The position numbers were made by a program, and so were the translations under genes. From the NCBI GenBank assembly GCA_937896905.1, contig CALBOE010000006.1, positions 382,232-446,231 of the forward strand: a stretch of 64,000 nucleotides of DNA. Direction: 5' to 3'. The stretch is from an uncultured Clostridia bacterium. Lineage in GTDB: Bacteria; Bacillota; Clostridia; Christensenellales; UBA1242. Positions 1 through 64,000 of this stretch are shown piece by piece; the stretch's first letter is position 1, and each line of letters begins with the position of its first letter. The notes under the pieces are model-generated. The model did no database searches and had not been told where the DNA came from. It was given only the letters and a program-made list of their open reading frames with translations.

Positions 1-1
1 T

Positions 2-715
2 AACTTGCTTCCTTTAGATGCGGACGAAAAAATAAATACCATTTTAAGTTACGAAGCGGGCGAAGATAAGTATTTAATACTTGCAACCAAACAAGGATTA
101 ATTAAGAAAACCAAAATAAGCGAGTTCGAAAATGTTAGAAGAAATGGTAAAATTGCCATTAAATTGCTAGAAGACGATAGATTGGTTTCAGCAAGAGTGG
201 TTTCAGCTGGCGAAGAATTATTAATGGCAGGTAGCAATGGTAAATGCTTGCGTTTCAGCGAAAAATCAGTTAGAACTCTTGGCAGAACTGCACACGGCGT
301 TAAAGCTATGAAAATAGACGACAACGAAAGCATTGTTGATATGGTTGTTTTAGACGCAAATAAAGACATATTAACAGTAACAGAAAATGGCTATGCAAAG
401 CGCAGCAGGCCAGAAGATTACCGTTTGCAAGGAAGGCGTGGCAAAGGTGTTAAAGCTGGTGTGTTTAACGAAAAAACCGGTAAAGTTGTGGCATTAAGAA
501 TTGTAACTGCCGAAAACGACATTCTTGCAATTTCTGGAGATGGCGTTATGATAAGAACTTCTGCGGAATCTATCAACCTTGTTGGAAGAACAAGTTTAGG
601 TGTTCGACTAATGAAAGTTAGTGCTAGCGATAAAGTTGTTAGCGTGGAAGTTGTTGAGCGCGACCAAAAAGAATTGTTTGAAGATGGCGACATTCAAGAA
701 GAAAACAACGAATAA
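2..715 (+). CDS. gyrA: DNA gyrase subunit A, C-terminal beta-pinwheel domain (5' end cut by window edge)
   Basis: Frame open to window start. Repeated blade-like segments and 'YRLQGRRGKGVKAG' (QxRGGKG-type motif). Acidic tail 'EDGDIQEENNE'. Confidence 0.9.
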   Translation, partial: NLLPLDADEKINTILSYEAGEDKYLILATKQGLIKKTKISEFENVRRNGKIAIKLLEDDRLVSARVVSAGEELLMAGSNGKCLRFSEKSVRTLGRTAHGVKAMKIDDNESIVDMVVLDANKDILTVTENGYAKRSRPEDYRLQGRRGKGVKAGVFNEKTGKVVALRIVTAENDILAISGDGVMIRTSAESINLVGRTSLGVRLMKVSASDKVVSVEVVERDQKELFEDGDIQEENNE

Positions 716-893
716 ATTTAATTAATTAAAAATATAAAAAAATTAATTATAAATATAAGAAGAATCAAAAAATAAGCAAAAATAAATGAAAATTTAAAAT
801 TAATTAACAAAAATTAATAAAAAAAATGAAATATTTAATTAAAAAACTATAAAAATTAAGTATTTAATTATAATTTAAGGAATAAATTTATAT

Positions 894-1787
894 ATGACTG
901 TTGCAAAATCATCAATAACTAAATTATTGGTTGTGTTGTTGCTGATTGCAACAGCCTTTTGCTTTTCGGCTTGTGCCAAAGTTAATGCCGGTGTTATTGT
1001 TAATGCCGACGGAACAATTAATGAAGTGGTAACTGTAAGTTTAAATATCGATACGTTATTACAACAAGGCTACACCGTCACAGACATTCAAAATTTGAAA
1101 GACGACATTTCAACAACTGCGCAAATGGAAGCGTCAGGTTTAATACAGGATTTTGTTAATATAATTAATTGGCGCATTGCAACCAACGCCTACACAGATG
1201 AAACAATTGAAATTCTAAACGAATATAAACAAGCGGTAAAGGTTGTTAAGGCAGATTGGAAGAACAATGTGTTTGCAATTGGGTTAAAGTTTGCAGGCAA
1301 AGATGTTTATAATTATTATTATAACATTCCTTCAACTTCCAGTCTGCAATTGCAAGCTGAAAAGCATTTTCTTTACACTAAATATTACTATTATGCAAGC
1401 ACAATGTTTGCCGATAACATTAGTTTGTATCAAAAACTGAATGTTCACTTTTCGCTTAATTATAGCGAGTTTATAGATAGTGGAGCTAACGAATTAAGTT
1501 TTACCTATGCAACCGATAGCAGGCGAGAACATAGCAATGCCACCAGCATTGTTAAAGGCGGAGATGGACTTTATTATCATACTTGGATTGTGCCGGCGGA
1601 CAATGTTAACATGCCGGTTATGATATATTATAACGTTGCAAACAGTGCACGATGCATTATGCTTTGCGTTGGAGCTTCTCTAATTGTTAGTGCAGTGCTA
1701 GTTGCTGTTGGGTTTATAATAATAAAAGTGAAAAACAAAAGCCAAAATAAACACAATGAACAAAACGAGTTAAACGAACAGGGCTAA
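894..1787 (+). CDS. Putative lipoprotein with C-terminal membrane anchor, function unknown
   Basis: N-terminal signal with lipobox-like 'CFSAC', C-terminal hydrophobic helix 'LCVGASLIVSAVLVAVGFIIIKV'. AGGA-type RBS about 8 nt upstream of the ATG. Confidence 0.6.
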   Translation: MTVAKSSITKLLVVLLLIATAFCFSACAKVNAGVIVNADGTINEVVTVSLNIDTLLQQGYTVTDIQNLKDDISTTAQMEASGLIQDFVNIINWRIATNAYTDETIEILNEYKQAVKVVKADWKNNVFAIGLKFAGKDVYNYYYNIPSTSSLQLQAEKHFLYTKYYYYASTMFADNISLYQKLNVHFSLNYSEFIDSGANELSFTYATDSRREHSNATSIVKGGDGLYYHTWIVPADNVNMPVMIYYNVANSARCIMLCVGASLIVSAVLVAVGFIIIKVKNKSQNKHNEQNELNEQG

Positions 1788-1820
1788 ATTAAAACTAAAA
1801 ATCACTACGGTTTTAGAATA

Positions 1821-1852
1821 AAAAAATCACAACAGTTTAGTTGTGATTTTTT
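1821..1852. terminator. Bidirectional rho-independent terminator
   Basis: Stem ATCACAAC (1826-1833) pairs with GTTGTGAT (1840-1847). A-run upstream, T-run downstream. Confidence 0.75.
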
Positions 1853-2012
1853 ACCAGTCGTAACGTCTGGACGGAATTTTAATGTCGTCGTAAAATTGAA
1901 GATAGTTATCTTTAAACCTATCTTGTTCGGGTGATTTTTTTTGAAAGTTTTTGTTAAGTTTAAATTTAACTTTGCCTTTGGGAAGTTTTTTTCTAATTTT
2001 AACCTTTTTCAT
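1851..2012 (-). CDS. Possible small basic protein (53 aa), below ORF-track cutoff
   Basis: Hand translation: MKKVKIRKKLPKGKVKFKLNKNFQKKSPEQDRFKDNYLQFYDDIKIPSRRYDW. The stop abuts the 1821-1852 hairpin. No clear RBS. Confidence 0.3.
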   Translation of the reverse strand: MKKVKIRKKLPKGKVKFKLNKNFQKKSPEQDRFKDNYLQFYDDIKIPSRRYDW

Positions 2013-2287
2013 ATTGCAATTGTAACATAAATTGTAAAATTGTCAAGGTTTATTTATTGAATTAAAAACTAAAAAAATTAAAAGCATAAAAATAATATTA
2101 AAAAAACGAAATTCTGCATCTAAAATAATAAAAAGTTAATTTTTATTGGATTTTTGCTTAAATTTTTATTAAATTTAATAATTTATTTTTAATTTTATTG
2201 TTGTTTTTTATAAAGTTTTATATTAGAGATATAATTATTTCAATTATTTTATTATTATTTTAATAATTTTTAGCTTAAGCTTAGGCA

Positions 2288-2313
2288 ATAAAAAATCCTG
2301 CCGAAGCAAGATT
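2288..2313 (-). terminator. Rho-independent terminator downstream of nrdG
   Basis: Stem ATCCTGC/GCAAGAT (one mismatch), loop CGAA. The A-run at 2288-2295 is a T-run on the minus strand. Confidence 0.6.
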
Positions 2314-2326
2314 TTTCAAAGGTTCC

Positions 2327-2884
2327 TTAATTAATTTTTGTAAAAGCGTTAGATTTTTTTTCATTATAAGGGCTTAGAACAACGGAGTTTTGTTGCAAGC
2401 TTTTTTGAACGTCAATCACTCTTTGATTGTTACTTCCTTTAAAGCGCAAAGTTATATCTTTTTTTTCTTCCACAAACTCTCCGTCAACTAAAACGTCGAT
2501 GTAGGAAAGGAACTCTCTTGTCCATGGGCAGTGAGCTCTGCTTGGAGCCAATAGTTCACTATCATATAGGTAACCAGAGTAGCACCAAATGGTTTTGTTT
2601 GGGTATAATTTCTTAACTTGTTTAACAAATTCTAACAAACATTTTTGGTTGGCTGGTTCCATTGGCTCTCCACCCAAAAGAGTTAATCCGTTTATATGTT
2701 CTGGGGCTAAACTATCTATAATTTTCTGCTGAACTTCTTCATTAAATGGCTTGCCATAATTAAAGTCCCAAGTTTCTGGATTAAAGCAGTTTTTGCAGTG
2801 ATGAGTGCAACCACTCACAAATAGAGAGGTTCTAACTCCCTCTCCATTTGCAATGTCGTTAAACTTAATATTTGAATAATTCAT
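2327..2884 (-). CDS. nrdG: Anaerobic ribonucleoside-triphosphate reductase activating protein (radical SAM)
   Basis: 'GCTHHCKNCFNPETW' CX3CX2C cluster. Typical NrdG N-terminus 'FNDIANGEGVRTSLFVSGC'. Located downstream of nrdD. Confidence 0.93.
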   Translation of the reverse strand: MNYSNIKFNDIANGEGVRTSLFVSGCTHHCKNCFNPETWDFNYGKPFNEEVQQKIIDSLAPEHINGLTLLGGEPMEPANQKCLLEFVKQVKKLYPNKTIWCYSGYLYDSELLAPSRAHCPWTREFLSYIDVLVDGEFVEEKKDITLRFKGSNNQRVIDVQKSLQQNSVVLSPYNEKKSNAFTKIN

Positions 2885-3038
2885 AATGATTAAAATATTC
2901 CTAAAAATTCATTTTATTGCAAAATTAAATTAATAAATAAGTAATTTTTATGTAATTTTTTGCAATTTTATATATTTTTTATGTAATTTTTGATTAATTT
3001 AATATAATTTTTATATATTTTTTAATTTTTTTTGAGAT

Positions 3039-5204
3039 TTATAAATGTAAAACCCTGTCTTTAATTTCTTGGGTTCTGCCTTGGTTCCAGAATTGGCTTC
3101 CAATGTATCCGCATGTTCTTCTTGCCACGTTCATTTTGCTTTGATCGGTATTTCCGCAATTTGGGCATTTCCAAATAAGTTTGCCATCTCTATCTTCGTC
3201 AATCAAAATTTCTCCGTCGTAGCCACAAACTTGGCAGTAATCTGATTTTGTGTTAAGTTCGGCGTACATAATGTTATCGTAAATGAATTTAATAACTTGC
3301 ATAACGGCTTCTAAGTTGTTTTGCATATTTGGAACTTCAACATAACTAATTGCGCCACCTGCCGAAAGGTCTTGGAATTGGCTTTCGAATTTAAGTTTTG
3401 CAAAGGCATCGATAGGTTCTGTTACGTGCACGTGATAGCTGTTTGTTATGTAGCTTCTATCGGTAACATCTGGAATAATGCCAAATCTTTTTTGCAAGCA
3501 CTTTGCAAATTTATATGTGGTGCTTTCAAGCGGTGTGCCATATAATGCAAATCCAATATTAGTTTGCTTTTTCCATTTTGCAATGGCTGAATTCATGTAT
3601 TTCATAACTTCTAGTGCGAATGGTGTTGCATCTGGGTGAGTGTGAGATTTACCAGTCATATATTTTACGCATTCATAAAGCCCTGCATAGCCCAAGGAAA
3701 TGCTTGAATATCCTCCATAAAGCAATTTATCAATAGTTTCGCCTGGTTTTAAACGGGCAATTGTGCCGTGTTGCCACAAAATTGGAGCAACATCACTTGG
3801 AGTGCCTTTTAGGCGGTTGTGCCTGCACATTAAGGCTTCGAAGCAAAGGTTAAGACGTTCGTCAAACACTTTCCAAAACTTTTTATAGTCGCCACCACTG
3901 CTTAAAGCAACGTCTGGCAAGTTAATTGTAACAACGCCTTGATTAAATCTTCCATAGAATTTATAGTTGCCATTTTCGTCTTTCCAAGGCGCAAGATTGC
4001 TTCGGCAACCCATAACTGGGAAGCAGTTGCCTTCTTTAAGTTCTTTCATTTTCTTTTCGCTGATATAATCTGGAACAAGGCGTTTTGCAGTGCATTTTGC
4101 TGCAAGTTGGGTTAGATAGTAGTATTTGCTGTTTGGGTGGATATTGTCTTCTTCCAAAACATAAATAATTTTTGGGAACGCTGGGGTTATGTAAACTCCC
4201 TTTTCGTTTTTAACGCCTTGATAGCGTTGTTCTAAAGTTTCTTCAATAATAAGTGCTAAATCTTCACGTTCTTGTTCGTTTTTGGCTTCGCCAAGATATA
4301 AAAATTCTGTAACAAAAGGTGCTTGACCATTGGTGGTCATAAGCGTAATAACTTGATATTGTATGGTTTGAACACCACGGTTAATTTCTTTTCTAACCCT
4401 TTCTTCGGTTATTTTGTGAAGCAAATCGTCATCTACACGGCCGGCAGCGGCTAAAAGTTCCCGTTTAACTTCTTTGCGGATTTTTTGACGGCTAACATCA
4501 ACAAATGGTGCAAGGTGAGCTAGTGAAATGCTTTGCCCGCCATATTGGCTTGAAGCTACTTGTGCCACAATTTGAGTTGCAATGTTGCATGCTGTTGAGA
4601 AAGAGTGAGGGCGTTCGATTAAGGTGCTAGAAATTACTGTGCCGTTGTTTAACATATCTTCAAGGTTAACAAGGTCGCAATTGTGCATTCTTTGAGCAAA
4701 GTAATCGGCATCGTGGAAGTGAATTAATCCTTCTTCGTGAGCTTTCCAAATATGATTTGGGAGTAAAAATCTTTTAGTAAGGTCCTTGCTCATTTCGCCA
4801 GCCATATAGTCGCGCTGCACGCTATTTACGGTTGGATTTTTATTAGAATTTTCTTGTTTAATTTCTTCATTTTGGCAATCGATAAGCGAAAGAACTTGAT
4901 TATCGGTTGTGTTTGCTTGGCGTGCCAATTGGCGGTTGTATCTATAGGTGATATAATTTTTGGCAACTTGGTATGCACCTTGTTTCATAATTGCAAATTC
5001 AACATAATCTTGAATTTCTTCCACGCCAACGGCTCTGCCCATTGCTTCGCACTCAGCCACAACTTGCTTAACAATTTCTGCAATTTGGTTTTCGGATAAT
5101 CTTTTGCTTAGTTCGTCAATGCTGTTGTTTGCTTTTGTAACTGCAACTTGAATTTTGGCAGCGTCGAAAACAACTTCTTGACCGTTTCTTTTGATAACTT
5201 TCAT
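3039..5204 (-). CDS. nrdD: Anaerobic ribonucleoside-triphosphate reductase, class III
   Basis: N-terminal ATP-cone 'MKVIKRNGQEVVFDAAKI'. C-terminal Zn ribbon 'CQVCGYDG...CPNCG'. Glycyl-radical motif 'RRTCGYIG'. Confidence 0.95.
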   Translation of the reverse strand: MKVIKRNGQEVVFDAAKIQVAVTKANNSIDELSKRLSENQIAEIVKQVVAECEAMGRAVGVEEIQDYVEFAIMKQGAYQVAKNYITYRYNRQLARQANTTDNQVLSLIDCQNEEIKQENSNKNPTVNSVQRDYMAGEMSKDLTKRFLLPNHIWKAHEEGLIHFHDADYFAQRMHNCDLVNLEDMLNNGTVISSTLIERPHSFSTACNIATQIVAQVASSQYGGQSISLAHLAPFVDVSRQKIRKEVKRELLAAAGRVDDDLLHKITEERVRKEINRGVQTIQYQVITLMTTNGQAPFVTEFLYLGEAKNEQEREDLALIIEETLEQRYQGVKNEKGVYITPAFPKIIYVLEEDNIHPNSKYYYLTQLAAKCTAKRLVPDYISEKKMKELKEGNCFPVMGCRSNLAPWKDENGNYKFYGRFNQGVVTINLPDVALSSGGDYKKFWKVFDERLNLCFEALMCRHNRLKGTPSDVAPILWQHGTIARLKPGETIDKLLYGGYSSISLGYAGLYECVKYMTGKSHTHPDATPFALEVMKYMNSAIAKWKKQTNIGFALYGTPLESTTYKFAKCLQKRFGIIPDVTDRSYITNSYHVHVTEPIDAFAKLKFESQFQDLSAGGAISYVEVPNMQNNLEAVMQVIKFIYDNIMYAELNTKSDYCQVCGYDGEILIDEDRDGKLIWKCPNCGNTDQSKMNVARRTCGYIGSQFWNQGRTQEIKDRVLHL

Positions 5205-5247
5205 TTTTTCTCCCCTTTATTATTTTTATCAAGTAAAATCCTTTTGT

Positions 5248-5276
5248 TTGACTTTACACCTCTATTATACTATAAT
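5248..5276 (+). promoter_or_regulatory. Sigma-70-type promoter for the Crp/Fnr gene
   Basis: TTGACT (5248-5253), 17-nt spacer, TATAAT (5271-5276). Confidence 0.65.
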
Positions 5277-5319
5277 GAAAATGTAAAAAGTGTTGTTTTT
5301 ACAACAAAATGGAGAATTT

Positions 5320-5991
5320 GTGAAATATTTTCAAGAGTTAAGCGAAACAAAAATTTTTAAAGATTCGTTGGAATTTGAGTGCCAAGCAATGATGTATTGT
5401 TTTAAAACAAGGTTCAAAACAGTTGACAAAAATGAAAAAATTATTACGCAGGGCGACGAAATGACCGACGTTGTTTTGCTGGTTAAGGGAAGTGCAATTG
5501 CCCAGAATGTAGATAGATTAGGCAATATTTCTATTTTAATGAGATATAAAAAAGGGGAGGCGTATGGTATAGAATCTGCCTATGCTGGAGATTTGGTTTA
5601 TAAAGAAAGTTTAATTGCCACCGAAAAATGTTTAGTACTATTTTTGAATAAGCACAGAATAATAACTCCTTGCAGCAACCGTTGTAAGCGGCATGATGTG
5701 GTTGTTAAAAATCTTATGAAAATTGTTGCGGAAAACAATTATAAGCTATTAGATAAGCTAACACACATGAGCAAAAAAACAATTAGGGACAAACTTCTCT
5801 CCTATTTGAGTTCGGTTAGCGAAAAGGCGGGTAGTCACTATTTTGAAATTCCGTATAATGTAACCGAACTTGCAAATTATCTTTCTGTGGATAGAAGTGC
5901 GCTTTCTAATGAGCTTAGCAAACTATCAAAAGAAGGGATTATAGACTACGACAAAAAACAATATCGTCTTATTAAAGTTAAAGAATATTAA
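5320..5991 (+). CDS. Crp/Fnr family transcriptional regulator
   Basis: cNMP-binding-like N-domain and C-terminal HTH 'VTELANYLSVDRSALSNELSKLSKEGII'. Start moved to the GTG at 5320, which has GGAGA (5311-5315) upstream. The ORF track begins at 5290. Confidence 0.85.
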   Translation: MKYFQELSETKIFKDSLEFECQAMMYCFKTRFKTVDKNEKIITQGDEMTDVVLLVKGSAIAQNVDRLGNISILMRYKKGEAYGIESAYAGDLVYKESLIATEKCLVLFLNKHRIITPCSNRCKRHDVVVKNLMKIVAENNYKLLDKLTHMSKKTIRDKLLSYLSSVSEKAGSHYFEIPYNVTELANYLSVDRSALSNELSKLSKEGIIDYDKKQYRLIKVKEY

Positions 5992-6058
5992 AAAATGCCA
6001 AATGGCATTTTTTGTTTTGTATGTAGTTGGTTAAACATTTATGATGGTTAATTATTCA

Positions 6059-6904
6059 TTATTTTTCTTTTCCTTCAAAGAAAACCGCAAGAAGCCCAGG
6101 GCCTGTGTGGCAAGCAATAACTTGTGTTAAAGGTGTTATTATTGGTATAATCCCAACCCTGTTGTTAATTTGCTTTGCAAGTTCGTTGGCTTCGTCCACA
6201 CATTCTGCATGGGTTATAAAAATTCTTTCTTTATTTGTAACTTTTTCGGCACAAATGCTAGCAAGTTCGGCAATGGATTTTTTTCTTCCAACAACCTTTT
6301 TGTATGCAACCAATCTTCCTTGGTTATCCACGTGCAAAATTGGCTTAATTTGAAGAACAGAGCCAATAAATCCAGAAAGTTTTGTAACTCGTCCGCCACG
6401 AACCAAATATTTTAATTGCTCAACTGTGAAAAATGCACACGAATAGTTTTTAAATGTTTCAAGTTCTGCAACAATTTCGTTTATGGTTTTGCCTTGTTTC
6501 ATTAGGTCGTGCGCTTTAAGCACAAGCATGCCTTCACCAAGCGAAGCGTTTAAACTGTTAAAAACAACAAGTTTGTTTTTGTGGGTTTTGTTTAGTTCTT
6601 CTGCAACGCTAATCATAGTTTCTGTGTTTCCGCTTAACGCTGTGGAAAAACTGACGTGCAAAACATCTTCGCCAAAACTTAGCAGGTTTTCAAAATAGGC
6701 GGTTGCGTCCTGACGGTTTATTTGTGCGGTTTTTGGCACTGCACCATCTCGCATTTTGCCATAGAAGAACTGGTTAGAAAGTTCTGGGCTTAAATCGTCG
6801 TAGATATTGCCTTCTAAATATATTTGCATAGGAATCATTTTTATTCCTAGTTCGCCATACATTTGTTGGGGAAGGTTGGAGGTTGAGTCGGTTGATAAAA
6901 TCAT
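6059..6904 (-). CDS. DegV family fatty-acid-binding protein
   Basis: DegV-like layout, e.g. 'ILSTDSTSNLPQQM...IKMIPMQIYLEG' and 'VEQLKYLVRGGRV'. GGAG RBS. Confidence 0.9.
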   Translation of the reverse strand: MILSTDSTSNLPQQMYGELGIKMIPMQIYLEGNIYDDLSPELSNQFFYGKMRDGAVPKTAQINRQDATAYFENLLSFGEDVLHVSFSTALSGNTETMISVAEELNKTHKNKLVVFNSLNASLGEGMLVLKAHDLMKQGKTINEIVAELETFKNYSCAFFTVEQLKYLVRGGRVTKLSGFIGSVLQIKPILHVDNQGRLVAYKKVVGRKKSIAELASICAEKVTNKERIFITHAECVDEANELAKQINNRVGIIPIITPLTQVIACHTGPGLLAVFFEGKEK

Positions 6905-6912
6905 AATTCTCC

Positions 6913-8169
6913 TTATTTTTTTGTAAGTTTAACAAAGGTTTCCACACTGCTTGTGTTTGGAAACATATCAAAAGGTGTTATTTCTTCAATGGTATAATCT
7001 TCAATAATTTCCCTTAAATCTTTGGCAAGGGCAATAGGGTTGCAAGATATATAGATTAAATTTTTAACGCCATTAATTTGTTGCATAACTTTTTTCCCAC
7101 AGCCTTTTTTTGCTGGGTCTAAAATAATTGTATCACATTTAGGTAAAAGATTTGTTAATTTTTGGTTAAAATCTCCTAAAAAGTTTGTTAAATTTGTAAT
7201 TTTATTGTCGTTTTTTAGTTTTTCGGCAGATAAGTGTGCCGATTTTTCAATTTCTATGCCAAAAACTTGTTTTGCTTTGGTTGCAATTATTGCCGAAAGA
7301 AGCCCTGCTCCGCTAAATCCGTTTAGCACCACCGAATTGGCAGAAATGTGGCTTAGAACTTTTGAGTATATTTTATTTTGAATGTCTTCGTTTGTTTGGT
7401 GAAATGCTAAAAGATCAACCGCATATTTAATGCCAAAGTTTTCAATGTTAATTATTTTTTTACCTGCAAGGTGAATGGTTTTTCCAGAAAGAACAACGCT
7501 GTCCTTTCTTGTGTTAATAATAAGGTAAAGCCCAAAATCCACACCGTTGTTAATAAGTGATGTGGAAAATGTGGACAAATCTATTTTTTCTGTTGCAACA
7601 ACACCAATAAGGGCGGTGTTGTTAATAAACCTAACAACCAAGTTTTTAATTTTTCCACTTTTTGTGTTTACGGTTTGCTTAAACAAAGCGTATATTTGGT
7701 TTATGGCGCTGTTAACAAGCAGGCAATTTTCTATGTTAACAACAAATTTACTGTTTTTTGCATAAAACCCAGCACCATTTGCATTAAAATTGAAACTTGC
7801 TTTGTTGCGTTGATTGAATTGATGCGCACTTGCAACGCAGCAGGCAACTTCTGTTTCAATTCTTGCCACCTTTTTTAAAGTTTTTGCAACCAGCATTTGC
7901 TTAAAATTAAGTTGTTCTTCATAGTTCATATGTTGCAAGGCGCAACCGCCGCATTCTGTAAAATATGGGCAAGGTGGATTAACCCTGCTTTTGCTAGCGG
8001 TTAGTATTTTTGCAATTTTTCCAACACTGTAGTTAGAGTGGTCGGTTATAATTTTTGCCTGCACACTTTCGCCCATTAATCCGCCAGAAAGCAAACAAAT
8101 TTTGCCATTAATTTTGGCAACGCCTTCACCGTTCATTCCATAATCTATAATTTCAGTTTTAATATTCAC
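6913..8169 (-). CDS. 23S rRNA (uracil-C5)-methyltransferase, RumA/RlmD(CD) family
   Basis: N-terminal TRAM-like 'GEGVAKINGK'. Fe-S cysteines 'CPYFTECGGCALQH'. 'ILDPAKKGC' and catalytic 'YISCNP'. Confidence 0.88.
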   Translation of the reverse strand: MNIKTEIIDYGMNGEGVAKINGKICLLSGGLMGESVQAKIITDHSNYSVGKIAKILTASKSRVNPPCPYFTECGGCALQHMNYEEQLNFKQMLVAKTLKKVARIETEVACCVASAHQFNQRNKASFNFNANGAGFYAKNSKFVVNIENCLLVNSAINQIYALFKQTVNTKSGKIKNLVVRFINNTALIGVVATEKIDLSTFSTSLINNGVDFGLYLIINTRKDSVVLSGKTIHLAGKKIINIENFGIKYAVDLLAFHQTNEDIQNKIYSKVLSHISANSVVLNGFSGAGLLSAIIATKAKQVFGIEIEKSAHLSAEKLKNDNKITNLTNFLGDFNQKLTNLLPKCDTIILDPAKKGCGKKVMQQINGVKNLIYISCNPIALAKDLREIIEDYTIEEITPFDMFPNTSSVETFVKLTKK

Positions 8170-8242
8170 ATTTTAATTTTATAGGAAAACAGTTGATTTG
8201 TCAAACCCTGAACAAATGGCAGGGTTAAATTAATTTTGCATA

Positions 8243-8271
8243 TTGACAAACTAGCTATTAAGATTTATAAT
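8243..8271 (+). promoter_or_regulatory. Consensus sigma-70 promoter
   Basis: TTGACA (8243-8248), 17-nt spacer, TATAAT (8266-8271), upstream of the 8303 gene. Confidence 0.7.
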
Positions 8272-8302
8272 CCGTTTAAAATATTAAAAGGGGAGTGAGT
8301 TT

Positions 8303-9229
8303 GTGGAAAAATCGTTTATAGAGTTTGAAGATTTAGAACGGCGTGGAATTGCCGACAAATCGGGTTGCATAAGAACGGATAATCCACAAGTTCAATTTGT
8401 GAGAGGTTATGTGCAAGATGTGGATATATATTCCATAGAAAATATACCATATTATGTTAAAAAGTGGCGCAAAGAACAAAGCGTGCAAAGCATTGCTTCT
8501 GCAGAAATGTATGCCAATTTAGGCGTTGCAACTCCGCCAGTGTATGTGTTAAAAACAGAGAAGAAGTTGACAAATTCCTCCAACCTAGCAACAGCAAACC
8601 AAGACGTAACTTCGGCAACAGGATTGGTTTGCAAATTAGGTAAAGAGGTTTTGCAAAACTCGGGACTATTTAAAAGGTGCTTTGGCAAGTTTAAATGGGA
8701 AATGTTGTATAATAGCGATTTAAGGCAACAACTTTTACAAATTATGACGCCAGAATGTTTAGAAGAGGTTTTAATTTGTTGTACGCTGGCAGAAATAAGA
8801 ACTGATTGCGATGGGCATATTTTAAACTATTTCTTTGTTAAAAGTCCAGAAGCGGAAAGGTGGGAGCATTACATTCCAATAGACCTTGAAATGGCAAGAA
8901 TTCAGTGCCATGAAAAAACTCACACAAAAGATGGGTTTAGTAATTTTATTTATATCAATTATGCGTCTGCATTGCCATATAGTTTCATGCAAGACAATTT
9001 GCCATATATAACAAGGGTAAGAGAAGTTGGTATGGTGATAGATGACGGAGTGCTAAGTCCAAAAGTTGTGAATGTAATAAAACAAGCTTTGCAATATGAT
9101 TTTCCCAAACTAATATACAAAACAGCCAGCCGTGTGGGCGAAAAGAAAATTGCCCCAAAACAAAGGGATACGTTCGAAAGATTGTGGGAGCTTAATCGAA
9201 AAGAACTTGGTGGAATAATCGGGTTATAA
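8303..9229 (+). CDS. Hypothetical protein, possible HipA-like / protein-kinase-like fold
   Basis: GTG start with GGGGAG RBS. 'TDCDGHILNYFF' resembles the HipA 'TDGHAKNFS' catalytic loop. 'IPIDLE' lies 19 residues after the Asn (HipA 'PFYDI'). 'IASAEMY' loosely resembles the HipA 'VAGAQEK' loop. Confidence 0.6.
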   Translation: MEKSFIEFEDLERRGIADKSGCIRTDNPQVQFVRGYVQDVDIYSIENIPYYVKKWRKEQSVQSIASAEMYANLGVATPPVYVLKTEKKLTNSSNLATANQDVTSATGLVCKLGKEVLQNSGLFKRCFGKFKWEMLYNSDLRQQLLQIMTPECLEEVLICCTLAEIRTDCDGHILNYFFVKSPEAERWEHYIPIDLEMARIQCHEKTHTKDGFSNFIYINYASALPYSFMQDNLPYITRVREVGMVIDDGVLSPKVVNVIKQALQYDFPKLIYKTASRVGEKKIAPKQRDTFERLWELNRKELGGIIGL

Positions 9230-9276
9230 GTGTTGGCCAATTGGCATGCCGTTTAACAATAACAAAGGAGAAGTAT

Positions 9277-9783
9277 ATGGAAAAATATCAAATTAGAGAT
9301 TTAATGTTAGCAAAGTACAACGAGCGAGTTGTTTTTGCGGTGTTAAATGCAGGTAAAAACAAGGTTAAAATTATAGGCGCTGGCAAAATTATTCCAATTG
9401 GCCCTTTGGCAAGGGTTGAACAAAAGGTTAATGGCAAAAACCTAGCATTGCACAGTTACGGAGCATTGCGGGCAGGCGAGGTGACTGATATTTATCCACT
9501 TGTTATTTCTGGCGAAGATTTAAATGAGTTAAATGGCAGAAATGGGCTTAATCCGTCCTACAAATTTAGGCCGGGCGACCATAGCAGATTAAGGTTGCTT
9601 GTTGAATTGTTTGGGTTACAAAACAATAAAGAAGCATTGGAATTTATGTTAGGTATAGACGAAAATCACAACTTTAAAAACTCAAATCGTTTTAAAGTTA
9701 TTAAAAAACAGCAACTTATGATGGTGGAAGAGTCAATTAACAGCGAAATAAAACTTGAAGATGCCGATGAAGTTTGCATATAA
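9277..9783 (+). CDS. Hypothetical protein
   Basis: Start moved to the ATG at 9277, which has AAAGGAGA upstream. No recognisable domain. Confidence 0.55.
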   Translation: MEKYQIRDLMLAKYNERVVFAVLNAGKNKVKIIGAGKIIPIGPLARVEQKVNGKNLALHSYGALRAGEVTDIYPLVISGEDLNELNGRNGLNPSYKFRPGDHSRLRLLVELFGLQNNKEALEFMLGIDENHNFKNSNRFKVIKKQQLMMVEESINSEIKLEDADEVCI

Positions 9784-9831
9784 TAGGCAAAACAATATTA
9801 AAATAGGCGGAAAACAAACACTTTGCACAAT

Positions 9832-9861
9832 AAAAAGAACCCAAATGGTTGGGTTCTTTTT
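9832..9861. terminator. Bidirectional terminator between convergent genes
   Basis: AGAACCCA (9836-9843) pairs with TGGGTTCT (9850-9857), flanked by A-run and T-run. Confidence 0.75.
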
Positions 9862-9898
9862 GTTGCTGTGTTTAAAATTTAATAAGTACAAGCAAATG

Positions 9899-10411
9899 TT
9901 AAAATCTAATAGAGCAATCTGGTGTTGAATTTTTAAATTCTTCACATTTGTTTAAATAGTTTTGTTCTATATCAATTGCTGTGTTTAAATCTTTTAGTTT
10001 TGCTTGTAATAATTTAATTCTTGCTTTAACAACCAATTTAGAAATTGGTCTGGTTGCAAGGCAAGGGAAGTTTGCAATTGTGCCAGAAAGAGTGCCAATC
10101 TGCACAAGAGTTACAACCTCTTGCGGGCAACCCAAAAATGCTACAAGGGTTGGCAATGCGGTTAAAGAAACAACGCCGGCAACACCAGTAACAAACGGAG
10201 CCCAAACAGACATCTCTTGCAATTTTGCATATTTTTTATTAAGGGCTATCACCTTTTGTTTTAAAACTTCAATTTGTTTTTGGGATAAATTAATTTTTTG
10301 GGCAGCGCTTTTGGCCCTTTCTTCGCACTGTTCTTGCATAGACCTTTTAGAAAAGTGCTCCATTTGATTTTCTATTTTAAGTGCTTCGCGTTCTTTGTGG
10401 TAACCAATCAT
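9899..10411 (-). CDS. Hypothetical membrane protein (coiled coil, TM hairpin, coiled coil)
   Basis: AGGAGG RBS. Central hydrophobic stretch 'VWAPFVTGVAGVVSLTALPTLVAFLG...IGTLSGTIANF' flanked by heptad-like K/E/Q-rich segments. Confidence 0.55.
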   Translation of the reverse strand: MIGYHKEREALKIENQMEHFSKRSMQEQCEERAKSAAQKINLSQKQIEVLKQKVIALNKKYAKLQEMSVWAPFVTGVAGVVSLTALPTLVAFLGCPQEVVTLVQIGTLSGTIANFPCLATRPISKLVVKARIKLLQAKLKDLNTAIDIEQNYLNKCEEFKNSTPDCSIRF

Positions 10412-10434
10412 AATTTATCCTCCTAATATTGTTG

Positions 10435-10941
10435 TTACAGGCCAGCCTTTGTGCTGGTAATTCTTTCCAGTTCAGCAACAATGGTAGATTTAATGTCGCA
10501 TACTTGCTGGGCAGAAAGTGTAAGTTTGCCTAAAAGTTTCTTCATGGCAGTTTTTTTAATTAAATCATCTTCAAACAAAGGGAAATCCTTCAAAATTCCA
10601 GAAAGGTACCTAATTTGGCCATCTAATTTTTCAACGTAATAAGGTTGGCCCGTTGCAATATCTACAATACGATAGTTTTTATTCCCCTTTTTAATGTCGG
10701 CAAAGAAGTCCGCTCCGCTTGGGGCAAACCTAACTGCATTTGGCATAATTTCAATATGTTCTGGCAAGTTTGCAACTGTGGAAACTAAAACACTGCCACT
10801 TGTTCTAGAAATTGGGTGAATAGTTCCAACAATCAAATCACCTGCATTAAAACCATAAAACAAGTCAAATTTAGAAAAGGTTTTTGTTTCATTCTTTGTT
10901 GATACTGCTTGTGTGCGTTTTTCTTTATTTCTTTTTAACAT
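10435..10941 (-). CDS. Hypothetical protein
   Basis: GGAGG RBS. C-terminal 'LSAQQVCDIKSTIVAELER' is paralogous to the C-terminus of the 10966 gene. Confidence 0.55.
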   Translation of the reverse strand: MLKRNKEKRTQAVSTKNETKTFSKFDLFYGFNAGDLIVGTIHPISRTSGSVLVSTVANLPEHIEIMPNAVRFAPSGADFFADIKKGNKNYRIVDIATGQPYYVEKLDGQIRYLSGILKDFPLFEDDLIKKTAMKKLLGKLTLSAQQVCDIKSTIVAELERITSTKAGL

Positions 10942-10965
10942 AATTAATACCTCCCATACTGTTAA

Positions 10966-11328
10966 TTATAAAGACATATTATTGCAAGCAGTTCCAGATT
11001 TTCTAACTTCATCGAATTTAGTTCGTTCTAGTTCGGCACTAATCATACGTTTAAGCACTTTAATTTCGTCGCCAGAAAGTTGAGTTTGGCTGGTGATGGT
11101 TTTTATTCTTTGTTGCATAGATGTTTCACCAATGAACAAAATGTCGCACTTTAAATCCGTTAGGTGTTTAACTGGTGTGTTTGAAGCTGTAATTGCGTAA
11201 CACTTTCTGGTTAAACTATCAATAAATGCAGGTTTATCGTCCAACTTAAAGGGTATGCCCACAAGAGGAGTTTTGTTTTCATCAATTGTGTAGTATAGTT
11301 TTTTTGTGTAATATTGTTTAGTGTTCAT
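10966..11328 (-). CDS. Hypothetical protein
   Basis: AAGGAG RBS. C-terminal 'LSGDEIKVLKRMISAELER'. Confidence 0.55.
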   Translation of the reverse strand: MNTKQYYTKKLYYTIDENKTPLVGIPFKLDDKPAFIDSLTRKCYAITASNTPVKHLTDLKCDILFIGETSMQQRIKTITSQTQLSGDEIKVLKRMISAELERTKFDEVRKSGTACNNMSL

Positions 11329-11374
11329 AAGTTTAAAATTCTCCTTAAGTTATATCCAACTTATATGTTTTTAT

Positions 11375-11403
11375 AGTATATATGACAAATGGATAAATGT
11401 CAA
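11375..11403 (-). promoter_or_regulatory. Sigma-70 promoter of the three-gene minus-strand operon
   Basis: Minus strand reads TTGACA, 17-nt spacer, TATACT. The spacer contains the inverted TGACA...TGTCA. Confidence 0.6.
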
Positions 11404-11452
11404 CCCCCAAAAAACTACTTAAATGTCCAAATTTTTCTAAATTTATGCTATG

Positions 11453-11481
11453 TTGACAATATTATTCATTTAAGGTATAAT
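11453..11481 (+). promoter_or_regulatory. Consensus sigma-70 promoter
   Basis: TTGACA (11453-11458), 17-nt spacer, TATAAT (11476-11481). Confidence 0.7.
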
Positions 11482-11524
11482 AATGTTCAGCCGTAAATAA
11501 AAACGGCAACACATAGGAGGACTT

Positions 11525-12520
11525 ATGAGAAAAAATCAAGTGGTGTGTCGCAGCATAGACGAAGCCACTAAAATTGCAATTTTTTCACATGTGCACCCAG
11601 ATGCAGACGCTTTATGTTCTTCTTTGGCCCTTAAAAAGATTATTCAAAACAACTTTGAAGGAAAGTTTGTGGACGTGTTTGTTGGCGGAGAAATTGCCAA
11701 ATTATACGATCCAGTTTTAAGGGATCAAGTGGTTAATCCACAGCCATATCGTAATTACGATTTAGCCATTGTGCTAGATTGTCCAAGCTTAGCAAGGCTG
11801 GGAGAATTTGAAGAACTTGCTACGTCTATTCCGCAAATTATTAACATAGACCATCACGCAACCAACGAACGATTTGGAACATGCAACATTGTTTCGCCAG
11901 CGGTTAGCAGCACGTGTGAACTTGTTGCGCTAATTGCTTTTGCCCAGCAACTGCAACTATCTAACACTTGCGCCAAAGAGTTGTATCAGGGCATAATAAC
12001 GGACACCAACTGCTTTACATCTATGAGCATAACCCCAAGAACCCACCACGTTGTTAGCGAACTTTTAAAGTATGAGTTTAATGCCGATGCAATTAAAAAA
12101 TACTATTTTCAAAACAACTCTCCTGCAAAAACAAAACTTTTAACGGGAGCATTAAAGTCGTTAAAATTCTATAAAAATGCACAATTCACAACAATGAAAA
12201 TAGATAATGTAACCTATCAAAACGCACAAGCAAGTTTTGTGGATACATTGGGCATTATAGATAACGGAGTTAACATAAGTAACGCGCAAGTTGGTGCAAT
12301 TTTAATAGAGTCAAAGCCAGGATACATTTATTGCAGTTTGAGAAGCAAGGGAGATGTAAACGTTGGCGAAATTGCAAAACAATTCAACGGGGGCGGAAGC
12401 GCAACCATGGCGGCGTTTCAAACAACTGGAAACATACGAAGCGTAGAGCAACAATTAGTAGACGTAACAAAACCACTGTTGCCAGAAGATGTTGACGACG
12501 ACGAACTTTTATTATTTTAA
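11525..12520 (+). CDS. nrnA: DHH/DHHA1 phosphoesterase (NrnA-like oligoribonuclease / pAp phosphatase)
   Basis: 'FSHVHPDADALCS', 'NIDHHATN', and DHHA1 'GGGSATMAAF'. AGGAGG RBS. Confidence 0.85.
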   Translation: MRKNQVVCRSIDEATKIAIFSHVHPDADALCSSLALKKIIQNNFEGKFVDVFVGGEIAKLYDPVLRDQVVNPQPYRNYDLAIVLDCPSLARLGEFEELATSIPQIINIDHHATNERFGTCNIVSPAVSSTCELVALIAFAQQLQLSNTCAKELYQGIITDTNCFTSMSITPRTHHVVSELLKYEFNADAIKKYYFQNNSPAKTKLLTGALKSLKFYKNAQFTTMKIDNVTYQNAQASFVDTLGIIDNGVNISNAQVGAILIESKPGYIYCSLRSKGDVNVGEIAKQFNGGGSATMAAFQTTGNIRSVEQQLVDVTKPLLPEDVDDDELLLF

Positions 12521-12550
12521 AAAACAACCAGCAAAATGCTGGTGTTTTTA

Positions 12551-13528
12551 TTATTTTTTGTTTTTGTTTCGCTCTAACTTAACTAGCCATAAAGCTGTGG
12601 CGAAACCGACGATTAATAGGATTATGCCAAGCGCCAAATCAAGTCCGTTCCAAAGGGTGAAGTTTCTCCAAGATTTATATATAGCAATCATGTCGGCACT
12701 AATTAGCATAGAAGCTATTGAGCCTAACGACAATCCAACAATGCAATACATCGTGCTTGTTTTAGCAATGCTAAACAAAAATGTTAAAAACTTAGAAAAA
12801 GAAAGCAATCCTAAAACAAAACCCACAATTAGGCAAAGGTAAATAATAAAAATTGTTGGGTTGGCACGCCAAAAGGATAAACTAACCGAGTTAAACAACG
12901 GCTTAAAGTATCCAAAAGCCATTAAAATTGCCGTGGCACTTAGCCCGGGCACAACTTGCGTTATGGCAACAACATAGCCAAACAATAAATACAATAGCGC
13001 ATAGCCAACATTAAACGAATTAACAAGGTTTTCACTTGTAAGCGTTTGGCCATTGGTAAATGTTAAAGAAAGGGTAGTAATTAAAATTGGCACCAAAATG
13101 CCAACGATAAGCAGCCCCCACCTTTTTGCATTCGGTTTTGTGTTAGAAATTTCGTCTTTAATGCTTGGAAACGCTCCCGCCATAAGCCCCACAAACAGCA
13201 AAATGGTTGCAAATGGAAGAAGGTTTAAAAGTTGTTTAACTGTAACAAATCCAATCAGCAAGCCAACAACAGCACCAATAATAATTGGAAGCAAAAATTT
13301 AAAACATTGCTTAAACTTTTTAAATAGGTTAGAAAGGGCCGTTAGCAATTGGTTATAGAGTTTAAAAATAATAGCAATGGCGCTTCCGCTAACGCCAGGA
13401 ACAATAATTGCCAAACCCACAAAAAATCCCAATGCACTGCTTTTAATAAATGTTTCTTTGCTGTGGCCTTTTTCAATTTGTGCCAAAGCGTTATCTTGAG
13501 AATTATCAACGTTTTCCAAATTCTCCAT
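12551..13528 (-). CDS. DUF368 family membrane protein (PopT-type polyprenyl-phosphate transporter family)
   Basis: Polytopic. 'VPGVSGSAIAIIFKLYNQL' and second-half 'VPGLSATAILMAFGYF' signatures. Start lies 1 nt after the stop of the upstream sugar transferase. Confidence 0.8.
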   Translation of the reverse strand: MENLENVDNSQDNALAQIEKGHSKETFIKSSALGFFVGLAIIVPGVSGSAIAIIFKLYNQLLTALSNLFKKFKQCFKFLLPIIIGAVVGLLIGFVTVKQLLNLLPFATILLFVGLMAGAFPSIKDEISNTKPNAKRWGLLIVGILVPILITTLSLTFTNGQTLTSENLVNSFNVGYALLYLLFGYVVAITQVVPGLSATAILMAFGYFKPLFNSVSLSFWRANPTIFIIYLCLIVGFVLGLLSFSKFLTFLFSIAKTSTMYCIVGLSLGSIASMLISADMIAIYKSWRNFTLWNGLDLALGIILLIVGFATALWLVKLERNKNKK

Positions 13529-13529
13529 A

Positions 13530-14303
13530 CTAATTTCCCTTAACAGATTTCTTTTTGTGCAAGTGTTGTTGATAGGTAACTTGCCCCATATTTTTGATAA
13601 TCTTATCTGCTTCTTTCAAACCTCGGTTGTATTGGTCCTTTGTTATTTGCTTAGATTTTAACAAGTGGTCGGGGTAATAATATTCTCGTTTTTTGTTATT
13701 TTTTTCAGCTCCGCTTGCAGAACCGCCTTTAAACACCGCAAAGAAAGTGCCAAAAAACAATTTAAAGTCGTTTTTAAATGTAACATTTTGTGCGTATTCT
13801 AAATCTCTTTTAAAAACACTTTCCCAGCTAGATTCACTGTTTCGGTCGTAAACTTGCGCAGGTCCAGTTAGTCCTGGTTTTACAGAATATGCTTTTAAAA
13901 CTTCTTCGTCGTAAAAAACCATATCCTTAACCAACCTTGGGCGAGGGCCAATAATGCTCATATCGCCTTTTAAAATGTTAAAAAGTTGAGGTAGCTCGTC
14001 CAAACTGGTTTTTCTTAAAAATTTGCCAAATTTGGTTATTCGTTCACTATCTGGCAAAAGATTTCCGTTTTTATCTTTTTTATTTGTCATGCTACGGAAC
14101 TTATAAAACTTAAAAATTTTACCGTCTTTGCCCGGCCTGTACTGAGCAAAAATAACTGGCCAACCAATAAAACAAAGCGAAAGTAAACTAATAATTAAAT
14201 ATATTGGCGAAAGAATTATAATTGCAATTAGCGACAAAACAACATCAAAAAATCTTTTAAAAAATTTTGCATAAATCCCACGTTTTCTAGTTGACTTTTC
14301 CAT
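13530..14303 (-). CDS. Initiating sugar-phosphate transferase (small bacterial sugar transferase / PGT family)
   Basis: 'FKRFFDVVLSLIAIIILSPIYL', 'KFYKFRSM', 'DELPQLFNILKGDMSIIGPRP'. Confidence 0.9.
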   Translation of the reverse strand: MEKSTRKRGIYAKFFKRFFDVVLSLIAIIILSPIYLIISLLSLCFIGWPVIFAQYRPGKDGKIFKFYKFRSMTNKKDKNGNLLPDSERITKFGKFLRKTSLDELPQLFNILKGDMSIIGPRPRLVKDMVFYDEEVLKAYSVKPGLTGPAQVYDRNSESSWESVFKRDLEYAQNVTFKNDFKLFFGTFFAVFKGGSASGAEKNNKKREYYYPDHLLKSKQITKDQYNRGLKEADKIIKNMGQVTYQQHLHKKKSVKGN

Positions 14304-14374
14304 GTAAACCTCTATGCTAGTATATTAGCATAAAAAGATTTATATTTCAATAAAAAACACGCAAGTTCCATAAT

Positions 14375-14764
14375 TTAGCAGAATATTTCAGGGCCAACAT
14401 TCAATTTAAGTTTTTCAAGTTTTGGTTTTAAATTTGAGGTTATTTGTTGCAAATCGCCATACATTTTTTCCAGTACCACAGGAAGAGATTCGGCATTTTT
14501 TTGTTGAAGGGTTAAAAACGCATTGTTACATAATAATTGCTGTTTTAACACCATAAAAGACGTGTTGTTTAAATTTAATTTTTCAAACAAAAATTCGTAG
14601 GCCGATTTAAGTTTGTTGCCAATATCTTGTGTATTTTGCAACAGTTGTGTGCAATTTGGCTGGCCACACTCATCATTTAATGAGCAGTTTAAAAAGTTGA
14701 TTATAACACTAATTTTCACATAGTCGTCAATAAGTGAAAGTTTAATTTTTGCTTTATTTATCAT
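14375..14764 (-). CDS. Hypothetical protein
   Basis: ORF only, no recognisable motif. Confidence 0.45.
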   Translation of the reverse strand: MINKAKIKLSLIDDYVKISVIINFLNCSLNDECGQPNCTQLLQNTQDIGNKLKSAYEFLFEKLNLNNTSFMVLKQQLLCNNAFLTLQQKNAESLPVVLEKMYGDLQQITSNLKPKLEKLKLNVGPEIFC

Positions 14765-14937
14765 ATCGATAGTATATGCATAATTTTTAAAATATTTCGT
14801 TATGAATATTTTGCTTAAATACTTTTATTATTTAAGTTATAAGCTTAATTCCTTGCATTAACACATAAATTATGGTAAACTGATTTTTATAAAAAATTAA
14901 AAGGCAGTGTGAGGTTTTGCGCTGAATTCTACAAAAA

Positions 14938-16212
14938 ATGAAAAATTCTTCAAATGCACAAAAGGTTAAACAGTTTTATTTGTTAAACAAGGAGTTAATT
15001 CATTTCTTCTTGTTGGCTTGTTTGTTTTTTGTTTCCTGTTTTTTTAAACCCTTTGTTTGGGTTGCATTTTCATTAATGGCAACAATGATTTTGTTTGGAG
15101 GCATAGAGGAAGGATTTTCTTACTTAGTGTTTGGTGCACCTTTCCATTTTATTCATGCCGTCTACAGTTCTGTGGCATATTTAGTGTGCGCTGTTCTATT
15201 TGTTGTTAAATTTTTAATTGTGCTTTTTGTTAAAGAAAAACAAAAAATTAGCAAGTTAACCCTAATTGCACTTTCAATATTTTTCTTGTATATGATTTTG
15301 CCTATTGGGCCATACACATTAAGAATGTGGATGAAAGTTGTTATGATGCTTTTTGTGTTAATTTTAATAAGTTCATTAAATAAAAAAGCAGAGGCATTGC
15401 GCATTGAAAAAAATATAAGAGTGTTTGCTGTGGCGCTAGTAATATCTGCACTGTTTAGTGTTCCATTTTGTTTTAACCAGTATGTTCAAGCTTTAAACGG
15501 GGCAAGCTTTCCAAGGTTTCAAGGGTTATTTAACAGAGCAACAGTTTTAAGTATGTTTTGTGAAGTTGCAATTGGACTAATTGCATATAATCTTGTTAAA
15601 ATTCGCCACTGGAAGGATTGGGTGCTGTTTGGTTTAATAACTGTTGTTGGAGCATTAACACTTTCTAAAACCTTCTTTATAATTCTGCTTGTTGTGTTAG
15701 TTATGATGTTTGTTTTCCTTGTTAGGGCAAACCCTAAAAAGACTTTAATTATTTCCGGTTGCGTTGTTGGTGCTGTGCTGATTTTAGGTGCAATTTTCCC
15801 CAAATACTTCATTTTAATTTTTAACAGATTTTTTGGCAAATTTAGTGAATGTAAATCGGTTACAGATGTGATAAATATGATAACCACTTATAGGTACGAT
15901 TTGTGGCTAGATTATTTGCAGTTTTTAGGTGCAAACCCAGTGCGGCTAATATTTGGCTCTGGTTTGGGTGCTGGCAGAGTTGGTTATGGAAGTTCCCACA
16001 ATGCCTACATATCGATAGTTTATCAACTAGGGTTGGTTGGGTTAGCATTGTTTGTTTTTGCAATAGTGGCAATATTTAAAGAAAGAAAAAATCAAATAAA
16101 GCAAGAAGAATCGCAAGAAAAGCCAAAAAAAGATTTAAGAACAATAATTCCTTTAACCGTTATAGCGCTTATATTAATGGTTGAAGATATGATTTTATTT
16201 ATTTTGCCTTAG
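14938..16212 (+). CDS. O-antigen polymerase/ligase-like membrane protein (Wzy-type)
   Basis: About 10 TM segments. Wzy_C-like 'GSGLGAGRVGYGSSHNAYISIVYQLGLVG'. Confidence 0.8.
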   Translation: MKNSSNAQKVKQFYLLNKELIHFFLLACLFFVSCFFKPFVWVAFSLMATMILFGGIEEGFSYLVFGAPFHFIHAVYSSVAYLVCAVLFVVKFLIVLFVKEKQKISKLTLIALSIFFLYMILPIGPYTLRMWMKVVMMLFVLILISSLNKKAEALRIEKNIRVFAVALVISALFSVPFCFNQYVQALNGASFPRFQGLFNRATVLSMFCEVAIGLIAYNLVKIRHWKDWVLFGLITVVGALTLSKTFFIILLVVLVMMFVFLVRANPKKTLIISGCVVGAVLILGAIFPKYFILIFNRFFGKFSECKSVTDVINMITTYRYDLWLDYLQFLGANPVRLIFGSGLGAGRVGYGSSHNAYISIVYQLGLVGLALFVFAIVAIFKERKNQIKQEESQEKPKKDLRTIIPLTVIALILMVEDMILFILP

Positions 16213-16222
16213 GAGGGAGAAC

Positions 16223-17065
16223 ATGGCAAACGAAAATTTAAAAAACACTAACATTTCAGTTTTAATGAGTGTTTATAAAAACGACAAAGCCGAATGGCTT
16301 AAACTTGCAGTGGAAAGCGTTATAAATCAAACAAAAAAGCCAGAAGAGGTTGTGTTGATTATAGATGGCCCTATTGGTGAAGAATTAAGAGGGGCAGTTC
16401 AAGAACTGCAAGCAAAGTATGCAGAAATTAAAACCTTTCAAAACGAAAAAAACTTAGGGTTGGGTTTAACGCTTCAGCACGGCATTCAAAAATGCAAAAA
16501 CGAAATTGTTGCAAGAATGGATAGCGACGACTATTCCGTTCCAACAAGGTTCGAAATCGAACTTGAATACATGCTAAAAAACAACCTAGATTTGGTTGGC
16601 AGTTCGGTTAAAGAGTTTATGGGCGACGTTAATAACGTGGTTGCAACCAAAACAGTGCCAACAACCCAAGAGGCAATAAAAAAGTATTCCAAAACAAGAA
16701 ATCCCTTTTGTCACCCATCTGTTATGTTTAAAAAATCGGCAGTTTTGGCAGCGGGCAACTACATAGACATGAAACTGTGTGAGGACTATTATCTTTGGGT
16801 AAGAATGCTTCAAAACAATTGCAAAGTGGGCAATATAGCCGAAAGTTTGGTTTATATGCGCACCAGCGAAGATATGTATAAGCGCAGAGGTGGCAGAAGC
16901 TACTACAATTCACAAAAACAGTTGTTGAAATATATGAAAAAAACAAAATATATTGGAACGTTCACATATTTAAAAAGTTGCTGTGCAAGGTTCTTTGTTC
17001 AGGTTATGTTGCCAAATTCATTAAGGCAAAAAATGTATTTAAAAAAATTAAGGGCCAAGGCGTAA
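16223..17065 (+). CDS. Glycosyltransferase family 2
   Basis: 'ISVLMSVYKNDKAEWLKLAVESVINQT', 'RMDSDDYS' (DxD). Confidence 0.88.
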   Translation: MANENLKNTNISVLMSVYKNDKAEWLKLAVESVINQTKKPEEVVLIIDGPIGEELRGAVQELQAKYAEIKTFQNEKNLGLGLTLQHGIQKCKNEIVARMDSDDYSVPTRFEIELEYMLKNNLDLVGSSVKEFMGDVNNVVATKTVPTTQEAIKKYSKTRNPFCHPSVMFKKSAVLAAGNYIDMKLCEDYYLWVRMLQNNCKVGNIAESLVYMRTSEDMYKRRGGRSYYNSQKQLLKYMKKTKYIGTFTYLKSCCARFFVQVMLPNSLRQKMYLKKLRAKA

Positions 17066-17093
17066 TAGAATTAACTAAATAAAAGGGAAGAAA

Positions 17094-17837
17094 ATGAAAG
17101 AAAATAAAATACCAAAAGTTATTCACTATATTTGGGTGGGGGGTAACCCTCTAACTCCGCTTGCAGAAAAGTGCATTGCAAGTTGGAAGAAATTTTGCCC
17201 AGACTACGAAATAAAAAGATGGGACGAAACAAATTTTGACATAAATGAAAACGAATATTGCAAACAGGCATATGAAAATAAAAAATGGGCATTTGTTTCG
17301 GATTATATAAGGTTAAAAGTGTTGTATGAAGAAGGCGGTATATACATGGATACCGATGTTGAAGTTGTAAAACCGCTTGACAAATTTTTGCACCATTCAG
17401 CATTTTCTGGTTACGAAGATTACAACTCAATTCCAACAGGCATTATAGCAAGCGAAAAGCATGGCTTGTGGGTTGAAAGGTTGTTAAGAGATTATAACAC
17501 AAAAAAATTCATTAATAATGATGGCAGTTTTAATTTAGAAACAAATGTTGTTCAAATAACAAAAACAACAAAAGAAATGGCTCCAAATTTAGTTTTAAAC
17601 AATGAGTTTATAGATTTGGGCGATGTGGTGTTTTATCCAAAGGATTATTTTTGTCCAATAAATTTAATTACTAACAAGAAGAAAATAACAAACAACACAC
17701 ACACAATTCACTGGTTTGCTGGCAGTTGGTATTCGTTTAAAGACAAATTAAAAAGAAGAACAAAAAAAGTTTTAAATTTCATCACCTTTGGCCTTTTTGG
17801 TAAAGTTGCAAGAAAAATAAAAGAGAGCAAAAAATGA
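17094..17837 (+). CDS. Glycosyltransferase, GT32-like (DXD sugar-transferase)
   Basis: 'IPKVIHYIWVGG', 'VSDYIRLKVLYEEGGIYMDTDVE'. Confidence 0.8.
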   Translation: MKENKIPKVIHYIWVGGNPLTPLAEKCIASWKKFCPDYEIKRWDETNFDINENEYCKQAYENKKWAFVSDYIRLKVLYEEGGIYMDTDVEVVKPLDKFLHHSAFSGYEDYNSIPTGIIASEKHGLWVERLLRDYNTKKFINNDGSFNLETNVVQITKTTKEMAPNLVLNNEFIDLGDVVFYPKDYFCPINLITNKKKITNNTHTIHWFAGSWYSFKDKLKRRTKKVLNFITFGLFGKVARKIKESKK

Positions 17838-18988
17838 GCAAGTTATGTTACGTATGTTCACTGGTTTGTGAATTTAAAGGTGAGTTTGTTAGAACGTTAG
17901 AAGCGGTTAAAGAAAAGGTTAAGCAAGAAAAGATTTTTAGTGATGTGGTGTTTGTGTTTCCTAAAGATGCTAAGGGTTTGGGCTATATGGTGGATTTTGA
18001 AAAACAGCACACAGTGTATTTTATTGAAAAGCCAGCAAGGCAACCTAAAAAGAAGCTAGTGAATTTTGTAAAAGGCTTATGCTCGGTTTATAATAAACAG
18101 ATAGTAAACCAACTAAATGAAATTATTACAAAAGAAAGTGTTTCAACCATTCATTCGCATTTTGAAGAGTATGACTTTGAGTGTTATGCTGTTGCAAAAA
18201 AACACAAATTAAATTGTTTCATTCATTTTCACGATGCGTTAATCGATGCCTACAAACAACTTCCAAACAAACTTTATGGCAAGCTTAAATTATGGCTAAT
18301 TAAAAGAAAGTACAGAAAATTGCTAAAATACGCAAAGTTAATAGCCGTTAGTGAATATTCATTCAATCAACTTAAAGAATTTGTAAAATCTAAAAACATT
18401 ATCCTATTAAAGAATAGGATAGATTTAAATTATATTAAAACGAAAGAAAATTTTAATTCAAACATTCAAGTGTTTGGCTCTATTGTAACAAGGGAACCAA
18501 AAGGGTTAAGCACAATTTTAGAAGCAGCAAAAATTTTAAAACAACAATCAATTGATTGTAAATTTAAACTAATTTGCACAGATGCCACCAAGCAAGTTAT
18601 TTTAGCAGGTTACAAGGATTTAGTAGATTGCGGAACAATTGAAATTTTTAATGTTTTTGAAAATTTCAACGAATTTTTAAATCAAATAGATTGTTATATT
18701 TCTGCCAGCCATTTTGAAACATTTTCTTATGGAATTGCCGAAGCGTTAAGGTTTGGCGTGCCGTGCATAATAAGTGACATACCATCAACCTTGTGGGCGG
18801 TTGAATCTAAAAACGCTATTTTGTTTAATTTAAAAGACGCAACCAGCTTGGCAACAAAAATTGCGGAAACAATAAAGCGTGGAAACAATATAGACAATTG
18901 CAAATATGCAAGCAAGTTTATTGGTGAAGAATATAATCTAAACAAGCTAACAAACGAAATTTGCGAAATATATACAAAAGGAAACTAA
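17834..18988 (+). CDS. Glycosyltransferase, GT4/GT1-like
   Basis: ATGA overlap with upstream gene. C-terminal 'SHFETFSYGIAEALRFGVPCIISD' (E-x7-E-type region). Confidence 0.78.
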   Translation: MSKLCYVCSLVCEFKGEFVRTLEAVKEKVKQEKIFSDVVFVFPKDAKGLGYMVDFEKQHTVYFIEKPARQPKKKLVNFVKGLCSVYNKQIVNQLNEIITKESVSTIHSHFEEYDFECYAVAKKHKLNCFIHFHDALIDAYKQLPNKLYGKLKLWLIKRKYRKLLKYAKLIAVSEYSFNQLKEFVKSKNIILLKNRIDLNYIKTKENFNSNIQVFGSIVTREPKGLSTILEAAKILKQQSIDCKFKLICTDATKQVILAGYKDLVDCGTIEIFNVFENFNEFLNQIDCYISASHFETFSYGIAEALRFGVPCIISDIPSTLWAVESKNAILFNLKDATSLATKIAETIKRGNNIDNCKYASKFIGEEYNLNKLTNEICEIYTKGN

Positions 18989-18990
18989 AC

Positions 18991-19875
18991 ATGAAAATAT
19001 CGGTTATAATTCCGGTTTATAAGGTAGAAAAATTTCTACATAGATGTGTGGAAAGTGTTGTAAAGCAAGATTATAAGAATTTAGAAATTATTCTGGTGGA
19101 CGATGGAAGCCCAGATAATTGCCCACAAATGTGTGACGAATGGGCAGAAAAAGACGAACGAATTAAGGTTGTTCATAAAAAAAATGGAGGCTTAAGTGAT
19201 GCAAGAAATGCGGGGCTTAACGTGGCAACTGGTGAGTTTGTTACATTTTTAGATAGCGACGATTACTTTTTCCCAAACTTTTCAAACGCCTGTAAGTTGG
19301 CAATTGAAAATAAGCAGCAACATGTTTTAAGTTTTGGTAAAAGTAAAGAAAAAATTTATGGCAAACCATATTCAATTAGTGCATGCATGAAGTTATTTAA
19401 TTTAAATTTTCTTAAAGAAAAAAACATTAAATTCTTAAATGGAGTGTACCATGAAGATGTTCCATTTACGCTAGAAATTTTAATCAACACAAATAAAATA
19501 AAATCGTACAAAGAAAATTTCTATTATTATGATGTTTCATCGGCAGAATCAATTACTAGGGAAAAAAATGAAGCAAAGTTTATTAAGCGGTTTAGAGATA
19601 TTTATAGTTCTTTAGAATATGTGAACCAAAAATATAGCAACATTTTAAACGAAAGGCAATTTGCACAGTTCATTTCCAGAACTGCGTATGGCACCATAAA
19701 GTTGGCCCATGCAATAAAATCTCAAGAATATCAAACAGAAATGGTGGAACTAATAAATAAGAATAAAAAATATTTTAAACACCCATTAGATTTTAAAGAT
19801 AAACTTATAAGGCTGTATTGGAATGTCTTTGGGCTGGAAAAAACAATAAGATTTATAAGCAAATTATATAAGTAG
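18991..19875 (+). CDS. Glycosyltransferase family 2
   Basis: Start moved to the ATG at 18991. 'ISVIIPVYKVEKFLHRCVESVVKQ', 'DDGSPD', 'LDSDDY'. Confidence 0.88.
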   Translation: MKISVIIPVYKVEKFLHRCVESVVKQDYKNLEIILVDDGSPDNCPQMCDEWAEKDERIKVVHKKNGGLSDARNAGLNVATGEFVTFLDSDDYFFPNFSNACKLAIENKQQHVLSFGKSKEKIYGKPYSISACMKLFNLNFLKEKNIKFLNGVYHEDVPFTLEILINTNKIKSYKENFYYYDVSSAESITREKNEAKFIKRFRDIYSSLEYVNQKYSNILNERQFAQFISRTAYGTIKLAHAIKSQEYQTEMVELINKNKKYFKHPLDFKDKLIRLYWNVFGLEKTIRFISKLYK

Positions 19876-19883
19876 GAGAAGTT

Positions 19884-20984
19884 ATGAAGAAAGTTATGTT
19901 GGTTTTTGGAACTCGTCCAGAAGCAATAAAAATGTGCCCTCTTGTTCGTGAGTTAAAAACAAGAAAAAATTTAGAAACAATTGTTTGTGTAACAGGTCAA
20001 CATAGGGAAATGTTGCATCAAGTTTTAAAAGTGTTTGATGTGGTTCCTAATTATGATTTAGATATAATGAAAGATAAGCAAACTCTTTTTGACATAACAA
20101 CAAATATACTGGAACGAATAAAGGCCGTTTTGGAAAAAGAAAAGCCAGATGTTGTTTTGGTGCATGGTGATACATCGACAACATTTGTAAGCGCCCTGGC
20201 TTGCTTTTATATGCACATTCCTGTGGGACATGTGGAAGCAGGGCTTAGAACCTATAATTTAGATTCGCCTTGGCCAGAAGAATTTAATAGGCAGGCGGTG
20301 AGCATAATATCTAAGTTTAATTTTTCACCAACAGAACTTTCTGCTCAAAATCTAATAAGTGAAGGAAAAGATAAATCAACAATACACATAACAGGGAACA
20401 CTGCAATAGACGCATTAAAAACAACAGTTAAAAGAGAATATAAAAATCCCGTATTGGATTGGGCAAACGGTTCAAGATTAATTATGCTTACAGCACATAG
20501 AAGAGAAAATCTTGGCGAACCAATGCGCCAAATGTTCAAGGCTATAAAACGAATTGTTAATGAGTTTGAAGATGTTAAAGTTGTTTATCCAATACATATG
20601 AATCCATTGGTGAGAGCAACTGCCAATGAAATTCTTGGAGATAATGACAGGATTAAAATTATCGAGCCGTTAGAGGTGATTGATTTTCATAACTTCTTGG
20701 CAAGAAGTTATATGATTTTAACAGATAGCGGTGGTATTCAAGAAGAGGCTCCGTCTTTAGGTAAGCCAGTTCTCGTAATGAGGGACACAACAGAAAGGCC
20801 AGAGGGCATTAAAGCTGGAACCCTAAAACTTGTGGGAACTGAAGAAGAAACAATTTATTCTAACTTTAAATTATTGCTTGAAAACCAAGAGGAGTATGCC
20901 AAAATGGCGCAAGCAAAAAATCCTTATGGCGATGGAACTGCATGCCAACAAATTGCAAACATTTTGGAATGCTGGTTGAATTAA
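19884..20984 (+). CDS. wecB: UDP-N-acetylglucosamine 2-epimerase (non-hydrolysing)
   Basis: 'VFGTRPEAIKMCPL', 'VHGDTSTT', 'LTDSGGIQEEAPSLGKPVLVMR'. Confidence 0.93.
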   Translation: MKKVMLVFGTRPEAIKMCPLVRELKTRKNLETIVCVTGQHREMLHQVLKVFDVVPNYDLDIMKDKQTLFDITTNILERIKAVLEKEKPDVVLVHGDTSTTFVSALACFYMHIPVGHVEAGLRTYNLDSPWPEEFNRQAVSIISKFNFSPTELSAQNLISEGKDKSTIHITGNTAIDALKTTVKREYKNPVLDWANGSRLIMLTAHRRENLGEPMRQMFKAIKRIVNEFEDVKVVYPIHMNPLVRATANEILGDNDRIKIIEPLEVIDFHNFLARSYMILTDSGGIQEEAPSLGKPVLVMRDTTERPEGIKAGTLKLVGTEEETIYSNFKLLLENQEEYAKMAQAKNPYGDGTACQQIANILECWLN

Positions 20985-21005
20985 ATAATAATCAGGAGAA
21001 AACAA

Positions 21006-21947
21006 ATGGAAGAAGTTAAAGTTTCGGTTATTGTTCCAATTTATAATGTAGAAAAATATTTAAAACGCTGTGTTGATAGTATTATAAATCAAACATACAA
21101 AAACTTAGAAATCATTTTGGTTAATGACGGAAGTCCAGATAACTGTCCACAAATGTGCGACGAATTTGCAAAACAAGACAGTAGAATTAAGGTTGTTCAT
21201 AAGCCAAACGGCGGAATTAGTTCTGCAAGAAATGCAGGATTAAAAATGGTTACGGGTGAATATTTTTGCTTTGTGGATAGCGACGATTGGCTACATAAAC
21301 AGAATGTGGAAGCACTTATGTTTGCAGTAAACAAGCATAAGTCCGATTTAACTGTGGCAGACTTTTTAATAGCGTATGACGATGAGACTTACGAGGAACA
21401 GGAAATAACATCTTTCGAATGCGAATGCAACGAAAACAAATTTAAATACTATGCCAAGTATTTAACGTCACCTTGGAACAAACTATATAAAACTGCAACA
21501 TTTAAGGATTTACATTATCCAGATGGGCGAGTGTATGAAGATGCTCACGTGGCACCATGGCTTTTTGAAACTGCGGAAAAAATTTCGTTAGTGAAAAATA
21601 AATTATACTACTATTTTCAAAGACGAAATAGCATAATGGGCTCTTTAAAACAAAAATTTTTCGAAAGTTACATTTATGAAATGTACGAAAATCAAATTAA
21701 AACCAATCAATTTATAGATATTAAAAAACATGCATTAATGTGTATGTTAACTTGCTACACGCACGATAGATTTATTGCCTTAATGTTTAAAAACAAACAG
21801 AAAGCAAACGAATTTAAAAACAAAATTAAAGAAACAAAAAGAAAACATATAAAACTTTATAGAATGAACAGTTTTAAAAATAAAACAAGTTACTATAAAG
21901 CAAAATTGAAAATATTGTTATATAAATTTGGTATGTTTAGAAAATAA
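21006..21947 (+). CDS. Glycosyltransferase family 2
   Basis: 'VSVIVPIYNVEKYLKRCVDSIINQ', 'NDGSPD', 'VDSDDW'. N-terminal half is paralogous to the 18991 gene. Confidence 0.88.
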   Translation: MEEVKVSVIVPIYNVEKYLKRCVDSIINQTYKNLEIILVNDGSPDNCPQMCDEFAKQDSRIKVVHKPNGGISSARNAGLKMVTGEYFCFVDSDDWLHKQNVEALMFAVNKHKSDLTVADFLIAYDDETYEEQEITSFECECNENKFKYYAKYLTSPWNKLYKTATFKDLHYPDGRVYEDAHVAPWLFETAEKISLVKNKLYYYFQRRNSIMGSLKQKFFESYIYEMYENQIKTNQFIDIKKHALMCMLTCYTHDRFIALMFKNKQKANEFKNKIKETKRKHIKLYRMNSFKNKTSYYKAKLKILLYKFGMFRK

Positions 21948-21949
21948 AA

Positions 21950-23488
21950 ATGGAACAATCTAGAACTCAACACGTTAAGAAAAACATTGTTTTTAATATT
22001 TTAAAATTTGCAACACAATTATTGTTGCAATTTGTTTTGCGCACCATTTTAATTTATTTTATGGGGGCGGAATATATTGGGTTAAACGGATTGTTTACAA
22101 ACATATTTTCATTTCTAAACTTGGCAGAATTGGGCATTGGCAGTGCCATAACCTTTAGTATGTATAAGCCCATTGCGGAAGGTGATACAGAAAAGGTTAA
22201 AGCCTTAGAAAATTTATATAAGAAGTTTTATTTAGTTATTGCTAGCATAGTTTTAGGTTTGGGGCTTTTAATAACGCCGTTTTTAAAATATTTAATTAAG
22301 GGTGGCGTTACTGTTAACATAAACATTTATGTGTTATATATTTTATATTTAATTAACACACTTGTTGGGTATTTTTCGGCACACAAACGCTCTCTGTTGT
22401 TTGCGCATCAAAGAAGTGATGTGGAAAGCCGGGTTGGAATTGTTAATTTATTTGTAATGACAATTTTGCAGATTATCGTTTTAATATTAACCAAAAATTA
22501 TTATGTATTTTTTGTGGTTAACATTTTGTGCACAACGGCTGAGTGTTTAATAATTCATAAATTGGCAAAAAAACTATTCCCAAACATTTCAGGGAAATCG
22601 CAACCAGTTGATGCGGAAACAAAAAAAGTTATAACCAAAAATGTTGTTGCTTTAAGTATGCACAAGGTTGGTGGCGCGGTTGTTTTTTCCACCGACAACA
22701 TTTTAATATCCGCCTTTTTGGGTGCGGTTACTCTGGGGGCATATTCCAACTACTACCTAATAATTTCAAGTTTAATTGCAATTTTTAACTTAATTGCAAA
22801 TGCTATAACTGCAAGCGTTGGAAATTTAATTGCTAATCAAAGTGTTGAATATGTGCATAATAAATTTAAACAAATAAATTTAATGTTTGCAATTTTATCT
22901 GCATTTTGTTCTGTGTGTTTCTTTGTTTTATGTCAACCATTCATAAAATTATGGACTGGCGGAAACGAGTTTATGCTTGCAACAAGCACAACATTATTGT
23001 TAAGCATTAGTTTCTATATTTCTAAAATGCGCCAAGCGGTGTTGATGTTTAGAGATGCGGCGGGGTTGTTCTGGCACGACAGATGGAAACCTATTATAGA
23101 AGCGGCAGTTAATTTAATTGGCTCAATAATTCTTGCGAAGTTTTTAGGAATAAATGGAATTGTTCTTGGTACAATTATAAGCACTTTATGTGCACCATTG
23201 TGGGTTGAACCTTTAATTTTGTATAAACATTATTTCAAAAGGAATTGTTGGGTATATTTTAAGCAATATTTAATTAACACCTTAATAACCATTGTGGTTG
23301 GTTGTACGTGTTATTTTACTTGCACATTAATTCCAAACGGAGGTATTTGGCTTTTAATTGCAAAATTTGCAGCGTGCGCTACTTTGTGTGGTGTGCTGTT
23401 GCTAGCGGCTTACAGTCCAACAAAAGAGTTTAAAATCTTGATGTCGACCGTTAAAGATTTACTTCTAATTAGGGGGAAAAACAAATAA
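21950..23488 (+). CDS. wzx: Polysaccharide flippase (Wzx, MOP superfamily)
   Basis: About 12-14 TM protein at the end of the glycosyltransferase operon, with a typical Wzx N-terminus. Confidence 0.85.
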   Translation: MEQSRTQHVKKNIVFNILKFATQLLLQFVLRTILIYFMGAEYIGLNGLFTNIFSFLNLAELGIGSAITFSMYKPIAEGDTEKVKALENLYKKFYLVIASIVLGLGLLITPFLKYLIKGGVTVNINIYVLYILYLINTLVGYFSAHKRSLLFAHQRSDVESRVGIVNLFVMTILQIIVLILTKNYYVFFVVNILCTTAECLIIHKLAKKLFPNISGKSQPVDAETKKVITKNVVALSMHKVGGAVVFSTDNILISAFLGAVTLGAYSNYYLIISSLIAIFNLIANAITASVGNLIANQSVEYVHNKFKQINLMFAILSAFCSVCFFVLCQPFIKLWTGGNEFMLATSTTLLLSISFYISKMRQAVLMFRDAAGLFWHDRWKPIIEAAVNLIGSIILAKFLGINGIVLGTIISTLCAPLWVEPLILYKHYFKRNCWVYFKQYLINTLITIVVGCTCYFTCTLIPNGGIWLLIAKFAACATLCGVLLLAAYSPTKEFKILMSTVKDLLLIRGKNK

Positions 23489-23490
23489 AA

Positions 23491-23517
23491 AATGTGAACA
23501 GTTGTGTTCACATTTTT
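23491..23517 (+). terminator. Rho-independent terminator of the polysaccharide operon
   Basis: AATGTGAACA (23491-23500) pairs with TGTTCACATT (23505-23514), followed by a T-run. Confidence 0.85.
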
Positions 23518-23518
23518 G

Positions 23519-23914
23519 TTAAACGGACAATATTTCAATTATACTATTTAATAAAGGTGCAGTGGTAACAAACTCAAACATTAATTGATTGCAGTTGGTA
23601 GATTTTCCAAGTTGACCATTAACAATGAGCTCGTTGGAGTTTATTTCAAAATGTACATATCCGTCGGTTCTTTTGCTGTGATCGTCTAAACAAACGGTTT
23701 GTTTGAAATTAGAAATTAAATCTTTAAAATCCTGAGTAACACCTTCGCAATATTTTTTAAATACGGTAAAATTATCCGAGCCTTTAAAACGTTCGTTTTC
23801 AAATTCAATTTTAAACTCGGCATACTCTGGGAATTCGTCACAATTTTTATTCGGCAGTTTAGTAATTGTTAGTTTTTCATTTCCCTGTTTCCAACTAAAT
23901 GATTGGCTTTGCAT
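23519..23914 (-). CDS. Hypothetical protein
   Basis: Start moved to the ATG at 23914, which has GGAGG upstream. No domain recognised. Confidence 0.5.
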   Translation of the reverse strand: MQSQSFSWKQGNEKLTITKLPNKNCDEFPEYAEFKIEFENERFKGSDNFTVFKKYCEGVTQDFKDLISNFKQTVCLDDHSKRTDGYVHFEINSNELIVNGQLGKSTNCNQLMFEFVTTAPLLNSIIEILSV

Positions 23915-24232
23915 TATTCCTCCATATTTTGTAATAATAACAAAATACAACAAATTCTAACAAAAGTCAATAATTTTGAACAAAATATTGAAAATTTTAA
24001 AAAAATAAAAATTAAGCACTGAAAAGATAGCAATATAGCAATTTATTCTTTTGTTATTTGCGGTAAAAGATTTAGCAATTTACAATAGGCTAAACAATTT
24101 CACTACTATCATATTATTGCCGTTTTAACTGAATTTATTAGGCTGTAATTCTTCAAATATAACTTAAGGAAGAGAAAAATCTTTAATTGAGGTTATTATT
24201 AAAAGGGATGAAAATGAAAAAAATTTTGACAT

Positions 24233-24288
24233 AAAAAAACCTTTAGTTTACGCAAGCAAATGCAAGGCGTTTACTTATAACTAAAGGG
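24233..24288 (-). terminator. Terminator of the disrupted host tRNA-Thr gene
   Basis: Immediately 3' of the tRNA remnant on the minus strand. CCTTTAGTT (24240-24248) pairs with AACTAAAGG (24279-24287), with inner ACGC/GCGT pairing. T7 on the minus strand (A-run 24233-24239). Confidence 0.65.
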
Positions 24289-24296
24289 CGTTTTAA

Positions 24297-24343
24297 TGGA
24301 GCTGATAACGGGAATCGAACCCGTGACCTCCACCTTACCAAGG
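24297..24343 (-). pseudogene. 3' half of a tRNA-Thr(GGU) gene (position 30 to CCA), distal att remnant of the island
   Basis: Minus strand reads CCTTGGTAA-GGTGG-AGGTC-ACGGG-TTCGATT-CCCGT-TATCAGC-T-CCA. No D-arm or 5' acceptor adjoins it. Acceptor strand TATCAGC pairs perfectly with GCTGATA of the 5' halves at 39811-40008. Confidence 0.9.
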
Positions 24344-24376
24344 AAATCCATAATAGAAAAGGGTAATACATCACAT

Positions 24377-24407
24377 CAAAAAACCACCTATTTTTAAGGT
24401 GGTTTTT
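24377..24407. terminator. Bidirectional terminator at the island's left end (ends the GNAT/Fic operon)
   Basis: AAACCACCT (24381-24389) pairs with AGGTGGTTT (24397-24405), flanked by A-run and T-run. Confidence 0.75.
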
Positions 24408-24497
24408 GCTATTCCAAAATACATTTCCATACAAACCAAAACTAAAAGTGTTGCAAAAGTATGGAGTAGGGGTATTTTAATGCAAATAATAGGGGTT

Positions 24498-24971
24498 TTA
24501 ACCCAATTTTTCTTCGTTATACCATTTCATACCAGCACCAACATCTTCGTTAGGTCTAGATTTAAAACCAAATCTTTCATAGAAACTTTCACGGTCTTTG
24601 CTCGCGTTTAAATATAAGAATGTATCATCATCCTGGATTGACTTGTACCAATTAACAATTTCACCAATAATGATCGATCCAAATCCTAAACCTTGAAATG
24701 CTTTATCCACAACAACATCATAAATTGTGAAATAAGAACCATCTCCAACAACTCTGCCCATACCAACAATAATATTATCTAAATACAAACTTACCGCAAA
24801 TGTTGAATGTTTTTTATTTTTAGAAACTCTTTTAACACTTCTTTCCCAATCAACACTATTAAATAGTTTTATAAATTCCTTATTGCTAGGCATAGAATAT
24901 TTTACCACAACAGTTTTAACCAATGCTGGTTCAACTTTATCATTATAAACAACAATCTTTTTAGTTTTCAT
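24498..24971 (-). CDS. GNAT family N-acetyltransferase
   Basis: 'VVVDKAFQGLGFGSIIIGEIVNWY' acetyl-CoA binding motif (Q/RxxGxG), 'FYERFGF'. Confidence 0.85.
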   Translation of the reverse strand: MKTKKIVVYNDKVEPALVKTVVVKYSMPSNKEFIKLFNSVDWERSVKRVSKNKKHSTFAVSLYLDNIIVGMGRVVGDGSYFTIYDVVVDKAFQGLGFGSIIIGEIVNWYKSIQDDDTFLYLNASKDRESFYERFGFKSRPNEDVGAGMKWYNEEKLG

Positions 24972-24979
24972 AACAACTC

Positions 24980-25882
24980 CTAATATTTAACTTGGAAATA
25001 ATCCAATAATCTTTTGTATAGGTCTTGTCCAAATCTGCAAGTTTCAATTAAATAGTTTTTATCAATATTCCATTCTTTAAGTCCACGGTAGTATTCAACT
25101 TTGTAATTGTCATCAATGTAGAAAGGAACGATGTTGTTTTTCAAACATTCTTTAAATGCGATAAGGCGACCAACTCTTCCGTTTCCATCTTGGAATGGGT
25201 GGATATTTTCAAAACGATAGTGGAATTCCACAATATCTTCAAAGGTTACATGTTTAATTGAGTTGTACCAGGTTAATAGTTTTTTCATTTCACTTTCAAC
25301 TTTATTTGGTTGAGTTGTTTCAATGCCACCAACAGTATTAGGTAAAACTTTATATTTGCCAGCACCGTACATCTTTGAATGTTCCGTTCCTTCTTTTAAA
25401 AAGTATTGAAGATTGGTAATTAATCTTTCGCAAAGTTCTGCTTCTGCAAAATCGATAATATAGTCCACGCATTTAAAGTGATTATTGGTTTCAATGATAT
25501 CATCTAGGTTGATATTAGAAGGTAAGTTGCCAATGGTCTTAGTTTCAAAGATATAACGTGTTTGGTCTTCTGTTAATCTGCTACCTTCAATGTGATTAGA
25601 ATTGTAGGTTAATTTGATTTGAGTTTCGTGGTACAATCCGTTTCCTAATTTAAACATTTTTTCATTACGAAGAGTTTGGAGAATGTGGTTCACTTCCAAC
25701 ACATCTTCAAAAGAAGCATCTAAGTAAATCAATATCTTACCAACAACAGAGTCGTTAATATCTTCGCCTTTACTGATTTTAGCAATGGTGCGAGAAGAAA
25801 TGCCCAATGTTTCACATAATGCTGATTTTTTTATGCCCTTTCTTTTAAGTAACTCATTAAATTTTTGCTCATTAATGATCAT
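24980..25882 (-). CDS. HTH (XRE-type) + Fic domain protein (AMPylase family, class II with internal inhibitory motif)
   Basis: Start moved to the ATG at 25882 (GGAG RBS). HTH 'KKSALCETLGISSRTIAKISKGE'. 'SNHIEG' = [ST]xxxE[GN]. Fic motif 'HPFQDGNGRVGRL'. Confidence 0.9.
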   Translation of the reverse strand: MIINEQKFNELLKRKGIKKSALCETLGISSRTIAKISKGEDINDSVVGKILIYLDASFEDVLEVNHILQTLRNEKMFKLGNGLYHETQIKLTYNSNHIEGSRLTEDQTRYIFETKTIGNLPSNINLDDIIETNNHFKCVDYIIDFAEAELCERLITNLQYFLKEGTEHSKMYGAGKYKVLPNTVGGIETTQPNKVESEMKKLLTWYNSIKHVTFEDIVEFHYRFENIHPFQDGNGRVGRLIAFKECLKNNIVPFYIDDNYKVEYYRGLKEWNIDKNYLIETCRFGQDLYKRLLDYFQVKY

Positions 25883-25892
25883 ATAAACTCCT

Positions 25893-25981
25893 AAATCTTT
25901 ACTTATATTATCATATTGTTTCAAAAAAGTAAAGATTTTAAGTAAAATTATTAAAAAAAGTAAAGATTTTAGTCTTTACTT
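25893..25981. promoter_or_regulatory. Four copies of AAGTAAAGA(T/C)T in alternating orientation (candidate operator upstream of the HTH-Fic gene)
   Basis: Inverted copy at 25893-25904, direct copies at 25927-25938 and 25958-25969, inverted copy at 25973-25981. Confidence 0.5.
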
Positions 25982-26214
25982 AAAAATAGTTTTTTGCATA
26001 ACTTATAGGTTATTTCGATTGCCTTATCTATCTCAATGCAAGATAGGGCACTTTTTTCTAAATCAATATTAAAGTATTCTCGCCATTTTTCTTTTGAAAA
26101 CTCTTTGGTAAAAGCATCTTCAAGTTCGCAGATTTTTTTCAGTTGCAATTTCTCTTCTGCCGACATGGGTTCTTGGTCTAGCACTTCGTGAACCAATTCA
26201 ATTATTTGTTTCAT
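25969..26214 (-). CDS. Small hypothetical protein (81 aa)
   Basis: Helical and acidic. N-terminus 'MKQIIELV' parallels the neighbouring 77-aa protein 'MNKIIDLV'. Confidence 0.5.
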   Translation of the reverse strand: MKQIIELVHEVLDQEPMSAEEKLQLKKICELEDAFTKEFSKEKWREYFNIDLEKSALSCIEIDKAIEITYKLCKKLFLSKD

Positions 26215-26218
26215 AATG

Positions 26219-26452
26219 CTACCTCAAGTCAAACACATCTTTGCAAACATTGTAGGTATGAATGATATGCTCATCAATATCAAGTTTATGTAATTTATAA
26301 ATTTGTTCCAACAATTCATTAAACAATGTTGCCTGGTTTTCTGTGAAAGTGGAAGTTAAATTCTCCTTGATATGCTGAATTGTGATGCTTTGTTCAAAAT
26401 ATTTGTGAGAATTTTTAAAACTTAAACCTACAAGATCAATAATTTTATTCAT
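26219..26452 (-). CDS. Small hypothetical protein (77 aa), paralog-like to the 25969 gene
   Basis: GGAGG RBS. Similar size and N-terminus to the neighbour. Contains 'STFTEN'. Confidence 0.5.
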   Translation of the reverse strand: MNKIIDLVGLSFKNSHKYFEQSITIQHIKENLTSTFTENQATLFNELLEQIYKLHKLDIDEHIIHTYNVCKDVFDLR

Positions 26453-26542
26453 AAGACCTCCTAAAAGTGTTTGTGTTGTACCGTACTTTCAATTCTTTTG
26501 CAAGTGTTTTTTAGTTAAAATTTCACTGTGCGTAGAAAAAGA

Positions 26543-26764
26543 ACATACACTACATACACTTCCTACACTAAAAAGCACACAATTACCTATAAATAAGGCT
26601 AAAACTCAACAAAATGAAACATTATACCAACATACACCTAACATACACTAATATACACTCAACATACACTAAAAAATTAGCAAAAACATGGAAAACAACA
26701 AAGTATCCCAACGCATTTATACACTTATACATAATTACATCAAAAGTGTATGTAGTGTAGGGTG
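26543..26764. repeat. Array of ACATACAC(T)-type 8-9 bp repeats in a divergent intergenic region
   Basis: Direct copies at 26543, 26552, 26562 (CCTACACT), 26630, 26641, 26651 (ATATACAC) and 26662. Inverted copies in AAGTGTATGTAGTGTAGG at about 26744-26761. Confidence 0.8.
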
Positions 26765-26851
26765 TTTTCTTACGCAAATTATAAAAGTTTATAAAAATGC
26801 AATACAAATCGAATAAATTATGCTATAATTATACCATTAGGAGATTATACA

Positions 26852-27616
26852 ATGGAAAAAGCAGGTGTAATTTATATTTTAACCAATCCATCATTCCCAG
26901 AATATGTGAAAATTGGTTACGCAGATGATGTTAATAAAAGATTGGCTCAATTAAACAGAAGTGAGTGCATTCCTTTTGCGTTTAGAGTTTATGCAACTTA
27001 TGAGGTGAGTTCTAGGTTATCAGATTTGAAAATACATGAGATCATTGACAAACTAAATCCAAACTTAAGATCAATCGATAATTTTGAGGGTAAAAAAAGA
27101 GTAAGAGAGTTTTATGCAATGACTAAAGAAGATGCCTACTTTATCTTAGAAGCAATTGCTGAGATTCATGGATGTACAGATAAACTAAAAAGAATTCAAC
27201 CAACAAAAGATGAACAAGTTGATGAAGAAATTGCTGAAAGAATTGAAACCGAAACTGGAATACGTAGAGGTAATGATCCTATAACTAAAGAAGAATATTT
27301 ATCAGCAAAGAAGGTTGATATGGTAAATCTATATAAAAAGATAGAGCAACGATTACAAGAAGAATTGCCAGAATATGAAGAATATATTTTACCTCAATAT
27401 ATTGGTTTAAAGAAAAATGGGAAATATTTTGCAGAATTTCATTTGCAACAAAATAAAATTCAAATAATGACTTTATTGCCAGATGGAAAGTATTCATTAG
27501 GAAACAAAGTTCCAGATAACTTTTTGTGGACTTTAAAATATAGAATTTACATGTCTAATGAAAAAGAAATAGAAGAATTGATAAGTATAATAAAAGAATC
27601 TTACAATAAAAGATAA
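26852..27616 (+). CDS. T5orf172 (GIY-YIG-like) domain protein
   Basis: 'GVIYILTNPSFPEYVKIGYADDVNKRLAQLN'. TGCTATAAT extended -10 and AGGAG RBS upstream. Confidence 0.78.
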   Translation: MEKAGVIYILTNPSFPEYVKIGYADDVNKRLAQLNRSECIPFAFRVYATYEVSSRLSDLKIHEIIDKLNPNLRSIDNFEGKKRVREFYAMTKEDAYFILEAIAEIHGCTDKLKRIQPTKDEQVDEEIAERIETETGIRRGNDPITKEEYLSAKKVDMVNLYKKIEQRLQEELPEYEEYILPQYIGLKKNGKYFAEFHLQQNKIQIMTLLPDGKYSLGNKVPDNFLWTLKYRIYMSNEKEIEELISIIKESYNKR

Positions 27617-27623
27617 TAATTTA

Positions 27624-27654
27624 AAAAGCAGTAAATCTAATTACTGTTTTTTTT
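27624..27654 (+). terminator. Rho-independent terminator
   Basis: CAGTAA (27629-27634) pairs with TTACTG (27641-27646), followed by T8. Confidence 0.65.
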
Positions 27655-27697
27655 ATTTATTAAAATCACTTGTTTTTTTATTTTTTATATGTTAAAC

Positions 27698-27727
27698 TTA
27701 GACTAAATTTAAACTATATTTAGACTA
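27698..27727 (+). promoter_or_regulatory. Two direct TTAGACTAA repeats 21 bp apart (candidate operator of the R-M operon)
   Basis: TTAGACTAA at 27698-27706 and 27719-27727, directly upstream of the RBS/ATG of the AbrB-like gene. Confidence 0.5.
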
Positions 27728-27738
27728 ATGGAGTTGAA

Positions 27739-27927
27739 ATGATAATTAAAAAAAATGTGATATATCAGAAGGATAGGAGAATACGATTGCCAGAACAAAT
27801 TGAAAACAATTTGGGTTGGATAGGGGGAACAACAAACTTAGATATTATAATAGATAAAAATAAAATCATAATACAAAAATCAAAAGAAATAAAACCAAAC
27901 AATTATGGTAAAAAGGAGAAAATATAA
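27739..27927 (+). CDS. AbrB/SpoVT/MazE-fold small DNA-binding protein (putative controller of the R-M operon)
   Basis: 'DRRIRLPEQIENNLGWIGGTTNLDIIIDKNKIIIQK' fits the looped-hinge-helix pattern. TAATG overlap with the next gene. Confidence 0.6.
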   Translation: MIIKKNVIYQKDRRIRLPEQIENNLGWIGGTTNLDIIIDKNKIIIQKSKEIKPNNYGKKEKI

Positions 27928-30371
27928 TGGCAGTAGAAGAACATGTTAAAGGATTAATGACAAATAAAATTATTAATACTGAAGGATATCCGTCGATGCA
28001 AGACAAATTGTCAAAAGAAGGAGTCGTTTGGTATAAAGAAGAAAGTTATCAAAAAATAAATCCTAAAATTGAGGCTATGTTAAGCACGGCATCAAAATCC
28101 TTAAAAGGCAATAAACCAGGAACTCCTGATTTCATGATAGAAACCCCTTCTTTTTATATAGTTATTGAAGCTAAGGGAATAGAAAAAGGAAATAAACATA
28201 AACATAGTAGATTTGCCGATGTAACTAAATATATTAAAAGGTCTGCAACAAGAGATGATGAGGTATATGATACTGCTTCAATTACAAATAGAGAATGTGC
28301 AATTGATGAGGCTCTTTATTATGCAACATTTTTAAATTTTGAAAAAGATGTGATTGCTATAGCAGTGTCAGGTACTGAGAAAGATTCAGATTTTAGATTT
28401 ACTTCTTTCTTGTTGCCTAAAGGGCAAAATTTGTCTCAAATTTCACTTATAGAGGACGGTGGGTTAAGCGGCACATTTAATACTGTCGAAAATTATAAAA
28501 GAGAAATTTACAAGGCATATGGTTATGAAGAAAGGTTGTATAGAGCGATTTACGAAGATTTGAGAAAATACGCAGATGCTTCAGCTAAATTTTTGAATAC
28601 TAACGGAGTTGATGAAAATGACAGATTAGGTTTAGTGTCTGCAATAGTTTTGGCTTTGACAAATAAAAAATCTGATTTATTTAAAAAGGTTTATAGTAAT
28701 TCAAAGTTGGATATTTCACCAGAGGAAATAAAAAACGCTTTACTATCAGAAAATCAGCCGTTAGGAGTTGTGATTGAAGATAAACTTCCTGCAGAAAAAA
28801 GAAATACTCTAAAAGCCTATTTCAATGCACTGCTAGATAAACCGTTTTTGACAAGGAAAATAAAAAGTAAAGATGGAAAAGAAGTTAATACAAAGAATTT
28901 TTTTGAAATAAATAAAGGTTTTACGGATAGTATATTATCCAGATTAACATATTCTCTCTATGAATTTATTGTCAAGGTTTACGACCAATATCAAAACAGT
29001 AATATTGATGTTATGGGGTCTTTTTATTCTTTGTTTTTGCAATATGCAAAAGCGGACGTTAAGAAAGGAGTGGTATTAACACCAAAACATATTACAGAAC
29101 TGTTTTGTGATTTGGCTGAGTATTATCTTGGTAAAAAATTAAATCATAAAACACAAATTTTAGATATATGTACAGGATCTGGAGGGTTTTTAATTTCAGC
29201 ATTAAATAGAATTGATTTTAATATCGATAATGATAAATCTTTAAATTTATCTCAAAAAAAGGATGCAAAAAACGAGGCCAGAAAAAACTGCTTATTGGGA
29301 ATTGAATTAAAAGATTCTATGTTTGTTCTCGCCTATGCCAATATGAGGTTTCACAAAGATGGCAAATCATCATTATATCACGGTTCTTCGTTGTATAATG
29401 ATGCTGAAAAACTTGCGGACGGTTTAACTTTTCATGAAATCATTTCAAAAAATTATAAAGGAGAAGAGTTGTTAGATGATGACCAAAAAGTTCAGTTATG
29501 TGGCCCAGAAATAGGGATGATGAATCCTCCCTATGAAGAAGATGTTTTTGAATTTATAGATTCAATGCTTAAATATTTACGCAAAGGCGGAATTGGAATA
29601 GCAATAGTACCAATTAATACTCAAGGTGTAAATAGCGAATTAACAGACAAAAAGAATAATCTTTTAAAAAATAATACATTATTGGCTAGTATATTAATGC
29701 CACCAGATTTATTTAATGGAGTTAGAGGGTCTGGAGCTGCAACATCTACATGCATATTAGTTTTTAAGGCTCATAGTCCACACGAAGATTTCCTTGATAA
29801 TGGTGGATTAACATATTTAGCCGATTGGTCTGCTGATGGATTTAAATTAATTCCAAAACACGGAAGATTTGAAATAGATGATAAGTGGCACAATAAAAAT
29901 GATGGATATAAAAAACTATATATTGAAAATCTTAAAAGACAAATGGCTGAGCAGGATTATATTCTATCATCAGACTATAAGAAAGACATTCATAAAGAAG
30001 GATCTATAAAATCTATAAGAAAGCCTATTCATAAATTCGATCATATTGAAACACTGATAAAAAAAGACTCAAAAGGAAATATTATTTATAAGAAAAACAA
30101 GGTTGAAAGATTGGATAAAGATGGGAAAGAGATGTATAATAAAAAAGGAGTTAAGCTATATAATATAGAAACGGCTTTAGATGCTAATGGAGATCCTATA
30201 CCAGAAGTTGAAGAAAAAGAAATATATATCAATGAGGATTGGAATATTCTTGATTATATAAAAACTGATTATAATGAATTAAAACCTGAAAATTTTATTA
30301 AAAATATGCTAGACTATAATTTGTATATTTATATGAAAGAAAATGATTTGTTGGTCGACAAGGAGGATTAA
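27927..30371 (+). CDS. Fused restriction endonuclease / N6-adenine DNA methyltransferase (BcgI-A-like, Type IIB/IIG)
   Basis: N-terminal PD-(D/E)xK 'TPDFMIETPSFYIVIEAKG'. MTase motif I 'ILDICTGSGGFLISAL'. Motif IV 'GMMNPPYEED'. Lys-rich C-terminal extension. Confidence 0.8.
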   Translation: MAVEEHVKGLMTNKIINTEGYPSMQDKLSKEGVVWYKEESYQKINPKIEAMLSTASKSLKGNKPGTPDFMIETPSFYIVIEAKGIEKGNKHKHSRFADVTKYIKRSATRDDEVYDTASITNRECAIDEALYYATFLNFEKDVIAIAVSGTEKDSDFRFTSFLLPKGQNLSQISLIEDGGLSGTFNTVENYKREIYKAYGYEERLYRAIYEDLRKYADASAKFLNTNGVDENDRLGLVSAIVLALTNKKSDLFKKVYSNSKLDISPEEIKNALLSENQPLGVVIEDKLPAEKRNTLKAYFNALLDKPFLTRKIKSKDGKEVNTKNFFEINKGFTDSILSRLTYSLYEFIVKVYDQYQNSNIDVMGSFYSLFLQYAKADVKKGVVLTPKHITELFCDLAEYYLGKKLNHKTQILDICTGSGGFLISALNRIDFNIDNDKSLNLSQKKDAKNEARKNCLLGIELKDSMFVLAYANMRFHKDGKSSLYHGSSLYNDAEKLADGLTFHEIISKNYKGEELLDDDQKVQLCGPEIGMMNPPYEEDVFEFIDSMLKYLRKGGIGIAIVPINTQGVNSELTDKKNNLLKNNTLLASILMPPDLFNGVRGSGAATSTCILVFKAHSPHEDFLDNGGLTYLADWSADGFKLIPKHGRFEIDDKWHNKNDGYKKLYIENLKRQMAEQDYILSSDYKKDIHKEGSIKSIRKPIHKFDHIETLIKKDSKGNIIYKKNKVERLDKDGKEMYNKKGVKLYNIETALDANGDPIPEVEEKEIYINEDWNILDYIKTDYNELKPENFIKNMLDYNLYIYMKENDLLVDKED

Positions 30372-30373
30372 TA

Positions 30374-31525
30374 ATGAATTTAGAGACAAACAAATGGAAA
30401 AGGTTTTATATTAGAAATTTATTTGAATGCATGCAGTCTAAGGGGGATAATCAGGCGAAAGATTTAGAAGAAGGACAAATTCCTTTAGTTTCTGCAGGTA
30501 GTTTAAATAATGGAATTGTAAAATACATAGAAGAAGGTGATGGTGTAGCGGAGATTTTTGAAGCTGGTTGTATTACTGCGGATATGTTTGGCAAGTGTTT
30601 TTATCAGCCTTTTGATTTTTATGCGGTTTCACATGGAAGAATTAACATTTTAAGACCAAAACATAAAGAAATTAATGAAAGAGTATCTTTATTTTTAATC
30701 AATGTTATGGAACATGAATTTAGATTAAAATATTCTTATAATAGAATGTTGTCTCTTGAAAAATTGTTAAAAGAATCAATATGTTTGCCTTGTGGGTGTA
30801 ATGGTAATCCAGATTGGAATTATATGGAAAAATATATTGATTACTTATATAATACTTCTGTTAATAATCAAATAGAAAGAATTATTAAAATTTCAAATAA
30901 TGATAGAAATACAATTCAAAACATTTCCGGCAAAATAAATGCTGAAGATTTTAATTCTTGGGCTAATATAAAAGAACAAGATCCTGTTGATCTAAATACA
31001 GTGAATTGGAAAACTTTTAAAATAGGAAAATTGTTTACTACTTATACTGGTGGAGATTTAATACTTGGAAATGTTGAAGAAGGAGATATCCCTGTTGTTA
31101 CACATTCAGCTAAGAACAATAGTATTTCCGTATACACAAATGAAATTTCTGGAAGAAAACTTTTTGATCATAGAAACACTATAAGTTTAGCTGATAGGGG
31201 AACATTTTTTGCGACAATACAGCCAGAGGATTTTTATATAGGAACTAGGGTTAAAGCACTTGAATCTAAAAACAGTGATATAACAAAAAAAGCATTGATG
31301 TTTATTGCTTCAATAATTAATCTTGAAAGCTTTAGATTTAACTATGGAAGAAATTGCACGGGAGGTTTAGATAATCTAACAATTAAGTTACCTGCCCAAA
31401 TGAGTGGGGCTAAATATATTTTAGATAAAGATTGTAAATATTCATCAAAGGGATTTATTCCTGATTGGAGATTTATGAATTTATATATAGATGCATTACC
31501 ATATAGTTTAAAAATTATTAATTAA
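30374..31525 (+). CDS. R-M specificity subunit (HsdS / BcgI-B-like, two target-recognition domains)
   Basis: Two TRD halves each opening with 'W+(K/T)F.I..LF' ('NKWKRFYIRNLFE' and 'VNWKTFKIGKLFT'). Separated from the upstream gene by a 2-nt gap. Confidence 0.85.
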   Translation: MNLETNKWKRFYIRNLFECMQSKGDNQAKDLEEGQIPLVSAGSLNNGIVKYIEEGDGVAEIFEAGCITADMFGKCFYQPFDFYAVSHGRINILRPKHKEINERVSLFLINVMEHEFRLKYSYNRMLSLEKLLKESICLPCGCNGNPDWNYMEKYIDYLYNTSVNNQIERIIKISNNDRNTIQNISGKINAEDFNSWANIKEQDPVDLNTVNWKTFKIGKLFTTYTGGDLILGNVEEGDIPVVTHSAKNNSISVYTNEISGRKLFDHRNTISLADRGTFFATIQPEDFYIGTRVKALESKNSDITKKALMFIASIINLESFRFNYGRNCTGGLDNLTIKLPAQMSGAKYILDKDCKYSSKGFIPDWRFMNLYIDALPYSLKIIN

Positions 31526-31534
31526 ACCATTGTT

Positions 31535-31561
31535 AGAACGGATTAATTATCCGTTCTTTTT
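31535..31561 (+). terminator. Rho-independent terminator (copy 1 of a repeated hairpin)
   Basis: AGAACGGA (31535-31542) pairs with TCCGTTCT (31550-31557), followed by a T-run. Confidence 0.8.
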
Positions 31562-31629
31562 ATTAGTTTTAAGAAAACTTATTTACTTGTACGAATTTTA
31601 TGTTATAATATAGAAAACATGGAGATAAT

Positions 31630-32571
31630 ATGGCTTTTATAGATACATATAAACGAATAATGAAAGAAGGTTATGAAAAAATAGTTTATTCATACGATAA
31701 GACAGTTGGAAGATATGAATATAGACCTTTTTCACATGCCAATACTGTCACTTGGAAAGAAGACATTGTTGAGGTACTTATAAATAATCTTCTTAATTAT
31801 TGCTATGAGCCCAATGAAATAGGAGCAATATATAATCCAAATTTTCCAGAATTAAGAAAGTATATAAATAAAGCAATTAAAGACAGATTAAACAGAAAAA
31901 CTAAACAAGCTCAACAAGATGGGTTATGTGGTGAATTGTTAATAGATTTAATATTAAGGATGGAAAATGAGAACAATGAAATCTTGATATGCAGACCCAA
32001 ATATCAACAATTAGGTGCGATAGCTGAATTAAAAAATTATGATGTTTTAATGTTTAGAGCAGAGTTTAATAATAATATTACACTGATTTTAGGACAAGTG
32101 AAATCGGGAGGGTTTGATTATTGCACAAAAAATATGAAAGTAGACTTAGATACTAAATATAATGAAACATATTTTGGTAATGCGGTGTGTTATATTGCGG
32201 ATCGTCGAATTTCAGATGTTCCTAATAAAATTTTACTCAATATTATATCAGATTTAAATAGTATTGCGTTAGGAACAGATGATACTAATATACGAAATAC
32301 TAAAATTTGTGAGTATATAAAAAAGAATGACATCAAGATTGAAATACCGTGTCTTTTGCTGTATGGCAAAGAGTCTGTTTATTCTGATATAAATAAATTA
32401 AAAGAAAATTTGGACGAAGAAGTAGAATGTGTAAAACAATTTTTCGATGAACTATCTTTTAATATTTATGATTTTAATTTTTCAATTATTTTTTATGTAT
32501 TTCCTTCTAAAAGTATAACAGAATTAAGAAAAAGCATTATGGAGTATAAAGTTGAGGTGTTGAATGGATAA
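31630..32571 (+). CDS. HamA-like putative nuclease (Hachiman-type effector candidate)
   Basis: 'GELLIDL', 'NYDVLMF' and 'LGQVKSG' are arranged like an E...D...(E/Q)xK nuclease core. 8-nt overlap with the downstream helicase. GGAG RBS and extended -10 TGTTATAAT upstream. Confidence 0.55.
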   Translation: MAFIDTYKRIMKEGYEKIVYSYDKTVGRYEYRPFSHANTVTWKEDIVEVLINNLLNYCYEPNEIGAIYNPNFPELRKYINKAIKDRLNRKTKQAQQDGLCGELLIDLILRMENENNEILICRPKYQQLGAIAELKNYDVLMFRAEFNNNITLILGQVKSGGFDYCTKNMKVDLDTKYNETYFGNAVCYIADRRISDVPNKILLNIISDLNSIALGTDDTNIRNTKICEYIKKNDIKIEIPCLLLYGKESVYSDINKLKENLDEEVECVKQFFDELSFNIYDFNFSIIFYVFPSKSITELRKSIMEYKVEVLNG

Positions 32572-34981
32572 ATATATTGTACGAAACTTTATAGAATCAC
32601 TGAACAATTTTGATGGATCTGACGAAGGAAGGGAAATATTAAAAAATCATGTATGTTATATTTCAGAGCATAAAAACGAGATTGAAAAGACTTACCCAAT
32701 TGATGAATTGTTACATATTGCATCGCAAAAGCTTAAAGTTTTTGGTTATGATGAAATGAATAAAATTACTGCCATTGAGTTGTCAGATACATCTAGCATT
32801 GTTGATAACGCTGTTAAGAAATATCACGAATCTACAATGTCTTCAGAGAAAGAAAATGTTATATTAGATGGGCTGCAAAAGAACATTATAGACGAATATC
32901 AAAAACTTCAAAATAGAAGAATTATGGTGTCAGCCCCTACATCATTTGGCAAATCATATTTGTTGCAAGAGATACTTTATAACAATGCTCAAGAATATGA
33001 AAATGTTATGCTTATATTGCCAACAATTGCTTTATTAAATGAAAATGTTAATAAATATCAATCATTAATAAAAAAAGGAAAACTGGATTATAACATAGTG
33101 TCAACCAACTACGAAGACTTAAACATTAATTCTAGAAATCTATTTATATTTACTCCAGAAAGAGCTTTGAAATTTTTAGGCAAATATGATGTAAAAATTA
33201 ACTTTTTCTTCTTTGATGAGGTTTATAAAATCGAAGAGAGATTAGATATAACAAAAGATGTTAAATCTGGAGATGATGTTATAAGTGGAAATGATAAAAG
33301 AGCTGCGGCATTTAGAACATGTTTGTACTTGCTTGCCAAATCAGTAAAAGATTATTATATTGCTGGACCGTTTTTGGATTTGGAGAATAAAAAATGTGTT
33401 GGTTTGAGGAAGTTTTTAACTAATAATTTTGTTCAAATATTTCAAGTCAAGTTTGATCCTACACTAAGAATTACATATGATGCTTGGAAACTTGGTGATA
33501 TAACGGAAAATAATTTCGTTATTCCTGAAGTTAGATCATATAAAACACGATTAGATCAGCAAAACCAAATTGGAAAGTTGGAACGAATTAAAAAATTTAT
33601 TGATGAACACGATCTTGGTAAAACAATAGTATATATAAATTACCCATCGAAAATTGTTGAAATATTAAAGGTGGCTAAAATTTTTGATAACCAGCCATTA
33701 AAAAATAAAGAGCTTGAAGAATTTATAATTCATTTGAAATCTAAATATAACGTAAATATGAACGGGATTTCTAGCGTAGAATATTGGACCTTAATCAAAT
33801 GCTTAGAATTCGGTATTGGTATACATCATGGTAAGATGCCAAAGTATATACAAAACGAAATTTTAAGACAATTTAATAGACCAGATGGTTTGAATTATTT
33901 GTTTTGCACTTCAACAATTATAGAAGGTGTAAACACTGTAGCTAAGAATGTTGTAATGTTGTCAAATAGTCATGGATCTGGCGATATGAAAAAATTTGCT
34001 TTTAAGAATATTAAAGGTCGTGCTGGACGATATTACTCTAGTTTTATAGGTAATTTATTTTATTGTGATGCGGATCAGAAGAAACTTGATGATTCAGAAT
34101 ATATGCATCTTGAATTTTTAAATTATGGAGAGACTCCATTATTGCCAATTGATTTAGACAATACTGAAAAAGAAGATTTATCAAAGAATAACCATTATGA
34201 AAAAATGAAAAGAGAAAATAAATATAATAAAGATTTATTACCTGATGAGGTTTTCTATCAAAACAGATTATTTGATAGGTTAGAGCAAGAACAAATATTG
34301 AAAAAAATACTAAGTGAAGATAATTTTGACAGGCTATATGAGTTAACTCAAAAAGTAATAAGTCGTGGATTAAGTTTTTTAGCGTTGGTGAGAGAGGTTT
34401 TAAATTTAGAAGAAAATCTTCTTTTAGGTGATTCATTTATAACTCAGTCGGAGGATAGACAAAAAGAGATATTGAAAAAATATAAAACCAAACTTTATTA
34501 TATTTTGAAAGAATATGAGCAAGAAGGCTTTTCTGGATTATTAAAATATCAAATGCGACTGTCTAAATATTCAGATGAACTAAAGCAAGATATGGACAAT
34601 AAATACAATATTGTATTTGAACAAATAAGAACAACCATAGAATACGACATTCCTAAATATCTCAGCTTATATCAATCATTATTTAATCATGCTTGTAAGA
34701 TTAAAGACAAGGTTTTCGGGAATGGCGATCTTGATGATGTTATAAAATATTATGAAATTGGAGCATCTAATGACTTTGGTAGATTGTTAATAGAAAGAGG
34801 GTTTCCTAGCGAATCGGCTAAGATGATTGAATTTGAACTAAGAAAGACTCATATTGATTTTTTAAATAATGATAAGGTAATTCAGTATATAGATCAAACT
34901 CCAAATATAATTGCACATCTTGACGGATACGAAAAGAGATTGTATACAAGAATAATAGATTTATATAGAAAAGAAAAATAA
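32564..34981 (+). CDS. SF2 helicase (HamB-like)
   Basis: Motif I 'SAPTSFGKS', Ia 'LILPTIAL', II 'FFDEVY', V 'TSTIIEGVN', VI 'IKGRAGR'. Long helical C-terminal region. Confidence 0.75.
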   Translation: MDKYIVRNFIESLNNFDGSDEGREILKNHVCYISEHKNEIEKTYPIDELLHIASQKLKVFGYDEMNKITAIELSDTSSIVDNAVKKYHESTMSSEKENVILDGLQKNIIDEYQKLQNRRIMVSAPTSFGKSYLLQEILYNNAQEYENVMLILPTIALLNENVNKYQSLIKKGKLDYNIVSTNYEDLNINSRNLFIFTPERALKFLGKYDVKINFFFFDEVYKIEERLDITKDVKSGDDVISGNDKRAAAFRTCLYLLAKSVKDYYIAGPFLDLENKKCVGLRKFLTNNFVQIFQVKFDPTLRITYDAWKLGDITENNFVIPEVRSYKTRLDQQNQIGKLERIKKFIDEHDLGKTIVYINYPSKIVEILKVAKIFDNQPLKNKELEEFIIHLKSKYNVNMNGISSVEYWTLIKCLEFGIGIHHGKMPKYIQNEILRQFNRPDGLNYLFCTSTIIEGVNTVAKNVVMLSNSHGSGDMKKFAFKNIKGRAGRYYSSFIGNLFYCDADQKKLDDSEYMHLEFLNYGETPLLPIDLDNTEKEDLSKNNHYEKMKRENKYNKDLLPDEVFYQNRLFDRLEQEQILKKILSEDNFDRLYELTQKVISRGLSFLALVREVLNLEENLLLGDSFITQSEDRQKEILKKYKTKLYYILKEYEQEGFSGLLKYQMRLSKYSDELKQDMDNKYNIVFEQIRTTIEYDIPKYLSLYQSLFNHACKIKDKVFGNGDLDDVIKYYEIGASNDFGRLLIERGFPSESAKMIEFELRKTHIDFLNNDKVIQYIDQTPNIIAHLDGYEKRLYTRIIDLYRKEK

Positions 34982-34984
34982 CAT

Positions 34985-35013
34985 AGAACGGACTAACCAT
35001 CCGTTCTTTTTTT
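34985..35013 (+). terminator. Rho-independent terminator (copy 2 of the repeated hairpin)
   Basis: AGAACGGA (34985-34992) pairs with TCCGTTCT (35000-35007), followed by T7. Near-identical to 31535-31561. Confidence 0.8.
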
Positions 35014-35270
35014 AATGCTGTTTTTTACGAAATTTGGATAAAAAACGAGTTTTGCAACAAAAGTCGATACAATCGTGAGAAACTTTGCAACACTTTTGAA
35101 ACAAAATGGATAACCAAACTCGTATAATATATGTAGGCATACAATTAAAAATTTAGAAAAGCATTTTACAAATTTAAAAATAGAGACAATCTGAGAAAAT
35201 AAGAGACACTCTGATAAGAAATGAGACAACCAAACCTATATAATGATTGTAAGGAATCAAATTGCCGAAG

Positions 35271-35298
35271 AGAGAAGTTAAAAACACTTCTCTTTTTT
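35271..35298 (+). terminator. Orphan rho-independent terminator in non-coding DNA
   Basis: AGAGAAGT (35271-35278) pairs with ACTTCTCT (35286-35293), followed by T6. No ORF lies between it and the previous terminator. Confidence 0.7.
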
Positions 35299-35310
35299 AC
35301 TGAAAAAATA

Positions 35311-35626
35311 GTTTCGAATGGACAAATGCTGTCCGAACGGAATTTATAAAATATTAAAAAATATTTCCTGCTGTAAAAAATGTGTTTACAACGGGGTTAT
35401 TAAAATTTATTTGCAACTTGTTCAAATGGTGAACACATTGGCCTTGTACAATGTTTTCCGATACGACAAATGTTGTCGGAACGGGATTGTTTAAATTGTG
35501 AAAAAATATTCCCGCTATATCAAATGGTGATACAGCGGGCTTGGTAAAATAACAGAAAATTTTATAAAAAAGTTGTAAAAATATGTCCCGTGTGGTCAAA
35601 TGGTGAACACACGGGATTGATAGAAT
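35311..35626 (+). repeat. Six hairpins with a conserved CA-AATGN-TG apex, within ~100-bp degenerate direct repeats
   Basis: Hairpins at 35320-34 (GGACA AATGC TGTCC), 35367-95, 35420-34 (GTTCA AATGG TGAAC), 35464-78 (CGACA AATGT TGTCG), 35511-39 and 35587-615. Confidence 0.85.
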
Positions 35627-35743
35627 GTGGTTACCAATAACAATATTGGTTTTATCGATGGACTGCAGCCGTCGTTAAAATATAGCTAAAGTTAAGAACT
35701 GATCAATCTTAATGTAGGCACAAAATCTAAAAAAGGAGAAAGG

Positions 35744-36403
35744 ATGAGAAATTATATATTTGAATTTGATCAACAAATTGCCTTAAGGTTAGGGCTTAAA
35801 CTTAATGAACTTTTATTTCTAGATTACTTGGCGAAATTTATTAACAGTGGGAGTATGAGATGTAAGTGTATAGAAGGTAAAAGATATTATAGATTAACCT
35901 ACAAAAAGGTAATGGAAGATTTGCCAATTTTGAAAATAAAAGAAAGGCAACTTCGCAACATTATTATTTCGTTAGAAAATAAAGGAATATTACAAAGGTA
36001 TTCTGAGTTGAAAAATGAAATGCATATTTATGTGGATTATGATGTGCTTTTCGGCAACAAATTGCCAGATAAGTTTAACTTGTCGGAAGTTGGCTTCCAC
36101 GATGAAGGAAATGGACTGCTTACAATAGATTATTATGATATTAAAAAAATAAAAATATTAAATAATAGCGCACGCGTGAAAGAAATTGATAAGCAAGAGT
36201 TGTTCAATCATTTATTAGCAAACTTAAAATTGGCGTACGGGGATGTTCTATATAAAGGATTTATTGAAAATAAACTTGATATAGATGAAATAACTGATAC
36301 TTATATTTTGTTTGATATAGGAAATGTCAAAATAGTTGGACAAACTTATGGTGATAAATTTAAGAAAGCATTTGATGACACGATTGAACACTTATTAAAT
36401 TAA
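35744..36403 (+). CDS. Putative replication initiator / winged-helix protein (RepA_N- or DnaD-like N-terminus)
   Basis: 'LNELLFLDYLAKFIN...GKRYYRLTYKKVMEDLPILKIKERQLRNIIISLENKGILQR' follows the RepA_N-type wHTH pattern. AAGGAGAAAGG RBS. Confidence 0.5.
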   Translation: MRNYIFEFDQQIALRLGLKLNELLFLDYLAKFINSGSMRCKCIEGKRYYRLTYKKVMEDLPILKIKERQLRNIIISLENKGILQRYSELKNEMHIYVDYDVLFGNKLPDKFNLSEVGFHDEGNGLLTIDYYDIKKIKILNNSARVKEIDKQELFNHLLANLKLAYGDVLYKGFIENKLDIDEITDTYILFDIGNVKIVGQTYGDKFKKAFDDTIEHLLN

Positions 36404-36897
36404 CAAACCCCCAGGGGCGGTCAAATCTCTAGGCGAAAGGTTTTAAAGAGCGGGCAGGCAGTCGCACGCAAACTTTCGCAAAATCAAAAATCAAAAACGA
36501 AACAAATGAAAGGTTGATAATTGATTATAAATAAATGAAAAATCGATAGTTTTGATTTTTATAATAAATCAAAAAATAATCAAAATTATTCAAAAGATGT
36601 TGCTCGTCGGCAATTTTATGTTTTGTAAAGCCGTTATTTATGCGTTTTGAAAAACTTTATCAATTTTGGATAGATTGCCGATGAGAATATGTTTCGTGGC
36701 TTTAATAAAGCGTTTTGAAAGGAATTTGGCTAATCATAACAATATTTCAAGAATACAAAGTTTAAAAGATACAAAATTACAAAGTTACAAGATTACAAGA
36801 AAACAATTTAGAAAAATTTAAAATTAACACTGGACTTTAAAGGCAACATGCGGTTTAATGTGTGTTGCCTAAGGTTTAGTGATATCAAGGAGAAAGA
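36404..36897. repeat. Repeat-dense non-coding region (candidate origin / recombination-directionality control region)
   Basis: Relatively GC-rich stem GCGAAAG (36441-47) / CTTTCGC (36473-79). At least 7 (A/T)TCAAAA words in both orientations across 36484-36596. Inverted CTCGTCGGCAAT / ATTGCCGATGAG. Roughly 40-bp imperfect direct repeat ending GCGTTTTGAAA, two copies. TTACAA(A)G(A) 8-bp tandem at 36776-36800. Hairpin GGCAACA/TGTTGCC around 36841-36869. Confidence 0.7.
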
Positions 36898-37155
36898 ATG
36901 AGATATAACGAAGAACTAAACCAAAAGCAATTAGCAGATTTAGTCTCAATAGAAACCAAAAGATTGTGTGAAAAATACAATAAAGATTTTCTGGATTGTG
37001 AGGACTTAATCAAAATAACAAACTTGGGGAGAGATAATGTTCGTGCAATGATGCATAGAAGAGATTTCCCATTGTTAAAAATCGGTAGAAGAAATGTTGT
37101 AAATATCAGTAGTTTTGCTTACTGGTGTATTAAACAAACATATAAGGAGATGTAA
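36898..37155 (+). CDS. xis: Excisionase-family / MerR-like HTH DNA-binding protein
   Basis: 'DLIKITNLGRDNVRAMMHRRDFPLLKIGRRNVVNISSF'. Immediately upstream of the integrase (2-nt gap). GGAG RBS. Confidence 0.7.
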   Translation: MRYNEELNQKQLADLVSIETKRLCEKYNKDFLDCEDLIKITNLGRDNVRAMMHRRDFPLLKIGRRNVVNISSFAYWCIKQTYKEM

Positions 37156-37157
37156 AA

Positions 37158-38360
37158 ATGGCAAAAAGGAAAGCAACACGCCGTGGAAACGGAGAGGGTT
37201 CAATATGGCAAAGACCAGATGGTAGATGGCTTGGACAAATATCACTTGGTTACGATGAAGAAGGAAAACTTAAAAGAAAGACATTTTATGGAAAAACAAG
37301 AAGTGAAGTTTCGCTTAAAATGACATCCGAATTGAGTTATATAATGAAAAACGGATATCAAACAGTGTGTAAAGAAAAATTTGAAACAATATTTATGGAG
37401 TGGTTGTTGGTGTTTAAAAGGAACACAGTTCAAGCAAGAACATTTGAAAGAATACTAAGCAATGCAAAAACACATGTTATACCAGAACTTGGTAAATATG
37501 GTTTAGATGAAATCAATATGCAAGCCATACAAAAAATGATAAACAGATTATACCTAAAAGAGTTGTCTCTAGATGTGATTAAGAAATCAAAGCAAATAGT
37601 TGGACAGTTCTTTGAATATGCAATAGATAACGAAATGGCAATTAAAAATCCAACAGCAAAAATAAAAATTCAAAAAAGAGAGAAGCATATTGAAGATGCA
37701 CAAAGATACAAGGCAATTCCACCAGATAAAAGAGATGAGTTTATAAAAGCATTAGATAGTCAAACAATTCTCAAACCAATGTGCTTGGTTATGATGTGCT
37801 GTGGGCTAAGAATTGGAGAAACATTAGCACTAACTTGGAGAGATGTGGATATTGAAAGAAAGTTAATACATATAAACAGAGCGATAACAGTAGATGTTAA
37901 GATGGATAAATTAGGAAATGTGCTATCAAGAAAAACAGTTATAGGCGACACTAAAACAGCGTGTTCGGTAAGAATTGTGCCTGTGCCAGATAGTTTAATT
38001 CCTGTCCTTGAAGCTTGGAAAGAAGATAGATGGATTGAGGGCAAGAAACACAATGTTGACTTGCTTGCACCAGATAGCCTTGTGTTTGGCAAATATGATG
38101 GTGGAATTAGAACTTATAGAAACACACAAAACATATTCGATAGGTTCTGCAAACAAAATGGATTTGATAAACTAGGATTACACATACACGGACTTAGACA
38201 AACATATTCAAATATGCTATTCGAAAAAAGTGTAAATCCAAAAGTTATTCAAGGCCTACTTGGCCACAAAGACGTAAAGACAACAATAATGAACTACAAC
38301 TCAGTGGATAAATCATACTTCGATAGAATTTCAAACTTAATAAACGAACAATTTAAATAA
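37158..38360 (+). CDS. int: Tyrosine recombinase / phage-type integrase with N-terminal arm-binding domain
   Basis: 'GNGEGSIWQRPDGRWLGQISLGYDEEGKLKRKTFYGKT' arm-type domain. Catalytic 'GLRIGETLALTWRDVD', 'HGLRQTYSNMLF', 'LLGHKDVKTTIMNY'. Confidence 0.93.
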   Translation: MAKRKATRRGNGEGSIWQRPDGRWLGQISLGYDEEGKLKRKTFYGKTRSEVSLKMTSELSYIMKNGYQTVCKEKFETIFMEWLLVFKRNTVQARTFERILSNAKTHVIPELGKYGLDEINMQAIQKMINRLYLKELSLDVIKKSKQIVGQFFEYAIDNEMAIKNPTAKIKIQKREKHIEDAQRYKAIPPDKRDEFIKALDSQTILKPMCLVMMCCGLRIGETLALTWRDVDIERKLIHINRAITVDVKMDKLGNVLSRKTVIGDTKTACSVRIVPVPDSLIPVLEAWKEDRWIEGKKHNVDLLAPDSLVFGKYDGGIRTYRNTQNIFDRFCKQNGFDKLGLHIHGLRQTYSNMLFEKSVNPKVIQGLLGHKDVKTTIMNYNSVDKSYFDRISNLINEQFK

Positions 38361-38364
38361 AAAT

Positions 38365-38402
38365 AAAAAAGATTGGTTGAAATATACCAATCTTCTTTTT
38401 TA
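38365..38402 (+). terminator. Rho-independent terminator after int
   Basis: AAGATTGGT (38369-38377) pairs with ACCAATCTT (38386-38394), followed by a T-run. An extended -10 TGCTATAAT follows. Confidence 0.7.
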
Positions 38403-38435
38403 TATGCTATAATAGAAACGTACAAAGGAGTAATA

Positions 38436-39470
38436 ATGTCTATTGAATTACTTTTAGATAAGAAGATAACAAAAAACAAATTTAAAACATCAGAAAGAAA
38501 AATTATAAATATTAACAAAATAAAAGGTAATGAAAATTATGTGCTTTGCATTAATACCGAAATTTCAAATAATGAAGATGCGAAATTTTATTTATCAAAG
38601 TTAGATGAAATAGTTAAAATTGTTGAATTAAATGGAGCTAATTATACTATTGTAACAAATGAACCAAGTTGTTTTTTGCTAAAGAATCTATATCCATTAT
38701 GTCAATCATTTGAAAGTAAGTTAAGAAAGTTTTTACAAATAGCTCTATGCGATACTCAAGATATTCTAACTGAAGCATATGATGAATTAAAGAAAGAGGT
38801 AATAAAAAAAATCCCTGAAGGTAAAATCAATAGAGATAATTCAATTTTGGAATATTCTGATTTGTCAAATATTTTCACTTTCCTTTTTTCAGATAAAGAA
38901 GCTGTAGAAACTATTAAAAGTGATATTTTAAAAAGAAATAATAATTGGAAAATTCATCAGGATTTAAAGAATATAAAGGATAATACAATTTGGAATAAAT
39001 GTTTTAAAAACAAATGTAAGTTTTTTAATTTTGATAAATATTATGTTGAATTATATAACTATAGAAATGATGTTATGCATTTTCATAATATATCATATAA
39101 GGAGTATATTTCTGCAAAAAAGATATTTGAAAATGCTATCAGAGAATTAGAGCTTGAATTAAAATCAAACATTGTATTAAAGGCAACGGAAATTTTAGAC
39201 AATAAACTGTTTGCGACCTACGCGATAGATAAATTAATAAATGAATTAGTCCATAATTATAGACATCATAATGAAATTCTTTTACCTTTGCTTAAAACTA
39301 TCAGTAATTCTAATTACTTTATAAATAATAATCTTAGAAATATTCCAATTTCTTTTAAATCAAATTTAGCTAATACTATCAATTTATTGTGTGATTTAAA
39401 ATTTATACGACATAATGCTATATTGCCAGATAATCAAGCAGTTTGTCACGACGACAAAGATAGAGAGTAA
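38436..39470 (+). CDS. HEPN-motif protein (Abi/Swt1-like, putative abortive-infection RNase)
   Basis: Start moved to the ATG at 38436 (AAAGGAG RBS). 'YNYRNDVMHFH' contains the Rx4H HEPN signature in a helical context. Confidence 0.5.
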   Translation: MSIELLLDKKITKNKFKTSERKIININKIKGNENYVLCINTEISNNEDAKFYLSKLDEIVKIVELNGANYTIVTNEPSCFLLKNLYPLCQSFESKLRKFLQIALCDTQDILTEAYDELKKEVIKKIPEGKINRDNSILEYSDLSNIFTFLFSDKEAVETIKSDILKRNNNWKIHQDLKNIKDNTIWNKCFKNKCKFFNFDKYYVELYNYRNDVMHFHNISYKEYISAKKIFENAIRELELELKSNIVLKATEILDNKLFATYAIDKLINELVHNYRHHNEILLPLLKTISNSNYFINNNLRNIPISFKSNLANTINLLCDLKFIRHNAILPDNQAVCHDDKDRE

Positions 39471-39566
39471 TTTATTAACTGTGTTTATAAAAGTAATGCA
39501 AATGTATGCAGTGCGGGCATATTTAGACCGTAATTAGAACAATTTAGAACGAAAGTAAGAAAAATT

Positions 39567-39604
39567 AGAGTCAACAGTTTTTGACGACTGTTGGCTCTTT
39601 TTTT
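39567..39604 (+). terminator. Rho-independent terminator
   Basis: AGAGTCAACAGT (39567-78) pairs with ACTGTTGGCTCT (39587-98), followed by T7. Confidence 0.75.
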
Positions 39605-39662
39605 GTGCCATAAAATAAAAAAATGGCAGGGTTTAAAATTTTCAAATAAAATTACAGACATT

Positions 39663-39691
39663 AAAAAATCCCCTATATTATAGGGGTTTTT
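39663..39691. terminator. Bidirectional terminator directly 3' of the island tRNA-Thr
   Basis: CCCCTATA/TATAGGGG palindrome (39670-39686) flanked by A6 and T5. Confidence 0.75.
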
Positions 39692-39693
39692 CG

Positions 39694-39769
39694 TGGAGCT
39701 TATGACGGGATTCGAACCCGTGACCTCAGCCTTACCAAGGCTGTGCGCTACCTGCTGCGCCACATAAGC
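39694..39769 (-). tRNA. tRNA-Thr (anticodon GGU), complete, CCA encoded
   Basis: Hand-folded cloverleaf: GCTTATG-TG-GCGC-AGCAGGTA-GCGC-A-CAGCC-TTGGTAA-GGCTG-AGGTC-ACGGG-TTCGAAT-CCCGT-CATAAGC-T-CCA. All stems are Watson-Crick. Confidence 0.93.
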
Positions 39770-40008
39770 ATATTGAAATTTTGATTGTTGGGATTTCTGC
39801 CAGGTAGACATTACCAAGGTGACGCTCTACCGACTGAGCCATATCAGCGTATTAAGATTTTTAATTGTTGGAATTTTAGCCAGGTAGACATTACCAAGGT
39901 GACGCTCTACCGACTGAGCCATATCAGCGTATTAAGATTTTTAATTGTTGGAATTTTAGCCAGGTAGACATTACCAAGGTGACGCTCTACCGACTGAGCC
40001 ATATCAGC
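39770..40008 (-). repeat. Three 80-bp tandem units, each the first 38 nt of a tRNA-Thr(GGU) plus a ~42-nt spacer
   Basis: 5' halves at 39811-39848, 39891-39928 and 39971-40008 are identical (minus strand GCTGATATGGCTCAGTCGGTAGAGCGTCACCTTGGTAA). Each is followed by TGTCTACCTGGC..., not by a tRNA 3' half. The spacer next to the full tRNA (39770-39810) is a diverged copy. Confidence 0.92.
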
Positions 40009-40028
40009 ATTTATTCAAATACCTTTAC

Positions 40029-40057
40029 ATTGTAGCAGATTTATGAGGGTTAGTCAA
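40029..40057 (-). promoter_or_regulatory. Sigma-70 promoter of the (now split) host tRNA-Thr gene
   Basis: Minus strand reads TTGACT (40057-40052), 17-nt spacer, TACAAT (40034-40029), about 20 nt upstream of the first 5' half. Confidence 0.65.
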
Positions 40058-40170
40058 TATTTTTACTTAATTTATTAACATTATTATTAAATTTTATGTC
40101 TGTTTAAACGATATAGATATTGACATTTTGAATTTATATGCTATTATGCAAGAAGTTAAGGAGATTTATT

Positions 40171-40635
40171 GTGGCAAAATTAGATGATGTAAAAAAGGCG
40201 GAATATTTAGAGGAACTACGCTTGTATGAACTTATAGGAATGGATATTAAACAAACGGCAGACAAAACATACAAGAGAGCAATGCATTCATTGGTGCAGG
40301 TTAATTACAATACTTTAACGAAAGATTATGAAATGGCTTTAAGTAGTTTTAAAACTGCTTTGGAATATGCGGATAGAATTGATGATCACAGAAAAATGGC
40401 ATCATTAATTGCGTATATTCAAATGTGCGAATCAAGAATTAAGGATTGCATTATTCTCAACCCAAATGCGCCAGAAGCAGAAAAACAGGCAATTTTAAAC
40501 GAAAGGCAAGAACAAGCGAACTTGCTTGCAAAAGCAAATGCAAGGGTTACACGCAAAAAAACACCAATTTTAAAACGTATATTTGGCAAAACTACTAAAA
40601 ACACAGATGAGGAAGACAATGTAACTATAAACTAA
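40171..40635 (+). CDS. Hypothetical protein
   Basis: Start moved to the GTG at 40171, which has AAGGAG upstream. Helical, no recognised domain. Confidence 0.5.
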   Translation: MAKLDDVKKAEYLEELRLYELIGMDIKQTADKTYKRAMHSLVQVNYNTLTKDYEMALSSFKTALEYADRIDDHRKMASLIAYIQMCESRIKDCIILNPNAPEAEKQAILNERQEQANLLAKANARVTRKKTPILKRIFGKTTKNTDEEDNVTIN

Positions 40636-40660
40636 CTGCCAACAAAAAGGCAGTTTTTCG
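40634..40660 (+). terminator. Rho-independent terminator
   Basis: CTGCC (40636-40) pairs with GGCAG (40649-53), followed by T5. Confidence 0.6.
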
Positions 40661-40671
40661 TTTTTAAATTG

Positions 40672-40700
40672 TTGACAAATTTAAGGCACTAGTATATAAT
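40672..40700 (+). promoter_or_regulatory. Consensus sigma-70 promoter of the aspS-asnS leader
   Basis: TTGACA (40672-77), 17-nt spacer, TATAAT (40695-700). Confidence 0.75.
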
Positions 40701-40902
40701 TTATAAAGATGTTGACGGAAAGAGTAGGCACAAAAAGGGCTTAAAGTGAGATAAGGATAGTGAGAACTTATTAGTACCGTTGTGTTGAAAGACGCTCCCG
40801 AGTCGTAGTTTAATATAAAGTGGTCATAAGTTTTATGGCAAATTAGGTGGCACCGCGGTTTATAATCGTCCTAATGCGTTTTGGCAGTTAGGGCGTTTTT
40901 TA
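40701..40902 (+). promoter_or_regulatory. T-box riboswitch leader (probable Asp specifier GAC) with terminator
   Basis: Stem I elements 'GAAAGAGTAG' and 'AGTGAGA'. Specifier-loop candidate 'TTGAAAGACG'. T-box sequence 'AAATTAGGTGGCACCGCGG' (40840-40858). Terminator CGTCCTAA (40867-74) / TTAGGGCG (40888-95) followed by T6. Confidence 0.85.
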
Positions 40903-40929
40903 TTTTTAAAGAAGAAAAGGAGAAAATTT

Positions 40930-42663
40930 ATGAACATAATGAAAAACAAATATAGAACAACGGATTGTGGAAGTTTAAGGTTGGCAGATGCCGGCAAAAC
41001 TGAAACGCTTGCCGGTTTTGTGGACACTATTAGAAAACTAGGGGGAATAACCTTTGTTGTTTTAAGAGATTTTTATGGCAAAACACAAATTGTGCTTCCA
41101 GAAGAAATAAATGTTGAACTTAACAAAGAAGATGTTATTTCTGTTAGCGGTGTTGTAACTGAAAGGAGTAGTAAAAACCCAAATATGCCAACGGGCGATA
41201 TTGAACTTGTGGTTGAAAAATTAACAGTTTTAAGCAAAAACACAAATGTGTTACCTTTTGAACTTAAAGCAAGCCAAGAAGTTAATGAGGATTTAAGGTT
41301 AAGATATAGATATTTAGATTTGCGCGCAGAATATAACCAAAAAATGTTAAAACTACGCAGCGACCTTATGCTATATGTTCGCAATTTTATGAACAATTTG
41401 GGATTTTTGGAAGTTCAAACTCCAATATTAACCGCATCAAGCCCAGAGGGAGCAAGAGACTTCCTTGTTCCAAGCAGGTTAAACCCAGGAAAATTCTATG
41501 CGCTTCCACAAGCACCACAACAATTTAAACAACTGCTTATGACAAGTGGCGTGGATAAATATTTCCAAATTGCACCATGTTTTAGAGACGAAGACGCCAG
41601 AGCAGATAGAAGCCCAACAGAGTTCTATCAAATAGACATGGAAATGGCATACGCAACCCAAGAAGAGGTGTTTAAAGTGGTGGAAGATTTGTATGCAAGC
41701 ATTTTTGAAAAGTTTGCAGGAAAGCGCCCAACTACACCATTTGCAAGGTTAACTTACGAGCAAGCCATGGCAGAATATTGTTCCGACAAGCCAGACCTTA
41801 GAAATCCGCTTAAAGTTTACGACGCAACAGAACTATTTAAGAACAGCAGTTTTAACGCATTCAGCGGAAACACAATCAAAGCAATTAAAGCCAATTGTGG
41901 CGAAAAGGGCAGGAAGTTTTACGATGCCCTAACCGAGTTTTTAAAATCTCGCGAAGCAAAGGGGCTTGCCTATGTTCGCATTGCGGAAAATGAAGAACTA
42001 GAAAGTGGAATTGCAAAGTTTATTACAGCAGAAGAGAAAGCGGCACTTAAAACCCTAACTAACTTTAATGTAGGCGACACAATTTTCTTCATAGCCGACG
42101 TTAAAGATAGGGTTATTAAGTTTGCAGATATGCTTCGTCAAGAATTAGGCAAAAAATTAAATTTAATAGACGAAAACGAATATAATTTTGTTTGGATTGT
42201 AGATTTCCCATTCTTTGAATTAGACGACGAAGGAAAAGTTGCATTCAGCCACAATCCATTCAGCATGCCACAACTTCCAATTGAAGAAGTTAAGAAAAAT
42301 CCACTAGCTGCAAAAGCTTATCAGTACGACCTTGTTATTAATGGGTACGAAAGTTTATCGGGCGGGGTTAGAAACCATAGGCCAGATTATATGGTTGAAT
42401 TATTTGCGCTTGCAGGATACGATAAATCGGTTGTTGAAAACAAATTCCCAGCATTATACAACGCATTCTCTTATGGTGCGCCACCACACTGCGGAATGGG
42501 GGCGGGGTTTGATAGGTTAATGATGCTTTTAACTCATAATGAATTTATTAGAGATGTTATTGCTTTCCCAATGAACAAAAATGGATGCGACCCATTAACC
42601 AACGCACCAAACACAGCAACAGAAAAGCAACTAAAAGATGTTCATATTAAATTAGATTTATAA
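40930..42663 (+). CDS. aspS: Aspartate--tRNA ligase
   Basis: Bacterial AspRS layout: OB-fold N-terminus 'GWV...LRD.YG' type, 'FQIAPCFRDEDARADR', 'GGVRNHR', 'PPHCGMGAGFDRL'. Confidence 0.95.
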   Translation: MNIMKNKYRTTDCGSLRLADAGKTETLAGFVDTIRKLGGITFVVLRDFYGKTQIVLPEEINVELNKEDVISVSGVVTERSSKNPNMPTGDIELVVEKLTVLSKNTNVLPFELKASQEVNEDLRLRYRYLDLRAEYNQKMLKLRSDLMLYVRNFMNNLGFLEVQTPILTASSPEGARDFLVPSRLNPGKFYALPQAPQQFKQLLMTSGVDKYFQIAPCFRDEDARADRSPTEFYQIDMEMAYATQEEVFKVVEDLYASIFEKFAGKRPTTPFARLTYEQAMAEYCSDKPDLRNPLKVYDATELFKNSSFNAFSGNTIKAIKANCGEKGRKFYDALTEFLKSREAKGLAYVRIAENEELESGIAKFITAEEKAALKTLTNFNVGDTIFFIADVKDRVIKFADMLRQELGKKLNLIDENEYNFVWIVDFPFFELDDEGKVAFSHNPFSMPQLPIEEVKKNPLAAKAYQYDLVINGYESLSGGVRNHRPDYMVELFALAGYDKSVVENKFPALYNAFSYGAPPHCGMGAGFDRLMMLLTHNEFIRDVIAFPMNKNGCDPLTNAPNTATEKQLKDVHIKLDL

Positions 42664-42672
42664 GGAGAAAAT

Positions 42673-44058
42673 ATGCAAAGAATAGAAATTAGAGATTTAC
42701 ACAAAACTTTTGCACATTATGATGGAAAAACAATCACAGTTTGCGGTTGGGCAAGAACTGTTAGAGATAGCAAAAACATTGCATTCATAGAGCTTAACGA
42801 CGGAGCATTTAAAAGTGTTCAAGTGGTTGTGGAAAGAGAAAAGAATTCAAATTACGATCAAGTTGTTAAACAACGTGTTGGGGCTTCGTTTTGCGTTGTT
42901 GGAACATTAATTGTAACTCCAAACGCAAAACAGCCTTTTGAAATTAGCGCAGAAAAAGTTGAAGTTTTAGGCGAATGTGCAGAAGATTATCCATTGCAAA
43001 AGAAAGGTCATTCTATGGAGTTTTTAAGAACTCTTCCAACAATACGTCCACGTGGAAATTTGTTTAATGCAGTGTTTAGAATTAGGTCTGTTGCTGCGTT
43101 TGCAATTCATAAATTTTTTAACGAACGCAATTTTGTTTATGTTCACACTCCAATTATAACCGCTAGCGACTGTGAAGGCGCAGGCGAAATGTTCCAAGTA
43201 ACAACATTAGATTTAAACCGCATTGCAAGCACAGGCAAAGTGGATTACAGTAAGGACTTTTTTGGAAAGCATGTTTCTTTAACCGTTTCTGGCCAACTCC
43301 ACGAAGAAACAATCACTCACGCCTTTGGTAAAACCTACACCTTTGGCCCAACATTTAGGGCAGAAAACAGTAACACCACACGCCATGCAGCAGAGTTTTG
43401 GATGATGGAGCCAGAAATGTGCTTTACCGACATTAACGGGCTTATGGATAATGAAGAAGAAATGGTTAAATATGTTATTAACTATTGCATGCAAGAATGT
43501 GCCGACGAATTTGAATTCCTAAACAAGTTTGTAGACACAGGCCTAATTGCAAGATTAAAAAACATTGTTGAAAACGATTTTGTTCGTTTAGATTACACCG
43601 AAGCAATTGAAATTTTAGAAAAGGTAAAAAACCGTTTTGAATTCCCGGTTAAATGGGGCATAGATTTACAAAGCGAACATGAAAGATATATAACAGAAGA
43701 AGTTTTTAAAAAGCCAGTTTTCTTAAAGAATTATCCTAAGGATATTAAAGCGTTCTATATGCGCCAAAACGATGACGGCAAAACTGTTGGAGCGGTAGAT
43801 TTATTAGTTCCAGGCATTGGCGAGCTTATTGGGGGAAGTCAACGTGAAGAAAGGTTAGAAAAATTAACCGCAAGAATGAAAGAACTAGGTTTAAATGAAA
43901 AAGATTATTCTTGGTATTTAGACACAAGAAGATACGGCACAAACATTCACTCTGGTTATGGTTTGGGGTTTGAGCGTTTGGTTATGTATTTAACAGGAAT
44001 TTCTAACATTAGAGATGTGGAATTTTTCCCAAGAACGGTTGGCTCAATTCAAGGTTAA
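42673..44058 (+). CDS. asnS: Asparagine--tRNA ligase
   Basis: '[22 protein letters not shown]', '[25 protein letters not shown]', '[12 protein letters not shown]'. Confidence 0.95.
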
Positions 44059-44090
44059 ACAAAAAAATATAACTTGTTGTTAGCACAACA

Positions 44091-44122
44091 AAAAAAATAT
44101 CAGCAATACGCTGATATTTTTT
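44091..44122. terminator. Bidirectional terminator between convergent operons
   Basis: ATATCAGC (44097-104) pairs with GCTGATAT (44110-117), with A-run and T-run flanks. Confidence 0.8.
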
Positions 44123-44152
44123 ATGCACAAAATCAACTCTATTTGTAGATAA

Positions 44153-45007
44153 TTAAATAATAATTTTATCCTTATTTTGTGTGGTATATTGTAAAGTTAC
44201 ACCATAAATAGTTTCGTAACATTCTTTCCATAAACGATAGTTTTCTTTTCTTAAAAATTCCACATTTTCTTTTATGGTTAAATCTTTTTTAGGGTAAATT
44301 GGTGGCAACATATTAATTGTAAAGTAAGGGTATTCCGCCCCAGCTTCGGTTGTTCCTTCTCTCATTGTTATAAAAATTGGAGCAATTGGAACGTTGTGTT
44401 TGGCAGCATAGTGGAACGCACCATTTTTCATTGGACGTGGTTTTTTATAGTCCCTCCACATTGCTTGTTCCGGGTAAATTAAAATTTTCTTACCCTTATT
44501 TAAAAAATGTTCCACTGCGTCATTGAACTTTCGCATAAATTTCAAGTCGAAAGGTTTAAGTGGCATATACCCCGTGTGACGAGAAACTTCGCCCATAACA
44601 CCGTCCCAATTATTATAATAGGCGGCAACATATTTAATGTTAAATCCGGTTGCTTTTCTAATGGCAAACGAGTCGAACAAACTTACATGATTGGAAGTTA
44701 TAATTGCACTTTTAAGGCCTTTCCAATTCTTTTTGCCAACAACCTTTGTTTTTAGTTGTCGGTTAATTTTTGCAGAGTAAATTTTTAAACAGGTTAAATA
44801 AAAGGCTTTTTTAATAGCATTTCTAAAGCCTTTTCGGTAAAAATCAAAGGTTTCATCAACTTTAACGGGCGCTTCGGTTGGATTTTCATTAACGTCACTG
44901 TTAAAATCGCCAACAAGTTCCATCTGTTGTTGTTTAAGGTAACATTCCTTTTTGAACTCTGGTGGTTCTTTTAGGTTGATTTTTTTCATTTCTTCAATTT
45001 GACCCAT
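44153..45007 (-). CDS. Lysophospholipid acyltransferase (PlsC/LPLAT family)
   Basis: HX4D motif 'NHVSLFD', 'IYPEQAMWRD'. AAAGGAGA RBS. Confidence 0.82.
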   Translation of the reverse strand: MGQIEEMKKINLKEPPEFKKECYLKQQQMELVGDFNSDVNENPTEAPVKVDETFDFYRKGFRNAIKKAFYLTCLKIYSAKINRQLKTKVVGKKNWKGLKSAIITSNHVSLFDSFAIRKATGFNIKYVAAYYNNWDGVMGEVSRHTGYMPLKPFDLKFMRKFNDAVEHFLNKGKKILIYPEQAMWRDYKKPRPMKNGAFHYAAKHNVPIAPIFITMREGTTEAGAEYPYFTINMLPPIYPKKDLTIKENVEFLRKENYRLWKECYETIYGVTLQYTTQNKDKIII

Positions 45008-45818
45008 TGTTTTCTCCTTTCATGGCCAAGTATTCTTTATATACGTCGTCGTACTGATGCCATTTGTATTTTTCATGCACCAACTCTATCTGCCAAGGTT
45101 TAAAATTTTGTGTGTGGAATATTGGCCACCATTTAATGCGCTTAGAAAAATGTTGAATAATTGTGTTCTTTTTTAAATTGCCTTGTTCATTAAATTTGCG
45201 AGGCAAATATAATTTTTTAGTTGCGCATTTGTTTAGGGCAGATTGGTCGGGAAATCCCATCTTTTTATTTAAACACATTTCTTTAACTTTGTCAAATAAA
45301 TTGGTTTCTTTAATTTTTTCCATGTTTAAAAGAAGCATTCCTGAGTTAAAATATTTAGGCGAAATAAAAATTCTTCCATATCTATCTAGCACAACACCCA
45401 ATTCGTAGTTGGATATATCCACGTCAAAAAGATGCTTAATGTTTCCGTTTAGCATAATGTCGGTGTCTAAATAAATAATTTTTTTTGGCAAGTGTTCAAC
45501 CCTATCTGCAAACAAGCGTAGAAAGGCAAAAGGCGTGTAAACATTTAATTTGTTTTGGCTTTTTAAAATCCAATCATTAAACTCTTTCCCAAGCGTAATT
45601 AAATTTACACTGCTGTTTGGGTTAACATTTTTAACAACCCTTTCCAAACTTTTGCGGTGGAGTTCTGTTAATGGTTTGTAGTTTTCATTTAGTTCGGTAA
45701 CATCTGCGGTTAAAATATAAATTCTAATTGGTTCGTGGCAGTGCTTAGTCATACTTAATAAGCAAAGTAAAATTCCATCGTAAACTTTATAATTTCCGCC
45801 AAATAGAATATTAATCAT
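44994..45818 (-). CDS. Glycosyltransferase family 8
   Basis: Start moved to the ATG at 45818 (GGAG RBS inside the upstream gene). 'IIYLDTDIMLNGNI' (DxD), 'FNSGMLLLN'. Confidence 0.83.
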   Translation of the reverse strand: MINILFGGNYKVYDGILLCLLSMTKHCHEPIRIYILTADVTELNENYKPLTELHRKSLERVVKNVNPNSSVNLITLGKEFNDWILKSQNKLNVYTPFAFLRLFADRVEHLPKKIIYLDTDIMLNGNIKHLFDVDISNYELGVVLDRYGRIFISPKYFNSGMLLLNMEKIKETNLFDKVKEMCLNKKMGFPDQSALNKCATKKLYLPRKFNEQGNLKKNTIIQHFSKRIKWWPIFHTQNFKPWQIELVHEKYKWHQYDDVYKEYLAMKGENNGSN

Positions 45819-46593
45819 TGTTACACTCCTTTTTAACGTAGTTAACATATTCATAATCACTTAATTTTGCACGTTCGCACATGGTGTTATAAACCCTTGT
45901 TTTTAATTCTTCTTGTGCGGCTTTACGTTCTAATTGTGGGTTAATAAAAAATGGGCCGTCCACCCAAATTTCAACTTTTGGTTTTTTGCCGTGATTGGGT
46001 GCTAAATAAGTTGTGGTGAAAGTGAAAACGGGCTTATTATGCACTGCAGGATAGCGAAACGAAGAACTGTTAAACTTTCTTATTTTTGTGTAGTATGGCC
46101 ATAAGTGTGCTTCTGGGTAAATTATAATTGGGTTTGTGTGTTGTAAAGTTTCGTTAATGGCAAAATTGAAATTCTTTGTGGCATTTAAAGTGTCTGGCAA
46201 TGGCAATGCCCCTGCAAGGCGAGTGAACCAGCCAATGAAAGGAACGGAAACGTTATCGGCATTAACAATTATCCGCGGTTTTTGCGGAAAGCAAAGCAAG
46301 GCGGGTGCAAACCCGTCTAAAAACTGATTGGTGTGGTTTGCATAAACAAAATATCCACTTTTTTTGTGTTGTTTAAGCAGGTGTTTATTTTTAAATTTAA
46401 CCCTTTTAACACATTTGATGCAAAACCAAACAATTGGAGTGGCAATAATTCTGTAAACTATAAAACTAAAAATTTTATAAAACGGGTTTTTGTTAGTGTA
46501 TTTATATTTTTCGTCAATTTTTTTGCGCTTAACTCTAAAGTAAACAACTTCTTCACTATCCTTGCTGTAACAAATTTGTTGTTTAAATTTCAA
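45811..46593 (-). CDS. Acyltransferase (PlsC/LPLAT-like)
   Basis: 'VYANHTNQFLDGF' histidine box, 'IIYPEAHLWPY'. N-terminal TM helix. Confidence 0.72.
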   Translation of the reverse strand: MKFKQQICYSKDSEEVVYFRVKRKKIDEKYKYTNKNPFYKIFSFIVYRIIATPIVWFCIKCVKRVKFKNKHLLKQHKKSGYFVYANHTNQFLDGFAPALLCFPQKPRIIVNADNVSVPFIGWFTRLAGALPLPDTLNATKNFNFAINETLQHTNPIIIYPEAHLWPYYTKIRKFNSSSFRYPAVHNKPVFTFTTTYLAPNHGKKPKVEIWVDGPFFINPQLERKAAQEELKTRVYNTMCERAKLSDYEYVNYVKKECNND

Positions 46594-46812
46594 TTTTCCC
46601 CCTTAAATTAATTTTTTAATGCAAAAATAATTAAACCATAAATTAAAAGTGCTTATTTTAAGAAATAAATTATTAAAAATAATTCTTTCAGGCAAGGCGA
46701 AAATTTGAATTAAAAAAAAGTTTTTAACTTTTATAAAATTTTTTTGTTGAAATCGTTTGCAATTTAGTTCTAAAATCTTTTAATATGATTATATCAAATA
46801 AAAGGAGTGTAT

Positions 46813-47043
46813 ATGGGATTTGTTAAAGCTATGGATAAACTTCCTTGGGTTTTAAAACTTATTTTAAGCTTGCCTGGGTTAGACATTGTGTGGGCAATTT
46901 ACCGCATTGTAAAAGGCGCAGCTAAAAAGAAAACCGCAATTTTAATTGCAGGAATCCTTTGGATTATTCCAGGCGCTGTTATTTGTTGGCTTGTTGACAT
47001 TATTTCTTGCATTGTTAGCAAAAAACCAGCAATATTGGCTTAG
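46813..47043 (+). CDS. Small two-TM membrane protein
   Basis: Start moved to the ATG at 46813 (GGAG 5 nt upstream). Two hydrophobic helices. Confidence 0.55.
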   Translation: MGFVKAMDKLPWVLKLILSLPGLDIVWAIYRIVKGAAKKKTAILIAGILWIIPGAVICWLVDIISCIVSKKPAILA

Positions 47044-47044
47044 C

Positions 47045-47071
47045 AAAAAACCAGCATTTGCTGGTTTTTTT
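47045..47071 (+). terminator. Rho-independent terminator
   Basis: AAAAAACCAGC-ATTT-GCTGGTTTTTTT. Confidence 0.8.
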
Positions 47072-47084
47072 GTTTTATTATCTA

Positions 47085-47879
47085 TTACTTTTTTACCTTG
47101 CTGGAATTTTCTAGTGTGTCGATATAGCTATAAATGCTGCGCTGCTTTACAGTTTTGTCATCGTTTTTAAAATTGCTGTTAAAAGACAAAGATATATTAT
47201 CCATAAAATTTGTTTTGCCCAAAGAAAAGTGTTCGGTTTCGTTAAATATAATATGGTCGGCAAGATCGATGCCTAACAGGCGGCAAACAGTGTAAATTTC
47301 TTGAGTGGTTGAAATGTCTTCTTGGCTTGGTGCAACCGTTCCATCTGGGTGGGTGTGGAACAAAAGCAAACACGAAATGTTGTCGTCGCTAACGTTAGAA
47401 ATAAACCTTTTTAAATTAATTGCAACGCTAGAACTGTCGTTGCCAGAAAACTCATAAGTTTTAACAACCTTGCCTGTGTCGTTTAGGCAAACAGCATAGA
47501 ACTTTTCAACACGTTCAACTTCGTAATTTGCCCTAAAAAATTTAACGCAATCGTTAATATTTTTAAGAAAAATTTTCTTTCTCATCAATTTGTTTTGTCT
47601 GTACATAGAAAAAAGATTAGGAAGCATAGATAAAAATAAAGCGGCTTCTTTTCCAATTCCTTTAATTTTGGTTAGCGCAAGCGGTTCGGCATCTAAAACA
47701 TTTGCCAACGAACCAAAGGTGTTAAGCAAAATGTGCGCCAACTTGTTTGTGTCTTTTCTAGGAATGGCATAAGTTAAAAGCAATTCTAAAACTTCATGCT
47801 CTGGCATTGCGTTAATGCCAAATTTTCGAATTTTTTGCCTTAAACGTTCCCTATGTCCATCATGAATTTGTTTTTCCAT
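47085..47879 (-). CDS. radC: RadC-like JAB/MPN domain protein
   Basis: 'GHRERLRQK', HhH 'LTKIKGIGKEAA', JAMM 'FHTHPDGTVAPSQEDISTT'. Confidence 0.88.
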   Translation of the reverse strand: MEKQIHDGHRERLRQKIRKFGINAMPEHEVLELLLTYAIPRKDTNKLAHILLNTFGSLANVLDAEPLALTKIKGIGKEAALFLSMLPNLFSMYRQNKLMRKKIFLKNINDCVKFFRANYEVERVEKFYAVCLNDTGKVVKTYEFSGNDSSSVAINLKRFISNVSDDNISCLLLFHTHPDGTVAPSQEDISTTQEIYTVCRLLGIDLADHIIFNETEHFSLGKTNFMDNISLSFNSNFKNDDKTVKQRSIYSYIDTLENSSKVKK

Positions 47880-48036
47880 TGAAAAATTTTAACATAAATT
47901 ATGGAATATTGCAATAATTTGTTGTTAAAATATAAGTTCGAAATCACGGCATAAAATAAAAAAATATTAAAAAAAATATTAAAAAAAAGATGTATTCAAC
48001 ATTTTATGTGTTATAATAATTATATTGGAGAAAATA

Positions 48037-49461
48037 ATGAAACAAAAATTTAAATATTTAATATTAGTTTTAATAATACTACCATGTTGTTTTTTGTTTG
48101 GTGGGTGTTCAACTGTGATTTATGTTAAAAACATTCAAAAAACGCAAGATTTAGGTTCGTCTTCTGTTTACACCATATATTATTCAAATGGTTCAACTGG
48201 AACAATAACTGTTGAAGATGGGCAAGATGGAAAAGATATTGATGTTATGGACTTGTTTCAAGCGGGCGTAAGTTTAGGTATTTACACAAACGACACCAAT
48301 GGCTTTAAACAATTTTTAAGTGACCTAAACGTTCAAAATCCAAACACGTCTGCGAATGTAGGGTTTTATAAGGCAACACATTCAGCTGTTATAATTCATG
48401 CTAATGGTGGTGCAGGATCGACTGGCTCGGCAGGATCGGGCGTTATTTATAAAATGGATAGTAACTACACCTATATTGTAACAAACTATCACGTAACACA
48501 CAAATCTATGTTGAGTACGAATGTTTACCAAAACATTGCCATATATTTATATGGTAGCAACATTATTGAAACAAATTATGTTCAAATGGGTGGTGATGCA
48601 ATTATGTGCACATATCTTGGAGGATCGGCGGAATATGATTTGGCAGTGTTGCGAGCACCAACCAGTGCGGTAAAATCCATAAATGAGTATGCCCAGCCGG
48701 TTGAAATTTGCTCTAGCTACGAAGAAAGCGAAGAAGTTTTTGCAATTGGCAATCCGGAGGGAGATGGATTTAGTGTAACCAATGGCATAGTTTCTAAGCA
48801 TTCGTGCAGGTTGTCTATGGATATTAATGGAGATGATGAAACAGATTTTGATTATAGAGTTTTGCAAACCAACACGGATATTAATGGTGGCAATTCTGGC
48901 GGTGGCCTATTTAATAAAAATGGGCAATTGGTTGGTATTGTGAACGCTAAACAAGTTTGGGACAGTGAAGATTTTGACGCCAATCCAATAGAAGGAATTG
49001 GTTTTGCCTTGCCGTTTGACAATGTTACCAAGGTGGTTGAAAACATTTTGTATAATTACGAAAGGTTGGCACAAAGCACAACCGTGCAAAAGGTTTTGCT
49101 TGGAATTAAATCTTATGCTGCCAACGTAAGAACAATAACAAATCCAACCACTTTAAGGCAGGAATGTGTTTCCGACACGGTTATTGCATCTAAAACACAG
49201 TTTACAATAAGCGAAGAGAGCATTGCTCATAAAATTGGATTAACATATGGCGACAAATTAACTGCAATAAAAATTCAAAAGGCAGGGGAGCAAACCGTTG
49301 CAGAATATCAATTAACCAAATACTATCAACTTGATGAACTTTTGTTAACTTTGCACGCTGGAGATAGTTTCCAAATTAACTATGTAAGGCAGGGCAATGC
49401 GGTAGAACAAAGCAGCGGAACGCACACAGTTCAGGTGGAAGACTTTGTTTCAATTCGTTAA
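48037..49461 (+). CDS. Trypsin-like (S1) serine protease lipoprotein
   Basis: Lipobox 'LFGGCS'. His 'TNYHVT', Asp 'DLAVL', Ser 'GGNSGGGLF'. Start moved to the ATG at 48037. Confidence 0.85.
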   Translation: MKQKFKYLILVLIILPCCFLFGGCSTVIYVKNIQKTQDLGSSSVYTIYYSNGSTGTITVEDGQDGKDIDVMDLFQAGVSLGIYTNDTNGFKQFLSDLNVQNPNTSANVGFYKATHSAVIIHANGGAGSTGSAGSGVIYKMDSNYTYIVTNYHVTHKSMLSTNVYQNIAIYLYGSNIIETNYVQMGGDAIMCTYLGGSAEYDLAVLRAPTSAVKSINEYAQPVEICSSYEESEEVFAIGNPEGDGFSVTNGIVSKHSCRLSMDINGDDETDFDYRVLQTNTDINGGNSGGGLFNKNGQLVGIVNAKQVWDSEDFDANPIEGIGFALPFDNVTKVVENILYNYERLAQSTTVQKVLLGIKSYAANVRTITNPTTLRQECVSDTVIASKTQFTISEESIAHKIGLTYGDKLTAIKIQKAGEQTVAEYQLTKYYQLDELLLTLHAGDSFQINYVRQGNAVEQSSGTHTVQVEDFVSIR

Positions 49462-49483
49462 TAAAAACTATAAAGTTTAACAA

Positions 49484-49517
49484 CAAAAAAATTTAGGCAA
49501 TGCGCCTAAATTTTTTT
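49484..49517. terminator. Bidirectional terminator
   Basis: TTTAGGC (49492-98) pairs with GCCTAAA (49504-10), with A-run and T-run flanks. Confidence 0.8.
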
Positions 49518-51186
49518 ACATTTCTTTAATTGTGTCTATGCACATTATGTTAAATCCAACTTTTAAAGTGTCTCGCAAGGCTTTAACCAAATTCACTTTT
49601 GCTTTTGTTGTTTCTGGGTTGCCGTCTAATATCTTACAAACAGTGTACATTTTATTAAATGCTTTGCACATATCCATAACACGTCTGCCAACAATGCTTG
49701 CATCTCTTTTTTCAACAGCCAAACCTATTGTTGCAGAAAAGTCATTAATATACTTAATAAGCTCAAAAGCATTTTCCTCAAAGCAAGAATAGTTTGGTTG
49801 CACATCAGTTTCTTTGTGTTTACGCAAAATGCTTTCTAACCTTGTAAATGTGTATTGCATATATGGTGCGGTTTCCCCTTCAAAAGAAAATGCTTTTTCC
49901 ACATCAAACACGCCGTCCTTAATGCGTTCGGTTTTTAAAACGCTAAAATTAAGCACTGCACGGGCAACCTTTTTTGCAACGTCTTCTGGGTTTTCAATGG
50001 TGAAGGTTCTGTCAGCAATAATTTCTTTTGCCTTGTTTTGAGCAAATTCCAGCAAGTCAACCAGCACGGCTTGCTTTCCACGTCGGGACGCAATTTTTCC
50101 ATCTGGCAAACTTAATCTGCCATAAGCAGTGTGTTCCATGTTTTTTGCAAAATCACAGCCCATTAATTCTAGAGTTGCAAACAATTGTTTAAAGTGCAAA
50201 ATTTGTGAAACGTCGGTAACATAAATGAGTTTATCGAAGTTGTATTCACGAAATCTGTCTAGCCCTGCGCAAATGTCCCTGGTTATGTAAAGGGTTGTTC
50301 CATCGCTTTTAATAATAACAGCAGGGGGCATTTCTTCACCAAGTTCAACAATTTTTGCGCCCTGACTATCCTTTAAAAGCCCTTTGCTTTCAAGTTCGGC
50401 TAATGCTTGTGGAACAAGTTGATTATAGTACATTTCGCCACGATTATCATCAAACTTAATTCCAAGCAAATCTAGCGTTTCGGTTAGCGATTTAAAGCCA
50501 ATTCTAATAACCAATTCGTAAAGCGGATAAATTTCGGCATCTTTTTCTTCAATCTTTTTAAAGATATCGCGCGCCAGTTGAGTGTAACTCTCGTCCTCTG
50601 CTTCGGCTTGATTAAATTTAACATAATATTCTTGCAATGCATCGTTTCCGCGGGCATTAACATCTTCAATGTTTCCCCACTTCATAAGTCCACCAATAAT
50701 TTTGCCAAATGGTGTGCCATAGTCGCCCGTGAAGTTCAATCTTTTAACAGTGTAGCCGCATTGTTCAAACAATCTTGCCAAACTTTCGCCAGTTATTGTG
50801 CTTTTTAAATGCCCAATGTGCAAAAACTTGGCCAAATTTGGGCTGCAATAATCAATAAGAACGGTTTTGCCATTTCCTTCTTGGGTAAAAAAATCAGTTG
50901 CGGAAAAACCATGCAAAATTTCTTCTGCAATTTTTTCTTTGTTTAAAAAGAAGTTTAAATAACCTCCCATAACTTCTGTTTTTTCAATTATATTGCAAGC
51001 AGATAAACTTGCTTGAATTTCCGCAGCAATGCTTGCTGGGTTCACTTTTAAAACCTTTGCAAAAGAAAAGCATGGCAAAGAGTAATCGCCTTTATCTGCC
51101 GAAATGCTTTCAATAATTAAATTCTCAAAATTTGCACCGTCAATTTTTAAGGTGATGGCATTTGCTAAAACATTTTTAATATTCAT
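49516..51186 (-). CDS. argS: Arginine--tRNA ligase
   Basis: 'SPNLAKFLHIGHLKS' (HIGH region). Anticodon-binding C-terminus ending in '...M', typical of ArgRS. Confidence 0.95.
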   Translation of the reverse strand: MNIKNVLANAITLKIDGANFENLIIESISADKGDYSLPCFSFAKVLKVNPASIAAEIQASLSACNIIEKTEVMGGYLNFFLNKEKIAEEILHGFSATDFFTQEGNGKTVLIDYCSPNLAKFLHIGHLKSTITGESLARLFEQCGYTVKRLNFTGDYGTPFGKIIGGLMKWGNIEDVNARGNDALQEYYVKFNQAEAEDESYTQLARDIFKKIEEKDAEIYPLYELVIRIGFKSLTETLDLLGIKFDDNRGEMYYNQLVPQALAELESKGLLKDSQGAKIVELGEEMPPAVIIKSDGTTLYITRDICAGLDRFREYNFDKLIYVTDVSQILHFKQLFATLELMGCDFAKNMEHTAYGRLSLPDGKIASRRGKQAVLVDLLEFAQNKAKEIIADRTFTIENPEDVAKKVARAVLNFSVLKTERIKDGVFDVEKAFSFEGETAPYMQYTFTRLESILRKHKETDVQPNYSCFEENAFELIKYINDFSATIGLAVEKRDASIVGRRVMDMCKAFNKMYTVCKILDGNPETTKAKVNLVKALRDTLKVGFNIMCIDTIKEM

Positions 51187-51288
51187 GCATCTATGTTAGC
51201 ACAAAACAAATTAATTTGCAATAGATTTGGTTTTAATTGATTAGTAACCCAATTTAAAATTGAATTCTTCTATAATTTTGAATAGATA

Positions 51289-51316
51289 TTGACAATATGC
51301 AAATTTATGATACACT
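51289..51316 (+). promoter_or_regulatory. Promoter placed for a leaderless transcript
   Basis: TTGACA (51289-94), 16-nt spacer, TACACT (51311-16). The ATG at 51323 lies 7 nt after the -10, with no RBS. Confidence 0.5.
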
Positions 51317-51322
51317 AACAAT

Positions 51323-52075
51323 ATGAAAAGAGAATTTCACACATTAAGTTATGAAAAACTTTTAGAAAACATTTTCATTCGTTTTGACGAATTGTTTAAG
51401 CATCAAAACATTTCCAAAACCGAGAGTTATGTTTTATATGAACTTTTAACTGAGTTTGTTTTTAGAATTCACAACATAAACAGCGCAGAACATCAGGTGG
51501 TTTTTCACCATGCAGACCCCAAGGATTTGGATATGTACGATTGCAGTGCATTTATGGTTAAAGGGTTAACCAGCCCAGATGTTTACGACATATATGTAGA
51601 TGCTCGTGAAATGTCGTTTGATGGCGACTATCGTATGATTGATAGATATTTAAATTCCGTGCAAACAATTTTACATGAACTTCATCACGTTATTCAGTAT
51701 ATTATAGTGCCAAGAGTATTTGTACGAGAACATAATAAACTTAATCAAGATTACGACACAATTATGAAGAATCTAGAAGGCAACCCAAAGAAAAAGGAAA
51801 AATTTTTACAGGTTCACGAAGATGCTTCGTGTTATTTGCTAACAAGCGAAGTTAAGGCAGAAGAATATTCATTGCGCTATCTAACAAAACTTATTGAAGA
51901 ATTAGAGAAATTTAGCACTGAACCGTATTTCCTATATGGGCTAAGAAAAATGCGTCAGGCTGTAACAAGGTTGAAAAGTTTAAGACTAAACGACTGCAAA
52001 AAGGCTCACCAACAACACGCACATTTAGAACGTTTTATGCGCAAGCATTTCAAGGAAGATTTGAAATTCGATTAA
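51323..52075 (+). CDS. Hypothetical protein with HExxH motif (putative zinc metalloprotease)
   Basis: 'ILHELHHVIQY'. Confidence 0.6.
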   Translation: MKREFHTLSYEKLLENIFIRFDELFKHQNISKTESYVLYELLTEFVFRIHNINSAEHQVVFHHADPKDLDMYDCSAFMVKGLTSPDVYDIYVDAREMSFDGDYRMIDRYLNSVQTILHELHHVIQYIIVPRVFVREHNKLNQDYDTIMKNLEGNPKKKEKFLQVHEDASCYLLTSEVKAEEYSLRYLTKLIEELEKFSTEPYFLYGLRKMRQAVTRLKSLRLNDCKKAHQQHAHLERFMRKHFKEDLKFD

Positions 52076-52127
52076 TAAACACATATTTAAATGTGCCACT
52101 GCAAACAAAAAACCTTGCGGGGCAAGG

Positions 52128-52478
52128 TTAATCATTTAAAAGCTGAGCGGTGGCTTTGGTGTAGGCACGAGTTAGTCCACCAGCACCAAGTTTAATACCG
52201 CCAAAATATCTTACAACGGCAACAAGCGTGTTTGTAAGATTTTTTTTCTTAATTACGTTTAAAATGGGGTAGCCTGCAGTTCCGCCCGGCTCGCCATCGT
52301 CGCAAGCTTTTTCGCTAACAGTTTCTTTGCTATAAACGTAAGCATAACAAATATGGGTGGCTTTTTTGTGCTTGGTTTTTAATTCCTGCAAAAAAAACTT
52401 CACATCGTCTAGTGAAGTTAATTCCTTTTTGTAGGCAATAAACCTAGATTTATTAATCTCGTATTCAAATTCGTTCAT
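52128..52478 (-). CDS. IMPACT/YigZ family (UPF0029) N-domain protein
   Basis: 'KSRFIAY', 'DDGEPGGTAGYPIL'. Start uncertain: the ATG at 52478 lies 1 nt after the DegV stop, and the ORF track extends to a TTG at 52502. Confidence 0.8.
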   Translation of the reverse strand: MNEFEYEINKSRFIAYKKELTSLDDVKFFLQELKTKHKKATHICYAYVYSKETVSEKACDDGEPGGTAGYPILNVIKKKNLTNTLVAVVRYFGGIKLGAGGLTRAYTKATAQLLND

Positions 52479-52479
52479 A

Positions 52480-53394
52480 TTATTTGCAATATTTTTCAAC
52501 AACGCCCAATCGGTCTACCGCAAAGCCAACCGCCAAGGCTTTTGGTCCTGTGTGACAAGCAACAAACAGTGGCAATGGATCCATTTTAAAGAAAGGCATA
52601 TCTGGGAAAGCAGCAACAACTTCCTTTTTAAACTCTTCCAATTCTGCGGCATTTAAATCCGGATTGGTGTGAGCAATGCTAATATAAACCTTACCTTGTT
52701 TAATTTCTTCGGCAAATCTTTCTTCGGCTTCTTTTCTTGTTGCTGCAATAATTTTACTTTTTGCTTGCTTCATAGCCATAACTTTTGCAAAAGCGTCTAA
52801 TTTTCCGCCATGCACTTGCAAAATTGGCTTAATATTCAAAAGAGTTCCAATTGCAGCAGCGGCAGGAGTGATTCTGCCACCTTTTTTTAGGTATTTTAAA
52901 GTGTCAACCGCAATATAAGCGCCGCATTCGCCCCTGGTTTCTTCCAAATATTCTTTAATTTCTTGTGCTGTTTTTCCTTGTTCAATTAAATAAGCCGCTT
53001 CATACATTGCCAATTTGTTCATGTAAGAAACACGTTGATTATTTGCAACAAAAACTTTACCTTCAAACTCTTCCCCGTGGCTAGCGTTAATTGCAGAATT
53101 GCAAGCGGCACTTAATCCGCTTGAAAGAATAACATAAATAATTTGGTCGTATTGTTTCAAAATTTCACGCCAGCAATCTTCCACAGCGGCAATGCTTGGT
53201 TGAGATGTGCTAACGTTGGCAGTTTTGTCTTCCAAAAATGAATAATATTGTGAATAGGTCATATTCACACCTTCTAAATATTCCTCACCATTAATTATAA
53301 AACTAATGGGAACAACTGCAGCAACATTTAATTTTTTTAATTCTTCTTCTGTCATAGCAGCGGAATTGTCCACTACTAAAGCAACCTTTTTCAT
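52480..53394 (-). CDS. DegV family fatty-acid-binding protein
   Basis: 'VALVVDNSAAM', 'DTLKYLKKGGRITPAAA', 'HTGPKALAV'. Confidence 0.9.
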   Translation of the reverse strand: MKKVALVVDNSAAMTEEELKKLNVAAVVPISFIINGEEYLEGVNMTYSQYYSFLEDKTANVSTSQPSIAAVEDCWREILKQYDQIIYVILSSGLSAACNSAINASHGEEFEGKVFVANNQRVSYMNKLAMYEAAYLIEQGKTAQEIKEYLEETRGECGAYIAVDTLKYLKKGGRITPAAAAIGTLLNIKPILQVHGGKLDAFAKVMAMKQAKSKIIAATRKEAEERFAEEIKQGKVYISIAHTNPDLNAAELEEFKKEVVAAFPDMPFFKMDPLPLFVACHTGPKALAVGFAVDRLGVVEKYCK

Positions 53395-53501
53395 AATTTC
53401 TCCTTAAACGTACTTTTATACATTTACATTATAAAATAAAATTAAAAATTTTACAAATAAATATAACGCAAAATATAAAAATTTAAACAGTTAAAAACTG
53501 G

Positions 53502-53528
53502 AAAAAGCACCAGATGTCTGGTGCTTTT
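53502..53528. terminator. Bidirectional terminator
   Basis: GCACCAG (53507-13) pairs with CTGGTGC (53518-24), with A/T flanks. Confidence 0.75.
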
Positions 53529-53530
53529 AA

Positions 53531-55882
53531 TTAATTCCATTTCCAGTTTAAAATTTCTGGCATATCAAGCCCATATTCTTTAATGTAAGCTGAATGATGT
53601 TTAAGTTTTTGCTTCATTGCGTTGGTTATTTGCTTTGCCTTTTCTTTTGGTAAATTTAATGCTTCCACCGCTTTAATAACCTGATTAAAACGGTCGGTTT
53701 TATTTAAAACGCACATATCAAACGAGGTTGTTATTGTTCCTTCTTCCTCATAACCCGAAACAATAAAGTTTTTGTTTTGGCGGTTGTGAGTTAACGAATA
53801 AATTAAATTTGGGTAGCCATGGAAGTTGAATAAAACCGGCTTGTTGGTTGTGAATAATTTGTTAAATTCTGTATCGGTTAGCCCGTGCGAATGCTCTTTA
53901 TTGGTTTTTAAGGTTAACAAGTCCACAACATTAACAAACTTAACATTAAGTTCTGGCAAATATTCCTTTAAAAGGGTAACTGTTGCAAGGGCTTCCCTTG
54001 TTCCCGAATGTCCACAACCTGCAACAACAAGGTCTGGGTTAGAGGTTTTGTTCATTCCGGCCCATGCCCATTCGCCGGCTCCTTTTTCGAAATGTTCTTT
54101 TGCATCGGCGGCATTTAACCATTGAAAGGTTGGGTGTTTGCTGGCAACAATAACATTAACTTTATTTTTGCTTTTTGTGCATTCGTTGTAGCAAGCAAGC
54201 AAGCTGTTTGCGTCTGCCGGCAGATAAATATTTGCAATGTTACCTTTGTTGTTGGCAAGGTGGTCAATAAAACCCGGGTCTTGGTGAGTGTAGCCATTGT
54301 GATCCTGTTGCCAAACATTGCTTGTTAAAATTAAGTTTAATGAAGAAATGTCTGCACGCCATTCAATTTTTTGGCAAGCATTAAGCCATTTTCCGTGTTG
54401 TGAAATCATGCTTTCAACAACTCGAATGAATGCTTCGTAACTGTTAAACATTCCGTGTCTGCCGGTTAGCAAGTACCCTTCAAGTATACCTTCGCAAAGG
54501 TGTTCGGAAAGGAAAGCGTCCATAATTCTTCCGTTGTTGGCAACACCGTCGTCTGTTGGCATAATGTTAGCGTTAAACATTTTTTTGCCATTGTTAAGCA
54601 CCTCGTAAAGGCGATTAGATGCTGCTTCGTCTGGGCTAAAAATGCGGTAATTATCTGGGTTTTTTTCGTACAATTCTTTAATGTATCCGCCCAAAACTCG
54701 CATATCTTGCGCTTTAACCGTTCCTGCGCCTTTAACTTTAACAGCAAACTTTTCCCATTTTGGAACTTTAATTTCTTTCAAAAGTAATCCACCATTTGCA
54801 TTTGGATTTGCCGAAATTCTGCTGTTTCCTTTTGGCAAAATTGCTTTAATTTCTTCTTTAAGGCGGTAGTTTTCGTCAAACAACTCGTCTGCCTTGTAAC
54901 TTTTAAGCCAAGTTTCTAAAACCTTTAAATGTTCTGGCTTATCCATTTTAACTGGAACTTGATGTGCGCGGTAACTTCCTTCCACGGTTTGGCTGTCCAC
55001 CATTTTAGGGCAGGTCCAACCTTTTGGAGTGCGTAACACAATCATAGGCCATTTAAAGTTAAAAATTTTGTTTTCAGTTCTTACCTTAGTTTGATATGCG
55101 GTTATTTTTTCAATGCAATAATCCATTGCTTTTGCCATTAGTGGGTGAGTTTTAACTGTGCTTGTGCCTTCAACAAAAATAGGGTCGTAACCATAGCCGT
55201 TTAAAAGGTGTGTTAAATCTTGCTTGCTTATGCGGGAAAGCACGGTAGGGTTATTAATTTTAAAACCATTCAAATGTAAAATTGGAAGAACTGCACCGTC
55301 TGTTAACGGATTAATAAATTTATTTCCATGCCAAGAAGTTGCAAGCGGGCCAGTTTCGGCCTCGCCATCTCCAACAATGGCGGTGGCAATAAGGGTAGGA
55401 TTATCTAACACTGCACCAAAAGCGTGGGCAAGAGTGTAGCCCAATTCCCCGCCTTCGTGGATAGAGCCAGGAGTTTCTGGCACGCAGTGAGAGCCAATTC
55501 CGCCAGGGAAAGAAAATTGTTTGCAAAACCTTGTAAGTCCCGCCTTATTTTCAGCAATTTCTGGATATACTTCACTGTATGTTCCTTCCAAATAGCAGTT
55601 AGAAGTTAAAAAGTTTCCGCCATGGCCAGGCCCAGAAAGCAAAATTGCATTTAAATTATATTTCACCACTGCACGGTTGAGATGTGTGTAAATAAAGTTT
55701 TGGCCAGGAACTGTGCCCCAATGCCCAACAAGTTTCTTTTTTATGTCTGCCTCGCTCAAATCGTGGTCACGCAAAAGCGGATTATCTAATAAATAAAGTT
55801 GTGCTAGCGAAATGTAGTTGCTTGCACGCAAATATTTATCTAAAGTTTGAAAATATTTTTTTGTTGAAAAATTATCTTTCAT
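53531..55882 (-). CDS. xfp: Xylulose-5-P / fructose-6-P phosphoketolase
   Basis: 'GHWGTVPGQNFIY', 'EGGELGY', 'GDGEAETGP'. Start moved to the ATG at 55882 (AAGGGGA RBS). Confidence 0.95.
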   Translation of the reverse strand: MKDNFSTKKYFQTLDKYLRASNYISLAQLYLLDNPLLRDHDLSEADIKKKLVGHWGTVPGQNFIYTHLNRAVVKYNLNAILLSGPGHGGNFLTSNCYLEGTYSEVYPEIAENKAGLTRFCKQFSFPGGIGSHCVPETPGSIHEGGELGYTLAHAFGAVLDNPTLIATAIVGDGEAETGPLATSWHGNKFINPLTDGAVLPILHLNGFKINNPTVLSRISKQDLTHLLNGYGYDPIFVEGTSTVKTHPLMAKAMDYCIEKITAYQTKVRTENKIFNFKWPMIVLRTPKGWTCPKMVDSQTVEGSYRAHQVPVKMDKPEHLKVLETWLKSYKADELFDENYRLKEEIKAILPKGNSRISANPNANGGLLLKEIKVPKWEKFAVKVKGAGTVKAQDMRVLGGYIKELYEKNPDNYRIFSPDEAASNRLYEVLNNGKKMFNANIMPTDDGVANNGRIMDAFLSEHLCEGILEGYLLTGRHGMFNSYEAFIRVVESMISQHGKWLNACQKIEWRADISSLNLILTSNVWQQDHNGYTHQDPGFIDHLANNKGNIANIYLPADANSLLACYNECTKSKNKVNVIVASKHPTFQWLNAADAKEHFEKGAGEWAWAGMNKTSNPDLVVAGCGHSGTREALATVTLLKEYLPELNVKFVNVVDLLTLKTNKEHSHGLTDTEFNKLFTTNKPVLFNFHGYPNLIYSLTHNRQNKNFIVSGYEEEGTITTSFDMCVLNKTDRFNQVIKAVEALNLPKEKAKQITNAMKQKLKHHSAYIKEYGLDMPEILNWKWN

Positions 55883-55986
55883 TAAATTCCCCTTGTTTTT
55901 ATAATAATAAGAAATCATTTTCAAAAAATCAAACGAATTTTTAAATAATAAGGTAATTTACATTAAATTTAAACATATTTTAGTAT

Positions 55987-56892
55987 ATGCAAAAAATTAA
56001 AGTTGGCATTGTTGGGTTGGGAAATTTAGGTTTAGCGGTTAAAAATATAGTGCAAAATCACCCAAACTTTGAACTTGTTGCAACCTTTTCTAGGCGAAAA
56101 TTAGCAAGCTGCGAAAACTATGAAAATATTGAAAAATATATTGGGAAAATAGACCTTTTGTTTTTGTGTGTTGGCTCTCAAAACGATTTAGAAGCAGTTT
56201 CTGAAAAACTAATAAAAAACTTTAACATAGTGGAAAGTTACGACAATCATTCTAAGCTTAAAGCACACATTTCAAAAATGGATTTATTGGCAAAACAACA
56301 CAATAAAATTGCTATATGTTCCATGGGGTGGGATCCCGGATTGTTTAGTTTAATGCGGGGGCTTTTTGATGCATTAGGGTACAATTCGCACACGTTTTGG
56401 GGCAAGGGACTAAGCCAAGGGCACACGCAAGCCATTAAAAATCTTCCTAACGTTACAGATGCTTTGCAGTTTACAATTCCCAACAAATCCACAAAAAGAA
56501 AGGTTGTTCGTGGAAAGAATGTGGACAGCAACCTAAAACACAAAAGGCTTTGTTATGTGGTTTGTGGCAAAGAACATAAGCAGAAAATAAAACAGCAAAT
56601 AGTTAGCATTCCAAATTATTTTTTAGGGCAAAAAACCATTGTTAAATTTGTAACACAAAACAAACTTAACCACTTAAAAAACTTTGCACATTGTGGCGAG
56701 ATTTTAACGGCACATAAAACATTGCAATTTAGTTTAAAATTAAAAAGCAACCCTATTTTTACGGCCACAGTTTTGGTGGCGTTTGCTAAAAATTACATTA
56801 ACCTAAAAACTCAACAGTTATATGGAGCGCACACAATTTTCGATTTGCCATTAAGCAACATTTTGCCCAAAAGCAAGTTTGAATACTTGTAA
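55987..56892 (+). CDS. ddh: meso-Diaminopimelate D-dehydrogenase
   Basis: Close colinear match to remembered Corynebacterium Ddh: 'VGIVGLGNLG', 'SMGWDPGLFS', 'FWGKGLSQGHTQA', 'HKRLCYVV'. Confidence 0.88.
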   Translation: MQKIKVGIVGLGNLGLAVKNIVQNHPNFELVATFSRRKLASCENYENIEKYIGKIDLLFLCVGSQNDLEAVSEKLIKNFNIVESYDNHSKLKAHISKMDLLAKQHNKIAICSMGWDPGLFSLMRGLFDALGYNSHTFWGKGLSQGHTQAIKNLPNVTDALQFTIPNKSTKRKVVRGKNVDSNLKHKRLCYVVCGKEHKQKIKQQIVSIPNYFLGQKTIVKFVTQNKLNHLKNFAHCGEILTAHKTLQFSLKLKSNPIFTATVLVAFAKNYINLKTQQLYGAHTIFDLPLSNILPKSKFEYL

Positions 56893-56918
56893 AAAAGAAC
56901 GCATTATGCGTTCTTTTT
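56891..56918. terminator. Bidirectional terminator overlapping the last codons of the Rel gene
   Basis: AGAACGCA (56896-903) pairs with TGCGTTCT (56907-914), with A/T flanks. Confidence 0.75.
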
Positions 56919-58730
56919 GGTTCGTTTTGGTTTTTCTTTAACAGGTTTCCAACTTGCTTCAATTAATCTTGAATGGTGGAAATAAGAAACATTTGGGCAA
57001 ATGGAACGGTGAATAATAATTCCTCGCCCTGCCGAAACAAAACCTATAATATCGTCCCCTTTCATTGGGTGGCAACAGCCGGCAAATTTAATTAAAATGT
57101 TGTTTAAATCTTTAATTGCAACTTGATTTTCTGTTGGCGGAGTTAAACTAACTTCATTTTTTTGTGCAGGCAAAATTTCTTGTTCAACAATCTGCTTTTG
57201 ATAGTTTAAAGCAAGGCGGTTTGCAATATTTTTTGCACTAACTGCGTTTGTGCCAATAATGTTATAAAATTCATCAACTTCGTTAAGGTTATAATATTTC
57301 AACAATTCTTCAACGTTCGAGTTGCTCATAAGTTTGCTAATGGAAAATCCTTTTTCTTTAAGAGCATTTTCCAGCATGGTTTTCCCCAGTTTAATGTTTT
57401 CTTCTTTCATATTTTTCTTAAAGAAAGCATTAATCTTTGCTTTTGCACTGCTTGTTTTGCAAATTTTAAGCCAATCTCTGGAAGGGCCTTTTGAATTTGG
57501 ATTAGTTATAATTTCAACAACGTCGCCGTTAGCAAGAGCGCTATCGGTTGCTTGCATTTTGCCGTTAACTTTAGCACCCACACATTTATTTCCAATTTCG
57601 CCATGAATTGCATAGGCAAAGTCAATTGGAGTGCTTCCGTTTGGCAAGTAGATAACCTTTCCCTTGGGGGTTTGAACAAATATTTCGTTGTTATAAATGT
57701 CCTGATTTAAAGATTTTGCCAAATCTTCAATGCTAACCTTTTCGTTTTCCATCATTTGGCGGAGCCAGGCAAGTTGAATGTCTAAAGTGTCCTGCTTGGC
57801 ACGTTTTTCTTTATATATCCAGTGTGCCGCAACGCCGTATTCAGCATAGTCGTGCATTTCTTTGGTTCTAATTTGAATTTCAACAGGGAAGTCCTCAAAT
57901 AAAACAGTGGTGTGCAAAGATTGATATCCATTGGGTTTTGGTGTTGCAATGTAATCCTTAAACCTTTTTTGGAAAGGTTCAACTTCCATATGTAGTTTAC
58001 CCAAAAGTGCATAGCACTGCGAAACGTTATTAACAATTGCTCTAACGGCAACAAGGTCGTAAATATCGTCGAAAGTGTGGTCGGCAAGCTTCTTATAAAT
58101 GCTATAAATGTGCTTTTTCCTTCCGTAAACCTTGCCTTTAATGCCTAACTCCGTCATACTTTTTTGCACAAGAGTTATAAGTTTTTCCAAAACCGGTTGG
58201 CGAGAGTGAAATCTGGTGTCAACTTCTTGTTCTATGCTGGCATATTTTTCTGGTTGCAAAATTTTAAAAGCGCCATTTTCAAGTTCGGTTTTAATGTTGC
58301 TTAACCCCAACCTTGCCGAAAGTGGTGCATACAAAGTAAAAATGGAATTTGCAAGTGCAACCTTATTTTTTGCGTTCAAATTTTCCGAAAATCTAAGTTC
58401 CACAACAACAAGAGCAATGCGTAGCATAATAATGCGAATATCCTTAGTTATTGCAAAAAACATTTTTCTTAAATTTTCCGCCTCTTCATTTTGTTGCGAA
58501 AAGTTTATTTTGTTTAATTTGTTTAAAGTGTTAATCGTGCAGATTGAAGTAGAGAACTTGTTTTGCACGTCTTCTAAGCTAATTTTTCCGCACACGTGCA
58601 AAAAATATATACCGCCATGCATTTTAAATTCTTCCCCAAGTTGCATATCATCAAGCAAGGCAATAAAGTTTTCAAATTTAAGTTTTTCTTTTTCGTTTAA
58701 TGTTGATAGCAGTTCGTTAATATTGTTCAT
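56904..58730 (-). CDS. relA: Long RelA/SpoT homolog, (p)ppGpp synthetase with degenerate hydrolase domain
   Basis: Synthetase 'GRKKHIYSIYKKL', 'YIATPKPNGYQSLHTTV', 'EIQIRTKEMHDYAEYGVAAHWIYKE'. TGS and ACT regions present. Start moved to the ATG at 58730 (GAGAGG RBS). Confidence 0.88.
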   Translation of the reverse strand: MNNINELLSTLNEKEKLKFENFIALLDDMQLGEEFKMHGGIYFLHVCGKISLEDVQNKFSTSICTINTLNKLNKINFSQQNEEAENLRKMFFAITKDIRIIMLRIALVVVELRFSENLNAKNKVALANSIFTLYAPLSARLGLSNIKTELENGAFKILQPEKYASIEQEVDTRFHSRQPVLEKLITLVQKSMTELGIKGKVYGRKKHIYSIYKKLADHTFDDIYDLVAVRAIVNNVSQCYALLGKLHMEVEPFQKRFKDYIATPKPNGYQSLHTTVLFEDFPVEIQIRTKEMHDYAEYGVAAHWIYKEKRAKQDTLDIQLAWLRQMMENEKVSIEDLAKSLNQDIYNNEIFVQTPKGKVIYLPNGSTPIDFAYAIHGEIGNKCVGAKVNGKMQATDSALANGDVVEIITNPNSKGPSRDWLKICKTSSAKAKINAFFKKNMKEENIKLGKTMLENALKEKGFSISKLMSNSNVEELLKYYNLNEVDEFYNIIGTNAVSAKNIANRLALNYQKQIVEQEILPAQKNEVSLTPPTENQVAIKDLNNILIKFAGCCHPMKGDDIIGFVSAGRGIIIHRSICPNVSYFHHSRLIEASWKPVKEKPKRTKKNA

Positions 58731-58921
58731 TTTAACCTCTCGGCACATAATTATATAAATATATTATCATAAATAAATCAACAATTCAATTTTAAAAAAC
58801 AAAATTTAAAAAAAATTATCGTAATTTTTAGGTTTTATTTTTTATTATGAATATTATGTCGAAAATAAATGGTTAAGATAATAATTGTTCTATTTATTTT
58901 ATGCAGAAAATAAATTAAACT

Positions 58922-61564
58922 ATGCACAGTAAATCGGTAGAACAAGTATTAAAAGAATTTAATTCTTCCAAGGCGGGGATATCGCCCAAGGAGGCTGAAG
59001 GCAGAATAAAAAAATATGGATTAAATGAACTAGACAAAACAAAAAAGCAGTCGTTCATCAAGTGTTTTTTTAAGCAGTTTTTAAACATTATGGTTGGGAT
59101 ATTGCTAGTTTCGGCGGTGGTGTCTTTAACTGTTGCAATAATCAATAAAGAATATGCAGACCTTTTTGAGGGGTTTGTTATTTTGTTTATAGTGATTATG
59201 AATGCTTTTATTGGAGTTTTTCAGGAACGAAAAGCTCAAGCGTGTTTAGACGATTTGCAAAAATATAGCAAAACAACAGTTAAAGTTATACGTAGTGGTG
59301 TGGAACTTAGGGTGGACAGTGCCCAAATTGCAGTTGGAGATATTGTTGAAATGCTGGCGGGGAATATTGTGCCGGCAGATATACGACTGATTTCTGCCAA
59401 TAACTTTAGTTGTGATGAAAGCTCGCTAACGGGTGAAAGTGTGCCGGCAGAAAAAAATGCAAACTTAATATTAACAAACAAAACACCGCTGGCCGAAAGA
59501 AAAAATATGGCATATTCTGGCAGTATGGTAACCAGCGGTAAGGCAACTGGAGTTGTGGTTGCAACTGGCAAAAGAACCGAGTTGGGCAAAATTGCAAATA
59601 TGTTATTCAACTCAAAAAAAGAGGTAACGCCACTTCAAAAATCCATAAATAAAATTGGCAAAATTATAACTTACACAGTGCTGGCAGTTTGTGCTGTAAT
59701 TTTGGTTGTTGAATTAATTTCTGGCAATGGTGTTATGCATGCAATAATGACGTCGGTTGCGTTGGCAGTTGCTGCAATTCCAGAAAGTTTACCTGCCGTT
59801 ATAACAATAATTTTAGCATTGGGTGTTCAGCAACTTGCAAAAAGGAAATGCATTATTAAACACTTAAATGCGGTGGAAACATTGGGCAGTTGCCAAGTTA
59901 TTTGCACCGACAAAACCGGCACTTTAACCTTAAATAAAATGCAGGTAACGCAAACATGTGTTGATTGCTTAGTTGACAAAACAACAGGATCAACTTTTAA
60001 CAAAATGATAAGGTGTATGCAAACTTGCAACAACACTCATAAGGAAAATAATAAACTAATTGGTGAGCCAACCGAAATTACTCTTTATGAATATGCGGAA
60101 AAGTTTACCTTAACTGCCAAACAAAAGGTTATTCATGAAATACCTTTTAACTCAACTCGCAAAATGATGACGGTTATTGTGAATGATGACGGACTGATTA
60201 GTTTTAGCAAGGGTGCGCCCGAAATTTTAATAAAAAAATGTAAATTTATTGAAATTGACGGCAAAATTCAACATTTTTCGGCTGAATTTAAAGAAAAAAT
60301 AAAAAAAATAAATGAAGAAATGGCAAACAATGCATTAAGGGTTGTTGCTTTTGCCTATAAAAAATTTGATATTTTTAATCCAAATGATGAAATTGAAAAC
60401 GATATGGTTTTTGTGGGCTTGTGTGGCATGATAGATAATCCACGCCCAGAAGTTAAACATAGCATAGAGAAGTGTTTTAAGGCAGGATTAACGCCCGTTA
60501 TGATAACAGGCGACCATAAAAAAACAGCGTTTGCAATTGCTAGCAAGTTGGGAATAGCACAAAATGAAAGCCAAGTTATAACTGGTGAAGAGTTAGATAA
60601 ACTGTCAAGCAAACAATTAAAAGAAGTTTGTAATGAATTCACAGTGTATGCCAGAGTAACACCTGAACACAAAGTTAAAATTGTTAAGGCATTTAAGGCG
60701 AAGGGTAAAATTGTTGCAATGACGGGAGACGGAGTTAACGATGCCCCAAGTTTGAAAATTGCCGACATTGGGGTTGGAATGGGTAAATCTGGCACAGACG
60801 TTGTTAAAAATGTGGCAGATATGATTATAACAGACGACAATTTTTCTTCCATAGTAGTTGCGGTGGAAGAGGGGAGAAAAGTTTATAACAACATTCAAAA
60901 AGCGTTGCAGTTTTTAATATCCACCAATTGTGTTGAAGTGTTTGGAATGTTGGTTGTGCTTTTGTTCTTTCCTAATGTACCATTTTTAATGCCTGCGCAA
61001 ATGTTGTTCATAAATTTAGTAACCGACAGTTTGCCTGCCTTTGCGTTGGGGCTAGAAAAGGTTGAAAAAGAAGTTATGCAACACCCACCAAGGAACAGTA
61101 GAAGCGGATTGTTTGCTGGTAAGGTTGGAATTGCAATTATTTATCAATCAATTTTGCAAACGGCAATTGCGGTTGGAGTGTTTGTTGTGGGTATATTCTG
61201 CTACAATTCAGAAGTTGCTAGCACTATGGCGTTTTTTACAATTATTTTCATGCAAACACTGCACAGCGTTAATTGCAAAACAAATGAAAGTTTGTTTGAA
61301 AAAAAGTTGTTCGAAAACAAAACTTTTAACCTTTGCTTTTGTTTAACAATGGGCGTTAATTTGTTTGTTGCTTGCACGCCGTTTATGTATAAGCTTTTCG
61401 GTTTAAAATTTTTAAACTTTTCTCAATGGCTAACGGTTATTATTGCGTCGGTTATAATATTGCCTTTATGTGAATTATGCAAAGCATTTATTAATGGTGA
61501 AATACAAAAGAATAACAAATTAATAAAAAAACAAAAATTAAAATTAAATAATAAAAATAAATAA
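58922..61564 (+). CDS. P-type ATPase, type IIA (Ca2+-transporting-like)
   Basis: 'SLTGES', 'ICTDKTGTLT', 'IPESLPAV', 'TGDGVNDAPSLK'. About 10 TM segments. Confidence 0.93.
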   Translation: MHSKSVEQVLKEFNSSKAGISPKEAEGRIKKYGLNELDKTKKQSFIKCFFKQFLNIMVGILLVSAVVSLTVAIINKEYADLFEGFVILFIVIMNAFIGVFQERKAQACLDDLQKYSKTTVKVIRSGVELRVDSAQIAVGDIVEMLAGNIVPADIRLISANNFSCDESSLTGESVPAEKNANLILTNKTPLAERKNMAYSGSMVTSGKATGVVVATGKRTELGKIANMLFNSKKEVTPLQKSINKIGKIITYTVLAVCAVILVVELISGNGVMHAIMTSVALAVAAIPESLPAVITIILALGVQQLAKRKCIIKHLNAVETLGSCQVICTDKTGTLTLNKMQVTQTCVDCLVDKTTGSTFNKMIRCMQTCNNTHKENNKLIGEPTEITLYEYAEKFTLTAKQKVIHEIPFNSTRKMMTVIVNDDGLISFSKGAPEILIKKCKFIEIDGKIQHFSAEFKEKIKKINEEMANNALRVVAFAYKKFDIFNPNDEIENDMVFVGLCGMIDNPRPEVKHSIEKCFKAGLTPVMITGDHKKTAFAIASKLGIAQNESQVITGEELDKLSSKQLKEVCNEFTVYARVTPEHKVKIVKAFKAKGKIVAMTGDGVNDAPSLKIADIGVGMGKSGTDVVKNVADMIITDDNFSSIVVAVEEGRKVYNNIQKALQFLISTNCVEVFGMLVVLLFFPNVPFLMPAQMLFINLVTDSLPAFALGLEKVEKEVMQHPPRNSRSGLFAGKVGIAIIYQSILQTAIAVGVFVVGIFCYNSEVASTMAFFTIIFMQTLHSVNCKTNESLFEKKLFENKTFNLCFCLTMGVNLFVACTPFMYKLFGLKFLNFSQWLTVIIASVIILPLCELCKAFINGEIQKNNKLIKKQKLKLNNKNK

Positions 61565-61742
61565 AAATATACAAAAAAAATTAAAAATTTTAATAAAAAC
61601 ACACATTTTTAATGGTTTTTATTTAATTTTATAATATTTTTAATAAATTTGCATCTATTATTTATTTTTTTTAAATATTGAAAAGTAATAAATTTGGTAT
61701 ATTTTTTAACATTTTGCCAACAATATCATTAAGGAGGGGCTT

Positions 61743-62195
61743 ATGAGTGTTGAAAGAAAAAAACTTCTATCGGTAATTGTTTATTACACATTGGCAGCGT
61801 TGGCAATTTTAAGTGCAGCCTTTTTTGTGTTTGCATTATCTGTTAGAGATGTTGCTTTGTGGGCAAAAATTGTTTACTACATTTGGTCTGGCTTCGTGGT
61901 TGGCGTTGTTATTTTTGACATTATTTGCACATCGTCTAACGAAGGGAAACACGTTTCTGGCATAATCATTTATGTGCTAAGCGTTTTGGCGGTTATTATG
62001 GCTTGCATTTTATATTTCCTTAACTCAGGAGTTGCCGGTTTAGCAACAGAATTATTCAACATTTTCTTATCAGTTTCTTTGTTGTCGCTTATGACCACGG
62101 GCTACACAATTGCAACCTGGTGTGTTGGCGAATCGCTAGTTGAACACAGAACTGCGCAAAGAGAAATTGAAAGAAACAGAATGCAATCTAAATAA
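61743..62195 (+). CDS. Hypothetical 4-TM membrane protein
   Basis: AAGGAGG RBS, four hydrophobic helices. Confidence 0.55.
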   Translation: MSVERKKLLSVIVYYTLAALAILSAAFFVFALSVRDVALWAKIVYYIWSGFVVGVVIFDIICTSSNEGKHVSGIIIYVLSVLAVIMACILYFLNSGVAGLATELFNIFLSVSLLSLMTTGYTIATWCVGESLVEHRTAQREIERNRMQSK

Positions 62196-62261
62196 GGCAC
62201 AAAAAACTTTGTAAAAATGTTATTAAGTAAAAAAAGGAAGCGTTTAACACCGCCTCTTTTT

Positions 62262-63203
62262 TTATAAAATCATTCCACCGTCAACGGCAATTATTTGGCC
62301 GGTGATGTAACTAGCATTTTCACTGCACAAAAATTCCACAAGGTTTGCAACGTCGGAAGGTGTGCCAACTCGGTTTAATGGAATGGTGTTTACAATTTCT
62401 TCCACTTCTTCTTTTGAAAAGCAAGAATTCATTTTGCCCCAAATAAACCCTGGGCAAATGCAATTGACTGTAATTCCACTTGGGGCAAGCTCTTTTGCAA
62501 GTGCCAAAGTTAAAGAATTTATTGCGCCTTTGCTTGCAGAGTACACGCTTTCCACACTTGCGCCAACTAATCCCCAAACTGAAGAAATGTTAATTATTTT
62601 GCCAAACTTGTTAGATATCATATGCCTGCTAACGCACTTGGTTGTAAAAATTGTAGATTTAACATTGCTATTAAACACGCGGTTAAAATCTTGTTCGGTT
62701 GTATCCTGAATTTGTTGCAACAGCGAAACGCCTGCACAATTAACTAAAACGTCTATGGTTTTATATTTTTTAATAAAATATTCAACCATTTTCTCCACTG
62801 TATTGGCTTGTGTTAAATTACACGCATAAATTTCACTTTCGCAGTTATTTGGAAGTTGTTTTTGAATGTTAAGAACGGCAGATTTATTGGAGTTGTAAGT
62901 CAAAAGCACAATGGTTTGCGGGGTGGATAGTTTTTTTGCTATTGCACTTCCAATATCTCCGCTTGCACCGGTTATTAACACAACTTTTTTCTTTTTAATT
63001 TCGGGTTTACTATTTAATAACGTTTCAACATCGCAACCTAAAAACTGGGCAATGTTAAGCATTGTTTCAAAAGAAATTTTTTTACTTTTTCTGTGGTAGG
63101 CACTCATAAACGTGTTGTAGGAAAGCCTTATTTGATGGCACATTTCTCTTTTGGAAATGTGTTTATTTTGCAAAATATAATCCAAATTTTCATAAAATTT
63201 CAT
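62262..63203 (-). CDS. Fusion: XRE-type HTH + short-chain dehydrogenase/reductase (FabG-like)
   Basis: HTH 'ISKREMCHQIRLSYNTFMSAYHRKSKKISFETMLNIAQFLG'. SDR 'ITGASGDIGSAIA', 'NCAG', 'YSASK', 'PGFI'. Confidence 0.8.
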   Translation of the reverse strand: MKFYENLDYILQNKHISKREMCHQIRLSYNTFMSAYHRKSKKISFETMLNIAQFLGCDVETLLNSKPEIKKKKVVLITGASGDIGSAIAKKLSTPQTIVLLTYNSNKSAVLNIQKQLPNNCESEIYACNLTQANTVEKMVEYFIKKYKTIDVLVNCAGVSLLQQIQDTTEQDFNRVFNSNVKSTIFTTKCVSRHMISNKFGKIINISSVWGLVGASVESVYSASKGAINSLTLALAKELAPSGITVNCICPGFIWGKMNSCFSKEEVEEIVNTIPLNRVGTPSDVANLVEFLCSENASYITGQIIAVDGGMIL

Positions 63204-63312
63204 AATTTAACCGCCTCTTTTTTGCTCAATTGCACAATAATTATAACAAAAAAAGATAAAATTGCAATAGGTTAAGCACAATATTTACATTAAAATTTAT
63301 TTAGGTTAATAA

Positions 63313-63341
63313 TTGACATTGCTAATTTAAAACATTATAAT
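63313..63341 (+). promoter_or_regulatory. Consensus sigma-70 promoter
   Basis: TTGACA (63313-18), 17-nt spacer, TATAAT (63336-41). The ATG at 63351 is only 9 nt downstream and has no RBS. Confidence 0.65.
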
Positions 63342-63350
63342 ATTTTTAAT

Positions 63351-64000
63351 ATGAAAATTTGGAAGTTTTTAAAAGTATTCTTAATTATTGTTATTGTGCT
63401 TGGCTCGGTGGGTGGCACAAGTTATTTCTTTTTTAAAACATTCCATAAGGAACAAAATGCATATGCCTCTATAAACGGCTTTGTTTATGGCACTAATTTG
63501 GAAGATTTTTCAAGAGAAATTTCCACAATTGACAAAACCGGAGGTGCAAGGTTTACCCTAATTGAAAATGTTAACGATGAAATGCAAGAAATTATTAAAA
63601 CTTTAAATGTGTATTTAATTAATGCAAGCGAAAAATCAGTTAACAATTCAGCAATTAACAAACAAATTAAGTCGGCTTATTCGCAAATGGAGCATGTTAG
63701 AAATCTTTTGGAAGAATATAGAATTAAATGCAAAAGTTCAAGTTTTAACAAAACTGTTGGGGCGAATGACTTGTATGTTGGGCTTTCTAACTATTTGGTG
63801 AGAGTTGCAAACCTAATATCCACTGTTAATGTGGAGTTAAAAAGGGTTGTTGTTAATTATGCGGTGGATTTAAAATTTCTTATGATAGACGTCTATGCAA
63901 ATTCTTGCGCGTATGCATTTGGCAATTTAGATAGAACTTTGTCGTTAACCAATCTTTCAACAAAAGGCAGTGCAAATTTAACAATTGTTAGAAATAATTT
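63351..64000 (+). CDS. Hypothetical membrane-anchored protein (3' end beyond window)
   Basis: Hand-checked frame is open from the ATG at 63351 to the window end. N-terminal TM 'FLKVFLIIVIVLGSVGGTSYFFF'. Absent from the ORF track because it has no stop. Confidence 0.55.
   Translation, partial: MKIWKFLKVFLIIVIVLGSVGGTSYFFFKTFHKEQNAYASINGFVYGTNLEDFSREISTIDKTGGARFTLIENVNDEMQEIIKTLNVYLINASEKSVNNSAINKQIKSAYSQMEHVRNLLEEYRIKCKSSSFNKTVGANDLYVGLSNYLVRVANLISTVNVELKRVVVNYAVDLKFLMIDVYANSCAYAFGNLDRTLSLTNLSTKGSANLTIVRNN

Follow-up and report, generated by a model that had tools for sequence, protein, structure and literature searches.

A defence island between the halves of a tRNA-Thr(GGU) gene carries a complete tRNA-Thr(GGU) of its own, behind a probable scar array of 5' halves

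The window, a stretch of 64,000 nucleotides from an uncultured Clostridia bacterium, contains a host tRNA-Thr(GGU) gene, tRNA_A, in two separate parts on the minus strand. The 5' half (positions 1-38), GCTGATATGGCTCAGTCGGTAGAGCGTCACCTTGGTAA, is located at 40008-39971 and the displaced 3' half with its core (positions 30-76), CCTTGGTAAGGTGGAGGTCACGGGTTCGATTCCCGTTATCAGCTCCA, at 24343-24297, both with the sequences that a sequence-only reading of this DNA had assigned to them. That reading also held that the halves fit each other, and indeed ARAGORN scores their in silico union as a 76-nt tRNA-Thr(ggt) with all stems paired; the exact 76-mer is found uninterrupted, base for base, in four other genomes (MAGs). 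One of these, L002 (Ca. Onthoplasma sp.), has the aspS/asnS flank in common with the window at 75% nucleotide identity, but the synteny is one-sided, the genes downstream of the L002 tRNA being unlike the window's left flank. The 9-mer core CCTTGGTAA covers the anticodon loop and two stem pairs (tRNA positions 30-38) and occurs six times against 0.5 expected; the sixth copy, at 49025, is within an ORF and is not tRNA-like. The 29 nt that precede the core in the 5' half are expected zero times by chance. The host tRNA promoter, TTGACT-N17-TACAAT (40029-40057, minus strand), with 10/12 consensus matches and a TG extension, is the top minus-strand promoter-like site across 39400-40200, in agreement with the earlier proposal. 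A hairpin followed by U7 at 24233-24288 (minus strand; −16.2 kcal/mol, z −2.2) would be the original terminator of the gene; the hairpin and U run claimed after the 3' half are present, but a simple terminator scan made no call for them. The old promoter, both halves and the terminator-like hairpin are thus all recognisable today.

Between the cores lies an island of about 15,467 bp (24344-39810), with a GC content of 26-31% against 32-39% in most flanking windows, and the earlier claim of a ~15.5 kb tyrosine-integrase island between the two halves of tRNA-Thr(GGU) is supported. Its attR comprises the core (24343-24335) and the displaced 3' half of tRNA_A (24297-24343, minus strand), as given by the sequence and the ARAGORN join. 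The earlier account had no second tRNA and missed a complete tRNA-Thr(ggt) on the minus strand at 39769-39694 (ARAGORN; Rfam RF00005, 73 bits), here called tRNA*. This island-borne gene sits in the orientation of the host gene, after the third of the repeat units described below and 41 nt from the crossover, still contains the core CCTTGGTAA (39740-39732), and is followed by an intrinsic-terminator-like hairpin with a T run (39670-39686, minus strand; terminator scan). A consensus scan found no other minus-strand promoter-like site between 40029 and tRNA*.

Classical tRNA islands bring along the 3' part of the tRNA, with which the gene is rebuilt at the junction (Islander database, PMC4383910). 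tRNA* could be read as such a rebuilt gene, made of a host 5' and an island 3' part, with the 5'-half units upstream being unrelated local duplications; it is intact, it lies at the integrase-proximal end, the place expected for a rebuilt tRNA, and over 62 nt its 3' part matches the displaced 3' half at 84% identity. However, tRNA* differs from tRNA_A at 15 of 76 positions, and five base pairs are altered on both sides, four of them spanning the two halves. The 5' half alone has 10 differing positions, with matching compensatory changes in the 3' half of tRNA*, which already contradicts reconstruction, and a hypothetical chimera of the host 5' and tRNA* 3' parts has four broken pairs. Because of these paired changes and the pairs that the chimera would break, tRNA* is a whole foreign gene and not a rebuilt junction. 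Moreover, the host-type 5' half that lies upstream is a perfect pairing partner of the displaced 3' half. In L096, the sister island shares the window's aspS locus and Hachiman cargo, its integrase falls in the same 90%-identity cluster and its tRNA* is identical; it carries exactly one unit, in the order host 5' half, core, 41-nt spacer and then tRNA*. We regard reconstruction as highly improbable. The proposed match to the classical anticodon-loop class does not hold either: the junction is not a tRNA, none of the units of 5' half and spacer gives an ARAGORN or Rfam tRNA match, and a whole tRNA-Thr(GGU) is carried instead.

The sequence-only reading took CCTTGGTAA for the sole duplicated segment, but the whole 38-nt 5' half is present in three copies (40008-39971, 39928-39891 and 39848-39811), in tandem 80-nt units each consisting of the 5' half and a spacer of 41-42 nt. 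On the minus strand, unit 1 (39929-40008) holds the 5' half with its core at 39979-39971 and the 42-nt spacer A (39970-39929), unit 2 (39849-39928) an identical 5' half (core 39899-39891) and an identical 42-nt spacer A (39890-39849), and unit 3 (39770-39848), the attL of the present island, an identical 5' half (core 39819-39811) and a 41-nt spacer (39810-39770). This last spacer belongs to the present island, and a diverged spacer of equal length (41 nt) occupies the unit-3 position in L096-L098 and L100. Since the 5' half is triplicated, the left boundary, which had been fixed to the base at 39971, is ambiguous among three candidate cores; most simply, the present island starts after the third core (39811), and the 160 nt from 39811 to 39970 represent two additional scar units. 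Over their 80 nt, units 1 and 2 show no difference (100% identity), which also fits a local tandem duplication or an artefact of short-read MAG assembly.

The three stacked 5' halves suggest that the site was repeatedly invaded. Spacer A is unlike the spacer attached to tRNA* at several positions and is within 2 nt of the spacer that precedes the intact tRNA_A in L002, where there is no island and a single scar unit, consisting of a diverged 38-nt 5' half, the core and that spacer, stands before the intact tRNA; at least two distinct element types have therefore left marks. A single integration, with the three units arising from later slippage or unequal crossing-over between the 38-nt repeats, import from an earlier host or mis-assembly, would account for the identity of units 1 and 2 and for the one unit of L096, and short reads count a 240-nt tandem repeat poorly. 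The divergence of spacer A from the tRNA* spacer and its closeness to that of L002 argue against it, as do the arrays at other loci. We surveyed 46 related integrase loci with a neighbouring tRNA, which is always a tRNA-Thr(GGU) or tRNA-Ile(GAU) on the opposite strand. At least one unit of 5' half, core and spacer precedes the element-borne tRNA at 36 of the 46 loci, and 16 loci have two to four units; the ten loci with no unit, which speak for reconstruction, fit scar loss equally. In L084, L072, L073 and L023 the units are mutually different in both 5' half and spacer, so that simple slippage cannot make these arrays, and they point to serial integration, each time into the tRNA of the previous element. 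For the window, a single integration is possible but somewhat unlikely.

The arrangement also recalls a functional split tRNA of the Nanoarchaeum type, with halves transcribed apart and joined in trans. Neither half is damaged, the promoter of the 5' half is retained, and the break after position 38 is near the archaeal split site. Complementary extensions are, however, missing, as what follows the 5' half (TGTCTACCTGGC...) has no reverse-complementary counterpart in the sequence leading into the 3' half (...CTATTATGGATTT), and there is no strong promoter before the 3' half (9/12 matches at best). With tRNA* as a complete replacement gene such an arrangement is unnecessary, and bacteria are not known to have the archaeal splicing endonuclease pathway. 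We give this possibility practically no weight.

The integrase, a 400-aa tyrosine recombinase encoded at 37158-38360 (plus strand; PF00589, E 1e-23; PF22022; PF14659), has R218, H344, R347, H370 and Y380 invariant and K248 nearly invariant. Among solved structures, it is closest to a chain with the deposited name 'Int protein' (6EN0/6EMY/6EMZ), which we take to be the Tn1549 integrase. An integrase and an Xis-like gene had been placed at 36898-38360; the former is confirmed by its Pfam match, and the 85-aa ORF directly upstream of int (36898-37155, plus strand) is present but has no match in Pfam, NCBIfam or PADLOC. This ORF is a putative excisionase/RDF by its conserved position and size, as ORFs of 84-87 aa occupy the same place before int in L005, L009, L010, L096 and L108. 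Three direct repeats, (G/T)TCTAA(A/T)T, with a spacing of 10-11 nt (39520-39549, minus strand), are putative arm-type integrase-binding sites (P' arm); the motif clusters nowhere else in the window, and repeats of like type are seen downstream of the element tRNA in the displayed sequences of L005, L009, L010, L096, L107 and L108.

The remaining cargo includes several defence systems. On the plus strand, a Hachiman system (31630-34981) consists of HamA (31630-32571; Pfam HamA) and the HamB helicase (32564-34981; PADLOC, E 2e-95), and a restriction-modification module (27927-31525) of an 814-aa N6-MTase, type IIG-like or type I-like (27927-30371), and a specificity subunit (30374-31525). The same strand encodes a T5orf172/DUF5655 protein (26852-27616; PADLOC candidate system PDC-S57), a 219-aa conserved ORF (35744-36403) that weakly resembles a PHROG replication-initiation family (E 1e-4) and has counterparts of 219-220 aa, likened by size and position, in L096, L097 and L009, and a 365-aa accessory ORF (38373-39470) with only weak, HEPN-like similarity, missing from the sister island in L096. 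The minus strand encodes an HTH-Fic protein (24980-25924; PADLOC PDC-S04/SoFic) and a GNAT acetyltransferase (24498-24971), together spanning 24498-25924. No phage structural or lysis genes were found in the cargo.

For the species of the window there is a single genome, and the island could be a fixed, immobile fossil whose integrase and att sites no longer function. Against this, the integrase has an uninterrupted ORF in which every catalytic residue is conserved, both cores are perfect, and several metagenomes together yield at least 16 contigs with integrases of the 90%-identity cluster. Related elements occur in differing host contexts: one of them (P0016), with a MobL relaxase, an Xis-like ORF, an integrase and a tRNA-Ile, is present in three, and its mobility is thereby shown. 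A scan of viral and JGI metagenome contigs for the 21-mer of the predicted circle junction (...GGATTT-CCTTGGTAA-TGTCTACC...) gave zero matches. We consider the fossil reading improbable.

Taken together, the locus is probably a non-phage defence island in tRNA-Thr(GGU) with a replacement tRNA, serial re-targeting and a scar array. The tyrosine integrase would recombine across the common core CCTTGGTAA in the anticodon stem-loop of the host gene, with the crossover at some position within these 9 bp, the only segment that island and target gene have in common. The host gene would stay broken because the element has no matching 3' tRNA part, and the element would compensate for a loss that presumably needs to be covered by bringing an entire tRNA-Thr(GGU) gene of its own, which has the host gene's orientation and lies 41 nt from the crossover. 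Once the island is inserted, tRNA* would come immediately after the host promoter and 5' half that integration has orphaned; the promoter at 40029-40057 presumably drives the whole array and tRNA*, which would be co-transcribed, freed by normal tRNA processing and stopped by its own terminator. The 9-bp core that persists in tRNA* would let the next family member integrate there in turn, and every further integration would convert the resident tRNA into one more unit of 5' half and spacer. Older element bodies may have been lost via recombination between tandem related elements or identical 3' halves, and the three units in the window would, in this order of events, be the scar array of such rounds.

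Williams reportedly described, in 2002, sublocation classes of tRNA integration sites, including crossover in the anticodon loop. The present island resembles the classical ones in its tyrosine integrase near the tRNA-proximal end, the anticodon stem-loop crossover and the displaced fragment at the far end. In classical islands, however, the duplicated segment extends from the crossover to the tRNA 3' end and displaced fragments are 3' parts (PMC4383910), whereas this island shares 9 bp with its target and restores nothing, and the fragments that accumulate are 5' halves on the upstream side.

The tRNA-dependent lysogeny of actinobacteriophages, e.g. Fionnbharth, LeBron and Gaia, is experimentally established, with a core of 8-17 bp, no reconstruction and a requirement for the cognate phage tRNA (Guerrero-Bustamante & Hatfull, mBio 2024, PMC10865867). 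Both systems have a tyrosine integrase, an attB in a tRNA gene, a short core (9 bp here), a tRNA that is not rebuilt and a compensating tRNA with the same anticodon. Unlike those phages, the island has defence cargo, no structural or lysis genes and relatives with a MobL relaxase, and its host is a low-GC uncultured gut member of the Bacillota, not of the Actinobacteria. The Fionnbharth tRNA lies elsewhere in the phage genome, overlapping gene 37, with its own demonstrated promoter (PMC10865867), whereas here the replacement lies in line with the broken gene, at 41-64 nt from the crossover, which allows it to be served by the host promoter. The replacement-tRNA logic known from phages thus appears here in a non-phage defence island, and the core-retaining replacement with its build-up of 5'-half arrays is new relative to those phages, nothing similar being described in PMC10865867.

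A tRNA gene is likewise interrupted, and a whole tRNA of the same type, the presumed replacement, brought in, by Rhizobium vTRX32-1-like temperate phages (PMC8631192) and by the L. johnsonii prophage Lj965, as cited in PMC10865867; unlike the island, these are phages. The Rhizobium phage tRNA-Leu has no 12-bp integration motif, 'preventing super-integration' (PMC8631192), whereas the island tRNA retains its 9-bp core, which would allow super-integration and explain the scar arrays. A further parallel is Caldiarchaeum, in which a 5' fragment of tRNA-Thr(GGU) lies upstream of the intact gene with a recombinase-encoding element between them (Sugahara et al. 2012, PMC3293823); that case is archaeal, with introns, a 1.8-kb element and no tandem arrays, and the proposal there concerned the origin of split or intron-containing tRNAs, not a strategy of replacement.

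The tRNA-Thr(GGU) gene of the host is split after position 38 by an island of ~15.5 kb, and re-reading of the sequence bore out the coordinates and sequences that a first, sequence-only reading had given for the two halves (5' half at 40008-39971, 3' part at 24343-24297, both on the minus strand). The 5' half comprises tRNA positions 1-38, that is the 5' strand of the acceptor stem, the D arm, the 5' strand of the anticodon stem and the whole anticodon loop. The 3' part, which starts with the core CCTTGGTAA and represents attR, is found on the same strand ~15.4 kb beyond the array described below and is followed by a hairpin and U7 (-16.2 kcal/mol, z -2.2). Joining the halves at their 9-bp overlap, a check proposed with the first reading, gave a 76-nt tRNA-Thr(ggt) by ARAGORN, and a pairing check found all 21 stem pairs formed; the exact 76-mer is present as an intact gene in four other genomes. 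Direct repeats of CCTTGGTAA, tRNA positions 30-38, mark the island ends at 39811-39819 and 24335-24343. By chance, the 29 nt that precede the core in the 5' half would be expected 0 times, and the 9-mer core was seen six times against 0.5 expected; five of these copies are accounted for by the array, the island-borne tRNA and attR, and the sixth, at 49025, lies in an ORF, is not tRNA-like and was set aside as a chance match. The split gene is a real feature, far beyond chance.

The sequence-only reading described the first 5' half but overlooked two more and a complete second tRNA gene, and, contrary to what it stated, CCTTGGTAA is not the sole duplicated segment, since the 38-nt 5' half is present three times. 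The identical 38 nt, GCTGATATGGCTCAGTCGGTAGAGCGTCACCTTGGTAA, start each of three tandem 80-nt units on the minus strand (5' halves at 40008-39971, 39928-39891 and 39848-39811), and each of these host-type halves pairs perfectly with the displaced 3' half at 24297-24343. Each is followed by an AT-rich spacer of 41-42 nt that starts with TGTCTACC; units 1 and 2, which are 100% identical, carry one spacer type, here called spacer A, and unit 3 carries the present island's own spacer. Directly 3' of the third spacer, 41 nt past the crossover and in the same orientation as the split gene, is a complete tRNA-Thr(GGU) (39769-39694, minus strand; ARAGORN call, Rfam 73 bits) that retains the core CCTTGGTAA at 39740-39732 and has its own terminator-like hairpin at 39686-39670 on the same strand (consensus match). 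A consensus scan of 39400-40200 found a sole strong minus-strand promoter-like site, TTGACT-N17-TACAAT at 40057-40029, with 10/12 consensus positions and a TG extension; the scan detected no promoter of the island-borne tRNA's own and, at its threshold, none inside the spacers. Downstream of this tRNA, at a distance of 140-180 nt, (G/T)TCTAA(A/T)T repeats form a cluster, and we read these as putative arm-type integrase sites; similar motifs occupy the equivalent place in the displayed sequences of six loci fetched from relatives (L005, L009, L010, L096, L107 and L108).

Classical tRNA islands restore the tRNA gene (Islander paper, PMC4383910). They share with the present island a tyrosine recombinase and direct repeats in the anticodon loop, but in those islands the tRNA is rebuilt at one junction, which is not the case here. 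The first reading correctly saw an integrase island inserted in the anticodon loop of the gene, but mistakenly placed it in this gene-restoring class: the island end matches the target for just 9 bp, so that the host gene is not restored, and none of the units of 5' half and spacer in the window was called as a tRNA by ARAGORN or Rfam. The island-borne tRNA differs from the host gene at 15 of 76 positions, with pairs 4:69, 7:66, 12:23, 28:42 and 29:41 changed on both sides; four of these five pairs span both halves, and a computed chimera of the host 5' half and the island-borne 3' half has four broken pairs. The island carries a complete foreign gene for this anticodon and not a rebuilt junction. 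The possibility that the window's 41-42 nt spacer is a decayed tRNA 3' half was rejected, as its alignment was not significant (z 0.15-1.6). A split tRNA of the Nanoarchaeum type was also rejected: the sequence that follows the 5' half is not complementary to that preceding the 3' half, and no strong promoter lies before the 3' half.

The interval 24344-39810 has a GC content of 26-31%, compared with 32-39% in most flanking windows. It encodes a tyrosine integrase of 400 aa (37158-38360; PF00589, E 1e-23 by Pfam) in which R218, H344, R347, H370 and Y380 are invariant and K248 nearly so across 14 homologues, corresponding to the catalytic R-K-H-R-H-Y residues. Just upstream of it is an 85-aa ORF whose place and size are kept in relatives. 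This is the gene that had been called Xis-like; it matched no family in Pfam, NCBIfam or PADLOC and just two unnamed PHROGs at E ~1e-4, and we retain the label as putative because position alone supports it. The cargo includes the adjacent Hachiman genes HamA (Pfam E 5e-8) and HamB (PADLOC E 2e-95), which overlap at 32564-32571, and an N6-methyltransferase, type IIG-like or type I-like, with a specificity subunit (27927-31525; Pfam, PADLOC). The 814-aa methyltransferase scores higher as a fused type IIG enzyme than as a type I enzyme; this restriction-modification module has no HsdR-like gene, and the adjoining helicase is that of Hachiman. The remaining cargo consists of an HTH-Fic protein (PADLOC PDC-S04/SoFic), a T5orf172 protein (PDC-S57), a GNAT acetyltransferase and an ORF with weak HEPN-like similarity. 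Searches with Pfam, PHROGs and PADLOC revealed no phage structural or lysis genes in the island, only defence and integration genes, and the closest relatives of the integrase among 50,697 deposited phages reach at most 32% identity, with likewise nothing above 32% among plasmids. Judged by its predicted genes, the island is a non-phage integrative defence island.

The island-borne tRNA accompanies the island in a relative. Locus L096 is a metagenome contig that shares the aspS locus and the Hachiman genes with the window and whose integrase falls in the same 90%-identity cluster. There the promoter is followed by a single host 5' half (all 38 nt identical), a spacer of 41 nt and an identical copy of the island-borne tRNA, a plain one-unit attL. 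The search for the uninterrupted gene in relatives, also proposed with the first reading, had a mixed outcome: besides the four intact copies, the Candidatus Onthoplasma sp. MAG locus L002 carries the intact host-type gene without an island, but its synteny with the window is confined to the aspS side, where aspS and asnS match the right flank of the window at 75% nucleotide identity, and its other flank is different, with GNAT, ATP-grasp and aminotransferase genes downstream of the tRNA. The intact gene in L002 is preceded by one scar unit, in which a diverged 5' half of 38 nt and the core are followed by a spacer 2 nt off spacer A, and therefore at least the 5' half of this "native" gene was delivered by an element. 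An empty site was also sought through the closest AspRS relatives (L104-L106, 85% identity), where no tRNA is found upstream of aspS; in the species with AspRS P0141 (L107-L111) the tRNA is present, with different flanks. Exact look-ups of the window's integrase (P0001), of its AspRS (as the ORF and as P0131) and of a 512-aa flank protein found no record and yielded no sister strains.

The survey covered 80 metagenome loci with integrases 43-65% identical to that of the window, together with loci fetched through protein look-ups. Where a tRNA is present just beyond these integrases, it is always tRNA-Thr(GGU) or tRNA-Ile(GAU) on the opposite strand, and the cores are CCTTGGTAA or CCCTGATAA. 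Among the 46 loci for which 150 nt or more of upstream sequence was available, 5'-half units number none in 10, one in 20, two in 12, three in three and four in one. Spacers measure 60-64 nt in most subfamilies, compared with 41-42 nt in the subfamily of the window. One element, with a MobL relaxase, an 86-aa ORF, the integrase and a tRNA-Ile, has three different host flanks, which shows mobility.

We consider tRNA-replacing integration by a non-phage island a highly probable explanation for the locus. The integrase would exchange strands within CCTTGGTAA, attP before integration would read ...CTATTATGGATTT-CCTTGGTAA-TGTCTACCTGGC..., and the host gene repaired upon excision would consist of the 5' half, the core and GGTGGAGG... 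The junction 21-mer CCTTGGTAATGTCTACCTGGC gave 0 matches in viral contigs and JGI metagenome contigs, with neither an attP circle nor a further exact copy. In the integrated state the orphaned host promoter would transcribe the 5' half, the spacer and the island-borne tRNA, which RNase P and 3' processing would free to substitute for the lost function. As this tRNA keeps the core, it would offer a ready attB to the next element, and every further integration would leave one more unit upstream. Recombination, either of related elements in tandem or across the identical 3' halves, would remove the bodies of older elements, an end state that L002 may represent. Spacer A, the type also found before the intact gene in L002, is distinct from the own spacer of unit 3, so at least two element types acted at this site. 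Units 1 and 2, being 100% identical, could have arisen otherwise than by serial integration, through a local duplication, as passengers of an element that once excised from an outer core, or through an assembly miscount, given that the source appears to be a MAG contig; we judge such an origin of the pair rather unlikely. In four surveyed loci (L084, L072, L073 and L023) the units within one array differ from one another in both 5' half and spacer, which excludes slippage there and can be explained by successive integrations of different elements, every one of them into the tRNA that the element before it had brought.

The closest described system is the tRNA-dependent lysogeny of actinobacteriophages, in which a tyrosine integrase uses a core of 8-17 bp in a tRNA gene without reconstruction and the cognate phage tRNA was experimentally required (PMC10865867); the same paper points to prophage Lj965 of Lactobacillus johnsonii. 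The present island resembles it in the 9-bp core inside a tRNA gene, in the non-tRNA junctions and in carrying a tRNA-Thr(ggt) with the anticodon of its target (39694-39769), and differs in that the element there is a temperate phage. In Fionnbharth the phage tRNA lies elsewhere in the genome with its own promoter, whereas here it is beside the crossover, where the host promoter is usable. A tRNA-Leu of Rhizobium phages lacks the integration motif, "preventing super-integration" (PMC8631192); the replacement tRNA of the island, in contrast, keeps the target motif, thus permitting super-integration that leaves arrays of 5' halves. In the literature covered, which excluded most subscription journals, we found no non-phage islands with replacement tRNAs or 5'-half arrays, and the apparent novelty is the combination of a non-phage defence island, a replacement gene adjoining the crossover and an array of 5' halves left as scars.

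More tentatively, the island may belong to a large and as yet undescribed family of non-phage elements of gut Bacillota, both defence islands and MobL mobilisable elements, that stack up by tRNA-replacing integration. Such elements would need just 9 bp of the conserved anticodon stem-loop of tRNA-Thr(GGU) or tRNA-Ile(GAU), and their substitute gene would plug into the host promoter and remain a target, hence the stacking. A resident and probably essential tRNA gene would then be repeatedly exchanged horizontally, several "native" tRNA-Thr genes (L002, L107-L111) would be element-derived, and the ordered arrays of 5' halves would be a record of successive invasions, giving a readable order of past events at a hot spot. 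The co-transcribed 5' halves, with their intact anticodon loops, could possibly act as decoys for integrases or anticodon nucleases. With a 9-bp target in a nearly invariant stem-loop and a tRNA of its own, an element has no need for its acceptor and T arms to match those of the host, and this freedom could explain one element type in quite different hosts. Shown experimentally in actinophages in 2024, the strategy appears also to be used by non-phage defence islands and mobilisable elements of gut Bacillota, where it may be common (36 of the 46 surveyed loci), implying horizontal turnover of a core translation gene. Tools for island finding seek a rebuilt tRNA and a displaced 3' fragment and would probably mis-call or miss the family, since just 9 bp are duplicated and the fragments that can be seen are 5' halves on the upstream side. 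Hatfull's group proposed attP-int-tRNA cassettes of their own phages as self-selecting integration vectors (PMC10865867), and such cassettes could serve gut Firmicutes that are hard to manipulate.

In several tRNA-Ile(GAU) elements (L018, L024, L025 and L026, more weakly L010) the core is followed by a 62-nt spacer recognisable as a decayed tRNA 3' half: its T arm and acceptor 3' strand are intact, and it aligns to the element's own tRNA with z of 7-9.5. Sequence similarity of this kind suggests that the family arose from classical gene-restoring elements and that the 3' half in attP decayed once a full tRNA stood behind it. Two upstream units of the four-unit array in L023 (3361-3436 and 3451-3529) were called tRNA-Ile by ARAGORN, so that some elements may have a junction still able to fold as a tRNA, intermediate between restoring and replacing. 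Other loci have unusual junctions. The outermost tRNA-Ile 5' half of L010 (~11760-11850, minus strand) is joined elsewhere, ...CACCACGCCTG|TTGCCGAGC..., with a T-arm-like GGTGGAAGACAATGGTTCAACTCCATTCGG ~40 nt past the join, and could be the junction of another element or an insertion within the tRNA. L009, which occupies the same aspS locus and whose integrase is 64% identical, has only an 8-nt core-like CTTGGTAA before the island tRNA-Thr with no 5' half (12330-12420) and an inverted degenerate tRNA-like sequence (...CCTGCCTTACCAAGCAAG...) further upstream; its scar seems rearranged. In L005, non-tRNA sequence precedes the core (15261-15269), which stands 64 nt before the island tRNA, and beyond the core is a second defence block (15641-21200; DNA methylases, Eco57I-like, AAA_13). 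The locus looks like an attP-type junction between two tandem islands, with the far end outside the fetched stretch. The tRNA-Thr(GGU) of L107-L111 has no 5'-half unit, a leader that ends like the family spacers (...AAACAGCATTT) and arm-type-like GGTCTAAAT motifs after the tRNA, and the genes downstream vary by strain, with an integrase and SMEK/DUF2326 cargo in L108 and others in L107; this resident tRNA may stem from an element whose scar has been largely deleted.

Outside the island, a T-box leader at 40703-40876 on the plus strand (Rfam RF00230, 94.5 bits, just over the gathering score) lies upstream of aspS (40930-42663), which is followed by an asnS-like gene (42673-44058), and matching leader sequence is found upstream of aspS in L096, L097 and L009. 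A 165-aa ORF (40138-40635, plus strand) lies between the tRNA locus and this T-box, and neither L002 nor L096 showed a counterpart at this position. Its start is overlapped by a divergent promoter, TTGACA-N16-TATTAT (40120-40147, plus strand; 11/12), pointing away from the tRNA promoter. Just outside the right end of the island, between the old tRNA terminator and a 144-aa ORF (23519-23953), are three imperfect tandem 20-nt A-rich repeats (AACAAAA...) at 23939-24005.

Follow-up and report, generated by a model that had tools for sequence, protein, structure and literature searches.

A probable two-gene Hachiman (HamAB) system with a HamA of a distinct Q-x-K lineage, carried on a genomic island

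The region from 31630 to 34981 of the window (the whole 64,000-nucleotide stretch of DNA analysed; features lie on the plus strand unless stated otherwise) very probably encodes a two-gene Hachiman (HamAB) anti-phage system, with its own promoter and terminator, carried as island cargo in a low-GC bacterium, in which HamA belongs to a distinct Q-x-K lineage. Hachiman systems, whose mechanism has been solved, occur in over 5% of prokaryotic genomes; as a further member of the family, the window system adds little. It is an ordinary Hachiman apart from one unusual feature, a glutamine in place of the catalytic glutamate across the whole HamA lineage.

Gene layout and family assignment

Two overlapping genes were present exactly as a sequence-only reading of this DNA had claimed: hamA at 31630-32571 (313 aa), encoding a D-QxK variant of the DUF1837/HamA proteins with a PD-(D/E)xK nuclease fold, and hamB at 32564-34981 (805 aa), encoding an SF2 (Ski2/Hel308-like) helicase of the AbpB-like HamB1 type. 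Both start with ATG, and hamA lies directly upstream of hamB on the same strand in a single operon, the layout of Hachiman systems. At the junction (...GTGTTGAATGGATAAATAT...) the hamB ATG begins at 32564 and the hamA TAA ends at 32571; the 8 nt common to both genes, read from the sequence as ATGGATAA (32564-32571), imply translational coupling. An ORF of 805 codons is not attributable to chance because the DNA is about 28% GC, and both ORFs stand above chance because each matched its family significantly and the pair recurred in 10 related loci. The 8-nt overlap was conserved in these 10 loci and is identical in L001, L006 and L010.

The larger protein was matched end to end by the PADLOC HamB1 model PDLC00184 (E=2e-95, residues 28-797), in agreement with the HamB identity proposed earlier. 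Beyond PDLC00184, 20 further PADLOC HamB models matched; the match to the HamB model PDLC00191 spanned residues 7-797, and no other defence system gave a comparable score. DEAD and Helicase_C were the Pfam domains found. The best relative in the PDB was E. coli AbpB (8zue_B, 1.8e-32), with an alignment spanning both RecA domains and the C-terminal domain; ECOR31 HamB (8vx9_B) was matched at 1.2e-8 over RecA2 only. Motif I (Walker A), SAPTSFGKS, at 32930-32956 (residues 123-131, with K130) aligned to SAPTSMGKS of AbpB. Motif II (Walker B), FFFDEVYK, at 33206-33229 (DEVY, residues 218-221, with D218 and E219) aligned to DEFY of AbpB and was conserved across all partner HamBs. Motif VI, KNIKGRAGRY, is at 34004-34033 (GRAGR, residues 485-489), AbpB having the identical context in GNIKGRAGR. 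With these three motifs of an SF2 helicase and with HamB-specific N- and C-terminal regions, the 805-aa protein is, as judged from its sequence, a full-length HamB. The suggestion that DEVY is a departure marking a subtype was rejected: AbpB has DEFY at the aligned position, and DEVY is also present in a HamB fragment (L013) that partners a canonical ExK HamA.

The smaller protein matched Pfam PF08878 (DUF1837) with 33.6 bits, above the curated cut-off of 25, over profile positions 2-229 of 230. Its AF2 model was confident (pLDDT 89.9, pTM 0.90) and formed one compact fold with the topology helix-strand-strand-strand-helix, in which E102, D138 and Q156/K158 fell on the expected elements. When the model was compared with the PDB by Foldseek, only HamA (8vx9_A, 1.7e-5) and AbpA (8zue_A, 2.6e-5) were significant, both at probability 1.00, and the TM-scores to solved HamA structures were low (0.50-0.59). 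The link to solved HamA structures was taken from this fold comparison because neither phmmer nor a 12-sequence profile matched any PDB sequence, even at E<=10. In profile-profile comparison (hhalign), the HamA lineage matched seven more distant canonical ExK HamAs at 99.3% (E=9e-21), and those proteins themselves matched PADLOC HamA1 models at 1e-108 and 4e-94. The window HamA had no match to the PADLOC (v2.0.0) HamA1/HamA2 models at E<=1, to any NCBIfam model or to PHROGs; relatives from its lineage cross-matched PDLC00167, PDLC00171 and PDLC00166 at 1e-13 to 5e-25. Since the PADLOC, NCBIfam and PDB-sequence searches were empty, the assignment depends on the predicted fold, the profile-profile links and a Pfam score that is modest, which together make the 313-aa protein a divergent HamA. 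It consists of DUF1837 only, with neither a second Pfam domain nor a fused N-terminal effector domain; no Cap4/DUF4297, no Mrr_cat (E<=1) and no restriction-enzyme match was found in Pfam. The earlier identification of the pair as Hachiman therefore held, as a DUF1837 match was found and no other system fitted better.

The failure of PADLOC to recognise this HamA is a limit of tool sensitivity and not a biological criterion. It exposes a gap in detection: PADLOC v2.0.0 finds HamB and misses HamA, NCBIfam is without a model, and at NCBI a relative goes under the name 'hypothetical protein'. Any tool that demands both genes is likely to overlook gut-Clostridia Hachiman systems of the window branch, because HamA escapes the standard models, and systems of this sub-branch are probably under-counted.

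The expected mechanism follows from homology to the Hachiman systems characterised in E. coli and S. thermophilus (PMC12278908, PMC11914072, PMC13064477). HamA (DUF1837, PD-(D/E)xK fold) and HamB (SF2 helicase) would associate 1:1, and within the complex HamA would be restrained. The trigger would be contact of HamB with damaged or replicating phage DNA or with a free 3' end of single-stranded DNA; through the binding and hydrolysis of ATP, the complex would be reshaped and HamA switched on. Active HamA would then break down DNA with little sequence specificity, and the infection would be aborted.

The Q-x-K active site of HamA

The three HamA motifs and the three helicase motifs quoted in the sequence-only reading (GELLIDL, NYDVLMF and GQVKSG; SAPTSFGKS, DEVY and GRAGR) were all present. 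HamA motif I, DGLCGELLIDL (31918-31950), lies on helix 99-112, contains the invariant G98 and E102, and corresponds to G89/D90/E93 of S. thermophilus HamA (PMC13064477). Motif II, AELKNYDVLMF (32023-32055), contains the nearly invariant E133 and the invariant D138 at the start of strand 139-144. Motif III, LGQVKSG (32089-32109), lies on strand 150-160 and carries the invariant K158, with Q156 (codon 32095-32097) in place of the canonical Glu. E102, D138 and K158 were invariant across 37 representatives, down to 15% identity. Q156 aligned with the Glu of GE[VA]K in the seven more distant ExK HamAs (hhalign 99.3%). The replacement of ExK by QxK that had been noted in the single protein is thus real, and it is a fixed trait of a lineage and not a one-off: D-QxK was found in 30/30 full-length lineage representatives, some as low as 22% identical. 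A motif scan found QxK in 52 representatives, and the lineage comprises about 50 clusters at 50% identity. Wherever the surroundings of a QxK hamA could be checked, in close relatives and in P0020 (31% identical), the adjoining gene encoded an AbpB-like DE-x-Y HamB. A literature search, necessarily incomplete, found no description of a Gln variant of DUF1837 or of a Hachiman with QxK.

An acidic residue also distinguished the lineage. D172 (codon 32143-32145), located on helix 162-175 at K158+14, was invariant in 30/30 QxK representatives and not conserved in the 7 ExK relatives. H36, N210 and Y251 were further lineage-specific invariants. In Cfr10I, which has S188-x-K190, the carboxylate is relocated to E204, that is, to K+14 (PMC3479162). 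From this spacing and from its conservation, D172 is a candidate for a relocated catalytic carboxylate.

The consequence of the glutamine for activity can be read in two ways. When the motif-III Glu and Lys were mutated together in characterised HamAs, defence was lost, and that Glu is absent from the window HamA. DUF1837 domains without (D/E)xK are regarded by Cui et al. as inactive scaffolds that recruit other domains (PMC11914072). Under such a reading, the system is Hachiman by descent with a dead QxK DUF1837; HamA would serve as a scaffold or adaptor, as proposed for types I-B/C/D, and killing would fall to another partner or to HamB-dependent DNA interference. The substitution of Gln for the motif-III Glu in the whole lineage fits this, as does the ASCH-domain gene located directly upstream of hamA in L001-L009. 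We nevertheless consider it improbable. No third gene is conserved, because neither the window nor L010 has the ASCH gene; HamA is a 313-aa protein with a DUF1837 match and no extra domain. E102, D138, K158 and Q156 were strictly kept down to 22% identity, which is unexpected for a decayed site. Functional D-QxK sites are known in the Cap4 domain of AbpA (D45/Q58/K60; PMC11914072) and in Mrr/LlaGI (PMC2790908), and the lineage-specific invariant D172 stands at the compensating position of the Cfr10I type.

We infer instead that the QxK HamA is still an active nuclease, because E102, D138 and K158 are invariant, no substitute effector domain is fused to it, and D172 is invariant in the lineage at K+14. 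The active site may be rewired and not dead, with D172 supplying the carboxylate. That the D-QxK lineage forms a functionally distinct Hachiman subtype, its nuclease centre rewired by the move of the carboxylate to D172, is a tentative proposal that we regard as possible, if rather doubtful. If it is true, the rewired site could alter metal dependence, cleavage preference and the gating of the nuclease by HamB, and a DUF1837 domain without (D/E)xK need not be an inactive scaffold. All lineage representatives examined lacked a fused effector domain; a whole D-QxK lineage without a substitute effector challenges the published rule that equates the loss of (D/E)xK with inactivity. The co-varying D172 at K+14 also bears on active-site plasticity in a helicase-gated nuclease.

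Flanking signals, relatives and genomic island

The claim that the module has its own promoter and terminator was borne out, the promoter as a prediction. A hairpin with a T-run at 31535-31564 (AGAACGGA-TTAATTA-TCCGTTCT) ends the upstream S-subunit gene and insulates hamAB from the RM operon. It is followed by a predicted sigma-70-type promoter with an extended -10 (TTTACT, 16 nt, TGtTATAAT; 31582-31609), which had 10/12 matches with the TG present and was the top-scoring site in the region. The number of promoter-like sites in the region was not above the shuffled expectation; support for this promoter therefore comes from conservation and not from the scan, the -10 region TTTTATGTTATAAT being kept upstream of hamA in L006 and L010. 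A ribosome-binding site, GGAG (31622-31625), was read from the sequence 4 nt upstream of the hamA ATG. The intrinsic terminator of hamAB (AGAACGGA-CTAACCA-TCCGTTCT followed by T7) is at 34985-35014, its hairpin (34985-35007) beginning 4 nt past the hamB stop; in seven related loci (L001-L003 and L006-L009) the stems of this terminator were identical and the loops varied. In the window, the upstream hairpin and the hairpin after hamB have identical stems. These stems were considered as an insertion footprint, which was rejected because the cassette also lies between similar hairpins in relatives where its neighbours are different; hairpins similar to the upstream terminator precede hamA in L006 and L010. 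The arrangement is consistent with a portable 'terminator-promoter-hamAB-terminator' module. No empty site for the hamAB cassette was found.

In the related loci, the cassette was kept while the flanking genes differed, these being other RM systems, integrases and a primase-helicase. Defence neighbours included varying RM systems, GmrSD and Kiwa KwaAB, on different integrative elements. The small ASCH-domain gene of L001-L009 was considered as an obligatory third gene and rejected, as the window and L010 do not have it. The closest genome-derived relative of the window system is a human-gut Clostridia MAG; a scan of genome contigs recovered one locus, in a MAG of uncultured Clostridia from a Hadza gut metagenome, and an exact look-up of the 100%-identical P0001 returned no contig.

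In the window, hamAB is cargo of an island of about 15.4 kb (24344-39693) integrated at a tRNA-Thr gene. The tRNA-Thr(GGT) gene (39694-39769, minus strand) is the integration site and proximal boundary, and a degenerate copy of the tRNA-Thr 3' half with 41/47 identical positions (24297-24343, minus strand) is the remnant of the distal attachment site. The island also carries RM genes (hamAB adjoins an RM system), Fic, T5orf172 and a tyrosine integrase (37158-38360; Pfam Phage_integrase, 1.1e-23). A replication-initiator-like ORF and repeats are located just downstream of hamAB. When 31300-37200 was searched with Rfam, only a sub-threshold chance match was returned (U4, 20 bits, the gathering score being 46).

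A helicase-nuclease on such an element might serve housekeeping or the mobile element itself (repair, recombination or island replication) and not immunity. HamB-type helicases are akin to the Hel308/Ski2 repair helicases, PolQ and Hel308 were among the weaker PDB matches, and the initiator-like ORF with its repeats would suit such a role. However, AbpB and the defence HamB models led the matches by tens of orders of magnitude, and the pair is a self-contained cassette that stands beside varying defence systems on different integrative elements. The pair was also absent from plasmid and phage collections; tblastn of HamA against both gave no match, leaving no evidence for a plasmid- or phage-borne cassette. 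A role outside immunity is thus very improbable.

Comparison with known systems

Least probable of all, to the point of being negligible, is that the pair belongs to another described nuclease-helicase system (Cap4/AbpAB proper, a DpdF-type system or a PADLOC candidate such as PDC-M23), since the weak PADLOC matches of the helicase RecA2 region to PDC-M23B (7e-13), Cas3d and DpdF extend over only some 100 residues in the conserved core of RecA2, while the match to the HamB models is full-length, and HamA has no Cap4/DUF4297 or other domain.

Among Hachiman systems, the helicase resembles that of E. coli K-12 AbpAB (type I-B, Cui et al. 2025; 8zue), with an alignment that runs from around Walker A as far as the C-terminal helical domain. 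Both have DE-x-Y at motif II (DEFY in AbpB, DEVY in the window) and an identical IKGRAGR in motif VI. The HamA model matched the DUF1837 domain of AbpA (TMq 0.56), and AbpA likewise has D-QxK at its active nuclease site. However, AbpA is a protein of 531-538 aa in which an N-terminal Cap4 domain holds the D-QxK site and DUF1837 lacks catalytic residues, whereas the window HamA has 313 aa, consists of DUF1837 only and carries D-QxK inside DUF1837 itself. The fusion of Cap4/DUF4297 to the HamA DUF1837 that defines type I-B is missing, and the resemblance to AbpAB in type is limited to the helicase.

With HamAB of E. coli ECOR31 (8vx9; Tuck et al. 2024) and the type I-A HamAB of E. coli DEC14B, the window system shares a two-gene operon and a DUF1837-only HamA. 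HamA is the nuclease effector in those systems; its catalytic Asp and Lys are also present in the window HamA, and the fold match to 8vx9_A had a probability of 1.00. By the definition of type I-A (Cui et al. 2025), HamA is of DUF1837 only, as here, and the motif-III residue is acidic, (D/E)xK, where the window HamA has Q156 together with D138 and K158. The ECOR31 and DEC14B sites are D-ExK (E138/K140 and E150/K152), unlike Q156/K158 of the window. ECOR31 HamB is also a distant relative (1.2e-8, RecA2 only); it has 1174 aa, its motif II reads DEGH and its C-terminal domain is OB-like.

The three HamA motifs, G-D-x-x-E, D and E/Q-x-K, are shared with Streptococcus thermophilus HamAB (type III-B; Tian et al. 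2025), a system of a Gram-positive host whose nuclease is active only when complexed with HamB. Residues of these motifs were essential in mutagenesis of the S. thermophilus HamA except for the Gly, G89A being tolerated (PMC13064477). That system has E147-x-K149 and is often linked to PezAT, whereas the window system stands alone, with Gln where that HamA has E147.

Outside Hachiman, the closest parallels to the site are the Cfr10I/NgoMIV/Bse634I-type and Mrr/LlaGI-type nucleases, in which another residue takes the place of the motif-III acid (Ser in Cfr10I, Gln in Mrr and LlaGI). The carboxylate of Cfr10I comes from the following helix, at K+14 (E204), where the window HamA has the candidate D172 at K158+14, and LlaGI likewise couples a D-QxK-type nuclease to a helicase-like motor. 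The Mrr/Cfr10I-type enzymes have no detectable sequence relationship to the window HamA; the likeness is one of active-site configuration only, known here from sequence spacing.

Identity of the hamAB pair

The two coupled ORFs that had been read as a nuclease-helicase pair were both present, hamA at 31630-32571 (+ strand, 313 aa) and hamB at 32564-34981 (+ strand, 805 aa), with 8 nt (ATGGATAA) common to the hamB ATG and the hamA TAA. All motifs quoted in that sequence-only reading were found: E102 in GELLIDL, D138 in NYDVLMF and Q156/K158 in GQVKSG for HamA; SAPTSFGKS (K130), DEVY (218-221) and GRAGR (485-489) for HamB. HamA scored 33.6 bits against the Pfam HamA/DUF1837 profile (cut-off, 25 bits), nearly the whole of which was covered; no match was obtained with PADLOC HamA models, NCBIfam models or PDB sequences. 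HamA is divergent: only 92 relatives were retrieved when 1.84 billion cluster representatives were searched exhaustively with a profile. From an input alignment of 37 of these, a model was built with AlphaFold and was confident (pLDDT 89.9, pTM 0.90). Its only significant PDB fold matches were HamA of ECOR31 (8vx9_A) and AbpA of the E. coli K-12 type I-B Hachiman (8zue_A), each with a probability of 1.00; all other fold matches had E > 0.05.

HamB was matched end to end (residues 28-797) by the PADLOC HamB1 model PDLC00184 (E = 2e-95) and also by 20 further HamB models; PADLOC models of other systems gave short, weak matches only. Its closest solved relative in the PDB search was AbpB (8zue_B, 1.8e-32), aligned from the Walker A region to the C-terminal helical domain, and the similarity to ECOR31 HamB was confined to RecA2. 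The Hachiman call thus held both on the HamA profile and fold and on the lack of a better match to another system, showing that the gene pair was correctly identified as a Hachiman system. DEVY, once proposed as a departure marking a subtype, did not stand: the aligned residues of AbpB are DEFY, and DEVY was kept in the HamBs paired with HamAs, both close and distant, that have Gln at motif III (QxK) and also in the partner of P0075, a HamA with the canonical Glu there (ExK). Judged from these sequences, DEVY is ordinary.

Transcription signals and the surrounding island

Upstream of hamA were a terminator hairpin ending the preceding gene (31535-31557), a promoter-like site (TTTACT-16-TGtTATAAT, 31582-31609) and, between this site and hamA, a GGAG ribosome-binding site. 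The claim of an own promoter was upheld in part: the site was present and its -10 region was kept in the related loci L006 and L010, but the promoter scan by itself was not above shuffled expectation. The own terminator was confirmed as a hairpin with a T-run (34985-35014) downstream of hamB, whose stems were identical and loops different in seven related loci. The downstream hairpin was kept in relatives with HamA only 63-80% identical, and in L006 and L010 similar hairpins also lay ahead of the conserved promoter; this suggests that the hairpin-bracketed hamAB is a portable module of the form terminator-promoter-operon-terminator, for which no empty site was found. The hairpins on either side of hamAB (31535-31557 and 34985-35007) had the same 8-bp stems (AGAACGGA/TCCGTTCT) and differing loops; matching hairpins occurred in L001 (7587-7606), L006 (8333-8352) and L010 (both upstream and downstream of hamAB).

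An integrated genomic island of about 15.4 kb (24344-39693) is delimited on one side by tRNA-Thr(GGT) (39694-39769, - strand) and on the other, 15.4 kb away, by a degenerate direct repeat (24297-24343) that matches the 3' half of this tRNA at 41/47 positions. A tyrosine integrase (37158-38360) adjoins the tRNA. Polysaccharide-synthesis genes lie left of the island and AspRS right of it. The surface-polysaccharide cluster (14938-23488) encoded a Wzy-like polymerase, five glycosyltransferases and a UDP-GlcNAc 2-epimerase; a MatE-like match in it, weak and below threshold, suggests a flippase. Besides hamAB, the cargo comprised a GNAT acetyltransferase, a Fic/DOC protein with an N-terminal HTH domain (24980-25924, - strand), a T5orf172 (GIY-YIG-like) and DUF5655 protein (26852-27616, + strand), an 814-aa N6-methyltransferase fusion with a separate S subunit (27927-31525), a replication-initiator-like ORF, a small ORF and a 365-aa ORF of unknown kind. 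Fic/DOC and T5orf172-type proteins are frequent in defence or toxin settings. The 814-aa protein carried its N6-adenine methyltransferase domain at residues 359-689 and was followed by a two-domain specificity (S) subunit of 383 aa, with no HsdR. Rather than a classical type I restriction-modification (RM) system, the pair resembles a BcgI-like one in which restriction and methylase functions are fused and the S subunit is separate. By eye, a PD...ExK-like motif ('TPDFMIETPSFYIVIEAKG') was seen N-terminally in the 814-aa protein.

Between hamB and the next ORF, 750 nt of non-coding DNA held a pair of imperfect repeats (35312-35550), each about 95 nt long, 71% identical to each other and 144 nt apart, and a repeated 'CAAATGGTGAACACA' element with hairpins (35419-35454/35593-35628). 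No Rfam match was obtained for this stretch. The repeats may be iterons or the island origin; a 219-aa ORF downstream of them had a weak likeness to phage replication initiators (phrog_428, E = 1e-4).

The same cassette occurred in relatives (HamA identity, 58-82%) on other integrase-bearing elements, where GmrSD, Kiwa genes or other RM systems were its neighbours, showing that hamAB behaves as a portable defence cassette. Among genome-derived copies, the closest came from a human-gut (Hadza) metagenome, in the MAG of an uncultured member of the Clostridia. Kiwa KwaA/KwaB near hamAB in L001 (11827-13397) and GmrSD in L007 (30-2114) are consistent with defence-island cargo exchange. Directly upstream of hamA, most close relatives had an ASCH-domain protein of 110-112 aa (L001, 3880-4218; L006, 4545-4877; also L002-L005 and L007-L009); the window and L010 lack the ASCH gene and have an S-subunit-like gene in front of hamA instead.

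Glutamine at motif III of HamA

The replacement of ExK by QxK proved real. In an alignment of 37 HamA representatives (30 QxK and 7 ExK; window HamA numbering), E102, D138 and K158 were invariant in 37/37 sequences, down to 15% identity, and position 156 was Gln in 30/30 members of the window's lineage and Glu in the remaining seven, which are the most distant (motif GE[VA]K). These seven are canonical HamAs; two of them matched PADLOC HamA1 models, P0075 at 2e-108 and P0088 at 4e-94. When the QxK and ExK groups were aligned profile to profile (99.3% probability), LGQVK fell on FGEAK, and a motif scan across every representative retrieved gave 52 with GQxK and 8 with GExK. Taken together, these comparisons indicate that Gln is a genuine, lineage-wide trait fixed in a distinct HamA lineage. 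QxK members only cross-matched the HamA1 models (1e-13 to 5e-25), suggesting that none of the PADLOC models derives from this lineage; the sub-branch of the window HamA was below PADLOC detection. No description of the Gln variant was found in the literature searched; as a departure from a well-understood system, it is modest.

Identity, architecture, fold, conservation and context of hamAB were established here, and the mechanism is borrowed from characterised homologues (PMC12278908, PMC11914072, PMC13064477). HamA and HamB would form a 1:1 complex in which HamB would sense 3' ssDNA ends or DNA damage and spend ATP to activate HamA; activated HamA would degrade DNA broadly and the infection would be aborted. 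The published HamA active site is D-ExK, with residues E138/K140 in ECOR31 (PMC12278908), E150/K152 in DEC14B (PMC11914072) and D127/E147/K149 in S. thermophilus (PMC13064477), and DUF1837 domains without it are regarded as scaffolds recruiting other effector domains (PMC11914072). The window HamA had no extra domain and its other active-site residues were strictly conserved. AbpA itself has a functional D-QxK site in its Cap4 domain (D45/Q58/K60; PMC11914072), and such sites also function in Mrr/LlaGI (PMC2790908). From these points and the position of D172, we favour a QxK site that would be rewired yet active; the finding would gain interest if such a site were functionally distinct. H36, G160, C165, D172, N210 and Y251 were invariant in the QxK lineage and not in ExK relatives. 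C241 also belonged to the set invariant or nearly so in the QxK lineage and unconserved in ExK relatives. In the AlphaFold model, the helix next after the motif-III strand carries D172, at position K158+14. In Cfr10I, which has S188-x-K190, E204 stands in for the missing motif-III carboxylate (PMC3479162), and the spacing from K190 to E204 is the same as that from K158 to D172 in HamA.

Follow-up and report, generated by a model that had tools for sequence, protein, structure and literature searches.

In the window, a 64-kb stretch of DNA (64,000 nucleotides) from an uncultured Clostridia bacterium, a tandem array of six hairpin-bearing units lies just upstream of the gene for a 219-aa initiator-like protein, termed p219. 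We propose, tentatively and with somewhat less than even confidence, that this array controls the initiator gene as a reiterated promoter/hairpin region and is not an origin of replication. If true, this would be a previously undescribed wiring of replication-initiator control, in which a hairpin-bearing promoter-like module is repeated up to 14 times. It would also provide a compact test case for the question whether a hairpin at promoter position -35 works as DNA or as RNA, a covariance model that serves as a sharp sequence and structure signature for finding these islands, and a named role for a protein family that is presently without annotation.

All six hairpins described in the initial annotation were found where it had placed them. 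The block around them (34982-35743, 762 bp) is gene-free, as had been claimed, and is overlapped only by short ORFs of 42-81 aa; a Pfam scan of two of these ORFs gave nothing above the cut-off. Five exact CAAATGNTG apexes lie on a single strand (+) within a span of 283 bp (35323-35605), and the entire window contains 19 matches to CAAATGNTG compared to 5.0 ± 2.1 expected, a count reached by none of 100 shuffles. The remaining hairpin (35367-35396) carries the variant apex AAAAATGTG. All units are on the + strand. Unit 1 (35296-35355; covariance-model score 54.6 bits) contains a hairpin at 35313-35341 with the apex CAAATGCTG at 35323-35331, flanked by an A-tract (35304-35309) and a -10-like TAAAAT (35347-35352). 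Unit 2 (35349-35408) is the one with the variant apex; its hairpin, CCTGCTGTAAA-AAATGTG-TTTACAACGGGG (35367-35396), is followed by a -10-like TAAAAT (35401-35406). This unit is the counterpart of the AAAGATGTG units of relatives, and the variant is also present in the related loci L004, L008, L011, L016, and L022. Unit 3 (35396-35455; 46.3 bits) has the hairpin TGTTCA-AATGG-TGAACA (35419-35435) and a TG-extended TACAAT (35447-35452). It overlaps unit 4 (35440-35499) at a compact spacing of 44 nt, the latter having a hairpin at 35457-35485, the apex CAAATGTTG at 35467-35475, and the hexamer TTAAAT at 35491-35496. Unit 5 (35494-35553; 67.1 bits) carries the hairpin CCCGCTATATCA-AATGG-TGATACAGCGGG (35511-35539) and TGGTAAAAT (35542-35550), and its minus strand is terminator-like in a terminator scan. 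The proximal unit 6 (35570-35629; 64.1 bits), with a hairpin at 35586-35616 and TGATAGAAT at 35618-35626, is a candidate promoter of the 219-aa gene. The degenerate direct repeats of about 100 bp noted earlier were recovered as a 95-nt repeat at 144-nt spacing (71% identity) and a 36-nt repeat at 174-nt spacing (78% identity). Units 1-2 are thus the counterparts of units 4-5, and unit 3 is that of unit 6. Units in the window are spaced 44-76 nt apart, and simple helical phasing is absent.

The hairpin region folds far better than its shuffles on both strands (z = -6.2 for + and -7.2 for -). The initial annotation had read the differences between stems as compensatory, and an alignment of 89 units from 28 loci carries this observation well beyond the window: 10 of 12 stem pairs covary, paired cells amount to 83.4% compared to 61% after shuffling and 26-48% after sliding, and double changes in the stems number 287 compared to 115 in shuffles. 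RNAalifold recovered the same hairpin unaided. The stem covariation and the RNAalifold result bear out the earlier claim of selection on a hairpin with a specific apex, and the array persists where four-fold degenerate sites are saturated. Stems of neighbouring units differ from each other, and most stems contain a mismatch or a wobble. In a wobble test of strand on 64 non-redundant clusters, we counted 36 G.T and 22 A.C, a 1.6-fold difference that is weak and might reflect mutational skew.

Of 30 related genome loci that could be assessed, 23 contain the unit, as do four metagenome loci; the arrays comprise 1 to 14 copies, which are all co-oriented. We built a covariance model from the homologous loci, and both the apex and the pairing proved conserved in related elements. 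The model gave 97 matches in 420 kb, located no more than approximately 1 kb upstream of a p219 homologue; all 97 are on the + (gene) strand, the orientation specificity looked for in hairpins of single-strand origins. No unit was found elsewhere in the ~1.2 Mb searched, and the model had no match in 747 kb of unrelated viral DNA. Likewise, a DNA-only pattern scan of metagenomes recovered four true arrays, each directly upstream of p219, so that related loci and metagenome arrays agree on the tight linkage to the downstream gene proposed from the window. The proximal unit lies 125-277 nt before the ATG in nearly all array loci. Seven loci (L001-L003, L018-L020, and L026) keep a p219 homologue without any array, which is dispensable in these relatives. 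The host elements are tRNA-integrated mobile defence islands of uncultured gut Clostridia, with a type I RM system, Hachiman, and a weak HEPN-like gene as defence cargo. Pfam scans of the island ORFs identified a methylase, an S subunit, HamA/HamB, an integrase, Fic, GNAT, and T5orf172, the HEPN-like match being weak and sub-threshold. A loose pattern scan of viral sequences (apex + N15 + TAnAAT) produced chance single matches only, and its sole double match, L088, is a coding repeat and not an array. Both the strict pattern scan and the p219 search of IMG/VR were empty, and hence there is no sign of a phage that carries the same boxes. BLASTN of the gene-free block (761 bp as query) against phage and plasmid collections gave no match, Rfam 15, with its sponge RNAs and TwoAYGGAY, gave nothing at gathering score and only spurious matches at E up to 10, and a literature search on the apex sequence returned nothing relevant. 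The unit matches no catalogued RNA or DNA element.

This distribution leaves practically no room for the explanation that the units are a selfish repeat of the dispersed kind (REP, BOX, or MITE-like) or palindromes that happen to cluster in AT-rich DNA. Pneumococcal BOX elements have boxB modules that resemble the units in size (~45-57 nt here) and in their tandem arrangement. However, no other copy is present in the window, in the flanks of 31 loci, or in the 747 kb of viral DNA, the units always occupy one position in one orientation, and a chance cluster is excluded by the apex-count shuffles and the stem covariation. REP/BIME, BOX, and MITE elements occur as scattered copies, whereas the array was found at a single intergenic position in the window and the 31 loci, and these identities were rejected.

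Each unit contains elements that the initial annotation had missed: TAnAAT follows every apex at a fixed distance of 15 nt on the 3' side, an A5T tract precedes the apex at a fixed 15-20 nt on the 5' side, and CCG/CGG is conserved at the stem base. We observed a module of 45-57 bp that consists of A5T-N-TTT (-56 to -47), a hairpin of 10-12 bp with the invariant apex CA-AATGN-TG at -36 to -28, TG (-15/-14), and TAnAAT (-12 to -7). This layout is that of a predicted promoter with an UP element and an extended -10 element, in which the apex takes the place of the -35 hexamer. The UP element consensus is AAAWWTWTTTT. The corresponding A5-T-n-TTT of the units agrees with the sigma-A promoter class, with A at -56 to -52 in 43-56 and T at -49 to -47 in 39-56 of 64 non-redundant units. 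A TAnnnT hexamer with TG one base upstream, as in extended -10 promoters, is also present (T at -15 in 58 and G at -14 in 38 of the 64). T at -12, A at -11, and T at -7 were search criteria for this 64-unit count; in an unbiased alignment of 89 units, T52, A53, A55, and T57 are each at least 90% conserved. Position -10 is the least conserved of the hexamer, as in sigma-A -10 elements, and the distance from apex to hexamer stays fixed even in units with a variant apex. From this layout we infer that the modules are active promoters. The consensus T at -10 is rare (4 of 64 units), so the hexamer could be something other than a -10 element. The -35 hexamer TTGACA is present in none of the units, in which -36 to -28 reads CAAATGGTG, and a two-hexamer promoter scan flagged no unit; the host does use TTGACA-17-TATAAT, for example ahead of a T-box leader. 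Among known systems, T4 middle promoters combine a MotA box at -30 with a sigma-70 -10 element, and N4 early promoters are recognized through a DNA hairpin that has a specific loop. The predicted promoters share with these a good -10, the lack of a -35 hexamer, and a conserved box at approximately -30, whereas the island has no MotA/AsiA-like protein or N4-type polymerase, and its modules form tandem arrays upstream of a single gene.

The p219 gene (35744-36403, + strand) encodes a protein of an unnamed family, with an N-terminal winged helix, a linker that is conserved at 111-132, and a C-terminal alpha/beta domain. Its N-domain is a winged helix of the phage replisome-organizer or initiator type, which upholds the description of the gene as Rep-like. 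The family comprises 111 clusters at 90% identity and approximately 1,500 remote relatives. Pfam and NCBIfam searches with p219 and 10 longer remote relatives gave generic winged-helix noise only, a PDB sequence search with p219 gave nothing, and no toxin family matched. The recognition helix KERQ[IL]RN is invariant also in relatives without arrays, and for this reason the primary target of p219 is probably the region downstream of its gene. There, at 36404-36625, we located a candidate origin proper, in which ATCAAAA repeats (four direct and one inverted) flank an AT-rich spacer and come after an invariant GC-rich block (GGGGCGGTCAAATCTCTAG...). Three to six ATCAAAA copies were observed downstream of p219, compared to ~0.3 expected, in 26 of 33 loci, and this region is kept in four of the array-less loci (L001-L003 and L018).

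These observations weigh against the proposal, made from the window, that the hairpins are a replication origin. Seven p219-bearing loci lack the unit, copy number ranges from 1 to 14, and in the same 26 of 33 loci a canonical iteron/AT-rich region is found just downstream of p219. An iteron origin is present in every replicon with the cognate initiator and has near-identical 17-22-bp direct repeats beside an AT-rich region, whereas the array is missing from some p219-bearing loci and its 45-57-bp units have variable arms. The related proposal of single-strand initiation hairpins gained no support. Neither an HUH Rep nor a relaxase was identified in the island; Rep_1, Rep_2, Rep_trans, and relaxase are absent from the Pfam scans of island ORFs.

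We regard as unlikely an accessory replication element, in which the units would serve as initiator-binding sites in the form of extruded hairpins or on ssDNA. Such an element might act as a second origin, as an enhancer in the manner of P4 crr, as a copy-control array comparable to P1 incA, or as a set of primosome/lagging-strand start sites. The array adjoins an initiator-like gene and is a repeat array with AT-rich flanks, as this explanation would have it, and GGTCAAAT occurs both in unit 6 of the window and in the invariant block downstream of p219, with GTCAAAT in the proximal units of many relatives. The only sequence that the apex and the downstream region have in common is CAAAT or GGTCAAAT. 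However, of the seven p219-retaining relatives without an array, four keep the downstream iterons; the arms vary inside one array and would thus be unreadable by one protein; mismatched stems would be poor in cruciform extrusion; no HUH Rep, relaxase, or primase for a single-stranded stage was found in the island; and the units lack simple helical phasing. A precedent is provided by P1 and F, in which iteron arrays flank the rep genes on both sides: the initiator gene separates a repeat array (P1 incC/incA, F incB/incC) from the origin repeats. In these plasmids replication does not require the accessory array, the repeats contain the rep promoter, and copy control is exerted by initiator titration. 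The island resembles them in that its initiator gene likewise lies between the array and origin-like repeats. In contrast to the P1/F iterons, which are 19-22-bp near-identical direct repeats read as dsDNA, the units are 45-57 bp long and carry their own promoter-like elements, and their arms show covariation both inside an array and from one array to another, binding by p219 being putative. The Vibrio PLE phage satellites possess a RepA_N-type initiator and an intergenic iteron origin (PMC7145576). Like the present element, PLE is a defence-associated integrative island, has a winged-helix initiator that structurally resembles staphylococcal RepA_N, and contains an adjoining non-coding region with repeats; its iterons are simple direct repeats, which serve as RepA binding sites and are needed for replication (PMC7145576). 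Unlike these, the array is absent from some relatives and is hairpin-based, and there is no sequence homology to PLE RepA.

A predicted intrinsic terminator (35270-35298, +; GAGAGAAGT...ACTTCTC followed by a T-run) lies directly before unit 1, and in L004, L006, L008, L010, L011, L016, and L152 the first unit likewise has an equivalent terminator ahead of it. The terminator is predicted to insulate the array from upstream transcription, and from its position any transcript of the array would have to be initiated within the array. Between array and gene, the leader contains three further hairpins on the + strand. Leader hairpin 1 (35633-35654), ACCAATA-ACAA-TATTGGT followed by TTTT, is attenuator-like; relatives conserve its AACCAA...TTGGTTTTA, and in most loci it begins 6-15 nt after the hexamer of the last unit. 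In leader hairpin 2 (35656-35674; CGATGG-ACTGCAG-CCGTCG) the stem covaries, and in leader hairpin 3 (35692-35712; TTAAGA-ACTGATCAA-TCTTAA) five of six pairs covary. Together these two are 91% paired, with 30 double changes compared to 8.9. The wobbles of leader hairpin 2 are only G.U or U.G, on the + strand, and since the wobbles of leader hairpins 2 and 3 point to the + strand only, a + strand RNA should start upstream of both. A candidate antisense (countertranscript) promoter (35679-35706, - strand), TTGATC-16-TATATT, reads back into the array, and unit 6 on its opposite strand is placed as a candidate terminator of the antisense RNA. We found TTGATC-N16/17-TATATT in 25 loci with an array, whereas no array-less locus has it. 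The Inc18 plasmids (pIP501, pAMbeta1) and pT181 offer a similar arrangement, with a sense promoter, a structured leader with a terminator-like hairpin, the rep gene, and the origin just downstream. They have an antisense promoter inside the leader, for which the island has a candidate counterpart, attenuation being here a prediction. Unlike in those plasmids, p219 is not a homologue of RepR/RepE or RepC, and their single sense promoter contrasts with the reiterated hairpin/promoter module of the island.

The antisense promoter aimed into the array also bears on whether the units form a stack of minus-strand terminators, each made of a hairpin that is GC-rich at its base and a subsequent AAAnAUUUUU, that would stop antisense or leftward transcription into the cargo defence genes. 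The GC-rich stem bases and the T-run on the - strand, as well as the one unit that is terminator-like on that strand, would suit this role. We nevertheless hold it to be very improbable: the U-run begins 5-6 nt past the stem, which is non-canonical, and only one of six units passes the terminator scan on the - strand and none on the +. In addition, terminators need neither an invariant loop nor a fixed TAnAAT on the opposite strand, and one or two would suffice where up to 14 units are found.

Under the promoter/hairpin control reading, tandem modules would fire towards p219 through the leader, with the conserved antisense promoter opposing them, and the hairpins would form in the nested sense transcripts. 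On the other strand the proximal hairpin would be placed to end the antisense RNA. The invariant apex may offer a binding site to one shared factor, p219 being the most plausible candidate, and extra modules would titrate this factor and thereby determine the initiator level as well as the copy number. The identity of this factor, and the strand or molecule that folds, are inferred as part of this reading. A promoter or operator that acts at the DNA level needs no covarying arms, so that the model must add an RNA-level or extruded-DNA role, and the promoter reading leaves the retention of up to 14 promoters unexplained.

It is possible, although we doubt it, that the array acts above all as RNA, either as a long p219 mRNA leader or as ~45-nt hairpin RNAs from overlapping mini-genes, with a sponge or decoy function. 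The identical AAUGG loops would then bind a protein or a complementary CCAUU loop, such as that of the antisense RNA, and the A-rich flanks would act as internal promoters or as linkers that stay single-stranded. Stems that covary around an invariant loop are in line with this, and so are the differences between neighbouring stems, which are expected if each hairpin folds alone, and the stem mismatches and wobbles, which RNA tolerates better than an extruded cruciform does. The adjoining leader hairpins share the design on a + strand RNA, and the conserved antisense promoter could provide the complementary loop. On the other hand, no Rfam family matched even at E up to 10, G.U exceeds A.C only 1.6-fold in the non-redundant units, the terminator ahead of the array means that internal promoters would still be needed, the loops lack known sponge motifs such as GGA, and the fixed spacing of UP-like and extended -10-like elements is not accounted for by an RNA role itself. 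A further reading, to which we assign a low probability, treats the units as a new class of structure-dependent promoter modules or overlapping mini-genes. Here the fixed-apex hairpin would replace the -35 element, each transcript would fold into the hairpin of the next module, and the array would both make and sense small hairpin RNAs and so set the initiator level.

Several other identities were considered and rejected. A type III toxin-antitoxin system, in which a ToxI-like array of near-identical tandem RNA repeats precedes a terminator and a ToxN/CptN/TenpN-type toxin gene, does not agree with unit stems that differ, an initiator-like p219, and array-less relatives that keep p219. Seven-codon mini-ORFs can be read in ~84% of the units, with the loop ATG in frame with the TAA/TAG of the hexamer; these have no ribosome-binding site and leave the covarying arms unexplained. 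Capture of tRNA ends by UGGN is at odds with a variable G34, the consensus sequences of IHF, LexA, Spo0A, and sigma-54 sites do not fit, and integron attC sites would be accompanied by cassettes, of which there are none. The units are similar to the CsrB/RsmZ sponge RNAs and to the lambda nut boxB pentaloop in that differing stems present one conserved loop; unlike these, they have no GGA or GNRA-like loop and no Rfam match, and each hairpin sits between fixed promoter-like flanks.

All six hairpins described in the initial annotation were found in the window where it had placed them, as six tandem units in a plus-strand array (35296-35629). The apex CAAATGNTG occurs in five plus-strand copies between 35323 and 35605, and the sixth hairpin (35367-35396) carries the variant AAAAATGTG; over the whole 64-kb window the apex has 19 matches, compared to 5.0 ± 2.1 expected. 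On both strands the region folds far better than dinucleotide shuffles (z = -6.2 and -7.2). The degenerate long direct repeats reported previously were also detected (95 nt at a spacing of 144 nt with 71% identity, plus 36 nt at a spacing of 174 nt), and the six units are thus a three-unit block in two rounds. No tRNA or Rfam family was found within the hairpin block, and two of the short ORFs crossing it gave no match above the cut-off in a Pfam scan.

Homologues of p219, the 219-aa initiator-like protein encoded at 35744-36403 (+), were collected by a scan with one genome per species, which yielded 31 loci, all in metagenome-assembled genomes of uncultured gut Clostridia. Clusters of 1-9 exact apices lie upstream of the p219 homologue in most of these loci, always on the gene strand, and unit-bearing loci contain from 1 to 14 units. 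In an ungapped alignment of 89 distinct units, 10 of the 12 stem pairs covary, 83.4% of the stem cells are paired (61% after shuffling and 26-48% with the partner slid), and 287 cells are changed on both sides versus 115 expected. RNAalifold, unaided, predicts the same hairpin, and orthologous units across loci show compensated double changes, such as gtagtac/gtaccac versus gtagtga/tcaccac. These results confirm the compensatory stem variation around a kept apex that had been claimed for the window. A covariance model, suggested in the initial annotation as a check, was built from the units and searched against 420 kb comprising the window and the loci. Pairing and apex proved conserved at most of the related loci, and all 97 matches were on the gene strand, at most ~1 kb ahead of a p219 homologue; no match was obtained in 747 kb of unrelated viral DNA. 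A dispersed repeat or a chance occurrence is refuted by this absence, together with the apex excess, the covariation and the single-site linkage. A protein-independent DNA pattern scan of metagenomes revealed four true arrays, all of them immediately preceding a p219 homologue, and neither units nor p219 were found in IMG/VR viral contigs. Units are retained between loci with saturated 4-fold degenerate sites. The covariation, the exclusive linkage, the orientation and the persistence at saturation indicate, at the sequence level, that the array is a conserved feature under selection and tied to the p219 gene, rather than dispersed.

Conserved elements that were not seen in the initial annotation flank the apex at fixed distances. 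With the TAnAAT hexamer set as -12 to -7, the 64 non-redundant units share A5-T-n-TTT (-56 to -47), CCG (-45 to -43), the apex CA-AATGN-TG (-36 to -28) and CGG (-21 to -19), with a T at -15 in 58 units and a G at -14 in 38. Position -10 is the least conserved in the hexamer, and T is unusually rare there. The apex-to-hexamer distance is unchanged in units with a drifted apex, e.g., AAAGATGTG, CAGATGGTG and AAAGGGCTT. Judged against the UP and -10 consensus sequences, the layout is that of an UP-element and an extended -10 promoter without a -35 hexamer, with the apex at the -35 position. None of the units passed a two-hexamer promoter scan.

An intrinsic terminator (35270-35298) lies directly before the first unit, as it does in many relatives, and any transcription of the array must therefore start within the array. 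The last unit is followed by a conserved leader that contains three hairpins: an attenuator-like hairpin 1 (35633-35654; AACCAA...TTGGTTTTA), hairpin 2 (35656-35674; loop ACTGCAG) and hairpin 3 (35692-35712; loop ACTGATCAA). Hairpins 2 and 3 covary, with 91% of cells paired and 30 double changes versus 8.9 expected, a value equaled in 0 of 500 shuffles. Every wobble pair in hairpin 2 reads as G.U or U.G on the plus strand, so a plus-strand RNA must start upstream of it; the closest -10-like element belongs to the last unit and in most loci precedes hairpin 1 by 6-15 nt. A conserved minus-strand promoter-like site, TTGATC-N16/17-TATATT, is present inside the leader of 25 array-bearing loci and in none of the array-less loci. 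RNA started there would pass hairpins 2 and 1 and then enter the last unit, which reads on the minus strand as a GC-based hairpin with a T-rich run after it. That the array is a stack of minus-strand terminators is highly improbable, since the invariant loop and the fixed hexamer would be left unexplained.

Our tentative reading, which we place somewhat short of even likelihood, is that the array is a reiterated promoter and control region of the initiator gene. Each module would be an active promoter lacking a -35 hexamer; folding of the hairpins would take place in nested sense transcripts and, for the proximal hairpin, on the antisense RNA. One factor, most plausibly p219, would recognize the invariant apex, and extra modules would titrate this factor and so tune the initiator supply. 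Several points count against this reading: the two-hexamer scan passed none of the units, T is rare at hexamer position -10, a promoter acting at the DNA level needs no covarying arms, and the wobble-pair bias in the units is weak (36 versus 22) and could be mutational. The arms and the differing stems of neighboring units would be explained by a multi-hairpin RNA that presents a common AAUGG loop as a sponge or decoy; however, such an RNA leaves the promoter-type spacing unexplained, and we consider it rather improbable. We regard as doubtful that the units are promoter modules with a hairpin at -35 or overlapping small-RNA mini-genes.

The suggestion that the hairpins form a replication origin was not borne out, as seven loci (L001-L003, L018-L020 and L026) keep p219 with no unit and an origin-like region lies downstream of p219. 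The array is dispensable in these relatives and is probably not the origin. In the array-less L001-L003, L018 and L019 (at ~4800-6000), an 83-87-aa ORF is translationally coupled to p219; it is preceded, except in L018, by a 256-281-aa protein, for which the L002 representative weakly matches Phage_antitermQ and ECF sigma region 4. This coupled-ORF module is an alternative control module in the array's place. A region with classical origin features directly follows p219 in 26 of 33 loci, including the array-less L001-L003 and L018. In the window it occupies 36404-36625, directly after the p219 stop codon, and contains an invariant GC-rich block (GGGGCGGTCAAATCTCTAG...), which folds no better than shuffles, and then ATCAAAA iterons flanking an AT-rich spacer. 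Across the loci the iterons number 3-6 direct copies and one inverted, versus ~0.3 expected. This region is the best candidate for the replication origin of the island. An extra ~77-nt insert was observed within it in L002 and L011. A role of the array as an accessory origin, cruciform or ssi element is unlikely, given that some relatives have no array, that the stems contain mismatches and that no enzyme for a single-stranded DNA stage was found.

The p219 family is unnamed and unannotated, has no Pfam domain, and comprises 111 clusters at 90% identity, with ~1,500 remote relatives at E <= 0.001. The AlphaFold model (mean pLDDT 74) contains an N-terminal winged helix (1-100), a linker (111-132) that is very conserved yet modeled with low confidence, and a C-terminal alpha/beta domain. 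The best PDB matches of the N-domain are the N-terminal domains of staphylococcal RepA_N initiators (4PQL, 4PT7, 5KBJ), whereas the DnaD N-domain (2V79) ranks lower, amid generic winged-helix regulators. Several of its best viral matches are named replication initiator or replisome organizer. PHROG 428 ("replication initiation protein") is a weak match to p219 itself, and remote relatives match PHROGs for replication initiation protein, O-like initiator, replisome organizer and DnaD-like helicase loader. By tblastn, the N-domain was also recovered from plasmids of Clostridioides and Clostridium, in proteins named "conserved phage C-terminal domain"; in the C. difficile plasmid that was examined, its gene directly follows cI/cro-like HTH regulator genes. 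These structural, viral, PHROG and tblastn matches support the original label "Rep-like" as far as the origin-binding domain is concerned. The putative recognition helix KERQ[IL]RN is invariant with or without the array, which fits the downstream region being the primary target of p219.

We group the array with repeat-based control regions next to initiator genes. The sense promoter, attenuating leader, countertranscript and origin downstream of rep, all predicted here from sequence, resemble Inc18/pT181 rep control, and the accessory repeat array opposite the origin is similar to P1/F, but neither p219 nor the units belong to those families. The array had no match in Rfam, its block had no DNA match in phage and plasmid collections, and no literature on the apex was found.

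The hairpin block is contained in a 15.4-kb island, at both borders of which lies a 62-nt direct repeat corresponding to the 3' part of tRNA-Thr (24282-24343 and 39679-39740; 84% identity). The island encodes GNAT, HTH-Fic, T5orf172, a large N6-methylase with an S subunit, HamA/HamB (Hachiman), p219 after a 762-bp gap, an 85-aa excisionase-like ORF, a tyrosine integrase, and a 365-aa ORF with a weak, sub-threshold HEPN-like match. Adjoining the intact tRNA-Thr gene (39694-39769, minus strand) are three tandem 80-nt copies of the 5' two-thirds of tRNA-Thr(GGU) (39779-40018; 86-100% identical), which resemble the scars that repeated integration and excision would leave at the attachment site. 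The integrase/excisionase-like pair of the window (37158-38360) is ~26% identical to that of L002 (7486-8877), whose type is common to almost all other loci at 72-98% identity; no such divergence affects p219, the array or the downstream region, which are conserved, and this points to a modular exchange of the integration module. Upstream of the excisionase-like gene, all loci carry consecutive short repeats of the (A/G)ATTACAAR type and, after them, a long inverted repeat (CACTGGACTT...; 36745-36800 in the window); these may be binding sites for the excisionase or arm-type sites of the integrase.

Between the HamB terminator and the array (35040-35299), two TATAAT hexamers each follow AACCAAAC (35110-35128 and 35226-35244), and a 20-bp repeat is present in 2.7 copies (35176-35229). 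With the terminator at 35270-35298, this stretch looks like a candidate sRNA or a small transcription unit under operator control; in relatives a GTGTGACAC palindrome occupies this position. The motif ATGTAGGCA occurs at 35131, at 35712 and inside the arrays of at least eight loci, closely following -10-like hexamers and shortly ahead of the ribosome-binding site of p219. In L004-L017, L021 and L153, the p219 start is overlapped by a short upstream ORF (MKIKIIQKEHVIY...) that has a ribosome-binding site of its own; this ORF is absent in the window and may serve as a leader peptide or in translational coupling. A T-box leader (94.5 bits; 40703-40876) precedes the aspartyl-tRNA synthetase gene and has a canonical TTGACA-17-TATAAT promoter; although ordinary, it provides a reference for the promoters that the host itself uses. 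Upstream of the T5orf172 gene, the non-coding stretch 26535-26760 contains at least seven copies of ACATACAC(T) and ends with an inverted copy.
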